A DNA stretch of 63,990 nt, filler included, from Reclinomonas americana ATCC 50394 (GCA_048213135.1; 9 parts of 9 records of this genome joined end to end with filler, not necessarily neighbours in it); one strand, 5' to 3'. Positions 1 to 63,990 are shown, counted from the whole stretch's first letter. Notes: generated by a model not told the origin, from the sequence alone. A program made the numbers and translations.

Positions 1-145
1 CCTCCCTCCCTCCCTCCCTCCCCCCCTCCCTCCCTCCCTCCCTCCCTCTCTCCTTCACAGTCACTCACTCCCTCTTCTTCCCATCTCACCCACCCACCCA
101 CCCACCCACAGCACAACACAATACTCTACTATCCGTGAACGCAAC

Positions 146-1763
146 TGATATCCTCGGCATGCACCAGCGGCTGACGGATCCACTGTGCCAGCATGCGAGA
201 ACCCATGTTGGTCTTGCAGCGATTGAGCAGGCCAAAGAGGCTCATGTGACGATTGCCTGCGCGAGGAGCAGTGAGAACCACGAATGCTGGTGTGCTGACA
301 ACATGTGCCTACCCACCATCGCCGGGGCTGGGGAACAGATTGAGGGCACGAACGGCGGCCGAGTCGAGTCGAACATAGTCCTCCAGCGCGAACCGCTGCA
401 GCTTGAAGGAGCGCATGTTGGATTCGTCGTCCAGCAGCTGAAAACGCCGATGTGAGTCAAGTGAACACAACAAGTCAAAAAGCACACACACATCGCACCT
501 CCAAGTACTTGATCAACGCCGCGAGGGCACTCATCGCCAGCACATTTTGCATCTCATTCGCGCTCCGACGCGGATCGTCGAGCAACTTGCCGAGTGCGCT
601 CTCCGCGTCCTCGGGCTTGAAGAGACCTGCACACGCGAAGGGTGAGACAAGTGCCTTCCCCTCCAACCCCCTCCTCCACACTCAACTCTTCTTCTTCTCG
701 GTGGCCACCACGTCGCACCGCGCCAGCACGTCCTTCACTTTCTTGACGTCGCATGCAGTCGGATCGAAAGCGACCACCACCTCCTTGATGCCGAGTTGCA
801 GCAGGGCACTCTCCAGGTTGGCATACTGGTCGTTCTCCACAAACTCGGCCACTCCGAATCGCCGCTGCCCGAGCAGCGCGTACGCCAGACCGACAGCCTG
901 CGAGCGCGCGCGCACCAAGTCAGCCGCATCCACCTCACCTCCGGCGGGGCGCAAGCATACACAATGAGAACCTTGCGTCCATCCGCAGTGGAGAAGCGCA
1001 CAGCAGCCACCACACCGCTCTCGTGTCCCGCCGCCGCACCCAGTGCCAGTTCCTCGAACTCGCCGAGGTTGCCTGGCGTTCCCTGTGTGTATGTGCACAG
1101 GTGGGCACACCCTCCACACAAACGGCGACAAGGAGACATACGTACCCGCTTGACACACTTCCACTCGCTGGAGCCCGACTCGGCAGCCCACACCTCCACC
1201 TGCGCACAAGTGTCAACAAAGCATGGCCTGGGGTGCTCGTCGTGCGCGACAGACGCAACAGTCATGCCTCTCCGCAACAGCAGATCGGTGACCAGCTGCT
1301 CAAAGAGACGCTGGTTGACGCTGAGCGAGGCCAACCGGAAGGAGCCATTGGAGGCGGAGATTTCGCGCACTCCCGACGTCGTGTTCTGGTACTCGGTGGC
1401 GATCGAGATGGCCTGGTCGCCGTGCACTGTGTAGTACTCCTGTGAAGCAATGAGCACTCGGAGGAGTCAACACAGACAAACGACACACAAAATTCATGTG
1501 TGCCTTGCGATCAAACAGTCGAATGACGTTGGGAGCATCCTGCGCCGCCACCCCACAATGAGCATGTGCAAGGTAGAGAGAAGAAGGAGAGAGCACGCGC
1601 GCACCGGAAGTGTGCGGTAAAACTTGCAGAAAGAGTCCTCTTGTTTGGCACCTGCGCGTAGCACACGTGAGCACTGTACTCTCTTGTGTGTGTGAAGGTA
1701 TCAAAGCACGCAACTCAGTTTGAGTTGCAACGTGGCACCGCCGCTGCTGCTGGCCTCGCTCAT
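146..1763 (-). CDS. MSH2: DNA mismatch repair protein MSH2, 5' part (10 introns visible; continues beyond window start)
   Basis: Spliced exons read MSEASS..SFCKFYRTLP-DAPNVIRLFDRK-EYYTVHGDQA..GTPGNLGEFEE..FVENDQYANLESALLQLGIKE..YVRLDSAAVRALNLFP..SLFGLLNRCKTNMGSRMLAQWIRQPL, all typical MSH2 motifs. Confidence 0.95.
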
Positions 1764-1896
1764 TTGTTTCTCACGCAGCAAAGCAAATGGGACAGTTACC
1801 AGTGGCGCGAACGCTCGCGCGCATTGTCTCTGTCCCTCGACGACATCGCTCATCGCGTGTGCGTGTTTTTGCGTGTGTGTGTTTGGTGGGCTGAAT

Positions 1897-3692
1897 ATGA
1901 AGTGGCCTAGCTTCCTGGGCGTCGATCGCAAGAGCAGGGTGCGCGGCGATGTTCGGTGCACATGTCCTTCTCACTCTCTCTCACACACAAGCACGCGCAC
2001 ACACACAACAGATCTTTGTCGTGTTCATCCTGGTGATTGCCGTGCTCGACTTTGCGTTGTGCGTGTCGGCGTGGACAGCAGCTGGCAGAGTTTCGTGCAC
2101 GCGACATCTCACACACAACTTTTATGTTGTTGCTTTTTTTGTTGTTGTTGTTGCACGACATTGCGCCACACTCTTCTCTCACTTTCCTCTCTCTCTTTGT
2201 TGCAGCTATGGGGCGAATCTGCGAGCGGGCGTCGCTTTTACTTTGTGGCGCTTCCCATGTTGATTTTGTCGTTCCCTGTGTGTGCCTACTTGGTGCTGCA
2301 GTTCAGGCCACGTGAGAGCATGTTTGGTGGAGTTGCGTATACACTTACACATCACTCGCTGGCGTTTTGTGTGTAAGTTAGAGAGAAATGATCGAATTTG
2401 ATCTCTCTCTTGTGTGCAGCTGGTCGGCATGTGCATTTGCTTGTTGTTTGCGCTGTTGGATTTGGGCTTTGTGGCGTCGGATTATGGCGATGATGCGTTC
2501 AAGGCGTTGTCGGTGTTTTGCATTCTGCAGCTCATTCCGGTGGTGCGTTGGATGAGGGACAGGGAGGGAACGGGATCACGAGGAAAGAGAGTAGAAGGAG
2601 AAAGGATGGAAGATAGAGAGAAAAGGGATGACGAGGAGGACGAGGAGAAGAAGAAGAGGAGAATGGGAGGGAACGACACGAGGAGTGTTTGCACTGAGCA
2701 ACATGAAGGCGTTTGTGTGCAGCGAGGGAGAAAGGGGGAGAGAACGAAAGGGCGTGTGGACGTAGCAACACAGATTCAGCAAGGAGTAGAGGAGGAGAGA
2801 ATTGAATGCGAGATAACACGAATGTAGAATGAGAAGAGAAGAGGAACCGCGGCAGCAACACAAGACATGGTTCAATGAGAGAGTCACAGACTGGGAAAGC
2901 GAGCGAAAGTGCGTTTGATGTGTGTTATGCATCGTGGACAGGAGAACACGAGTGCGTAGCTTAGGGAAGGCAGCAGACACGACGAACAGCGAAGAAGGCA
3001 GTCGTATCAACGAGAAGTGCAGACTGAGAAAGCTAGCGAGAGTGTGTTTTGTGGTGTGTGATGCAGCGGGAGAGAAGAGAAGGGGAAGGCAGCAGACAAG
3101 ACGGCGAAAAAGGCAGTCATATCAGGGTGTCTAGAGTGCGTTTGGTGTGTGCGATTCAGCGTGGAAAAGCGAAGTCGAGTGCGTAGCGTAGTGTAACGAA
3201 AGAGGGGAGAACAAAAGGGAGATCAGGGAAGGTTGAGAGCTGCAAATAGAACACAGTCGTGTGCGAAGGAATGCGAGCGTTGGTGTGTTTCTGGTGTGTG
3301 ATGCAACATCGAACGAAGAATATGAGTGCGAAGCCTAGTGCACCGAAGAAGGGTTACAGATGTACAAGGAGGAGAAGGGGAAAGCATCAGACAAGACGAA
3401 CAGCGATGTTGTCAAGCACACAGGGTAAGCGAGCGAGAGTGTGTGCGATTCAGTGATGCTGGTGAAGACGTGTGAAGATCGATGTGACGAGAGAGAAACG
3501 ATGCAGACTTGCGAGGAGAGACTTGAAGCACACACGCAGAGAGCGAGAGTATGTGTTGCTTGTGCTTTATCCATCACTTCTCACTCCCCCGCCTCACACA
3601 GTCGGCTTTCATGGCCTTCCTCTTTGTGTGGAAGACGCCGTACTTGTCGGATGATGCCGACGGCGGACAGCCGCAGCGCGACTATCAACCGA
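1897..3692 (+). CDS. small four-transmembrane protein of unknown family (3' end in gap)
   Basis: ATG at 1897. In-frame exons MKWPSFLGVDRKSR/IFVVFILVIAVLDFALCVSAW/FYFVALPMLILSFPVCAYLVL/LVGMCICLLFALLDLGFV..ALSVFCILQLIPV/SAFMAFLFVWK are bounded by GT-AG; there is a ~1.06 kb intron at 2543-3601. Confidence 0.65.
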
Positions 3693-3715
3693 GTTGCGCA
3701 ACCCTCTCCCCTCCC

Positions 3716-3815
3716 NNNNNNNNNNNNNNNNNNNNNNNNNNNNNNNNNNNNNNNNNNNNTTAATTAATTAANNNNNNNNNNNNNNNNNNNNNNNNNNNNN
3801 NNNNNNNNNNNNNNN
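3716..3815. other. artificial 100-nt gap spacer (also 12457-12556, 22135-22234, 36535-36634, 41048-41147, 53701-53800, 57173-57272, 61716-61815)
   Basis: Identical N44-TTAATTAATTAA-N44 six-frame-stop linkers. Confidence 0.99.
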
Positions 3816-6800
3816 TCGTTGTCTGTCCGTCAGTGTCCTTTGTTTGCCAACGAAGAGAAGAGCACAACGAAAGCATGCACACTCCGCGTGCGGATGGCGG
3901 TGGGGCGTAGATGCACACAGGCAGACTTGCAGGCACTCACTCACTTTCTGTGTGTGTGTGTGTGTGTGACAGCAGGCGACCCCATGGTCATTGTGATGCG
4001 CGCCATCCAGCAAACCTCCGGTGCCAGTGGAGTTGCGTGTGTGCAACTAACGACAACAGCTTCTATTCTTCTCACAATGCATCTCGTGCACACACACAAA
4101 CACAAACACACAGAACGCCGCTGTGATTGCCATCAAGACCATTCTCGCCAGTCGATGTACGTGACATGCATTCTCTTTGTGTTTGTGTGTGTGTGTGGAG
4201 GTCTCACTCATTCCGTTGCATGTTATGCAGGCCCTCACCTCGACCCCGCGAGTGTGCTGCAGGAGGCACAACTGCGAGGCCTCGTTGAGTTGTCTGGCTC
4301 AATGATCCGTCTCACATCCTCATCATCTTCATCATCGTCATCAGCTGCTGCTGCCACAGGCGAGTCTCTCTTCCTCGACTCTCCAGCATAAGAACCTCAC
4401 TCGTCGCCCTTTGGTCACAGTCGTCAGCGGCCGTGCTCATACGCTGCGTGCGACCGACGACTTGGACGATCAAGATGCAGCAATTGCACTGGCCTCGGCG
4501 GCTGCACCACCGCCTTCACCTGCACCACCGCGGCCGCCATCAGCAGCCGCAGCTGTGCCAAGAGCCGTTGTTCCCCGTGCGTAACAGCTCCTCCTCGGGC
4601 TCTTTTGTGATTCTCACGTCTCTACTGTTTTTTGTGACTGGGTCAGGCTTGGCGATTCCGCCGGTGCAGCGGGATTCACTGCTGTCGCCGCCACCCGTAA
4701 ACCCGTTCCCACGAGCGCAAGAAGTCGAAAAGATGACCCAACTCGTTGCCACTGTCCGTCAGCTGGCCGGCAGTCGTGGGGTGCGTTCCCTGTCTCTCCC
4801 CTCTCGTCTCCACGGAATAACTCATGCGTGTGGTGCAGTTCGTGAACATCGGAAGCGTGGGCACCGCAGTGAAGAAGCGGGAGTCTTTCTTTCTCACAGT
4901 CGGTACGTCGGCGTGTACTCTCTGTTCATGTGATGGCAACTAACCTCTCGCTGGCAGAGACGCCAACCACCGCCAAGCTCATCAGCAGGGCCGTGGAGCT
5001 CGGGCTGCTCGAAGTCTGTGAGAACTCAGACAATGTGCGCGTCGTCTCTGGTGCTGCGGCCGGACGGCCGAGGCAGCCACGTTGCGTCCTCTGCTGCGTG
5101 GGTTGTCCTCGCTCGTCGCCTCACATGCGCCGCAGTGACGGAGGACGAAAAAATGGCCAAGATTGTGCAGATGGTGACGGCGAGTGCCGACGACGCTGGG
5201 GTTCGTGTGGCAAATGCGCACAAAATTGCGATGCAAGTGATTCACACGTGTGTTGTGTCTCTGCTGCGCCACAGCGAATGGACAATGGGAAACTCGGCAC
5301 TGCTGTGGCCATGCAGCAGAGTTTGTTCTTTACCGACGGTCAGTGGCCGCTTCTGTTGTGTGTGGGGGCACACGTCGTGGTGACTTCCGTGCAATGCAGA
5401 CATACAAGATCTCATGAGCTTGAGGCGGCGTGCCTATCGACTCGGCATACTGGAGCCGGATGGTCCGAATCACGTTCGACTCGGGCCACGGGCGGCAACT
5501 GCCGGTCGACAGTCAGGTTCACTCTCGGCGCGCGCGTGGGTCGCCTCCGACTCGACCACTCTGGCAAAGGCTTCATCGTCGGCTCCGCGTGTGCAGCCAG
5601 TGTCGGCGGCTGCCCCCGGCCCGTCACGACCTCCCCCGCCAGTCGCAAGTGAGTCACAAGTGCGGTCGCCTTGGTCGTGCACTCCCGACTGAAAAAGAAA
5701 CTCATCGTGTGGGTGCCGTGCGCAGGCACGGTGAGTGCAGACATGGAGTCAAAGATGCGTCACTTGGTGGCAATTGTGCGAAGTCACGCCTACAGCGATG
5801 GGGTAAGTGCGGACTGGGCGTACATGAAGCACATGAAGAGCGCACGTTTGACTGTTGGTGAATCTGTTAGATAACGCAAGTGGGCGTGGTTGGCAACATG
5901 GTGCGAAAGCAGTCGGCGATGTTTCTGACACCAGGTACGTGCCTCATTTTGGCGTGTTTTCATTGCGTGCGCTCTCAGTCTCACCGCACATGCAGATACA
6001 CCGACTGTCGTCAAATTGATCAGCAAAGCAGTGTTGCTCGGCTATCTCGAGGTTTGTGATGACCCGAACTGTGTGCGGCCAGTTACGGGTTCTGCTTTTG
6101 GCAAGCCACGGAAGCCATGTTGCGTCGCCGCCGAGAACTCACCAGTCGCGTCAACAACTGTGGCATGCTGATTTTTTCCGCCGGCGCACAGTCACGGAAG
6201 AGGAGAAGATGAGCAAACTCGTGCAGATTATGACTGCTTGCGGTGCAGAACGAGCGGTACGTGTGTATTTCATTACCAAGTGACACGCGAGGGCGTTGCT
6301 CTGCTGATCATTCACTGTTTCCTTGCATCAGTCCGTCGACATGGGCATTCTCGGTTCGGCGGTGGCCGCGCAGCATGACCTGTTTTTCGGCAACGGTTTG
6401 ACAGTCTCACTTTCCAAGGTATTGTGTGCGCCGGGGATGGCTAACGTAATGTGCGCAGGCGTTGAAGATTTCTCCGCATTGTTCCGCCGAGCCTGTGACC
6501 TGGGAGTACTGATGACACACGATAAGCATCGTATTCGACTCGGACCACGAGCAGCCGCAATGAGTTCAACAGAGAAACAGTCCGGTTCCATGTCAGCGCG
6601 ACCCTGGTTGAGTATGGATGCGGCGGGATCGTCTTCGTCGGCGACAACGCCGACAGCGCGCACGACCGTTAAGACTGCAACGAGTGCGGCTGCTGCGCCG
6701 TCACATCCAGCAGCGGCAGGTATGGCTCGGCAGCACCAGTGTATTCCTCAACTGGCAGCCTCACGTCCCGTGCAGAACCTAGCGGATCTCTCCTCACGGA

Positions 6801-9179
6801 AAAGATGCGCCACCTGGTGGCGATTGTGCGCAAACTTCATGGACAGTTCAGGGTTCGTCATCCGTGGCTCCTGTCACAGTAGCGACATGCATCCTGAGTG
6901 ACAACTGGCACAGTCGGTGGTGCCCATGGCGGCCTTGGGTTCGGAGGTCAAGAAGGAGTCGTCACTCTTTTTGACTGCAGGTTTTTTCCCGCATATGCGC
7001 GTCGCGTGTTATTGTCATGGGGATCACCTCTCATGTTCATCGTGGTACTCATGTTGCAGATACGCCGCGACTCGCCGACCTTGTCAGCAAAGCGGTGGAG
7101 TTCGGATATCTCGAACCCTGCGACGATCCCAACTGCGTGCGCCCTGTCAGTGGTCCGGCCGTGGGAAAGCGCAGACGACCATGTTGCGCCTCTCCCTGCT
7201 CTCGATTACCGCGATCACCGTCATGCTTACACCAATGACCAGACACTGAGGAGGAAAAGATGGCGAAGCTGGTGCAGTATGTGACATCGTGTGCTGACGC
7301 ACAAGGGGTGTGTACAGTCGCCGTTGTGAGTGGTTGTGACGTGACACCAATTTCTCCTTGTATATCTAGCGAGCGCATCTGTCGGCGCTGGGTTCTGCAG
7401 TGGCCGCACAGCAAAGTCTGTTCTTCACGCACGGTACGCTTGCTGTGTTGCTGCTGCATGGGCACATCGAACGGCGTTTCGCTCACACAACTACAGAGTT
7501 TCCTGATTTGAAGTCATTGCGCAAGCGTGCTGTTGAGCTAGGCCTGCTCCAACCATGCGGTGACGCCAACTACGTGCGTCTCGGGGCGCAGGCGATCGTT
7601 GGGAGCTCGGAACAGCCGCCAGCTCGGCCACCAGTCGGTCCCAACTCAGGTTCCGGATCTTCCTCCTCCGCTGTTGCCAAGCAGGCGTCAAAGCCGACTG
7701 CGGCTGTTGTCAACCCAGCGCCATTGTCTGTGCCAGGTTTGAGAGCAGCAGTCGCGGTGTTGTCTACCTGGCACCGTCATTCTTGTTGACACAAGGTCGC
7801 GTGTTTTCCAGGATCGGTGACGGAGAAAATGAGGCGCCTGGTAGAAATTGTGCGCCAGTGTGCAGACAGTGAGGGGGTACGTTGCGCCTTTTGATTGGTG
7901 CGCGGTCTCGTGCAACACAGACTGAGACGCGTTCTTCAACAGCGAGCCAACTGCGCAGCCGTTGGCCAGGCCGTCCACGACGATTCCTCGTTCTTCTACA
8001 ACTGTGGAATCACGAGGTTCGCTGACCTGAAGGAATTGGCCATATCGCTAGGCTACTTGCGAGAAAGCACTTCAGTTCGCAACCACGTCTGTGTGCGAAG
8101 TGCGGCAGACTTTCTGGGCCAGTCCGTGCACGAGGCACCTCAGCCGCCGCCGAGCAGTTGCGTAGAAAATGCACAGCGATGCACTCGTTTGGCATCTATC
8201 TCAATTCGCGTGCATGCAGCAACCACCGCCGCCGCCACCACTGCTGCTGCTGCACCGCCTCGGAAAGTCTTCCAGCAGCAGCAGCAGGCACCACCGGCCA
8301 GTTACGTTGTTTGCGTGAATAAGAAAGATGCACTCGTGATCTCAAGGCGTTCGTATACAGCGACCGCCGCCACCGCTGCTGCTGTGCCGCCCCGGAAGGT
8401 TGAATCGACGCCAGTCGTCAAGCGGGAAGTCTTCCAGCAGCAGCAGGCACCGCCGACGAGTTGCGTTGATTGTGTTAGAAATGTGCTCGTGTGGCATCTA
8501 TCTCAAGTCGCGTGTATGCAGCGACCACCACCGCCGCCACCGCCGCTGCCACTGCACCGCCAAGCAAGGTCGAATCAATGCCAGTCGTCAAGGATGAAGT
8601 CCTCCCGCAACAACCCGCCCAGCAGGCACCACCGGCCAGTTGCGTTGATCTGAATGAGTAAGAAATGCACTCGTGATCTCACGGCGTGTGTATGCAGCGA
8701 CTGCCGTCGAAGCGCCGAAGAAGACCTACTCTATGCAAGTCATCCAGGGGGCAGTCTTCCAGAGACAATTCACCCAGCAGGCACCGCCAACAAGTTGCGT
8801 TGTTGTGTGAACAAGAGATGCCCTCGTGTGGCATCTCAAGTCGTGTGTACATATATGTAGTGACCGCCACCGCCACCGCCACCGCCACCGCCGCTGCGCC
8901 GCCGCCGCCGCCCAAGCACCCCGACTCGATGATCGTCTCGCCACTACCCGCTAGCTATGTGTCACCGACCAGTTGCGTTATTTGCATGAGCAAGAAATGT
9001 ACTTGTATTGTATCCATCTCAAGTCGTGTGTGTTTGCAGTGACCGCCGCCATCGCCGCCACCGCACCTGTCGTCAAGGGACCGGAACAACCCGTCCAGCA
9101 CGCGCCACCGACCAGTTGCGTTGCTTTGTATGATGCACCCGTGTGGCATCGTATCTCAAGTCGTGTGTTTTGCAGCGAC

Positions 9180-9210
<31 letters not shown>

Positions 9211-10633
9211 GCTGCGCCGCCGGTGAAATCCAACGCGAGCCGAGTCAATCTCTTGGTAAAGGAAGCACTCCGCTTGGCAGATGCAAAAGGGGTGTGTGAA
9301 CTCGACGTGTGTGCTGTCGCTGCGGTGCTCCAGATCTCACGAAAGCGATATTTTTCACGCCAGAGAGTCGAGTGGGAAGCGTTGGAATCACTGGTCCACG
9401 ATCAGATGGCAGACGAATTCCTGTTGAACAGTTCGTGTGTGAAGGTAGTTTTTGTGAATGTCGACGGTGTTGCTTACGCATGCAATCGCTGCAGGTGGAG
9501 ACGACGCCTTGTCGATCTTCCTTCGTGCCTTGTACGAACAGTACTTTGAGCCGTGCTCGAGCTCCGCATTCAGCACACATGTGCAACTGACCGAGAAAGG
9601 ACGACAGGTGGGGAGTGAATTGCTCTCGAGTTGCGGTTGCGCCGCATGCTTGCGCGCTCTGGTGAACATATCGACGATAGATGCCGCGGCAGGTGCATTG
9701 TGGTTTATTTTTAGTGTGAAAGCCGTGGGTGGGAGGCAGAATCGCTCACCCATCTCTCTCACTACGTGCAGTCTCTTCGCCGGCGGAGGCGCCGACTCGT
9801 CGAGTGGAAGAAACGCCTTCCGAGTACGAAGTGATGAGTGAGCTAGTGGCTATGGCAAGCCGATACGCCGACCCGGAGGGAGTGAGTGGAGCGCAAGCGC
9901 GTGACGTATGGACTGAGTTCTTCTGACTTCAAGTGGCGCAGGCTATTCCCAAGACGGCTCTTGGCACAGGAGTTAGCAAGCGTGCCTCATTCTTCTTCTC
10001 CACTGGTACGGCAATGTCATCCCTCCACGCACACTCTATCGATTGCTGGGTCTGAGCAAGTTGTGCAGGCCTCGGGACTTTCAAAAAGTTGATTGCAAGG
10101 GCCATCGAAATTGGGTATCTTGGTGCCAGCACAGATTCGCAGTTCGTCATGCTGCCGAGCGACGAGATGCCGGGGAGGCAACCTGTGTGGCCAGCGGCTG
10201 AGCGCGCGGCTCTCCTCTCCAAGTACGCTCGCAACCCGTTTTTGCGCCTCGTTCACCTCGTGCAAGTGCTCTCTGACCGTGATGGAGTTTCGTGTTTGTT
10301 CTTGCGGCTCGTTCTCTCCCTCCTCCCCCTCCCGTCGAGTTCGTTTCTCATTCCCGCGGCCGTGCAGAACGCCAATCATGGTCTCGTGCTGCGCACGTTA
10401 GTGGACGCTGCCTCTCTCTTTCTGGCCGACACTGGTACGAATACGCAGCAGCAGCGTACCATCTTGAAAGAAAACTTGATTCTGACCGTGGTGCTCGAGG
10501 CACAGACTACAAAGACGCCCAGGCGCTGCTGAACGACGCCGTTGCGTTGAGGTACTTGAGCTTTTTCCCGGCGCTCGGCACCTTCCGCATCGGTTCACGA
10601 GTAGGTGCTGAGCGTTTCGATGATGATCGATGA
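3816..10633 (+). CDS. protein with ~11 tandem winged-helix (LOTUS/OST-HTH-like) repeats and a Pro/Ala linker; 5' end in gap
   Basis: A ~70-aa unit recurs, mostly split by two introns at homologous positions, e.g. EKMSKLVQIMTACGAERA/SVDMGILGSAVAAQHDLFFGNG/VEDFSALFRRACDLGVLMTHDKHRIRLG and EKMRRLVEIVRQCADSEG/RANCAAVGQAVHDDSSFFYNCGITRFADLKELAISLGYL. Stop TGA at 10631-10633. The family call is by pattern only. Confidence 0.7.
8157..9175 (+). repeat. tandem array of seven paralogous introns with Pro/Ala/Gln-rich exons
   Basis: Introns at 8157-8219, 8301-8360, 8460-8521, 8639-8697, 8794-8860, 8972-9039 and 9115-9175 share A|GTT(G/A)CGT...TGCACTCGTG..ATCTCAAGTCGTGTG...AG. Confidence 0.85.
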
Positions 10634-10705
10634 CAAGACGTGCAGGAGGTTTGAGAATACAAGAACAATATACGTACGAAAAATACAAACGAGAAAGATC
10701 TCCCC

Positions 10706-13700
10706 TCATCGCCGCCGGCCACTTGCTCTGTCTAGCTCGCTGCGACCTGCTGTCGCCGGTTTGCTGTGGTGACGCTGTTGTTGTTGTTGTTGGTGCTGCT
10801 GCTGTTGTTGTATCAGCGGGGCCGCACGCGGCGGAGGGCCACCGCGCGTGGGAGCACGCAGAGCCGATGCACTGGGACTGGCGGGCAATGGTGCCTCCAG
10901 TGGCGCTTCTGCCGATCGATCAAAAGCCGAGCGCAGCAGAGGCGGAACAATGACGGGCACTCGACGAGACATGCCCTGCAGCTCCACGCTGACGTCGCCG
11001 GTGGATGCCACAGGAACTGGCCCTTGGTCATCGTCGTACAGGTCGTCCATGTCGGAGCCGCTGAACTCGCCCTCTTCGTCTTCCTGGTAGTCACCGCTGG
11101 AGCCACTTGAGTCGGAGCCGCCGGAGCGCGGGGTTGTCACAGCGGCCGCTGAAACGCCGGTGCGCTGCAACACACTGTTGTAAGCGAATCGAAACAAAAC
11201 GCCGAGCACGACTCTCTCTCTGTGGCGAAACTGTTGGTGGCTGCGGAACATGCCGCCGTCCGCGTGACCGCGGGCTCTGTTGCGGCCCGTAGTGATCCCG
11301 TGGAGACGGCTGGTCCATTCCGGCTGCCGAGAACGGGGCGTGTGACGCATGCAGTGCGTACGGAGAGCCCGGTGAACGTGGCGACAGTGGCACTTGCGGA
11401 CCAGCGCCGCTGTCTCCATTTGCGTGTGGGTGGTGTTGCGGTGAGAGCGCCAGAATCGGTCGACTGGCCACCGGCAAGTTCTCCTCGTGCTTGGACGAGA
11501 AGATGAGGTGGGACAAGTGGTGTTCCTGCGGCACAGACTGCCATGAGCACAACCACCACCACCATCATGTTCATCGCATCAGTCGAACAAAGTAGCACGC
11601 AACAGTGGAGAAGCGTCGCTTCAGCTCGGAGCGCGTGAGCGAGCGGCCAGGCATGCGGAAGTTTGTCGGGCTCATGACCAGCGGCATGCCCGACAAGTGA
11701 GAGTCGTTGACGGTGGCAAACGAGTCGTCACCACCTGCGGCACCAGTACCGCCAGCTGCTCCACCGTCACTGGAAGCGCCGGGGCTGTGGTCCGGGTACA
11801 TGAAGGAGAGGAACGTGCCGCTGACGCGAGACCGACGGCCGGCCTCGGAGCCTGGAACGCTGAGCAGTGACACGCGCGGCGATGCAGCACGCTTTACCGC
11901 GACGACAGCGATTGTGAGAACCGGGGTGCACGTGGACAGAGAGGAAGAGAGAGCGCACGCACCGCATCGTCGTCCTCAGCATGGCCACAGTTGAGAAGGA
12001 CGTGTCCGAGAGCCTCGACTGTGCGCTGAGTGCCCTGCACCAGCGTCTCCTCCACCGTGTCGTCTTGGATGCCTTCCAGCAGGGCCGAGTGATTGTGCGA
12101 GAGTGACACCTGTTGGATCCGCTCGCCACTGCCGCGGAATTCACGAAACATTGAGTTTTCAGGCGATTCATCATGAATCCATCAGTGAACGAGAGAGCTG
12201 ACTCACCTGCGCACACAGCTGTGCACTGCAACATCCAACACGCGTGTGGCATCCTTCCACCACGGACTGTAGAGGAAGCGAGCAATCGTGTGCAAGAGGC
12301 GACGCACGGTATCGGGAGACGACGATGCCTCGCCAATGTTGATGTTGAGAAGAAGCGAGTGCAAGAGGCACAACACCGGCTGATGGTACGGACTCTCGCC
12401 TGACGGTGAGAGAGGTTGAGTAGCCATGAAATGGTAAGGCAAGAAGTCACACACACNNNNNNNNNNNNNNNNNNNNNNNNNNNNNNNNNNNNNNNNNNNN
12501 TTAATTAATTAANNNNNNNNNNNNNNNNNNNNNNNNNNNNNNNNNNNNNNNNNNNNACACCGCGTTCGAGAAGATCTCGCAGGTAGGTGAATGCGACATC
12601 CTGGAACTCGGGGAAGAACTCTTCGCAGAAGGGTTTGCGCAAGTCGAGCAAGAACTGCTCCAGCGAGTGGTAGTTGCTCTTGGCGCAACGCGCAAACACC
12701 TTGGCCAGCTTGTGACGACCGGCATTCTGCCAGGAGAACAAAGGGGCGTCACCAAAGCAGTGCGGAACGCATCACAACACCAACATCGCAAGTCACCTCT
12801 AATGACTGCGACAACGCCTCGGCCGCCTTGGTGAACTGCTGCGGACCAAGAGAGCGCGCCTCCAGGTCGTCATAGTGACGGGCACCTTCCGGCAAGTTCA
12901 CTCGCGGTCGCGTAGCATCACTGCCGGTGACCACCAGATCCGGTCCTGCATGCAAACGAGCATGAGAGAGGCATATAGCGAGTGGGGAAAAAAACGGCAG
13001 CCACCGTACCTCCAAGTCGTGGCAACCCCAATCGCATGACGCTAGTGTGTGGATCGGCAACATGCTCATGGTGCGACTCGCCCATCTCCTGATCGCCGCA
13101 AGTGAGTGGTGTGCAGACCATGTAGAGGTGCAAGGGAGATAAACGTACCGAATGCAGACTAGCAAGGTCCGACATGCCCGCAGCACCGGTGGACTCGTGG
13201 AGGCACATGCACAGCCACGGCAAGAGCCCCATCTGCGACAAGAATTGCAGTCAGCCTTACTCCGTTCGGCAAGGTACTGCACGAGTGCGCGCACCAAATT
13301 GTAGAAAATGGGAGCATCACTCGAGTCGAAGATATGATCGCACGGGTGCTGTGTCATGCCCACCAACAACTGCCACGTGCACGCATGTTGAGAAGAGGCA
13401 AATGAAATCAAAATGACTTGCCATCGACAAACCTGAATCGCCAGCGGTCCCGTCTCCGGCGACAGCACACCCTTCATCACCAGCGGCTGCACACCAGTAA
13501 AAAATCGCTCCCTGCAGACGAACGTCAAGTAAAAGACGTGAGAAGAGAACTGTGGCGTGCACTCACCAGTGTGGCAGACTCAGCAGCACGTTCCGCGTGG
13601 CGCTCTGCGAAAAATTGAGACGCTCGACGACGAGCACCAACAAGCCAAGAGCCTCTGCAATCAGTGGTAAGAACACAGACCATACGCTTGGAGTGGAGCG

Positions 13701-16700
13701 CGCGCGGCGGGGATCACGCAACGCTTGAATAGCTGCACAAAATCAGTGTACAAGAGCGCAACGGCGCCCCAGAACAAGTGCGGGAACATGATGAGTTTCG
13801 ACGAGTCCATGTCGGCCACCACCGCCTGCAGTGTGCGCAGTGCCTCGAGCGCCATTGCCAGCACTCGCGAGCTCGGATTGGTGAGCGACGACAACACACA
13901 TTCGAGAAGCCAGGTGGTGCCTTCCGCGCCAGCTCCACACGCCAGGGCACGGAACACCTGCATCGATCGCATGCGCACATGCAACCCGCATCGGCCATCG
14001 CATCCGCGGCGCAGAGCTGCAGTGAAATGGGGAGGAGGGAGGCTGAGTGAACACTCGGGGCACGATAACAGATCATCAAGATGCCACGACACCTTCTTGG
14101 CTCCACTCCTCGGCCAACTGGCGATACTGGCTAAAGACTTGCACCAGATTGGTGACAAACGTATGCAGCACTCGCGCGCTGCTGATTGTCGGCGACTCCA
14201 ACGTCACCTGTTGTACAACACGTGCGCGTGAGCACAAAAAACAAGAGGCAGAGATGGCGCAGAACGGCTGACCTCCTCGTAGGTCCACAGAGGCGACAGC
14301 AAGCGATCCTCCATGTACGCCTGGAACACTCGAGCACGCTCGAAGCGCTCAATCTCCTCCAGAGACTCGCCCTGAGCGTCGGCCTCCGCAATGACCAACG
14401 CGTGAACCGCACTCAGGATCAATCGCTTCGCACTCTCAAACACCAACGCCACCGGATGGTCGATGCGCACCACGGAGCACTGCACAAACAAGGAGGTTTG
14501 ACATGACGCCTCATTGATGAATAGTAGCAGACGACGACGCCACGCAACGTGGAGCATGATTGGCAGCCTGGTGCGCAGGTGCTCCTCCGAGCACTCATAC
14601 ACCACTTCGCTGAGCAGGGCAACTGCGATATCGCCAATCAGCAGCGACGACGACGCCGTGACAGACGACTCGGAGTTGGAGGTCGGTGGTGGTGACGCGG
14701 CGGCGGCACTGGCCTCCGCGTGGCTCACACGTGTTGACGTACGACGCTGCATCGCGAGTCACACACACACAACGACGCGGCACGACACGACAACAAAGAA
14801 ACACGGCAGCCAGTACCTTGGGTGACAGAGCGCCAGTTTCGTCGTAGTCTGTGGGCTGATAAAAATCCTCGTACGCCGTGTGCGTATTGAGGTGCTCGAC
14901 TAACGAGTCAATGGTTTGACTCGGCGCTTGCTGGCACATGGCCACGGCCAGACGCTTCATCACGTCGACTGTGGAATGATCGGGAATGCCGGCGGCCACC
15001 GCCTGCTGCAACATGTACGACACGAGGCTTGCCACGTTGTCTGCGTTGCTGACAAATTCCACCATCAGAGAGATGAATTCGACACGATGCGCCTCGCCGT
15101 ATTGCGCAAACATGGAGTAGAACAGTGGGACCAGTTCTACACGCATGCATAACACACACACAGATGAGACGGGAAGGCAAAGCAACGCACTCTGTATGGT
15201 CGCTGCATACCTTTCTCGGTCGAAAAGCCCACCGAAGCGATCCACGGCACGAGGCACGCAAGAAGGCGTCGCTGCTTCTCCGCCACCAAACCCTCCAGTC
15301 GTCGATAAATGTTGACAAACACTTGCGACGCCATTCCCGGGTGCGACAGCGCCAACTCCACCGACAGGCGCTCTTGCGTTGTAAAGTAGCTCTCCGGCGT
15401 GTTGCTGGTGCATGTCACACGAATAGGCGTATTCACTGAGAGAGAGAGAGAGAGACACCGTCAGTGGCACCACCAAGCGAATGAACAGACAAACACCACA
15501 AGTGCACCATCGTTGTTCTCCTTGGCCACAATCGTGTGCAGCACTTGCAGACCACAGATGCGCACCGAGCGTGCCGTGTCGCCCAACATGAGGAGCGCCA
15601 GCACAACAAGCACCCACACATCGACATCCAAGTCCGAGTCACCCAACACACCCACAATCGCTTTCGAGTAGCTGTGGTATCGTAGAAACACGGTCATTGC
15701 ACGGCCCACTGACAAGGGCGAGTAAAAATCCGCCAATACACACACCCTTTGGAGATGCGCGGGTTCGAGCTGAAGCACATGTCCATGCAGCGGTGTGCAA
15801 GATACTTGTTGCTGGTGATCAGGTTGCGCACCCCAGAGACACCCGTGAGACGCAAGTGGTGGAACTGAGAGCACACGGTGTCATCGATCCACAAAATGAT
15901 GCGGTCCAGCTCATCCTGTGCGTCCGCCGAGTCGTGCGGCAGCGACCTACCAGTACAACAGCGATAGGTGAGCAATGGTAGTGAACAGAAAGGGGCACGG
16001 GTTGCAGCAATAGCACGCAACATGCCGCTCATCAGTGCCGCACATGCCGAGCACGCCGCCAAACGGAGACGATCGCATCGCTGCATGAACGACGCGTGAG
16101 CCGCTTGTGCCTCACCGGCGTCCTTGTATTTGCCAATGCGTCGCTCAAACGACCTGCTCTCGCTCAGCACGCGGAGCAAACGAAGAGCCTCAAGTGGACA
16201 ATGTGTACACGCACCTGCCAACATCACGAGCGCATTCGACGCCGTCCTTGCCGAATCCGCTGAGTCGCATCGAAAACTTGAACATGCGGAAGCGATGCTC
16301 GTTGGACAGCAATGTATATCTGCCGAGGGAGGGGTAGGGTGTCAGTGAGATGCAGAAAAGGGACTGCCGGAGAAAAATCACACGCAACCGCTGCGCCGCG
16401 TGAATGGACTCGGCGAGAACGCGACACGCAATGAGCTGCTCGTGAATCAATGGATCCAGCTCCGGCACTGCAGCCATTTTTAAAATCCATTCTCAGTACT
16501 GCGCGGTGAAGTAAGAGAGACATCGTCACGCATGCGCGTACCGTAGTCGGTGACTGACGGTTCCAGGTAATAAACATTGTAGACGAGGTACATGACCACG
16601 TCCTCCATCAGCAGTTCCTTTTCTTGAATCACCGACGGCGGATTGCTTTCCAGCAACAACCTAAAGAGACGTGGCCAACGAGTCAAGGAGTTAACTGTAC

Positions 16701-19700
16701 AACTTGCGCGTGGCTGACTGCAGTGGCAGCGAGCGATAACCAAGGATATGAGTCAGGCGCATTCGCAGTTTCTCCTTGCGCGGCTTGCTGCGCTGGCCTT
16801 GTCGCACGTGCAGCACGTCATTGCGTAGAGGGCCCAACGCCTCTGACAGTACCTCCCATGCGGAACCACCCTGCACACGGCCGAGAGCCTCCACGGCGGC
16901 ATCGGCCAGCGTGTCTGCCATTGTGCCGACAGCTGTCGATGCCAGGTTGGAAGTCAGCTGGATCCCCACAAAAAATGTACCCCACCAGCAACACTGAAGC
17001 ACACGAAACTGCCGAAAGAGAATCCCGGTGACGCAAAGGGAGAGTGCGGCAGTGCACTCGATACGTGTGGAGTCGACTCCTTGCCAGAGCCCATGAGCAG
17101 GAGAGTGCACAGGCGCTGGCACAGGGCTTCCACCGACTGAATGGAGGCCAGCGGACTGCCACGCGGCACGGCCACACCCGCGGCCGCTGTGCACGACATC
17201 GGATCAGCAACTGATGGTGTGCGCATTGTGTGCACTGAGGGAGAGAGAAGACGTACCGCCGGCAGACTGGGAGCTGAAACCGCCAGGCAAGTCGGTGAGC
17301 GAGCAGGCAAATACGCACTGATTCGTCCACGTGCCGACCACCAGCGAGTCGACCTCCGACTGGCCATCCATCGAGCCCAGCAAATACTGTATGCTGGCCA
17401 GAACACCCTGCAGAGCAACCACGGCCACCTTTGGGCAGAAGGAGAGCAGCAGTCGCGCCAGTTCGCCCACACACGCCATCCACAAGCGCGGCGATGTGCT
17501 GGCCTCCGACGACACCGACTGCAGTGTTTCAGACTTGCTCGGCATCACCAGGCCGCTCGACAATGCATGGCCGCCCAGATCACCACCAACTGTGCGTGAG
17601 GAGAAGGGAGACGATGAGGCGAAACGAGACGCTGTCACTCGCTCTGCATGCGTCGCAGGCCAACCGTATTGTGCTTCTGGGGGTCCGACGGCGAGCAGCG
17701 GGCCCTGCATGTTCCAACGAATGCGATTGCGGGCACGTCGCACAATCTCCGCCCCCGCCTCCATGATGACATCGCTCACACGCGTGTCGCTCTCTGTGCC
17801 TCATCGTGAGCATCGGCGCCATGTTCACAATGAACAAATTACTATATCACACCTTCTTCGTGAGACTCGTCCACCTCCCGACTGAGGCCGTGCTCATCCA
17901 GCAAGAGAGTCGCCAGAGTGCGCACATCCACCAGCAGCTCAAACGCATACTCTCTGTGTGTGCGCGTACTTCTTGTCAACAACGTTTGTCTCGACCACAA
18001 ACACATGACAAAGTAACGAAACCTGGCGCGCGGGTTCACAGAGAGCAGCAAGGCGACCAGACGTCCCTCTAATTCATACGGAGAGAACCGATCGGCTCCT
18101 GGCATCTCCGCAGCCTGCACGCGACAAGTGAGTGGGGATGGAAGCCATACGGAATGGATTGTGTGCGCGTCGTACCGAGGCTGCGGTGGACACGTCACTC
18201 TGCACCATCGACTGCGCCTTGTGCACGCTGTCGACCCAATGTTCGTACGCCGCGCGCAGTTGTGTCAAAAAGAACTCCTGTGTCTGCACCAGGTTCGGCG
18301 GAATGCCGACAGCAAACTCAGTCAATGCCGTGATGAGAGGAGCGCGCAGTCCCGGCCGCTGCTCGATCAGCACGTGCACGCAGCGCCAGGCCTCGATTTG
18401 AGTCTCTGTTGGTGAGAGGGAGAGAGAGAGATTGTGGAATGAGACAAGTGAGGCGGCAGGCGAGAGGATGGCATGGTCACACCTTCGTCCATGTGCACGC
18501 AAGCACGGCAAATGACGTCGGTGATCTCATTGAGCGTGTAGTCACTCGGCAGAACGCGGCCCAGCACCGAGACCAGGGTGCGATACGTAAAGAGAGGTGG
18601 TTGGCGATCCTTGGAAGACAATTCTGCGAATAGCACCGAGAGAGAGAGAAGTGAGAAGGAGGGAGGGAGGGAGGGAGAGGTGGGAGGGAGAGGAAGGGAG
18701 AGGTGGGAGGGAGAGGGAGGGAGAGGGAGGGAGGGAGAGGTGGGAGGGAGAGGGAGGGAGGGAGAGGGAGGGAGGGAGGGAGGGAGAGGGAGAGAAAAGA
18801 GGGAGCAAGAGAGAGAGACACAAAGAAGACAGGCACACAAACAGAGAGTGAAGGCAGGTATTGACACATATGCACACAGGCACACAGGCACACAGACACA
18901 AAGGCATACAGGCACACAGACAGAAAGAGAGAGAAAGAGAGAGAGAGACAGGCAGATACAAAGACACACAGACACACGGGCACAGAGACAGACAGACAGA
19001 CAGACAGTGAGGGGCATAATAGTTATCGTCGTCAATAATCTGGCAAACCTGGCAGGTTTTTCGGCAGCGGCTGCGACGTCAGGTACCAGCCGACCATGTT
19101 GTCGCACGCTCGCAACGCGCGCGCGAGATGCAGCGAAACGGCAGGAAGCTGAGCGGTGAGCGCTTCGGTCGAAAGACCCGAAGCCGCCTCGGGGCCACCG
19201 GCAGCCGCGGCAAAGTCGCCCAACTGCACGTGCACCCGTGTTGCGTCATCACTGAAAAAAGCGGGGAGGATGAGCACCGGTAGTTGCCCGGCAAGAGCAG
19301 CGGCACTCGCTGTTACGCAACGCCAGCTCCGCCTGGTACTTCCAGCGGCGAATGGTGGAGAATGGCGACTTGCCGAGCTGGCGACCGAATCCGAATCCCA
19401 TGACATCCGCAATGTTGGTCGCCGACGGCGCACTGCCCGACGAGTCATCCTCGGACATCATCGACACACCGGAGTGCAGCCGGCCGTGTGCGCCAGCACC
19501 TCGTGACTGCACCGGTTGCGAGTAGTGTGCGTGGTGGCCGCCGCGGTACTGGCGATGGTGGTGATGCAGGCTGTGCGCTCGTCTGTGTGTGCAGCAACAG
19601 CAGTCCATGGGAAAGAAGGAGAGGAAAGGAGAGGAAAAGAGAGAGAGGAGAGAAGAAAAGAGGATAGATGTGAAAGCTAGCAAGGACACTTGAGCATGCA

Positions 19701-22066
19701 CATGCAAGAGAGAGAGAGAGAAGGAGAGGAGAGAGGAGACTGGGGAGAGAAGGAGACTGAGACGGAATAAGAATAAGAGGATAGAATGCGAAGTTACCAA
19801 GGACACATGAGCATGCGCACACACATCCAGAGAGAGAGGAGGAGGAAGAGGAGAAGAAGAAGAAGAAGAAGATAGAATGTGAAAGGTTTAAAGGACACTT
19901 GAGCATGCACACGCAAGAGAGAGAGAGAAGGAGAGGAGAGAGGAGACTGAGGAGAGAAGGAGACTGAGACGGGAAAAGAAGAATAAGAGAATAAATTGCG
20001 AGTGCAGAACAAGGGTACTCGAGCAGGCGCGAAGAGAGAGAAGGAGAGAAAGAGAGAGAGATGGAGGACACCAACCGCAGTGAAAAGTCGCCAGCAGAGG
20101 TCACGGACGACATGGTGGGCATGTGCTGGTGACTTTGGTGCGGTGCGTAGTGGCGGAATCGCGAGTCCTCCACACCGTCGGCAGACGACGACATGTCCGA
20201 CGCACCCGCCGGCAACACCGCCATGTGCCCCGACGGATTGCTGTGGCGAGCCATGAGACGCGACAACCATGCCGGCTGATTGGTGGCCGAGGGGATGTTC
20301 TGTGGCACGAATGCGTCTGTCAGTGACAAGGTCGAGGGCTGCAACAAAACCAAGAACCAAATCACCTTGCCAGAGAGCAGGCCCTGGAACTCGTTCAACA
20401 GCACCACGGCACGGAAGCCAAGCAACACATTCGTACACAGTCAAGCAGTCAAGGACACGAACACACACACACTGTTAAACAGGCACAAGAGCGACAAACA
20501 ATGACAAAAAGGATATTCCGAATACACGGGCTCGTTGAGCAGCGGAATGACAATGTGGTTGAGCGTGTAGTGTGGCCGCCTCGAGCACAGCACCACAATC
20601 AGATCCGACAGCACGTCGTAGAGCTCCTCACGCGCACTCGACGGTGGCTGCTTCGACGGCGACATGATCACATTGTGGAATATCACGTCGATGCGTTTGT
20701 GAATCTGCGGTGCGGCCGGGCGAGGTGAGTGGATGGAGAAAAGGTGAGTATTGTGTTGACACGCTGCCATTACCTCGTTGTTGTGCTCGATTGCTGTCGA
20801 CTGCGAAATGTCAACGTACGCAAACAGGCGGCCAAGGACGTGCACCAGGCTGTCCGAGGCGATGATGCGACGGTGCACCGAGCTCTGTGCACGCACTCCA
20901 AGTCAGGAGAGACATGTTTAACAGGAGCCACGCGCTCCTCCACTCACTGTTCCCTTGTGCTTCACAGAAAGCTTGTCAATGAGTGCCCATGCGTTCTGAA
21001 AGAAGAATGCCTTGTCGCACACGGCCAGCAGAGAAACGAGAGTCGCCGTGGCGGCCTGCAAACACAAGAAGAATACATGAGAAAGAGAGAGAGGACATAC
21101 ACACCTCTTCCGTTTCACGCAAGATGCGCAACTGCCGTGTACTTTTTCTTCGCCGACCACTTGTTGATGCTCTGGTAGAGGGTTTGGATGACGGCACGAA
21201 AGTCGGTCCAGTCGGCACCGACGTCCTCGGCGGCGCCGATCGGGCTCAACATGCTAAAAGGGGGGAAAGTGGGGGTGAGGGAAGGGGATAAAGGGGAAAG
21301 GAAAGGGGAGAGAAAGAAAAACGAATAGATGCTGAGCAAATGAGGAGGAGTAAGCACACGCAACGACGACAGCGCCTCGCAGATGGCCAGCTTGACGGCC
21401 TCCCGCTTCGCCTTCTTCATCACGTTGATAAACAAACTCAACGCCTGCACCGTCATCTGCAGCTCGTGGTCGTTCGACACACGCAGCCGCACAAAGCGAA
21501 GCGCACGGAGTAGGTGACCGGCCTGCGTGCGAGCCGTCGAGTTGCCACCGAGGCGAGACTATCGCAGCGCACGCAGTAAGCACACAACAACAACAACAAA
21601 GAAACAAGCGTGATTGTCGTCTTGCCGCTCACCTGCACGGCCACCATGACCTCCTGAAAGGCGGGATTGAGGCGATCGCCGCAGTCGGCCAGCGCCGCAA
21701 ACAACTTGCCGAGGGCATCAATGACCGAGCGACGACTCTCGCGCACCGCCGTGTTCGCCACTGAAATGTACCGATCGGCGTCGGTGATGCGCTCGACGCA
21801 GTACGCCTCCAGATCCAGCGTGGTGCGCAGTGACGTCGAAGCGCCGCCGCCCGACGCGCGCCACACACGCAGCGCCGAGGTCATCAGACGGGCGCCGACG
21901 TACGAGATGCATGCCTCGCGAAGGTCCAGGTATCGCTGATCATGAGGAGGGGGGAAGAGAGGGACGCAGGGAAGAAGGAGGGAGGCGTGAGAAGAGGGCA
22001 TGAGGCACAGAGGAGGGGCGATGCGAGGAAGAGAGAGGAAGAGATGACAGTGAGAGAGAGAGAGAG

Positions 22067-22125
<59 letters not shown>

Positions 22126-22250
22126 GAGGAGAGANNNNNNNNNNNNNNNNNNNNNNNNNNNNNNNNNNNNNNNNNNNNTTAATTAATTAANNNNNNNNNN
22201 NNNNNNNNNNNNNNNNNNNNNNNNNNNNNNNNNNTCCTCTCTCTCTCTCA

Positions 22251-22304
<54 letters not shown>

Positions 22305-22470
22305 CCTCCCTTTCCCTCCCTCTCACCTGCATCCTCGCGCCCTCATTATCCGCAATCTCATTCAACGCCGTGTTCGGCGCCCACAGCTCCATCAACTCCC
22401 CTTGCTCCTCCTCCTGCTCTCCAACCGCCAAAGAAGAAGACGACGAGGAGGAGAACACACGCGACGACAT
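10706..22470 (-). CDS. FRY: Furry/TAO3(PAG1)/MOR2 cell morphogenesis scaffold protein (spans two gaps; start codon uncertain)
   Basis: Motifs KLAICEALSSMLSPIG, INKWSAKKK, TLVSLLAVCDKAFF, LRMRLTRLFRLL, ACSACAALMSG, RLPIMLH..DHP..FESAKRLI, FPHLFWGAVALLYTDFV, FTYLRDLLERG, SPWWKDATRVLDVAV occur in Furry order. Low-complexity C-terminal tail ends at stop 10706. Confidence 0.85.
16671..16749 (-). other. U12-type AT-AC intron (in FRY)
   Basis: Minus strand reads C|ATATCCTTG...TCCTTGAC-tcgttggcc-AC|GT. Removal restores LRMRLT-R-LFRLLLE. Confidence 0.88.
19684..19990. repeat. intronic direct duplication (~90 bp, two copies plus a partial one) in GA-rich FRY intron
   Basis: GGACACTTGAGCATGCACAyGCAAGAGAG...GGAGACTGAGACGG at ~19684 and ~19893; partial copy GGACACATGAGCATGC at 19801. 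Confidence 0.75.
20433..20516 (-). other. U12-type AT-AC intron (in FRY)
   Basis: Minus strand reads GA|ATATCCTTT...TCCTTGAC-tgcttgactgtgt-AC|G. Removal gives EPVYS-E-NVLLGFRAVVLL. Confidence 0.88.
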
Positions 22471-22669
22471 GGCATGCCCTGCACTGCACACAACAAACTT
22501 GCCACTGTGACTGCTGCTGCTGCTGCTGCTCACAGGCGACCACATGCCTCCTCGCAGCGCGCGGCTGCTCAGCACAGAGGAGAACGCTCGGCGCAACATT
22601 CCACACACACAAACAAAAGTGACTTTCATCATGCTCGCTCTGTCTCTCACTGTCTCTCTTGTGCAAAAA

Positions 22670-28256
<5,587 letters not shown>

Positions 28257-28343
28257 GCGAAGGAGCGCTTCTGTCGGCAGAAATGAATGAATGGGACGAA
28301 AAAAAGAGAATGTTGCAATCGTGGGAGCGATGTCTCTCGTTCT

Positions 28344-31300
28344 TCAAGGTGGTTGCTGGCTGGAACCTGCCGACGACAAAATGTCCCGTACGAATGCGCG
28401 ACCTGCGGCATGTGCAGCCAGAATGTCCACAAACAGGGTCTTGCTGTCGAGTCGATGCGGAGCGGAGTCGATGAGCGCCATGGCTTCTTGCACACACAGT
28501 CGCAAGCTTTGATGCACAGTGGTGCGCGCTGTTTCCACTTGTCAGTGCGCGCTGGAACAAAGGATGTCAAGTCGGCACGCAACTCTTCTCGTCCAGCTCC
28601 GTGTCGAGGGCAGCACACAGGATGCGCACAAATAGCTGCAAGCACTCTCGAACTGCGCCGACAAACTATGTACATCAACGGACGACACCATCAGGCACAC
28701 AATCACCATCGTCGGCAGACGACAAGAGTACAACTGACCTCACTGGTCGAGCACACTCGGTGTCGACACTGCAGACACACTTCACTGCTGCTGCGCATGA
28801 ACACTGTCCACGCACTGCAGTAGTGCATGCAGCGTAGCATCCACGGCAGCACCACCACACACGCAAAGACTAGCTGACGATCGCGCTCCACGGATTGTTC
28901 TGCAGCGGGCGCAGTCAGCCACACATGCTGATAGGCACAACAGTTAAAGAAACACCACAGACCGACATCGCACACGGCTCTCCACTGCTCTCGGAGACTG
29001 ACGGCGATGCCATCCACAATCAACGTGAACGAATAGCTGGCCGGCAGCGAGCACGCGGCAACAAAGAGCACGGGGCGCCACAGCACTGCAAACATCTCCG
29101 GCAGCAGACCGTGTGATGTGGCCGCTGTCACCGTAGGTTGTAGGTGCTGACAGCACACCAGCTGCATGAACCGGGGCATGGAGAAGAGCAGCGCAATGGT
29201 GCGCTGACATGCGCCACGAATGGCAGGCGTGTGCCACTGCCGTGGTGCGACCGCCGACAGCAGCGCCAGTAGGTGAGGTCGCGAGTCGCCAGTGGAGCAC
29301 TGCAGCGCCGCGGCGAGAAACTCCACTTGTTCTTCTCCATCCTCCTCGTCGCCGACACGGATTGTCGTCTCGGTCTCGTCTTGCTCGACGCCAGTAGTTT
29401 CGAGTGCTTCCTTGACCTTTGCAGACTCGGCCTCCACCTGCATACGATGATAGGAAATGACGATGGTGACATGTTGATGCGCGCTCACAATTAGACGCAC
29501 CGTGCACGATACCCGCTGCGCGAGAGTGCTGCTGGTGGAGATCGCCTCCAGGCAGGCGTACACGGGTGCCAGCAACGGCAGAGCGTGGTGGCCACGCATC
29601 GATTTCTGCAGGCATACCGAGGCACACAGACGCGCCACGGTGCCGCAGTCGGTGGCCGACAACAGGCGCCGACTGCATGCGTGCGTGACAACATGCTGCA
29701 ACGCGGGCAACACCGCACGAAGAGTCGACACGGACGACATGAATGTGGCAATAGTCGGCAGGAGTACCAAGTGCAAGTAGTGAGTTGTGCCAATGCACGC
29801 TCGCTCCAGCGGTGCCGTCGTGCACACCTTGTCAAGCAGTGAGAGAGTGCGGGAGAGAGTGTCTGCACGGAGTCAGCATCGAAAACGATGTTGCGGATAG
29901 GAATTGTAGAAGAGCGCACCGACGCCAATGCAACGCTGGGTGACGGCAAGATTGACGAGCGTGAGCAGCGCCGGGGCCGCCGAATCGCTGGCCAGTTCCG
30001 ACCACAACAGATCATGGCTATTCGTGTCGGTAGGATTCACGGTGGCCAACATGGCCAGTACCGCCAGCAGAGGTGTGGTGGACAGCGGAATGCGGCCCTC
30101 ACGACGCACAGCAATCTCGGCCGTCAGTTCGCGCACCACATGCAGCAGAGCAGCGTGTGGTGCGGTCGCCAGCACGGCGTGCAGTGCATCCATGGCCTCC
30201 TGCACGGTGACGATTAGGGCCGCGAAGGGGGAGAGTGGGAGAGAGATTGGACTGCTCACCTGCAATGCAGCGGCTACCGGCGGACGTGACAGCAGCGGTG
30301 GTGGCTGATGGTGGAGTGCCAGCAGCGGGGCCAGTCCTCCCCGTGCTACCGCCTCGGCCACCACATCGCCAGACATACAGCGGAAGATTCTGGCCAGGCC
30401 TCGCAGTGCCACGGTGGCCCCGCCGCCGGCGGCAAACGAGGCGCCGACCAGCATGCTGCGACGACAAGTATATGAGGAGAGACGTGTGCTGAGCTCACGC
30501 AACGACAAAACGGACAGACCCCTGCGTGGCGTAGAACTTGCAGAGCTCCGCCACTGCCACGATGGCCTCACTGACAACTCCTGGTGATACACACAGCAGC
30601 AGGGCGTTGCGCAGGTTGTGCAGGAGAGCTTCGTGACCTGTGCACGGGCGAATGTGAATCATTCTGTTCACAAGGAAGTGTGGAGAAGCAAAGACGACGA
30701 CGAACTGCTGAGTGAACTCGATCCAGCCGATGGATTGCGCAGCGCAGGAGTGGTAGACGACAGGGACCAGAGTAGTGATCGTGAAGTCGGGGAGCGCAGA
30801 AAGGCGACCGTCTGTACGGCCATGCTTTGCATTGCGGCAGGCAACCAGGGCATCGTCGACGGCAGCTGACACGTGATGCAGGCAACACCGGCGCACGCCA
30901 CACACTGCAGAAACACATCTGCGTGCACAGCGTCACGACGCGGCAAAGGAATCGTACAAACAGCGACGTCCGCACACACACCAGGTGCTGCAATTGTACC
31001 GAGGAGGTTTGTTGTGCGCACCAGTGCGGCGCATGCCGTCCAGAACGAGTCGACGAGCAACACCTCGCGAACCATGTCTGCCGCACGATGATGAGATACA
31101 TGAACAGGAACACGTCACAGAAGAAAGTGTGTGCATGCCAACCTGCCTCGTGGTGCATCAACAGCGCCACGAGATGCACCGATACGGAAGATGCCACGAC
31201 GGCAAGACTCTCCTCGTCGCCACCAACGTCACGCATTCGCGACAACAGCGCCCGCTGTGCCAAGTCGCTTCAGTTCCAGCCCCCAGATCATTCATGCATG

Positions 31301-33429
31301 CATGTGAACGCAACATGGTGCGCGGCGTCGCAGTGCATCGGTGTCAGCACAAGTGCACATTCGCGGAGCGACGGCTCTGCCGTCATCACACTGCCGGCTT
31401 GCTCTCCCTCCGGCAGCAGCAACTCGGGCAGCACGACGTGCAGCAGATGGTCACGCACTCGTGGATGCGACAGTGCAGTGGGCACGGGAGTGAAGTGCGT
31501 TGCGAGCAGCAGCAGTGCGCGCGAATACAACTCTTGAAGAACAGTCAGTTGCGGTCGTGGACCTGGGTGGGATGTGGGGGTGGGTGAGTTGCGAGGCGGC
31601 ACCAAGACGACAACAAATGTGAAGTGCGCACCGCTAGCATCCATCTTGCACTGGTCCTCCACGGCCGGCATCAACGCCTCCAACAGACCACACCTGCAGT
31701 GAGCGAACAGTGAGGAAGCGACTGGAACCATATATACCAACACGATAACTCACGAGCACAGCGGTGTCAGAATAGCCATCGATAATTCAGTAGGGAGCTC
31801 CAGCACAGTTTGCAGAACGCGCACATAGTCGTCGAACAGTGGCGCAGGTGCACCTGCTGTGACAAGCATGAGCGAGCGCCTCACGCGTCACCAGAGCAGG
31901 CCATCACACACACGCACCTTGGCCAGTAACTTCGGCGGCGAGGGTCACTGCCAGCGACCACTGAGTGATTTGCACCATGGGTGCGATCACGGCGGGAGGC
32001 GCCTTGCGCTCCCTGCCAGGTCAGTGAGTGAGACGGCACTTTGGCATCTCCCACAACAGTGACATCACTTGCATACCTCAACAGCACCAAGGCCCGACAC
32101 AGCAAACGAGGCGCGATGGCTTCAAGGGCCATCGTGCACGCCACCGGACACCACGTCCAGCAGTGCACACACAGAGCTGACCATGCGCGCCGCTCGTCGT
32201 CGCCACTCACCTCCGCCGACGAGAGCACACATTGCGCCAGGTGATTGACGAGCGACATGAAAGTGTACAGCGGCAGCAAGCTGCGCGCCATTCCATGTCG
32301 CAGAGGTCTGAGTGTCGCACCTCGCAGTCTGTGATACAACGTACTCTTCGCATCCATTGCCGCGTGCTCTGCTTTCACACTCAACGATGAATGCACAGCG
32401 ACACGACTCTCACTCACCACCACTGCCTCGGCACGCAACTCTGCGGATACACCACGCGACACGACTGCCACATGTCCGCCACCACCTGCAACGCCGCCAC
32501 CTGCCGTGAGGGGATGCCCGCATGACTGGCCAGCAGCCGCATCAGAGGCCACAGCATGCGCGTCCCAAACACCAGCAGCAGCAGCATCGACGACGACCCC
32601 TCTCCATGTTCATCACCATCGCGAAATACCGCACGAAGCAACCGATCCACGTGCTCAGCAGCCGTGGCCCCACGCATCGGCACCTCGGACCATCTCCACT
32701 GTTCACACATCGACGATCGTGCGAGTGCACGAGCCATCACCTGCAACGCGCGCCACACGCCACTGGTGACTCGTGTCGGTGGCACACTCCGCTGGCACTG
32801 CTCCCACAGCCATCGCATGAGCAGTGTGGGATCCCCCGGCAACTCACACAACGCACACCGTCGTCGCAGCCATTGTGTTGCACTCGACAGCATGTCCAAA
32901 CCGGTGCCACTCACTACCAGCAGCATGCGCCAACCAGCCAACACGGATGACGGCGGCGACGACGTCAACAGCGACAACAACAATCGCACTTGTTCATGCA
33001 GCAGCGGCACACCAGTACTGCTGCTCCTCTTCATCTGCATCACCACGCGCACCAACAACGCGTCTCTCAGTGCATCAACAACACGAGCAGCAGCAGCCGC
33101 TGCAGCAATGACTGATCGTGGTGGTGGCATGGCCAGCCACCAGCATCGCAACCAGCGCACCACTCGCCGTGCAAAGCGTCGCCGCTCGACAGCTGTCGGC
33201 GGGAGCCCGAGTCGCACACTCAACTCTGCCAGTCGCTGCAAGCAAGCACCATTCAATGATGATGCAACGGAAAGGCGTGCACGGCCAGCAACACCAGTGA
33301 TACCTTTTCTGCAGCTTTGTTGCCGTGCCCAGTCGCACTCGTGATGGCGGTGTCGGAGAGCACGACAATGCGACCACTGGTGCGATCCAATGCGAATCCA
33401 GTCGGAAGTAAATCGCTCAAGAGCGACAT
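28344..33429 (-). CDS. large uncharacterised Leu/Ala-rich, probably alpha-solenoid protein (multi-exon)
   Basis: Chain of GT-AG-bounded minus-strand exons from ATG 33429 (MSLLSDLLPTG..) to stop at 28344, with amphipathic helical pattern. No family recognised and exon structure is approximate. Confidence 0.55.
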
Positions 33430-33691
33430 GGCGGCACAGGTGATCGCGCCAGTTCCCGTCTTAGAGACTATAGAATGCGAAACGAAGAAACCGACAATTG
33501 CAAGTCGACCTCGTGAAATTTCCCGAGAGTCGACATCGATCTCGCCGATTTAGCTCGTGAGCTCAGGTGCGTTGAATGTGTGCGTGCGCGCGCGCGTGTG
33601 TGTGTATGTGCCGTGTGACTGACAGCGACGCACGGTGTTTGCGCGCGTGTGTGTTGCAGAAAACGCAGTGAGTCGACTTTGACTGGTCGAC

Positions 33692-35783
33692 ATGGATAAC
33701 TTCTTCCGCTCGGGCTCGGTTGCGTCTCTCTCCTGCTCACTCTCCCCTACGCACTCTCACTCGTACGCGTGCAACTCAGGGCATGTCATTCTTCGGCAAC
33801 GGTGGCACCACTCCCGGTGCAACACCCGGATTGGTCACCACACCCGGCGTTCTCAGTGACATTCCCACCTCCGCCATTCATTCGGCCCTGCTTGGTGGCG
33901 ATGGCGGCATGGCCTCGCAATCGCCCGGCCTGCTGTTCACACCACCCGCATCGATGTTCCCGCAGGCGACGAATTTGTTTGAGTCATCGCAAGAGTCGAC
34001 TGTGATTGCGCAGCCGGCCTCTGCTGCCGCCGCCGCCGCTGCTGCTCCGAACAGTGAGTCAATGTCGCAGCCACCGGAGACACCACCCGCTGTGCGAGCC
34101 ACGTCGGCCATTGTGCAGGTGCCGCGTGACAAGTCGCCCAAGTCACTCAGTCCACGCCCAGCACGTGTGTCGCCACCGCCGACAGACTTGCTCCCACCAC
34201 CACCACCTCCGCCTCCACCTCCTCCTCCTCCTCCTCCACCGCCACCGCCACCACCGCCACCATCATCAATGATCGTGGCAGAGGCACCGCGACCGCAAGA
34301 TAGCGATGCAATGGAGGCGATGGAAGCGGCACGCATTCTCAGCACCACCACCACCACGACGACCACCACCACCACCGCAACCACCGCGACCACCGTCGCT
34401 ACCGTCGCTGCTGCTGGTGGCAACGGCGCGGCGGCGACGACGGCCACGTCTGCTGTGCCGGGTGCAGTGACAGTCAGTCGCCCGTGTTCGTGGACGCTGC
34501 TGCAAAACTTTCTGCCGCCGAGCACGGCGTTTTCGTACACGGTGTCGTTCAAGGCCGCGAAGAAGCCGGGCTGGTCGGCGGTGGTCCCCGATGTGCTGTA
34601 CACCAAGGTGTGTGTGTGTGTGTTGTCTTACATTGCCGCTGCTGCAGCGTGGTCTCATCGCGTGCGCGCGCATGTAGGGTTACTTTTGGGACATTCGGTT
34701 GGAGCTGGAGCAGCTGGTGCCGTCGGAGGGCGAGTCGCTGTCGGCCCGGGTGTCGCTGGTCACCGAAGACGGCGAGGCGGCAGTCAACAACAATCCGAAG
34801 CAGCAGTACCAGACGCTCTTTGGCGAACTGACGGTGCAGTTTGAGAAGCGCGCCGACTCGGGTGGCTTCTCCGCCACGGCGCGCGTCAATCTGCTGACCA
34901 CGTCCTACTTGGTGCGCCATCACTCTCTTCGCGATCACGCACACGACACACACACGCTCATTTGTTGTTTTTCCGCACACAGAATGGTCGTCGAGCGTTG
35001 TGTTTCCGCGTGGAGGTCCTGTCCATGCCGTCGGGCACGCCGCTGATGGTACTGCAATCGAGCCCGTTCCAGTGCCGCGCCAAGAAGCCCGTCAATCGAT
35101 CGCCGAGTCCGCCTGCTGTCGCCGCTCACCCAGTGTCGGTTGGCGCCAAGTCTTCCACTGGTGCGTCGGCCGCCGCCGCTGCTGCCGCCGCCGGCACAAC
35201 GACGACGACCACAACATCCGCTGATGCCAGCAAGGGTTCGGTGACCCCCAAGCGCCGAGCAGCGAATGGCACCAGGAAGTCACCACGCCGGGGCCGGCAG
35301 GTGACTGGAAAGCGCTCGCGTGGCGGTCGGCGGCGGTACAGCCACGATTCCGACGACGACGACGACGATGATGACGATGATGACGATGAGGACGCAGAGG
35401 AGTTGCTGGACGATGATGAGGACAATGCGGAGGACGATGACGAGGAGGATGCGCTGGGCAGCGACGGCTCCGCCGCCAAGCCGATGCGTGTCGACCGCAC
35501 TCGGCGGCAACCGAAGCGAAACACACGGGCATCCACCGCGGCGGCGGCGTCTTCTGTGTCGCCAGCGCGGAAACGTGCACGGCAGTCGTCTGCATCTTCA
35601 CTTGCCGCCACCACAACAACCGCAACGGCTTCCGCCTCCCCACCACAACCACCCGCACCACCACGAGTCAGCTCGTCGTACACAGAAGAGGAGCTGAAGG
35701 CGTTTGTGGAGGGTCTCACGGCGCCGCAGCGCGTGCTGCTTCAGGCGCTGCTGACGACGGAGACACCGCCTGGTGGTGGTTAG
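33692..35783 (+). CDS. putative CudA-family (STAT-like beta-sandwich) transcription factor with low-complexity flanks
   Basis: MDNFFRSGS/GMSFF.. start. Central domain VPDVLYTK/GYFWDIRL..TLFGELTVQF..ATARVNLLTTSYL/NGRRALCFRVEV..QSSPFQCRAKKP resembles the CudA/ECudA core end. Followed by basic NLS-like and acidic tracts. Confidence 0.55.
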
Positions 35784-35940
35784 TAGCACCATGTGTGAAT
35801 CCGCGATCTGTCCTTCTCTTATTTTCTCATCTTGGTGGAGCGTAATGAATTGTGTGCATGTGTGTGTGTGTGATAACGAATGAATTTCACCATACTGATG
35901 AGGAGGGGTGACAGGCACTAAAACGATGGAGATCCTTCCA

Positions 35941-36534
35941 TCAAACGTGACTGTTCGGCGCCGTGAACAACTTGTTGCCGGCTTGGAGACGGTGCTGTGT
36001 GTCGCGATTGAAAAAATGAGATGCTGTCTGCAACGCGGCGGAGAGGAGCACGTGCACGCGTACCGTGAACTGGCAAGGGATTGGCAACTCGATGAGATCG
36101 CCACCGTCGGCACTCGGAATGTTGACATTCAGGTCGCTGGAGGTCGCGTGCTGCGTGCAGGCAATCGTGTGGAGTGCGTTGTAAGTGTGTGGGATACAAC
36201 AGCTCATTTCGTGGAGAACAGATACGCAACCACAATCTCAATGTCGAGGGTGTCCTTGGAGAGGTACACCTGGCAACCGTCCGTGCTATCAATCTGCATG
36301 GACGGGCACTTGCCGAGGACCTGCAACTGCACGGCGTTGCTGCCGTTGACGTTGAAGCCGGACACCACATTGTCGACCACAACAGCCACGCGATTGCAGC
36401 GCTCCAACGACACACTGTTGACCTTGCCGTGGACGCGCACTGTGGAATTCGAGCAGTTCACCAGGGCCACCGCGTGACGCAGGTTGGTATCGGTGAGCTC
36501 CACCGGCGCCGACTCGTCCACCAGATTCTCCAGC
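35941..36534 (-). CDS. adenylyl cyclase-associated protein C-terminal (CARP) beta-helix domain; upstream part in gap
   Basis: VNCSNSTVRVHGKVNSVSLERCNRVAVVVDNVVS..QLQVLGKCPSMQIDSTDGCQVYLSKDTLDIEIV/..SSDLNVNIP..GDLIELPIPCQFT/..KLFTAPNSHV*. Confidence 0.9.
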
Positions 36535-36634
36535 NNNNNNNNNNNNNNNNNNNNNNNNNNNNNNNNNNNNNNNNNNNNTTAATTAATTAANNNNNNNNNN
36601 NNNNNNNNNNNNNNNNNNNNNNNNNNNNNNNNNN

Positions 36635-37531
36635 GCCGGTGCTGGAGCAGGAGCAGGCGCAGCCACTGGAGCCGGGGCAGGAGCAGGAGCATGCGCGGCC
36701 ACTGGGGCTGGCGCCGGAGCAGCCACTGGAGCCGGGGCTGGGGCAGCAGATGCCGAAGCAGCAGACGCAGCAGCAGCAGCAGCTGGCGCGCGGCTGCCAG
36801 ACGCCAGACTGGCACGACCAACACCGCCCATGGCAGTCTCCACCTTCTTCAGCACATCGGCCTCGTTGAGGCGATCACCATCGGCCAAATGCACCTCCAC
36901 ATTGATACCCTGTCGACGCGGGTTTTCAGCAGCACGCATGAGCGACAAGAGAACGCACACACAGTACCTCAAACACTTTCGGCACATCGGACTTGTACGC
37001 CATGACTCGTCCGCGTTTCAGCGGGCTCACACCCTCACCCACGTGCGTCTGTGCCACACAATCAATCAATCACTCACACACATACACTCTTTCTCCTCTC
37101 TCTCACACATGTACGCAACAATGAGCACAATCTTGGACTGTGTTCCCGAGTCGCTGACCATCTCCACACGCACAGCCGCCAGCATAATCTGAGTGAGAGA
37201 GTGAATGAGAGAGTGGAATGTGAGTGAGCTTACTTCGCAACACGTACACGCACCTCAGTGGGCTCCAACAGCGACGCCACGTGCGAAAACAGCGAGTGAA
37301 TGTCAGTGTAACCCGAGGCCGCCACCATCAAAGAACCAGCTTGTTGCGGATGGAACTATTAACATGCACACATTCATCAATCAATGCACACACACACACA
37401 GTGCATGCATGTGCATGCGGAAAAAACACATGATCTCTCACCTTGTACACCACATAGTTGATGGGTGAAGGGTTGGTGCGCAGGGTGGCATACGCGTCGC
37501 GGCCGGCGGCATCTCCAAAGCTCAGCGCCAT
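36635..37531 (-). CDS. coactosin-like ADF-H domain followed by Pro/Ala linker (runs into gap)
   Basis: MALSFGDAAGRDAYATLRTNPSPINYVVYK/..SKIVLI/THVGEGVSPLKRGRVMAYKSDVPKVFE/GINVEVHL..LNEADVLKKVETAMGG matches the coactosin/drebrin ADF-H pattern. Confidence 0.8.
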
Positions 37532-37588
37532 CTTTGATTGCGGAAAATCCCTTGATCTCCCTTCACTGTAGACGGGTTTGTTTACATT

Positions 37589-40500
37589 TCACTCTGTGAT
37601 CTCTGTGCCGGGCTCCTTGAAGGTTTCGCTGGCGAGGAAGGCCAGTTCGCGATCGGCGTCGGTGATTAGCGACGGGTGCCGGTACATGTTGTGCACGACC
37701 ATGGCGAATTCGCTCATGTTCAGCGAGGCCGAGAGGGGACCCGATGTGCGCTGGGAATCAACAAAACAGAAGTGCGTGTTAGCATCGCTGTTGTGTATTC
37801 ATCGGTGGTGGTGTGCAGACCTCGAGTGCCGATCGGCGCAGCTTGCGGTAGCGGAACCACAGCCACCAGCCCAAGTAAATGCAGCTTCCGCCTGCGCAAG
37901 TGTGTGAGAGTCGTCTCGCGATCGACAAACAAAACACACCGCTTCAACGCACAGAACAACAGGAACGAGACGACAATGAGTGGGATGTGCTGTTGGCCCA
38001 GGCAGAAGGCTGCGGAGGAAATGAGCGTGAGGCACAAAAGGCGGGCACGCACACTCACACGAGTGCACGAACCAAACCACACAAAGTTGAACACAATGAC
38101 AATGGTGAAGAAGATGATGGAGAGAGTCTTGAGGAAGTGGGGCGTGCACAGCAGGCGTGCACCCTCCAGTTCTGAGCGCGTGATGCGCCGGTAAAAGTTG
38201 TATCTGCATGCGACAGCAAGCGCGGCGAATGAGTCGAGCGAGCGTGACGAACGGTGGCACACTCCCGCAACTTGTCGATCAAGTGCGCAATGTAGAACGA
38301 GACCAAGCCAATGGGCGCCAGCAGTGGTACAAAGAGGCTGCGATTGGCGAGGAGAGATGAGAGGAGGAACAGGAGTTTGGAGCACTGACTACACAAACCT
38401 GAACGCGAAAACAACACAAAAGTTGGTAATGGCCAGCGCATAAAAGTAGTGATACTCGTACTCGTACGGCTGCATGGCCTCACGCATCTCCTTGGGAGAG
38501 ACGGCACTGCGGGTGGATGGGCACAAGTGAGACCTACATGTAACGCTGCAAGCATTCGCGTAAGCATGCACACCTTCTGGCCGTCCAGAAGATCACAATC
38601 GAGTCGTACAGGCGCGTAATGTTGAAGGCGTTGCCGGCAAACATGACTTGCAACATGTAGCTGTGATATCGCAGGGTTGGAGAGAGAGAGAGGCCATCGG
38701 CGGTAAGAGAAACACCACACTGTGTCACGCAACGCAGTGAAAAACAGCGTGTTGTGCTCCGTGTAGATCTGTTGCTCCGTCGCACACGCAGTGTCAGCGC
38801 ACGATAGCAGGGGGCAACTCCCTCCTTCCCACGCCACACCTTGGACATGATGGTTGCAAACGATGCGCCCGACGCCTGCCTCTGGAGCAGCGCGCTGACA
38901 GTAGTGACAGCCAGGCACGGCAGCAAAAAGGTGCTGAGCAACATGAAAATGCAGATGCGCACAAAGCTGGAGGCTTGCCGATACGTTCGCGAGATGGGCA
39001 ACTCGAACCGCGACTGCAGCAGCATCGTGTGAGGGCTCACCCTCACGCACAATACTCTCTTCGACAGACAAACCAGGAAAATGATGAGCGGCGGAATGGC
39101 CACATTGATCTGTCACACGGAAGTGATGAGGACGCAACCACCACATTCACATACACAAGCTCGCACACACACACACACACACACACCAGCAGAATCAAGA
39201 GTGTCGGAATTTCAGCAGTGACGAGACCCGCGAGGTAGGCTGGTCGACAGAGGTCAGCAGCGATTTCAAAATGTCGTGCGTGTCCACACAGTGACAATCA
39301 GAAAAACGCAACGACTGAACACGAGTGCATTCTTGACGGCCTGACCAAGCACGGCCTCGGCGGTTTCGCCATTCAGTGTTGTCAGAATGGCCAGCGGTGA
39401 CGACAAGAAGATGACGAGGAATGCGAACAGGATGCGCCAGAATGTCATCTGCACGGCCGGGTCAGCGAAACATCATGAAATCGCACATGCGCGTACGCAA
39501 CAGCAACGTAGCGACGCCAGCGTGGGACGTGCATGTTGACCCACTCGATTTCGTCGGACCTCATCGCCTTGGACAGCCGCCACGGGGATTTGGACTGAGA
39601 GCGCAGTGAGCGCCTATTGCCTGCCCTGTCCGCGATGACGAGAGAGCAGCAAATCAAACCTTGATCGCCGCATACACCAACTGCGTGTCGTCAAAGGTGA
39701 CAAAGGCGCGACCGCAGCACACGTCGGAAATATTGGTACGATCGGTGAGCATTTTGCGTGCCGTGGCGAGACGCTGCTCGTCGACCTCGAGCTTGGTCTT
39801 GGCTTGCGTGTGCCACAGATCATCCCTGGTTCGCACATTGAAATGTCGTGAGCCTCAAGCCATACGATATCTTGCTCTGGTTCCTAGTCGCAACTTTCTG
39901 CCGCACTTGCAGCAGCAGCAGCAGTGCCACGAGAAGCGCGCGAGATGTTCACGGTCGTCGGCCTCCACCAAACGCAACACACACGCCCGCTCCAGCTCCT
40001 CCCTATCCTTCTCCACATTCTCCAGCGAGCGCAAGTACCAACGAAGATCCGGAATCACCTGTCGTCCACATTCAACACCAAGAGAGTGACATACAGTCCA
40101 TCACACACGAGCGAAAAACCTCCAAGTGCAAGAGGCGGTGCGCTCCAAAAATGCGTCCAAAGTACTCCGACACTCGCCGGTGCACGGCGGCCACGGGCTC
40201 TCGCGGTAATCCCTCAACAAGCACCGTGCGTCGCGCCACGATACCCTCGTGATCCCGGGTCAGCCGCAGCATATGCAGCAGATTCTGCGGCAGCATGTGG
40301 AACACATCCATCTTGTACAGTGCAAGGGCTGTAAACAGCACGCCGAGCACCATGGAGGCCCACAAGCGGTCGGTCTGCAGCGCTGCGTGTGGCGAAGAAG
40401 ATTGAATGGGAGACGGAGGTGAGAGGAGAAAACTTTGTAGAAAACCAACCTTGCACATTCTCCACCGTCGTAATCAGAAACGCAAACTGGGTGTGACCAT

Positions 40501-41047
40501 TATCAAGCCTACGGAGGAAGGGGCGTGAGGTGCCCGGGCGAACTACGATGCTTGCAGAAAAAATAGCGATGAACGCACACTTTGCCAGTGGCGTAGACGG
40601 GTACCAGAATGACAATGGCGGGTCCACACATGAGTAGCAACACAATGATGATTGCGCGTTGCATGCACAGGTACAGAGTGGCGTCACGACCAGTGATGCG
40701 CTCCTCCTGCACACACACACACACGTATCAGCAACAGAGAGCAAGAAGAAGACAGAACCTGCGTGGCACGAAACTTGAGGATTGTGCCACTGAAACAGCT
40801 CACGCCACGACACAGAGCGATGACCCGCGTGCGGCTCGTACAGCAGCTTCTCGTACTCCTCGGCTGTGCATGACAACACTCAGTGCCCGCTCGAGAGTGT
40901 CTCCTGCACGCGCGCGCATGTACCTTGATCAGCATCATGATGCGCCAGGTCCTCTTCTGCATCTTCCGCCCGTCGTTTCTCCGACGACGACGACGACGCC
41001 GCCGCCGCCGCCGCAGCCGCCGAGGCCGCCGCTGATGTCGGAGTCGG
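37589..41047 (-). CDS. OSCA/TMEM63/CSC1-family calcium-permeable channel (5' end in gap)
   Basis: GRDATLYLCMQR, RRTVLVEGLP, GRAFVTF, DEIEWVNM, FLSSPLAIL, FFTAYMLQ, YEYEYHYFYAL..FSLFVPLLAPIGL..LIDKYNFY, MYRHPSL; stop at 37589. Confidence 0.9.
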
Positions 41048-41200
41048 NNNNNNNNNNNNNNNNNNNNNNNNNNNNNNNNNNNNNNNNNNNNTTAATTAAT
41101 TAANNNNNNNNNNNNNNNNNNNNNNNNNNNNNNNNNNNNNNNNNNNNCTTCATTGCTGTGTTTTTCAGTCTCCACTCACCCCCCCCGCGCGTCGTGACAG

Positions 41201-44200
41201 ATGGCACCCTCCATGTTGTTGCTCGGTCCCGATGGCGTCGGCAAGAGCGTATTCATGCGTCAACTGAACCACCAGTTGTGGCAAGTGATGGAGGAGAGCG
41301 GCGTGTTCCCGCTTCTCGTCGATCTGCCAACGCTGCGTGATCCGGTGCACCATCTCGTGTCGGAGTCTCTTGATCGCCTGATGCAGAGGTGCATTTCACG
41401 CCACCATTCCTCCCTTTTCTCTCTCGCACGCCACTCATCATCATCGCTTGATAATGTGCAGCGCTGGTCTGGAGATCACCGAGGATGAGATTGCAGAGAT
41501 GCGCGACACCATGGCCGTGGCATTCATGCTGGACGGCTACGAGGAGTTGGGACTCGACGCCAATCTCGCCGAGTCGAACAATGTTGCGCTCCACATTCGT
41601 GTTGCGCGTTCAGTGCCACAAGTCGCTGCTCACGCGCTTCTGCCGCAGCTCTTCACGTGGAAGCACTCGCGTATCATCACCACCTGCTCGGCGTCGCTGG
41701 CCGATCGCGAATCGATTGGTGATCATCGTCACCTGTTTGTACCGAGCGGCCGTGTGGATACGCTGGTGGAGCGACACGTGCTGCCGTTTGATGACGAGCA
41801 AGTGCGGCAGTACCTGGACAGGTGGCTGGCCGAGACCGGGGCGCGTGATGCGCGAAGGTCATCTTCGTCGGGCCTCACACCGCTGTCGGCCAGCAATGCG
41901 GCGACGCCCTCCAGCGGTGCTGCTGCTGGTGGTTCAGCAGCGACGACTGCACTCTCTGTGGGGATGCCGCTGTACATGGAGGCACTCGATCATTTGTCGG
42001 GGCTGGCTGAACTGTTCCGCTTGCCACTGTACGGGCGCATGCTGGCGGAGGTGCTGCCGGACGTGATGAATGTCCTCGCGGAGAGGCCGGTGGTTGAGCA
42101 AATGGTCAAGCCCAAGGTACGCGCCGCTCTTAGCATCACGGTTGGTGTCGTACGCGCGCACTGACTCGGGAGCAGGATGTGATCGAGGCCTACGTAGCAC
42201 GGTGGATTGGCAAGGAAATTCAGTGGCTCGACGACACCGAGGGCGCCACAGCACCGATCCCCAGCTACGAGCGCGTCTATAAGTTCTGCCAGTCGCTGGC
42301 GTCGGAGATGCACAAGGTACGACTCACGCACCTGCTGTGTGTAACTCGCACATCATCCTCACTCTCTTCCCTTGTTCCCTGCGCAGCGCAATGTCACCAC
42401 TGTGCACTTTGACTCGCAACAAGAACGCGTGTATGTGGAGACGGCGTTGGGGCCGCTGGAGACTGGCGTGTTTGCTCCCGAGATCTGGGGCCGCTTCTTC
42501 TCCGAGAGTGACGATATGTTGCGCATGGTGCGCGAATGCTCGCCAATCGCCTCGCCACCGGGGCGTCGGCAGTTCCGTTTCCGCCACTTGTCTCTGCTGG
42601 AGCACTTCCTGGCGTCGCATGTGTACGATTTGGCGCAGTTGACCATGGAGTCGCTGACCATCGAGTATGTGGTTCAGGTCTACTTGCTTGTCGTGCTATG
42701 GGATCCGTGACCCTTCCTTTACTTATTTTTGTGTTGCTCCGTAGCATCCGCTCAACACAATTCTCATCACCAAGCGTCATTCGCTGCTGGATCGCATCGT
42801 GGACGGCGTGTTGCAGAATCGCAAAGTACAGCGTCGTTTGTGGCACATTGTTCGCATGTCTCGGACGAACGACGATGTCTTGATTGCGGCCGCCAACTGG
42901 TGCGTGTGTGTGTTTGTGTGTGTGCCTCTCTCCTCTGTGTCGCCCACCAACACGTCTCCGTGCGCTGCAGCATCACTCTGCTCGCACGCGCCGGTGTGCC
43001 CTTCCGCACGGATCTTGACACGATTCGCGTGCGAGGCGCGGACCTGTCGGGTGCCAACATGGATGGTGCATCGATTACGGCAGCTGACCTGCGCGGTTGC
43101 GGCATGGAGGGATCGTGGATGTGCAATGCCGACTTTTACGCCTCCGACATGGACAACTCGCAGTTTTATCTGCGCCCGCACATTGCTGTCGAATCCGAAG
43201 TCGTGGAGCAGGTGTGTTTGTGCGCAGTTTCCTGTGTGCGATGCCACGCTCAATCTCCTTTGCATTCCCCAGCTGGCTACATCACCCGATGGACGGCTGG
43301 TGGCCGAGGCCAATGCCCTCAGTGACCATGTCACCATTTGGTCGGTGGAGACCGGGCAGCAAGTGGTCGAGGTAGGGATTGATTCCACTATTTCCCCCTC
43401 GTCTGCAACTGTGCATTGACTGGTTTGTTGACACAGCTGCGATCACATACGGAGCGCATCACCAGTGTGTGCTTCTCACCGTGCGGCAAGATGGTGGGCA
43501 CAGCCAGTCGCGACTTGTCCGTCAAAGTGTGGGAGGTGCCGAGTGGAAAGTTTCGTGACTTGTGGCGTGTCGCCCGCCTGTTGTTCGTGCTTCACCCCAT
43601 TAATTTTTTCTCCGTGCATAGATGCCTGTACACGTGGCCGCACGAGAGATCGGTAACCACGATTGCGTTCCTACCGACAGCCGATGCGTGTGTGGTGTCC
43701 GGGTGCTCCGACGGCAAACTGCGAGTGTGGGACATGTCGCTGGCCGGCCTCTGTGTGCACGAGTTGGACAGCAACATGGTGGACGTGACCGACATTGCGG
43801 TGGGACCGTCGCCAGCCGGCACGTTGGTGGCCACCTCGAGCAGCGATCGCAACGTCGTGGTGTGGAACGCCAGTCGCGAGTGGGAGATTCTCGCCACCAT
43901 TCCGGCTCACGAGTTGGCCGTCAATGCCGTGTGCTTTGTGGGGGTGTGTGCACGCAAACGCATTGCTGCAAAAATCACTTGTTCGCGGATCGCTAATGTG
44001 CTTTCGTGCTCCACCATGCAGCGCTACTTGGTGACGGCATCGGACGACAAGACCATGATGGTGTGGGACACGTTCACGGAGGATTTCGACTGCGTGTGTG
44101 CGCTGGCGACGCCGCAGAGCCCTGTGCTGCGGCTGGCGGCTGTCTCCACGTCGGTGCTGATCTCGCGCGAGGAATCCGGCACTGTGCGGCTATGGGATCC

Positions 44201-45870
44201 ACGGTCGTGGTTGTGCATTGGCGAGCTGGACGAGTCGGCGCGCTCCATGGCCCTCTCTGCCGACGGCACGCTGCTCGCACTCGGCGGCGCGGAGCGCATT
44301 GTGGTGGTGGATGTGGACGCGCGCATGTGCCGTCGCGTTCGGCGACCTGGCCGCGGGCACACTGGCCCCGTGCTCTGCACCGCCATTTCACCAGACGGCG
44401 ACCTCACGGCGTCGGCCGGCACCGATGGCGCCGTCTGCTTGTGGGATACGGAGAGTGGGGCGTTGGTGCGATCGTTGGTACCGTTTGCCGAAGGTGAGAT
44501 TGGGAGGGCAAGCATGAGAGAGAGAGAGAGAATGCCGCTGACGCGCGCCCACCAGACGGAGAAACACTGGCTGCCATCACCACTGTGGCCTTTTCGGAGG
44601 ACGGAGCGATGCTGGCCACCGGCGGTCGCGACTGCATGCTGTATTTGTGGGATCCGTTCAGTGGGAGCACGTTTTGTGATTTCCCGCGACATCACACTGC
44701 CGGCATCGCATCGGTGGCCTTTTCCAGCGACAGTCTTCTGCTGGCGGCTGGCGGTCTCGATCGTCGCGTGTCAGTATGGAAGACCAATGGCGGTTACCCA
44801 CTGCACACGTATGCCACCAACGAGGCGGGTCCCGTCACCGTGGTCAGGTTCTCACCGACAACGGCGACACCGACGCTGTTTGCGGCGTGCGAGAGTGGCG
44901 AAGTGTTGATTTGGGATGCGGTGCGTGTGGGAATTCGTCGTCGTCGTCTGCCGCTGTGTACTTATTATCGTGCCGGGCTCGGGTGTGCAGACGACATTCG
45001 ACTTGCTCGGCAAGATCGACAGTCTCGGTCCTGTGCACACGATTGCGCTGTCGCCCGACGGAGTGCACATGGCGTGCGACTCGCTCAGTCAGGTGCAGCT
45101 GTGGACAGTCACGCGCGACATGCGCGGATCGATGCTGCGCTGCTTTGACGGACACCAGTCGGCGGTGCCTTGTGTCACGTTCTCGGCCGACGGCAGGTTT
45201 ATTGTGTCGGCCGGTGGCGATGATGGATCGGTGTGTGTGTGTTTGCTTTGACTGTTTGTGTTGCCGCGCGTGACCTTTTCGTGCTGCGGCAGGTACAAAT
45301 ACACGCCACGGCCACGGGCGAGTGCGTAAAGGTGCTGCGTGGCCATCGCGATGCAGTGTCGGTTGCGGTCTCGCGCGACGGTGGCAGTGGTCATCCGCCG
45401 CGACTGGTGGTCGGCGGTCGCGGTGAGCACTGTGCAGCCTGTGCAGCGTCCCCTCTCGTCACTCACATGCACGCGCAGACGGCATCATGGTGTACGACAT
45501 CTCCACCATCACTGGCAAGCTTCCGTTGCTGTGGCGCACACATCGGAGATTGGAGTGCCACCGCGCCGTGATTGAAAATCTGCGTGGCCTCGGACCAAAG
45601 CACGAGCGGCTGCTGGTGCAGCACGGTGCTGTGTATGAGCGCGGTTCGTCGCATTCGAGCAGTTCTCTTCTGCGTATGTATTGTTCTCCTCATCTTGGTT
45701 TGTTTTCCGCAGCTCGTGAGGTGCATCGCGAAGTGCCAGTCGATCCGATGGTGACGGTGGCTGTCGCACCGATCGAGTTGCCGCGACCTGAGGATGGTGG
45801 CTACCGGCCCAGTCAGCAGTTGTCACCACCGACAAATGCAGCCGGATGTGGAAAAGGTGTGTCTCGATAG
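41201..45870 (+). CDS. NACHT NTPase + pentapeptide repeats + WD40 repeats (NLR-like STAND protein; 5' end in gap)
   Basis: Walker A LLGPDGVGKS, Walker B FMLDGYEE, FRFRHLSLLEHFLA, AAANCITLLARAGVPF..GADLSGANMDGASITAADLRG, then numerous GH..WD repeats; stop TAG at 45870. Confidence 0.88.
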
Positions 45871-46018
45871 CGGAAAGTGCAATTATCGAGAACTCACTAC
45901 TGACATGTGTATGCTGTGCTGCGCAGGCAAGAAGGAAAAGTGTTGTGTATTGTAGAGAAGAATGTATAAACTTGAAGGCGTGTGAAGTTGTCGGAGTTGT
46001 CCGTCGTTGTCACACACA

Positions 46019-48840
46019 ATGCTATTCGCCAGCAGAGCACACGCTCTGCTGATCGCCCACCATGCAACACGCAACAGCAGTCGCACACTGTTCACGGTGG
46101 ATCTCACACACAACCTCGCATGCACACACACACAACGAAACTCCGCTCACATCTCTCCTTTCTGTTGTGCACATGCAGCGGAGTCCGCATCGCCCTCCAG
46201 TGGCCACCATGGGCGTCCTCTTGCAGCAGCGATCGTTGATGCCGATGCGCGCCATGCCTCCGAGTGAGAAGATCGACAAGGAGATGTCGACGAGTGAGCT
46301 GGTGGACAAGCTGCGTGGGTTTCTGTGGCCCGAACGCTCCGATCTGCGTGTGCGTGTGCTGGCGGCACTCGGCTTGCTGGTTGTCTCCAAGGTGCGTTTT
46401 TTAATGTTGCTCTCTCTGTGGATGCGAGGGAAGGGGATCGTCAAGTATGCAATCGCAGGGTGCCAACGTGGCGACTCCGTTCTTCATGAAGTACGCGGTG
46501 GACGAGCTGTCTACGAACACAGACACTGTGGTTGCACTGGCGGCGTCGCCCATTGCGTTGATCGTCGGCTGTTGCGTGACGCGACAAGGCAAGACACGCT
46601 CACTCTCGTTTCGCCCTCACTCACTCTGTGCGCGTGCAGATGGCGCGGCTCGCTCACTGGCCTCGCTGACCAACGAGGCGCGTAATGCGGTGTACGGCAA
46701 GGTGGCACAGGCCTCGATTCGCAGCATGGCCGATCGCGTGTTTGCGCACCTGCATGCGCTGGATCTCGGCTTCCACCACAATCGCCAGACGGGCGCTCTG
46801 GCGCGGGTGATTGATCGCGGAACGCGCGGCATCAACTTTGTGCTGCAGGCGCTCGTGTTCAACATTGCCCCGACGATTCTGGAGATTGCACTCGTGTGCA
46901 CGATCTTGGTGCGTTGCGAGCGAGGGTGCAGTGCCGAGGTCGCCGGAGACTCATCCGTGCATTCGTGCACAGGGACTGAAACTTGGTCCGCTGTACGCTG
47001 CCACCGCTCTCGGTACAGTCGCGGCCTACACGGCATTCACGCTAGCGGTGACGCAGTGGCGGTTCGTGTGGGGGCAAGACGGAAGATGGTGCATGTTTGC
47101 TGCTCACCCCACTCCGCAGGACCAAATTCCGCCTGCAAATGAACGACATGGACAACAAGAGCTCTGCCAAGGCCATCGACTCGCTCATCAACTACGAAAC
47201 CGTGAAGGTGAGGCAGTGTGTGCTCCCTGTGCATCTTCCAGCTCGCCTCCCAAACATGCTCATTTTCGTGCACGCAGTACTTTGGCAAGGAGTCGCACGA
47301 GATCAAGCAGTACGACCGCTACCTGCAGGGCTACGAGGCTGCATCGCTAAAGACGGTCACCAGCCTGTCGCTGCTGAACTTTGGACAGAGTGCAATCTTT
47401 TCTGTCGCCCTCACGGCTCTGATGGTCATGGCGGCCACTGGCGTGCGCTCGGGTGCGTCTCGATGCGTATAGAGTACCGTATGCGCACGTTTTCCTCACT
47501 ATTGACGTGCAGGCACGATGAGTGTCGGCGACGTGGTGATGGTGAATGGTTTGCTGTTCCAGCTCTCCATTCCACTCAACTTTCTCGGCTCCGTGTACCG
47601 CGAAGTGAAGCAGTCGGCGGTGGACATGCAAAACATGTTTGCGCTGCTGAAAGTGGAGCCCTCTGTCAAGGCAAGTCGAGGCCACGCAAAGGAATAGCAG
47701 AGGGCATTCACTTATGTGTTGTTTTCGCACTGCAGGATCGTGTCGACGCCGCCAAACTGGAGTTTCGTCGCGGTGACATTGAGTTCGAGGACGTGCACTT
47801 TGGCTACGACGCGAATCGCTCGATCCTCAACGGCCTCTCCTTCAAGGTGCCAGCCGGCCAGACATTTGCCTTTGTGGGCGCCAGTGGCAGCGGGTTTGTG
47901 AAAGTGTGTGTGCAGCCAACTCACTTGTGTGTGTGTGCTGATCGCTGCTGTTTTCGGCAGCAAATCCACCATTCTCAAGCTCCTCTTCCGCTTCATGCAA
48001 CCCGACAAGGGACGCATCCTGGTCGACGGGCAGGATATCTCACAAGTGTCGGTGGCCAGCCTGCGCTCCCACATTGGTGTGATTCCGCAGGACACGATCT
48101 TGTTCAACGACACTGTGCGCTACAACATTGCCTACGGGTCGCCTAAGGATCCGGTGCGCTGAACAACAACGTCAACAGCTTCCTGCACGTGCACTCTTCT
48201 TCTCATCACACGCACACACATAGGCGCAAGTCACAGACATGGAGGTCGAGGATGCGGCTCGGGCGGCGCGCATTCATGACACTGTGTTGAAGTTGCCGAA
48301 GGGGTATCAGTCGGTGGTGGGCGAGCGCGGTGTCAAGTTGTCGGGCGGCGAGAAGCAGCGGGTGGCGATTGCGCGCACCGTTGCGTCTCTCCTCATTGTT
48401 TCATGTCCCTTGGTGTCGCGTGCTGTGAACTCAACAATGGAGTTGGTGACCCGACAGATTCTGAAGCGACCGCAAATCCTGCTGTGCGACGAGGCCACCT
48501 CGTCGCTGGACTCGCACACGGAGCGTGACATTATGCACTCGTTGGCCGAGTTGCGACGCGACTCCACGGGCATTTTCATCGCCCACCGACTGTCGACAGT
48601 GATGGACTGCGACTGCATTCTGGTGCTGGAGAACGGCAGAGTGGTCGAGTCGGGCACGCACTCGGAGCTGCTGGTGCAGGGCGGTCGGTACGCGCAAATG
48701 TGGTACAAGCAGTTGCTGGCCGACGACGAGGAGGAGGCCAAGAGGTGAGTGCGCTCGAAATGGGACAAGGCTGGCTCACATGGTGTCCTCACTCGATGAT
48801 GCATTCGTACGGCAGGCCAGAGGCAGCAGTGAGCAAATGA
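46019..48840 (+). CDS. ABCB7: mitochondrial ABC transporter ABCB7/ATM1 (12 introns)
   Basis: Arg-rich presequence, [95 protein letters not shown]. Confidence 0.96.
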
Positions 48841-49342
48841 AGGAACACATAGATTGTTGCGTAATACTGCAGCTGCATGATGATCACCAGTGTGCCACGA
48901 GAAACCGAGACATCAAGTTCATTCATCGTGTTTTCGCGTGGGATCGAGTGCAGGTTGTCTCGGAAAATTGGAGCAAGGGCGACAGACAGAGAGTTTTGCA
49001 TGACGCACAGCTGTACCGCTCATGTGCATCCGGCGCCGGCCTGCATGCAGGTTTCGAATTCGCGCAACTGTTTGCTATGTGGAAATGACCCTTGATCATG
49101 TCTCTTGTACATTGTGCCCTCGGCCTTGTATCCTTGCGCCCCTGACCACCCTCGCTTAGTGGATGAAGGCTGGTTAAAACAGTCAACTTCCGAGTCTCCG
49201 TCGAGCCTGTTGTCCCACCTCCCCGTTTTGTTTTTAATCTCCGACGAAAGAGGTGAGTGATGCACACTCGCTCGAATCTCGCATTCCCGCAACTCTTGTC
49301 CGCCTCACTCTCACCCCCTTGCCCACCACCAGACTCATCATC

Positions 49343-49579
49343 ATGGACCTGTTGAACTCCGCCAAGGGTGCTGCTAACTCCGCCGCCGGCTCTGTGGCCG
49401 GTGCCGCCAAGTCCGAGGCCTCCAACGTCGGCAACAAGGCGCAGGGTGCCGCCTCGAGCGCCGCCAGCGCTGCCGGCAACAAGGCGCAGGGTGCTGCCTC
49501 GAGCGCTGCCAACGCGGCGTCCAACAAGGCCTCGGGTGCCGTGAACGCACTCGGCAACAAGATTGGCGGTCTCTTCTAA
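49343..49579 (+). CDS. 78-aa Ala/Ser/Gly/Asn-rich repeat protein (LEA/hydrophilin-like)
   Basis: Intronless CDS MDLLNSAKGAANSAAGSVAGAAKSEASNVGNKAQGAASSAASAAGNKAQGAASSAANAASNKASGAVNALGNKIGGLF*, with strong C-ending codon bias and a probable 5'UTR intron at ~49253-49332. Confidence 0.8.
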   Translation: MDLLNSAKGAANSAAGSVAGAAKSEASNVGNKAQGAASSAASAAGNKAQGAASSAANAASNKASGAVNALGNKIGGLF

Positions 49580-49873
49580 AAAGCTTCCTGTGTGTGCGAG
49601 TGCACAACTGCGGCAAAATGAATGCAAGCAAAGACATGCTGTCTCCCTGCGCTTTTCAACACGTGCACACTGCATGGTAAACAAAGATGCGGAGAAACTC
49701 ACATACACGCACGCTCACATGCGCATGTGTGACTGCTGCACGCACATATCACATGACAGTCCACAGAAGCATGCACACGCGTACTCAACTCTCGCGCGTG
49801 TGCGTGTGCATGTGTTCCGTGCGCGAGAGAGAAACTGCCACGTGCCCGTTTTAGCATGTCAATTCATTCACTA

Positions 49874-51859
49874 TTAGTGTCTCCGATCACCAGAGTGGTG
49901 GCTGCGGTGATGGTGGTGGTGATGATCGTGGCGACGGTGCTTACGAGATGGCGAACGGGACCGCGACCGCGACCGCGACCGCCGACTGGATGATCTATGA
50001 TGATGTGAGTCCTTGTGACGTCGCTCCGGCGGTGATTTCGGAGAGCGTGAGCGTGGCCGCGCTCGAGGCGGTGATGGTGACCGTGAACGTGAACGGCGTG
50101 GTGGTGGTGGTGGTGGTGGTGGTCGCTGGCGAGGCGGCGAGGGAGAACGCGAGCGTGAGCGGCGTGTTGGCGCTGGTGGCCGCGCACGAGGTGGTGTCGG
50201 TGACCGGGAACGCGACCGCGGTCGCTTGGACCCAGCCGCTGCCAGAACGGGGGCTGGCACAGGTGCAGCTGCAGCTGGTGGTGGTGGTGGCGGCGACGGC
50301 GCTCGGGGACGCTCGACAATCACTTTTTGGCTCTTCTGCTCCTCCTCCTCCTCCGCGTCGTCGTCGTCATCACTGCCGTAGGCGGCGAGGATGCCGAGTA
50401 CGTCGGCGCCGGCCTCTTCTTCGTCCGCGTCGTCCTTCTCGCTCGCTGCTGCTGCTGCTGCTGTGGATGCCGCCAACATGATCGAGGGCGACGAGGTTGG
50501 CGTGGTCGAGGTCGCCGCCATCGTCGTCGCTGCACGGCCGTGACGGCGCTCACCTGAGCAGTACGTGCCGCAGGCAGCAGAGAGCAATCACCAAGAAACA
50601 ATGCGACGTGTGAGCGCACTCGCCCACAATGCCAAGTCACACACGGATGCATACGAAAGGAGACAAGGGGCAAACAGCGAGAAACATCACACGAGAGAGA
50701 GTACAGCGGTGCGATGCATACTCTTGTTTTCCCGCAACACCGCACTGGCCACCTCCACAAACAGGTCGTGCGTGACCTCGGAGAACACCTCCGTCAGCAC
50801 GCGCCTGAGTTCCTTATCCTGCACCACACACGCGTCAAAACACTGCTGCTTAACTCAAGGCCCTCGCAAACACATCCATCGTACCCTGAGCGCACGCAGA
50901 TCGGCGTCCGACAGCGCAGACCAGTGACTCTCCTCGGTCTCGCTGATCACGCCCGCGTGTAGCACACCACCCCGTTGCCACACGCCACCCTTCTCACTTC
51001 CATCGGCCACAGTGGAGGCAGACGCCGCCGCCAAGAGCTCAGCCTCCTTTCTCCTGTTGGCCTCCTCCTCATCACCGTCGTCATCGTCGTCGTCGTCGTT
51101 GTCCTCGGTGGCCGTCAGCAAGCTGTACCCATCCACCGCGGTTCGCTTGCTGCGCACACGATGCTGGTCGATGAGCGACTGAGCCATGCATCGTCCCTCA
51201 AAAACACACCCGCAGTACCTGGTCGCCATGCTTGCATGCAGCGCCTCCTTGGCCTTCTTCTCCATCTCCTTTTGCTTCTCCTCGACCATGTGCTGCCGCA
51301 GCCACACCGGCACCTCCGGCTTCTTCCCCACCACCGTCGGCGCCAGCGCATGCACTCCCTGGTGGTGTCGCGTGGCCACCACCGCTGCCGCTGCCTCCAC
51401 CGCCGCACGCACAAGCGGTGGCGCACGCACAGCCGCAGCCGGCAGCGGCATCGGTGGAGGCGATTGATACGAAGAGTGGCCAGAGATGGCGGCCAGCGCA
51501 TCAAACACAGCTGGTTGTGGTTGAGGCGGTGGCGGTGGCGGCGGTGGTGGCTGCGGAGGATACGACGAGTACATTGGCGGCATCTGGTGTGGCATTGGCT
51601 GTGGATGTGGTGCGTAGTGCTGCGCATGCGGGTGCTGCTGCTGAGGGTGGTAATACGGCTGCGGTTGTTGAGGATAATAGTGTGGTGGTGGTGGAGGAGG
51701 AGGAGGAGGAGGCGGAATGTGATGATGCTGGTGGTGCGGATGGTATCCATGTTGTTGCATGTGATGCTGCATGTGATGTGGCGGCGGTGGTGGAGCGTAG
51801 TATGCAGGTGGATAGGTATGCGGCGGAACGACCACCTCATCGTCGGCCGAGCAGTCCAT
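49874..51859 (-). CDS. PNISR: PNISR (SRrp130)-like Pro-rich/RS-domain protein
   Basis: P/Q/H-rich N-terminus, VPVWLRQHMVEEKQKEMEKK, ELRRVLTEVFSEVTHDLFVEVA, LGILAAYGSDDD, and RS-repeat C-terminus. Confidence 0.7.
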
Positions 51860-52099
51860 TTGCTGCAGAGGGGGAGGAGGAGGAGAAGTGTCACAAGGAA
51901 AAGTCGGGCATCATCACCAGCGCGCACGCGCATCGCCCCATTCCACGCGCTGTGCCATCTTTGGCGCACTACACAGCGATGCCGTACCTCGTCCATCGTT
52001 GCTGTGCGTTGGGAACGCGCGCTTGTGATGTGATATGAGGCGATCGCAGTGAGTCACTCTTTATTGTCCCGCTCTCTCATTGCAATCTCTCAACACTCA

Positions 52100-53700
52100 A
52101 TGGGCGAGTATCTCTTCGCCCACAGCTTTTCCGCACCCGGGGGGGCCGGGTCAGGCGCAGGAGGAGCACCAGGAGGAGGAGGAGCAGGAGGTACGTGTGG
52201 CGTGTGAGGGTTTGTGTGTGTTACGCAGCAAATGGCGCGCGCGCGCGCAACTTTTTTCTTTTGATGTGCCCTTGTCGCGCTGCCTCCTGGCGCGCCCCCG
52301 CGTGTGCGCACTCTGCACGCCACGTGTTGCATGGTGTTTGTGAGCACCAATGCGCTGTGTGGGCGGCGGTGGCGGGGCGTGTGTGTGTGCTGTGAGAGAT
52401 CTCTGTGTGTGCCTTGTCTGTCAACACACACGCGCACTCACTTGTCGCAGTTGGGCTCCTCTGTCTCTTTCTCTCCTCCTGTGCCTGAGTGTGTGCACTC
52501 TCTCACACACGCGCGCGCGTGCGTGCGCACGAGAATGTGTGTCTGTTTGACATCTGAGTGTGTGTGTGCACGTTGCAACGGGTAGAGAAAATTTTGCGCG
52601 TCCCTCACTCTCTCTCCTCGCTCTCTTTCCCCACACAGGTGCACGTGGCTATGGTGGTGTCCCGTCACCACCACTGCCAGGCATGAGCTCGCCGTATCAA
52701 CTTGTTGCGTCGCACACGTGCGAGTTGCTTCCTCGCACACACCACACACGCGCACTGACGATGTTGTTGTTGTCGTTGTCAGGGTGCCGGTGGCTACCCG
52801 CCATCAAACGGTGCGGCTGGTGGTGCTGGTGGTCAGCCGAAACCTACATCGCAGCAGCAGCAGCAGCAGTTGTTCTCAGCCTTCTCCGCAGGCCCACCAC
52901 CATCATCGTCTGTATTGGGCGCAGCAAATGGTCGCATGGATGGCGGTCTACCATCAGGACCACCGCAGGTATGCCACACAGTACGCGCGCTCTCTCTTTG
53001 TGTGTGCCTGTTCATGCGTCGGTGGTTGCTGATGAACTCTTTCCAGGCTCCCATGGGTCTGGGGCTGGGCGGTGCCTCGCAGCAGCAGCAGGCGCAACAA
53101 CGAATGCCGTTCCGCGGTGGCTTCCCGCAGCATCAGTTCCACCAGCAGCCTGTGCACTCACAACACGCCGCGTACATGTCGTCGAGTGCCAGCGACATGT
53201 TTGCCATGATGGACGGTGATTGTCGATGTGCCGTGTGTGTGTGCGTAAAGAGACAAATGTGGCCTCACGCGTGTGTTTTGGCAGATGTAACGTCGATGCA
53301 CTACGGTCCAGATCCAGTGTATGATGCTCAGTTCTACCCAATGCGACGAATCCCCGACGGCCATCAGATGATGGGTGCCGGCGACCATCCACAACACGTG
53401 CGTGCAGTGCAACGTGGGCGTGCGGATCGTTTCTTTCATTGACTGACCACCCGCTGCGCAACAGATGCATCATCCCTCCATGGTTCCTCATCAGCATCAC
53501 CAACCACCGCAAGTACCGCCACCACAGCCGCAGCAGCCCGAGTTTTCGTTTCAAAACGAGGACTTTCCCGCGCTGCCCTCAACGCGGACAGTTGGTAATG
53601 CCAAGGACCGGAAAGGAGATCCTTCAAGATCCGATCGCATGGTTCGTACGACACTTCTGACACGAGAAGGGAGACAGAGAGAATAACGAGCGCTGACTGC
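52100..53700 (+). CDS. CNOT2: CCR4-NOT subunit NOT2-like, N-terminal part (NOT box not visible)
   Basis: Gly/Gln-rich exons leading to PEFSFQNEDFPALP, the conserved NOT2 motif. Truncated by gap. Confidence 0.6.
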
Positions 53701-53800
53701 NNNNNNNNNNNNNNNNNNNNNNNNNNNNNNNNNNNNNNNNNNNNTTAATTAATTAANNNNNNNNNNNNNNNNNNNNNNNNNNNNNNNNNNNNNNNNNNNN

Positions 53801-55116
53801 TGGACGGGGTGAGGTGCGCCGATGGGAGATGAGGTCGTCGGCCACAACAAACACTCACCATCAGCACCAGCATGGAGCCCTTGATGAGAGTCGCAATGGA
53901 AATCGTCGCTGCAATCACCACAGCGCCGAAGATGACAGTGGCCGTGAAGACCACCCAGAAACCGTACAGCACGAAGGATGGACTGCACGCCAGTCAGTCA
54001 GCGGAGCACAACGTCGAAGAAGAGCATTGGTGCGCAACTTGAGGCCAATCAGCTCGCCCCACGCCTTGGAACCGGCGAGTGAGTAGCTGATGAGAATGGA
54101 AATACTGCCAGCAGGCGGAGCAGTGAGACAGCGGCTGGAAGAGAGAGAGAGCGGGGGGAGGGCACACGCGCAAGCGAACGAAACAAGTGCAACACCACCG
54201 ACGCATCAAAGATCTTTTGCGCCGTGGGGCCCAGAAAGATCTTGCCCATCGCGTGCAGATCGGGACCCTTGCTGAGGAAGCGCGGTGTCTTCTTGCCCTT
54301 GTTGGCCTCGCCTGCAAGCAGACGTTGGCCTCCATCCACGAGAAACAAGAGGATCAGGGACGCAAGAGCAAACCATGCGGATTCAGCACAATCGTGGCCG
54401 AGTCGACGCTTGCTCCTTCTGGTGGATCGTTGTGCTGTGTAGCCATGCATGTGAGAAGAGAGGGAGGAGAAGAGTGAATGGAGAGTGCGATGAATCCACC
54501 TCGTTGTCTCGCTGCTGTTCTCTCCTCATCTCCGTGATCTGTGTGCACTGCAGCAACTCGACCATGTACAATGCCGTCAGCACCTGCGCAAACACACGCA
54601 CTGAGCACACAGAAGGGCGACTGGTGCGAGGTGACACATTCCGCCCGCGAACCTGCATCACTACACACACAGAGAAGTTGGTGATGAAAGGCCATGGCCC
54701 AGAGGAACCCAGTTTCACAGGCAGAGCGAGAATGCCAGTGCCTGTATGCACACACACACAATGAGTGTGTGAGAGTGCGAGGCAACGCATTTCATCTTCT
54801 TCTCTCTCTCGCTCACCCAACACTGTGGCCACTGTGGCAAAGAAGGCGGCCACAAAGGTGAACCACGACGCCGGCTTATTACCGAGCTGACGGGTCTGTC
54901 TTGCGTGTGAGAGGCAGAAGGAGAGCAAAGAGAGAGAGAGAGCAAGGACATGGCGCGCGCAACTGGGTCGTAAGGTGGCCCCGACTCTGCACTGGCGCTC
55001 AGTGTGGTCACCGGTGAGGAGCTTAGTGAGGAGGCTGTGGAGTCGGAGAGCACCGCCGTGGCACCGTTGCCGCTGCCCACAGAGAGCGGCCAGGTGCTGG
55101 CGCTGCCTCCACTCAT
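53801..55116 (-). CDS. amino acid transporter (APC/AAAP-like), 5' part
   Basis: AFFATVATVLG/TGILALPVKLGSSG.., YMVELLQ, DLHAMGKIFLG..IFDASVVLH..SILISYS, FHCDSHQGL-region hydrophobic exon VIAATISIATLIKGSMLVLM. Confidence 0.8.
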
Positions 55117-55356
55117 TGGTTACTGTAAGATGATTGCAATCAGGACGTGCTGTACAACTCAAGGCGACGTTCTCCTGCATGCAACTATGCTATACTGATG
55201 TGGTATGCCATATCAGTAGCTTGGCGGTGAAGAAACGAAAGCGAAAAAGCATGCAGTCGATGGTTTTATAACAACATGAAACAGCTGCAACGATCGCGGC
55301 AGCTGCACAGATACACACACAATCGACTTGCTGCAAGAGGTACTGTACAACACTGC

Positions 55357-56480
55357 TCATGAACTCTCCTGACTCTGGAGCGACTGCGCTAGCTGCTGCT
55401 CCTGTTGCTTGAGTCGCTTGACTCGTCGTTGTGAGCTGCTCAGTGCGTTCAATTCGTCCCGCATCTGCCGCAGCTCACTCTCACGATGCCGTCGCTCCTG
55501 CGCCTCCTGTGCTCGCGACACCGTTGAGTGGAGCGAAGGGAAAGCGAGCAGCCAACACTGCCTGCATACCTCATCCAATCGCCTCTGCTCCAGCAGCTCC
55601 GACCTCGCCACATCCATGGTCTTCTCCGTCTCCACGCGCTCGGCGTCGTCGGTGATGCCAAACAATCGCGCAACATCCAGTTTCGCCTGCACATCCATGT
55701 CGAGCTCTCGCAAGTCGTCCATAATGGCCTGTGCGTGCGTGCGTGAGCGACAGGGATCAGTGAATGGAAGCAAGCAACGTGCACACGCGCACCTCCAATG
55801 GATCGGGACCCTGCGAGTGCAACTGCGAGCGAATGGCGATCAAGTCGGTGGCCGACGAGGCCAACGTGCGCGTGCGATCAAACGTGCGCCACAGCAGCGG
55901 ATCTTCCGGCACTCCACCACCCGTGCCGGGACTCAGCAGACTGCCGCTGCTGGCTGCACGGCGTGTGAGACAACAACATTACAGCACGACGAAGATAAGA
56001 CAAACGCCACTCACCCGCCAGCTGCGAAATCGACATGGGCGTGGTCGGCGTACGCGGCGCCGCCGGTGTCTGCACACCACCACCACGTGAGCAACACATA
56101 CGCAATCACACAAGAGAGCGATCAGCACCTGCGCAGATGACGGCGACGCATCCACGCCCGGCGCCATGTGCACCGTCTTGCTCTGTACGCGCGCGCACAC
56201 ACACACATATAAGATCGTGAGAGACCGCTACTCTATGCCAAGACGCACGAAATCGCACTCAACACCACTCGGCGATCCAAGCACACCACTGCTCGCCTTG
56301 CGACGCGACGGCGAGCTCGGCTCGTCCTGCCCACCACTGCCAGCGGCGGTGAGCGACGAGGCCGCGGCGACCATAAAGTGTCGATTGAAGGGCGATCGCC
56401 GGATCTCCTCCTCCCACTCACTGGCATCCGCTCCCGGCTCCACAGGCGTCTTGCCGTAGCGATCTTTCTGTGCCCCGCCG

Positions 56481-56518
<38 letters not shown>

Positions 56519-56841
56519 CACACACGCACTTTCTCTCAGTGTCGTTATCACAAGCGAGGAGAACGAGCGCGCCAACCGCAACTTCCGAGAGAAGCACTGG
56601 CTTCTTCAGCTGCTCGCCCAGTCGCCGTGCGGAGTCCAAGTTGTACTGCTCACGCGCTGTGTGCACCGCAGGCGCCGGTCGAATGTCGGTCTAGGAAGAT
56701 TGGACGTTGATAAGTGACACAGACACACTCTCTCTCACTTTCTCGATTGTGCGCAACTCTTCTCACAGGCTGTGCGGGCGGCGACGAGGGTGGCTCGATC
56801 GCCAGTGAGGTGACTGAGCGGGTGCTGCCCAGGCGCCTCAT
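55357..56841 (-). CDS. uncharacterised protein with C-terminal coiled coil
   Basis: ATG 56841 (MRRLGSTRSVTSL..). GT-AG exons end AIMDDLRELDMDVQAKL../EAQERRHRESELRQMRDELNAL..QSQESS*. Confidence 0.55.
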
Positions 56842-57112
56842 TGATCGCGTGAGTGAGAGATGACGTCAACGACGATTGTCTTCGTTTGTCACAGGGGCAC
56901 TTTTTCACCGCGTTTCGGAGGTGTCCCCCAACCCTCACCAGGTCTCGCAACCTGTGCACGTCCGTTGCACAGGCGCCCACCATTCAAAAGTCCCATCCCC
57001 CAAAAAATTTTCTCTCGCGATCCCCCGTACCCCAGTGGGTAAAAAAAGGGGTGTCCCCGTGTCCCCCACTTGTTGCGTTCCCCCTTGTCACTCGGCCTCA
57101 CTCTCACACAAC

Positions 57113-60100
57113 ATGAGCAATGTGAAGGTCTGCTTCTCGGTCTCGTCTCACTCTACCTTCTGCTTCTCACTGNNNNNNNNNNNNNNNNNNNNNNNNNNNN
57201 NNNNNNNNNNNNNNNNTTAATTAATTAANNNNNNNNNNNNNNNNNNNNNNNNNNNNNNNNNNNNNNNNNNNNGCTCATCTGCTCACATTGTTCTTCTGTT
57301 GTTGTGCAGTGTATGATCGTCTGTTGGAGCGTGTGTTGGTGGCTGGCAATCGGCCAGAGACACTGCTCACGCTCTTTGAGTTTATTCGCACACACATGAC
57401 CAAGGTTCGACTTGTCGTCGTCGTCGTCGCTGTTTCACACACTCTCACTCACTCACCCTCGACCCTTGCTTGGCCTGTTGCTCCCTCCCTCTTCTCTTCC
57501 ATTCTTCGTGGTGTCTCGATGTTCGTCTGTTTTCCCGTGGTGTAGCCTCCGCCGAGTGTAGAGATTCTGTGGCGCATCGATCAGGCGGCGCAGCAACTGC
57601 AGGCCGAGTACCCACAAAGCTCCTCATCGCGCCTCTCCAAGGTACGGGTCAGAGTCGCGTTCTCCCTCTCTCGTTGCCACTCACTGTTGCACTCTGTCCA
57701 GGTGCTGAGCCACGTTCGACAGCTGGTGGTGCGCTCGCTCGAGTCGTCCAACTTTCAGGCCTCCTCCTCGTCGTCTGCCTTGTCGTCGTCGTCGGCGCCG
57801 ACGTCGGCTGCGGCCAGCTCGGTGAGTGCCTCCGCCACTGCGGCAGCCGGAGCATCATCGGCAACAACGGTACCTGCGACGGCGTCTGCGGGGTTTTCGT
57901 CTGGTGGCGGTGTGCTGAGCAGTCCAATGCCTGGTGCCACGCCGGTGAGCGTTCGAGCGCGTGTTTACGTTTGTCTCGTGTTCATTTTCGCTGAGTCGTT
58001 CGTCACTGTGCACAGGCTTCCTCCTTTGCCACAGGTTCTGCCGCCGCCGTGCCCACCGGCACTGCCGGCAGTATCATGTCGGCGGCCACCGCCGTCGCCT
58101 CGTCGTATGGCAACGGTGGCTCCTCCGGTAGTTGCGTCAAACTCGAAATGACGCGCGCTGCCTGGAAAAAACCTCACTCTTGGTACACGCCACGCAGCCG
58201 TGCCGTCGCCATCGCACGCTAGTGCACCGCACTCGGTGCTGCAACGTGTACCCAGTGGAGGCAACAGCAGCTTCGCCAATGTTGCGTTTGTGTATGTCCG
58301 TGTGTCTCGAGTCTGGCAGCTCCTAACCGAGAATGGCAGCACGGTGTGGGCACGAATGGACTGTCGGGCGAGGTGCGACCATTGGGTACGTTCGGCCCGT
58401 CGTCAGCAGCTGCTCTGGAAGGTTGATTTCTCTCTCTCGCTCAGTATATTGCTTCTTCATTGTTGGCTCACTCTCTTCTCGCTGCAGACCGCGATGCATT
58501 CGTGGCCAATTTGTGGCGTCGCAACGTAGGGCGACTTATCGGTGTGTGTGTGTGTTTCTCCCGATGTGGTCGCATGTGTGTGCTCACTGGCCTTCACAGA
58601 CACGGTGTCATTGCAAAATTATCTCATTTTTGGCGGTCAATTCAAGAGAAAAGTCAGCTCGCTTCGTGGCCCGCGGTCGTACGGCACGTGTTCCTGTGTT
58701 TCCTGAGAGAGATAGAGAGAAGCGAGGAGAATTCTGACGGACTTGCGCGCAGAATTCGACTTTTCCAACTCGCTGGAGTTGCTGGATGTGCAACACATGC
58801 GAACACGCATCGAGGCCGTGCTCGACGATAAGAAAACGTTTGTTCCGCATTCCTTTCCGCATGTGTCGCTTTTGTTGAATGTTCTCATTCTCCATTCGTG
58901 CTGCAGTGAGACCCCACCACCTCCACCCATCACGGATTACATTCGCGATTGGCGGTCCTACCGTGAGCAAGACCCGCTGGTCATGTCGCTGGCTGAACGG
59001 CGCAAGGTCTCTTTGGTCGTCTACTAGCGCCTAAGCGCACCCTCACGCACTGTGCTCATCGCCTCCTTCTTACACAGGTTTTTGAGATGATGTGCTGGCG
59101 TGCGAATGACGAGCGGTCGGCGGTCGTGAGAGCCAAGGCCACGCAAATCATGGTCAAGGTACGCCAGACGACAGCGAGTCCAACTTGATTGGCGGTTGCT
59201 CAGCACGTGCTCGTCGCAGATGTTTATGGATGCGTATGTGCGCGGAACAGCGGCGGCCGTGCGTCGCATGCTGCTCATGTACCGACGACTACTGGAGTCG
59301 CCGTCGGTCAGCGTGCGAGTCAGCGCTTTCACGCTGCTCCTCAACGTGGGTATCCACGCACACTGTCTGCGACGAGTTCCTGCCTCTGGTGTTTTGTCGA
59401 GTTGCGGAGTAGACGCACGCTCTCCTTTGCCGAGTGCGCCGTGAATCTTATCTCGCACGTCGTCGTACACGTAGGACTCTCAGACGGTGGCCCCTCCATG
59501 TCGTCGTTCCAATACTCGGATCGAGCTGTGCTCACGGATTTGTTCGAGAAATTTGTCGAGATGTTTACGGTGTTGTGCGAGAAGGACGAGAGCGAAGAGG
59601 ATGTGTGGGGCGCCGCGTACAAGGTGCTCAGCTTTTTCGCCGTGCGTGATGGCGAGTTGTCATTACGACAGTTGCGTCCGTTGCCCGACCCGCCTCGTTT
59701 GCGACTTCGGATCCGGCTCATTTACTCGCATTTTCCGCGCGCGCATCACAGCGTTCTCTGTCTCGACCTGCGCTCGGTGGTCTGCTGTTTGCGCACGATT
59801 GGACACCAGGGCGTGGAAGTGCAGCAGACGTTGGTGGCCATTATCTGTAGCATACTATATCCTTCGCGCATTGCCAGCATCGCTCCTTCTTCCTCCTTCT
59901 GCCATTGCTTCCTTGACTGCTGCTGCTTCGTCGGTGCACCTATGCTCGTAACTCGCAGCTCGATGTGGATCTCGTGAGCGAACTGGGCGGCATTCGCACG
60001 TTCCTACGACTATACCGATCGGTGGAGTCGCTCACAGCGCAGGAAAACCTGTTCAACATCATCTTCGACTACATTGTGATCTGCCTTCAGCGATCGGGCA

Positions 60101-61715
60101 AGGTCTGTGTGTCGCGCATTGCCTCGCCTGTGCCACGTACACGTGTGCCTCACCATGAAAGGGCGGGATCGCAATCAGATGACCGAGAATCCGCGCACAG
60201 TCAAGTGGCTACACCACTTGCTGGCCTCGTTGCACGCACCGCGTCATCTCGTGAGCGTGCTGATGGCGTGCCCGGCGAATTTCACCGCCGACTTTGTGCA
60301 GTTTGTGCACAATGAGATTCAGTTGTCGCCGACCGCGGCTGCCGAGTTTGATCGAGTTACATTTGCGCAACGGGATCTGCCTTCTATACTGAGTGACTCA
60401 CTGCGTGCGACGTTTACAGCCGGTGTTGACTGCCTTCATGTCCATGTTCGAGAGTCTGGTGCAGCGCGAACACCGAGTGCGTATGCTTGTCATTGTGTCG
60501 CTGCGGCGCCACGCATCTAACTGTGTTGCGTGTGCAAATTTGCAGCTATCAGAGGAGTTTGAGGTGGTGAAGAACTCGATGCTGCAGGCGGTGGACGATG
60601 AGGCCACCGAGTTTGCGCTGTTGAGCGAACTCTTTTTGTCCAACTCGCAAGAGGAACAGCTGCAAGCGCAGGTGCGTCAACGGCAACCAATGAGGCGGCG
60701 GCGCTTGGAGAAACTGATATTATGTTGGTGTGCACGCAGAACTGGTTGCTGGAGATTGTACGCGTGCTGGAGGACACGCCAAGCCCGGCACTCGAACGAC
60801 GACTGGCCATTCCACTACAGGGCCTGCTGAGCGAACTCAGTGTTCACCCAAATCCCAGTGTGCGACGAGCGTACTTGTCGCTGGTGGAACGCATGGTGCA
60901 GCAGCGCAAACTGAAGGCGAGTCCTCGTGTTCGTGTGTGTGTGCGTGCGAGTGTGAATTCCGTGCCGGTCTCAGACAAGACTGTGGTGCAACAGATGCGT
61001 TCGCATGGCGATGCGCGTGTGCTCCATCCACTGATGGCGCACCTGAACGAGCTGTTGGTTCGGTCGACGGCCGGCGGTGAGCGCGACCCATCGAACTTGG
61101 CTCGCGTTTTCCACATTCTCTTTAGTTTGGTCGCCTTCCCGGCGCATGGTGAGTGCAGCACCGTCCCCATGGTGCCACGTACTGTATGGGGCTTTGCACT
61201 CACTCGGGGAGACGCGCTCTCGACAGACTACGATCCATCTGTGAGTCCGAGTCTGCACCAGGTGTTTTTGAGCGGCAAGGCGCGCGTGTCGACAGACTTG
61301 TTGGCTCTCATCGATGTCGCGTTACTCTCGTACCTGTTTGGTCACTTGACAGAGGTGCGGTGTGTTGCCTTGCTGCGCTACGCAGTCGATTGACACAGTC
61401 GTCTGTGTGTCAATATACGTAGGTTTCGCAGCGGAGTGTGCGCGAGGTGGTGCTCATGTTGCTGGTGGAAAAATGCCGCAACGAAGAAACCTTGTCACGT
61501 GTCGGCGGCACCTCTTTCTTCCGTCGTCTGCTCGCCGACCCCGACCCTGCCATTGCATAGTTCCGTTGCCGCACGCACGTCGCTATTTGAAGCCGACTCT
61601 CACTCCCCGTCTCCCTCCCTCCCGCTCCTGCAGTCACGCCAGCCGCTTCATTCTCGAGCAGCTGGTCACCATGCGCGAGGAGCAGTACCGCGCCATCTTG
61701 CCGAAAGTGATTGCC
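57113..61715 (+). CDS. conserved armadillo-like protein similar to Arabidopsis At3g12590 family (spans gap; 3' end in gap)
   Basis: KIMVK/MFMDAY, SPSVSVRVSAFTLLLNVGIHAH, ESEEDVWGAAYKVLSFFAV, LGGI..ENLFNIIFDY, VGGTSFFRRLLADPDPAIAYHASRFILEQL match recalled motifs of this plant/amoebozoan family. Confidence 0.7.
59857..59939 (+). other. U12-type AT-AC intron (in At3g12590-like gene)
   Basis: CT|ATATCCTTC...TTCCTTGAC(59909-59917)...GTGCAC|C. Removal gives ICSI-L-YARNSQLDVDLVSELGGI in frame. Confidence 0.88.
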
Positions 61716-61815
61716 NNNNNNNNNNNNNNNNNNNNNNNNNNNNNNNNNNNNNNNNNNNNTTAATTAATTAANNNNNNNNNNNNNNNNNNNNNNNNNNNNN
61801 NNNNNNNNNNNNNNN

Positions 61816-63339
61816 CTGTTGTTGTGGCGACGACTGCGGTAGCAGAGCGGCGACATGCGCGCCAACTGGATGCAGAAGCTGCTGCACGCGCTGTCGGGCA
61901 ACCACCGGCGACCGCATCAGCGGCACGGTGGCGCTGAGCGAAGAATCAGCCATGCCCGGCGGTGGCGACTCAAACGACCGCGATTGCTCATGCAACGACT
62001 GCACTCGTGGTATTCTCGGCAGCACCGTGGTGTTTGGCGATCTCGGTCGGTGGTGCGTCGACATCAAGTTGCTGCGCGACTGCAACGGGCTGCTGGTCAT
62101 GGACGACACAGCGCGGTCGTGCACGGTTGCGCGCACGCCAGAGTGAGTGCCTGCGGGCATCGGCGAGAGCGAACGTGCGCGACCGGAATCGCGGCGAACA
62201 GCCACCTCCATCACCAGGGACTGGCGTGTCTTGAGCGGTGCTGCCAACGCGCGCTGACCGGTCAGTTCCATGAGCGGCGCCGGTATGTCCGATTTGTAGC
62301 GCGGATGCACACCAACCGCGCTGACTGCATGCCCTGCTCCCGACCGCGGTGGTGATGCTTGACGCAGTTGTTGTTGTTGTTGCTGCTGCTGCTGGTGTTG
62401 CTGTTGTTGTGATGGTGGCGGCGAGTGGGACTGCTTGCGCACAGCGGGGAGGCGAACGCTGGAGTTGGACGGCGATCGCTGCAGCGTGGTCATGCGCATG
62501 GTCGTCTCGCTGGCCACGTTGGAACACGCGGCACGTGCGTTGGCAATTACGCGCAAGATGCTGTCGGCGTAGCCGCCATTGTTGGCGTTGCCGGCACCGC
62601 TGCCGCCGTGAACCGCAGCCGCGGGCGTGAGGGCGGCACCCATGAGACTGTGGCTGCTGCTGTTGGGGTTGAAGGAGGCCAGGGGCGCGGCAATATCCTG
62701 CACCATCGTGTAGCCGCCAACCAGCCGCGGCTGTGCGAGGGCCGACACAGAGGTCGCACCTGGTGTCGACGGTCGAGGCCCGCTGTGTGCTCGTGCGCTT
62801 TCGCCCACCACCGACAAGTCCGCCGACTGCGGCTGCTGCTGCTGTAATCTCTGTATGATGGGGCCGACGCGGTTGAGCCGTGCCGAGGAGGCCGCCGACG
62901 ACGACGGTGTGGAGTCGGTGCTTTCGGTAGCATTGGGGCCGTGCGCGGCGGCGGCAAGTGACGAGGAGGCCGCCGAGCGCGCCGATCCGGCCATGCCCAT
63001 GTTCTGCAAGTGCTGTACCACCGCCGTGGTCGACGCCACCGAGGCGCCCTGCGACGCCAGGTCGGGCAACTCGAAGAACTGCGCAAACATGTCGCGTCCC
63101 TGCACGGCCAGCTTGTCGCCTTCTCCTTCTTGGCGTTGCTCCGCCGGCGGCAGCGGCGATAGTTGCTGCTCGTCCAACGGCTGCGACCAGGGATGCGGGG
63201 AGGTCTCACCGCCGCCACCGCCTCCACCTCCGATCGCGACACCGCCTCCACTACTAACACCATCGCCACCCATGATGCCTGCTTGGTCCGACAGCGCACG
63301 TGGCAGTGGCAGTGCAACCTCGGCGAGTGTCGTGGCCAT
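61816..63339 (-). CDS. uncharacterised low-complexity (Ser/Ala/Gln/Pro) protein, large first exon; 3' part in gap
   Basis: About 500 open codons from ATG 63339 (MATTLAEVALP..) to the gap; no recognisable domain. Confidence 0.6.
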
Positions 63340-63990
63340 TGCTGTGAGGATCGAACACACACCATATATGATCAGAACACCGGCGCCGGTAATAAGGGAA
63401 TCGGAGTGGCGAGAGAGTGGGAATGGGAGAATCAGAGAGGAGGAGGAGGAGGAGGAGAGGGAGAGGGGAAAAGGAGAGAATACGGGGGCGAGAAACAACG
63501 GTGTCCCGTGAATGTATGTGCAACGGTCTGAATCGCGCGACCACTATCGGAAAACCAACTCGTCGCTGCGTCAGAGATGCGCAGGCGACACACACCAAGG
63601 GAGAGACAAACAATCACGAATCTTAAACGACGAAAACGTGGCAATTGAGTGCAGCTTTGCGCTCGGGCGCTCGAAACAGAGCGAACAAGCACAGAGAAGG
63701 AAAGTATTCCGCGGGCACGCCACTCCAAGAGTGGTCTTTCGCCAGTCGGGAGAGTGGAGGCAGAAGGGAGAGGAAAGAGGTGATGATAATGATGAGTGAG
63801 TGGAGGCAAGATGCAATCGAAAACCACAAAGCGCACTCTTCAGCTGAATATTGCTTCCTATTGAATTCGAAACCGTCGGGTGGCGGTGGTGGTGGTGAAT
63901 CCTGCACTGACTCACTCACACTCTCCACTCATCATCATGACACAAGAGGAGAGCACCACACACACAGAGAGAGAGAGAGGGCGACAGAGA

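Follow-up and report, generated by a model that had tools for sequence, protein, structure and literature searches.

The stretch of DNA analysed here (the window: 63,990 nt of Reclinomonas americana ATCC 50394, GCA_048213135.1, nine records joined with filler) carries the conserved genes MSH2, DHX16 and ABCB7, together with a FRY-like gene, a WD40 gene and genes that we take, following the labels of a first-pass annotation, to be OSCA (around 38733) and ADF-H (around 37119). That annotation had drawn attention to 5' splice sites of the form GTTG(C/A)GT, which carry one T more than the ordinary donors and tend to follow an exon that does not end in G. The kind of sequence and the gene strand proved to be as claimed at all 28 coordinates that it named. 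Most of its extra-T sites are indeed GTTG(C/A)GT, and five are GTTGCG[C/G/A] instead (GTTGCGC at 21132 and 41583, GTTGCGG at 38271 and 59401, GTTGCGA at 39894). When combinations of donor, acceptor and phase were scored locally for frame and coding (score T; T ≥ 5.7 marks the top 1% of all combinations), 20 of the 26 named extra-T sites, site 145 being left out, fell in the top 1%, while scores were weak at 39894, 52704, 58281, 59401 and 59671.

The heptamer GTTGCGT is present in 48 copies on the two strands, against 15.87 ± 3.78 expected from dinucleotide shuffles (0 of 100 shuffles reached 48) and 13.6 under a second-order Markov model. By manual count, 24 of 30 copies lie on the sense strand in the five regions where gene strand could be assigned. 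The window contains a tandem exon-plus-intron repeat at 8.1–9.2 kb; its six GTTGCGT sites (Table 1), all with a branch motif and an acceptor downstream, are not independent because they are copies of one unit. The only copy of GTTACGT in the window, near 8300, lies among them.

Introns of the conserved genes and beyond

Spliced alignment of homologues (ten for ABCB7, eight for DHX16 and six for MSH2, only three of which reach the distal part) placed 34 introns in the three conserved genes, and their removal restores both frame and homology. Eight of the 34 have an N/GTTG(C/A)GT donor, where the slash marks the exon–intron boundary, and a ninth (145) has its acceptor outside the window. Junctions were checked by allowing any boundary dinucleotide within ±7 nt and ranking the frame-keeping alternatives. 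The N/GT..AG junction came out on top, alone or tied, in five of the eight extra-T introns (46571, 48380, 27089, 1714 and 1259). At 46571, the tyrosine of a conserved GYG rules out a TT..GA boundary or a one-base slide; the junctions at 27089, 1714 and 1259 are tied with one, two and five slid boundaries, respectively, that yield the same peptide. The intron at 24911 is the sole GT..AG solution within ±7 nt and ranks 11/71 in a poorly conserved region, 686 ranks 3/59, two score points under the best, and 25103 is weakly supported, lying in a poorly conserved region with a rival donor (25100) 3 nt upstream.

All junctions given here were placed from the reading frame, the match to homologues and the requirement for GT-AG ends. 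On this basis the non-G extra-T donors claimed for ABCB7 (46571 and 48380) and DHX16 (24911) were borne out by all or nearly all homologues, and those claimed for MSH2 more unevenly, with good agreement at 1259 and less at 686 and 1714 (Table 1). At 145, homology stops exactly at the site, but the acceptor lies past the window edge. One further MSH2 junction is ambiguous, being either 1503 G/GCACAC or 1488 T/GTGTGT; if 1488 is correct, it would be an additional non-G donor without the extra T, absent from the list of the first-pass annotation.

Outside the three conserved genes, 60 introns were picked de novo, without exon positions, by a caller that is about 80% exact on known introns (23/29 cross-validated; 27/32 at the threshold used), and 17 of these 60 belong to the shifted (extra-T) class. 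Together with the 8/34 introns from homology, this supports, at the level of sequence, the earlier proposal that extra-T donors are a second, mainstream class, used by roughly a quarter of introns (~25%).

Table 1. Introns and donor sites in the window. T, local score; homologue counts refer to the gene concerned.
Feature	Coordinates	Strand	Length (nt)	Exon end	Donor	Phase	Support
ABCB7 intron	46571..46639	+	69	T	GTTGCGTGAC	1	10/10 homologues; unique best of 73 alternatives
ABCB7 intron	48380..48457	+	78	C	GTTGCGTCTC	0	10/10 homologues; rank 1/72
DHX16 intron	24911..24977	+	67	T	GTTGCGTGCT	1	7/8 homologues; T = 22.7
DHX16 intron, extra T with G at −1	27089..27155	+		G	GTTGCGTGCT		8/8 homologues; rank 1/73
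DHX16 intron	25103..25176	+		G	GTTGCGTAGC		2/8 homologues for the exact intron; T = 22.5
MSH2 intron	1652..1714	-	63	A	GTTGCGTGCT	1	1/6 homologues; gap-free alignment to P0243 across the junction; rank 1/72
MSH2 intron	1200..1259	-	60	T	GTTGCGTCTG	0	5/6 homologues; rank 1/73
MSH2 intron	627..686	-	60	A	GTTGAGTGTG	1	3/6 homologues (all three long ones); T = 31.2
MSH2 donor, acceptor before window start	139..145	-		A	GTTGCGTTCA		P0243 alignment ends exactly at the base
ABCB7 intron, ordinary example	46392..46458	+	67	G	GTGCGT		9/10 homologues
ABCB7 GC-AG intron	47671..47735	+		AAG	GCAAGT		9/10 homologues once GC donors are permitted
FRY-like gene intron	21254..21364	-	111	C	GTTGCGTGTG		T = 33.3; branch motif present
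FRY-like gene intron	15947..16021	-	75	T	GTTGCGTGCT		T = 9.4; branch motif present
FRY-like gene intron	14480..14548	-	69	C	GTTGCGTGGC		T = 10.3; in de novo set
Intron (presumed OSCA)	38661..38733	-	73	C	GTTGCGTGAC		T = 15.9; in de novo set
Intron (presumed ADF-H)	37049..37119	-	71	T	GTTGCGTACA		T = 13.1; in de novo set
Intron	56183..56263	-	81	T	GTTGAGTGCG		T = 23.5
Intron, extra-T form of GTTCGT, counted in the shifted class	2090..2205	+	116	A	GTTTCGTGCA		T = 23.2
Intron	54105..54184	-	80	T	GTTTCGTTCG		T = 22.1
WD40 gene intron	43550..43621	+	72	A	GTTTCGTGAC		T = 16.4
Six tandem exon-plus-intron repeat copies (8157, 8460, 8639, 8794, 8972, 9115)	8157..9121	+		A	GTTGCGT		direct sequence reading

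The exon's last base, the donor consensus and the intron type

The proposed coupling of the extra T to an exon that ends in a base other than G is significant in the homology set, where −1 is non-G in 6/8 extra-T donors vs 0/26 others (Fisher p = 2e-5), and in the independent de novo set (15/17 shifted vs 10/32 ordinary, p = 2e-4; 8/8 vs 11/27, p = 0.004, when the de novo introns were called without any donor model). Overall, G is found at −1 in 4/25 shifted donors vs 45/55 ordinary ones, the ordinary homology set contributing 26/26. In a gene-model-free test, ordinary motifs had a donor-like local score in 32/71 cases after G vs 20/195 after A, C or T; the corresponding figures for GTTG[CA]GT were 4/9 and 25/53, against a baseline of 830/8531 for all GT sites. 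The observation of extra-T donor sites and of their link to non-G exon ends is therefore confirmed as far as sequence analysis reaches, and these counts support the view that the last exon base is unconstrained in the extra-T class and needs to be G before ordinary donors. The broader suggestion that every non-G donor carries the extra T goes too far outside the three conserved genes, given the ten non-G ordinary (+5G) de novo donors, some of which are probably prediction errors. Two near-consensus non-G donors had been put forward as exceptions; A/GTGCGT at 60477 is supported (T = 16.5), and A/GTGAGT at 20947 is not (T = 2.3).

Moving the alignment one base to the right gives a consensus common to both classes: +4 G (21/25), +5 C (22/25) and +7 T (22/25) in shifted donors match +3 G (26/55), +4 C (33/55) and +6 T (32/55) in ordinary ones, and GTTTCGT acts likewise as the extra-T form of GTTCGT. 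The shifted donors have a purine at +8 in 21/25 cases (G in 15/25) and never A at +4 (0/25), vs A at +3 in 8/55 ordinary donors.

Both classes also have YAG acceptors, a CTCAY branch motif and similar intron lengths (median 73 nt shifted, 67 nt ordinary). By eye, 7/8 homology-supported extra-T introns, like the majority of ordinary introns, have the branch motif CTCA[C/T/A], and a CTCA[ACT]...YAG module lies 48–130 nt downstream of 25/48 GTTGCGT copies vs 1670/8532 of all GT (19.6%). Judged by their GT and AG ends, the restored frame and homology and the branch motif, the extra-T introns are ordinary U2-type GT-AG introns. The U12-type consensus consists of a /RTATCCTT donor and a TCCTTRAC branch site, and minor introns were ruled out on the GTTGCGT donors and the CTCAY motif. 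A transposon origin (introners) was likewise rejected, the 34 introns showing by eye no likeness beyond the splice signals; within the window, shared intron sequence was confined to the tandem repeat at 8.1–9.2 kb.

How the extra-T donors may be read

A shifted U1 register acting on a second common form of U2-type 5' splice site is, in our view, the best explanation of these data, although we hold it with belief and doubt in equal measure. An extra-T site, N/GUU-N-(C/A)-G-U and mostly N/GUUGCGUG, can be regarded as an ordinary G/GU-N-(C/A)-G-U site in which the first intron G has become U and cleavage falls one base earlier. We infer that U1 is the reader and that its 5' end would pair with UGCGU(G), one base deeper in the intron than usual, with intron G+1 facing the U1 base ordinarily paired to exon G−1, and U+2 facing the one ordinarily paired to G+1. 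The last base of the exon would then be free because G+1 fills the slot of exon G−1 in the shifted frame, and an unconstrained −1 position such as that of the extra-T class is what one would expect of this replacement. After U1 has handed over, the cut would be fixed by U6, U5 and Prp8 at the sole available GU.

Duplex folding gave a mixed picture. With the canonical U1 5' end, duplexes of shifted donors were mostly very weak, 15/19 being no stronger than −2.5 kcal/mol (values from +0.5 to −6.7), with G+1 paired to C9 in 3/19, so that a shifted register would need a changed U1 or help from a protein. With a hypothetical U1 bearing G at position 5, all 16 GUUGCGU donors paired +3..+7 with A7..A3, in the +1 frame, and G+1 paired with C9 in 9/19 of the folded donors. 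The purine at +8, which a shift would place opposite U2 of U1, also counts in its favour. Against it, a shift would bring −1 opposite U10 of U1 and predict a preference for A there, yet A is found in only 7/25. A pure shift should also give a broader class than the one observed (G prevails at +4, where A is never found, and there is one GTTACGT). The lone GC-AG donor, GCAAGT, fits canonical U1 better than the G5 variant. A search of the window for snRNA genes returned none at gathering score or at E ≤ 1.

Alternatively, the U1 frame may be normal at G+1 and U+2, with the U at +2 or +3 bulged and GCGU paired as +3 to +6, a reading that we consider unlikely while giving it more credit than those that follow. 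Such a bulge has been validated in human at 68/201,541 sites (PMC4856993, Table 3), and since its downstream pairs are the same as those of the shifted register, the shared consensus and the +8 purine fit equally well. At three donors that have −1G (25103, 27089 and 16388), folding also favoured a bulged U over the shift (−1 to C9, +1 to C8, U+2 unpaired), and it predicted the bulge only there. In a bulged register, however, −1G would still provide a G-C pair, one that ordinary donors need almost always; a bulged helix, being weaker, ought to depend on it no less, yet the expected preference was not found, −1G being present in 4/25 extra-T donors, which suggests a frequency at or below background, and donor-like support for GTTG[CA]GT being independent of it.

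A dedicated or co-evolved snRNA, either an additional U1 isoform or a modified U1/U6 complementary to GUUGCGU(G), with two RNAs reading two classes, seems to us somewhat less likely again. Consistent with it are the poor pairing of extra-T donors with canonical U1, a consensus that is longer and sharper than that of ordinary donors (GTTGCGTG, with its frequent +8 G) and the co-evolution of U1 with atypical donors in Entamoeba and Mastigamoeba (10.1101/2022.06.08.495308). The same preprint, however, reports a standard U1 in Thecamonas and Mamiellales, which share the preference for C at +4. Moreover, the classes differ at one position, by G or U, and pairing with both is beyond any one U1 base, so two isoforms would be needed, and a genome-wide system of this kind is without precedent in the relevant parts of the literature cited here.

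It is improbable, in our estimation, that recognition proceeds mostly without U1 pairing, with GUUGCGUG bound by a protein or read later by U6/U5 and its likeness to a U1 shift incidental. This would accommodate the near-zero predicted pairing of most extra-T donors with canonical U1, as well as the strict +4 G and the missing preference for A at −1, neither of which is explained by U1 pairing. But displacing the ordinary consensus by one base yields exactly this motif, and GTTCGT/GTTTCGT repeat the pattern; two series displaced in the same way are difficult to account for unless the reader is shared. Finally, misplaced junctions, with an unrelated cause (a repeat or coding motif, for example) behind the enrichment of GTTGCGT, are very improbable: although the de novo calls are imperfect and 6/48 GTTGCGT copies come from one tandem repeat, five of the eight homology-supported extra-T junctions are best among all boundaries, the introns share no sequence beyond splice signals, GTTGCGT lies mostly on the sense strand, and a branch motif and acceptor follow it as often as they follow bona fide donors.

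Returning to the shifted register, we think it quite possible, if a little short of an even chance, that two 5' splice-site registers are used routinely, a quarter of introns being paired one base deeper and the cut uncoupled from the U1 frame. This arrangement may rest on an altered U1 5' end that has G in position 5, or on an additional U1 isoform.

Known registers and the significance of a second one

Roca and Krainer are said to have described, in 2009, a few dozen human shifted-register sites of the GUUAAGU type. Like the human shifted sites, the extra-T donors keep GU at the point of cleavage, carry U at +3, have the consensus displaced by one base towards the intron and do without −1G; unlike those rare sites, they serve about a quarter of introns, read GUUGCGU rather than GUUAAGU and, in folding, pair poorly with canonical U1. 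Shifted and bulged registers have been proven at rare human sites, and all validated non-canonical U1 registers together account for 1.5% of the 201,541 human 5' splice sites considered (PMC4856993). As in the bulged and asymmetric-loop registers described there, an extra nucleotide stands between GU and the pairs equivalent to +5G/+6U, and the human +2/+3 bulge has the same sequence pattern as the extra-T donors (PMC4856993). Unlike in those bulged registers, −1G is not favoured here, which argues that most sites are not read in a bulged frame.

No close relative was found for a lineage comparison of donors. Mamiellales are far less intron-rich than the window. As in that group and in Thecamonas trahens, donors of GYGCGY type with C at +4 occur here; an extra-T class is not described in the preprint's treatment of them (10.1101/2022.06.08.495308). 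Like Entamoeba and Mastigamoeba, R. americana is a protist whose donor consensus is atypical. The preferred donor of Mastigamoeba is GUGCGC, and its U1, which reads ACGUAC with G at position 5, would also fit the GUGCGU and GUACGY donors of the window; in both amoebae, however, the preprint reports one transformed consensus in the normal frame, whereas here two frames occur within the same genes (10.1101/2022.06.08.495308).

Our results suggest something new, namely a non-canonical register class at ~25% of introns, compared with 1.5% for all human non-canonical registers; non-canonical U1 registers are not known other than as rare human exceptions. If this reading is true, the equation of the U1 frame with the cut site would be no universal constraint, and the organism would provide natural test cases, numbering in the hundreds to thousands, of how the cut is fixed by U6, U5 and Prp8 after U1 departure. 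Gene finders that rely on a single donor weight matrix would then mis-annotate a large share of the host's introns, and the extra-T donors would constitute a new case for the co-evolution of splice signals and snRNAs.

Donors at homology-supported introns

Splice junctions in the three genes with usable homologues, MSH2, DHX16 and ABCB7, were placed with a purpose-written protein-to-genome spliced aligner that permitted GT or GC donors with AG acceptors, the query homologues having been retrieved with single exons. In ABCB7 (10 homologues) nine introns were backed by at least 9 of the 10, and a tenth donor, at 48154, by all 10 with two alternative acceptors, while in DHX16 (8 homologues) 15 introns were backed by at least 6 of the 8 and one more, at donor 25103, was poorly resolved (exact intron in 2 of 8 homologues). 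MSH2 (6 homologues, 3 of them long) yielded eight introns and one ambiguous junction, and its homology stops exactly at donor 145. The best MSH2 homologue (P0243) is named as MSH2 of the jakobid Seculamonas ecuadoriensis and is 50% identical over the N-terminus (window 1-1770, minus strand), and the closest homologues of DHX16 and ABCB7 reach at most 71% and 57% identity, respectively; used as a query, the N-terminal open reading frame of DHX16 gave no homologues.

In total, 34 introns have both ends inside the window. Eight of them (donors 46571, 48380, 24911, 25103, 27089, 1714, 1259 and 686) open with GTTG(C/A)GT, which carries one more T than ordinary donors such as GTGCGT or GTGAGT. The exon ends in A, C or T in six of these eight extra-T introns and in none of the 26 others (Fisher's exact p=2.1e-5); those 26, all with G at the last exon position (-1), are 23 introns that carry +5G, two more, and a single GC-AG intron. 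The ambiguous MSH2 junction (1440-1503, minus strand) can be read from 1503 as G|GCACAC (64 nt) or from 1488 as T|GTGTGTCGT (49 nt; T|GTGTGT). Homologue P0253 reads KGHSNY here, against a predicted KAHMNF in the window, which favours the 1488 option; if that is the right junction, its donor would follow a non-G base and lack the extra T.

Since the aligner imposes GT/GC..AG ends, we listed all frame-keeping junctions up to 7 nt to either side, whatever their end dinucleotides, and ranked them by junction-peptide score against the homologues. N|GT..AG was the unique best junction at 46571, where a conserved tyrosine rules out a one-base slide, and the best at 48380; at 27089, 1714 and 1259 it was best, tied only with slid boundaries of identical peptide, and at 686 it ranked third, 2 score points behind. 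Donors 24911 and 25103 lie in poorly conserved stretches where enumeration does not separate the junctions, N|GT..AG being the sole GT..AG option at 24911. Moving the cut one base downstream (NG|TT...) would require non-GT and non-AG ends and is contradicted at 46571.

Extra-T donors across the window

On both strands of the window GTTGCGT occurs 48 times (six copies, all A|GTTGCGT from a tandem gene at 8.1-9.2 kb, are not independent of one another) and GTTGAGT 14 times. In 100 dinucleotide shuffles GTTGCGT averages 15.87±3.78 copies and never reaches the observed number. A second-order Markov model predicts 13.6 copies; the resulting 3.5-fold excess is the highest among the donor-like heptamers compared (1.25 for GGTGCGT, 1.7 for GGTGAGT). 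Of 80 TTGCGT copies, 48 follow a G, and a manual count over five regions with an assignable gene strand placed GTTGCGT on the sense strand 24 times out of 30.

A gene finder without a donor model recovered 14 of 24 known introns exactly, and 19 of 24 with a self-trained donor model (23 of 34 when one gene was left out at a time). Because of this weak accuracy, gene models were kept out of the statistics and replaced by a local junction score, T, which adds up coding log-odds over 60 nt to the left and right, intron composition, a model of the acceptor and a mild prior on length, with donor positions excluded. It was computed for each GT/GC on both strands with each frame-compatible AG 40-200 nt downstream (254,637 combinations). 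Training used earlier gene predictions for the coding model and the 34 homology introns for the other two, intron and acceptor; T is therefore not independent for those introns, although it takes no signal from the -1 base. Its 99th percentile is 5.7, a value reached by the best score at 9.7% of 8,532 GT sites.

De novo introns were called greedily from non-overlapping candidates, with a donor model limited to intron positions +3 to +9. Inside the three homology genes this produced 32 calls, 27 of them identical to one of the 34 known introns; with calls in those genes removed, the de novo set held 60 introns at the threshold used. Seventeen of the 60 fit GTT-N-(not G)-G, with G at -1 in 2 of 17, as against 22 of the 32 that have G at +5 (p=2.1e-4); given a calling precision of roughly 80%, some of the ten non-G donors among the latter are likely to be calling errors. 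When no donor model was used at all, the exon ended in a base other than G at 8 of 8 extra-T and 11 of 27 ordinary donors (p=0.004).

A further comparison, made without gene models, took the share of each motif's copies with T of at least 5.7. Ordinary motifs after A, C or T equal the background of all GT sites (830/8531), GTTG[CA]GT does not depend on the preceding base, and the control heptamers GTCGCGT (3/24) and GTGGCGT (4/30) lie near background.

Copies of donor motifs with a junction score T of at least 5.7, by preceding base
Motif	After G	After A/C/T
GTGCGT	12/23	12/81
GTGAGT	5/20	3/47
GTACGY	10/20	2/42
GTTCGT	5/8	3/25
Four ordinary motifs pooled	32/71	20/195
GTTG[CA]GT	4/9	25/53
GTTTCGT		4/11
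GTTGCG[ACG]		11/50

The first-pass annotation had named 26 extra-T sites, of which 20 reach this score, five fall below it (39894, 52704, 58281, 59401 and 59671) and one, 145, lies outside the scoring. Its central observation, that extra-T donors are abundant and coupled to a non-G exon end, is real, and the evidence for it is now stronger than a first reading could show.

Anatomy and setting of the two classes

Class profiles were drawn from the homology and de novo introns together. Ordinary donors (n=55; median intron length 67 nt) have G at -1 in 45, G, T or A at +3 in 26, 21 and 8, C at +4 in 33 and T at +6 in 32. Extra-T donors (n=25; median 73 nt) have A, C, G and T at -1 in 7, 6, 4 and 8, G or T at +4 in 21 and 3, C at +5 in 22 and T at +7 in 22. 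The extra-T profile is the ordinary profile displaced by one base. A second series pairs GTTCGT with its extra-T counterpart GTTTCGT, seen at 2090, 43550 and 54184, each time behind a non-G base. Both classes therefore fit a single heptamer, G-(G/T)-T-N-(C/A)-G-T, and the place of the cut goes with its second base: after the first G where that base is G, ahead of the first G where it is T. Position +8 is T in 33 of 55 ordinary donors and a purine in 21 of 25 extra-T donors (G 15, A 6), with C at +9 in 12 of the 25; with this bias the extra-T consensus reaches GTTGCGTG(C).

Both classes share a branch-like motif, CTCA[C/T/A], which most introns carry some 10-30 nt ahead of a YAG acceptor, and intron length varies little (median 67 nt, mostly 57-78 nt). 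The module of branch motif and YAG follows 25 of 48 GTTGCGT copies, against 19.6% of all GT, and rates are similar after G|GTGAGT (9/20) and G|GTACGY (10/20). U12-type introns were rejected for the extra-T class on its donor and branch sequences (GTTGCGT and CTCAY, against /RTATCCTT and TCCTTRAC). So was an introner or repeat family, as the introns show by eye no mutual likeness beyond their splice signals, the tandem gene at 8.1-9.2 kb excepted; that gene's introns are conserved between units, each opening A|GTTGCGT, and the window's sole GTTACGT lies among them near 8300.

The window is eukaryotic DNA of about 57% G+C with many short introns. The linkers, identical in makeup (44 N, TTAATTAATTAA, 44 N) and with stops in all frames, join nine contigs, and genes may therefore be interrupted at them; the FRY-like gene appears to run on across 12457-12556.

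Features of the window
Feature	Position	Strand	Remarks
MutS (MSH2-like) gene	left end	-	Pfam matches on open reading frames
MOR2/PAG1 (FRY-like) gene	~15-21.5 kb	-	Pfam matches on open reading frames
DEAH helicase (DHX16)	~24.6-28.3 kb	+	Pfam matches on open reading frames
Pentapeptide-repeat/WD40 gene, and ABCB7	42.7-48.7 kb	+	Pfam matches on open reading frames
Tandem-unit gene	8100-9250	+	unit of Pro/Ala-rich exon and 60-70 nt intron
Introns exemplifying the branch motif	46571-46639, 47062-47119, 25358-25414
GC-AG intron of ABCB7	47671-47735	+	donor AAG|GCAAGT; sole well-supported GC donor in the window
Simple repeats, (CCCT)n and (CACC)n type	1-110		within putative intron after donor 145
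Weak match to plant microRNA family MIR1023	37062-37238	-	36 bits (gathering score 90), E=5e-4; overlaps an intron-bearing gene; probably chance
Linkers	3716-3815, 12457-12556, 22135-22234, 36535-36634, 41048-41147, 53701-53800, 57173-57272, 61716-61815		each an N block

Proposed pairing with U1 and comparison with other lineages

The best available reading of the extra-T donors, which we infer from their base preferences, is a shifted register in which U1 would pair one base further into the intron, placing intron G+1 opposite C9 of U1. A less favoured alternative is that U1 pairs in its normal frame at G+1 and U+2 with one U bulged out. That frame would still offer the G-C pair at -1, and its weaker helix would need G at -1 all the more, yet the extra-T class has no such preference. 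Because ordinary donors need G at -1 almost absolutely and extra-T donors do not favour it, a shift is preferred over a bulge. Folded against a standard U1 5' end, the 19 extra-T donors pair very weakly, at +0.5 to -6.7 kcal/mol with 15 of them no stronger than -2.5, whereas nine ordinary donors reach -4.3 to -11.4 kcal/mol. With a hypothetical U1 carrying G at position 5, 16 of 16 GUUGCGU donors would adopt the +1 frame, +3..+7 facing A7..A3 (-4.2 to -9.7 kcal/mol), and three donors with G at -1 would take the bulged U+2 form.

The shifted-U1 reading leaves three features without explanation. Position +4 of extra-T donors is almost only G, GTTACGT occurring once although GTACGY is common; A is not preferred at -1; and the ABCB7 GC-AG donor is GCAAGT, whose AAGT matches the standard U1 5' end. 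A search of the window for further GC-AG introns from which to infer the U1 sequence found only alternatives to known GT introns, and the window showed no Rfam match of any kind at gathering scores and no snRNA gene at E≤1, the latter threshold giving four weak microRNA-like matches and nothing else.

The pattern agrees with the shifted register of rare human sites, but here it concerns about a quarter of introns: for human, the sum of all validated non-canonical registers is put at 1.5% of 201,541 sites, with the +2/+3 bulge at 68 sites (PMC4856993). A tunicate paper, in the passage that bears on this, merely raises a shifted register as a possibility (PMC13326754). According to the relevant part of one preprint, Mastigamoeba carries G at position 5 of its U1 and has donors with C at +4, and Thecamonas and Mamiellales have a standard U1 despite preferring C at +4 (10.1101/2022.06.08.495308). 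The jakobid Andalucia godoyi is said to have few introns (PMC7050145); verified Andalucia introns number 134. Our literature search found no lineage with such donors as a major class and nothing on jakobid donor signals. GTTGCGT was not enriched in 80 metagenome-contig DHX16 loci, among which there was no closely related genome for comparison (the nearest reached 81% identity, over a very conserved exon); the five that were aligned (L067, L001, L003, L040 and L043) are intron-poor or have GTAAG-type donors.

The suggestion that extra-T sites form a mainstream second donor class is borne out by their frequency, 8 of 34 homology introns and 17 of 60 de novo introns. The extra-T class is a regular part of the splicing code of Reclinomonas americana, accounting for about 25% of introns.
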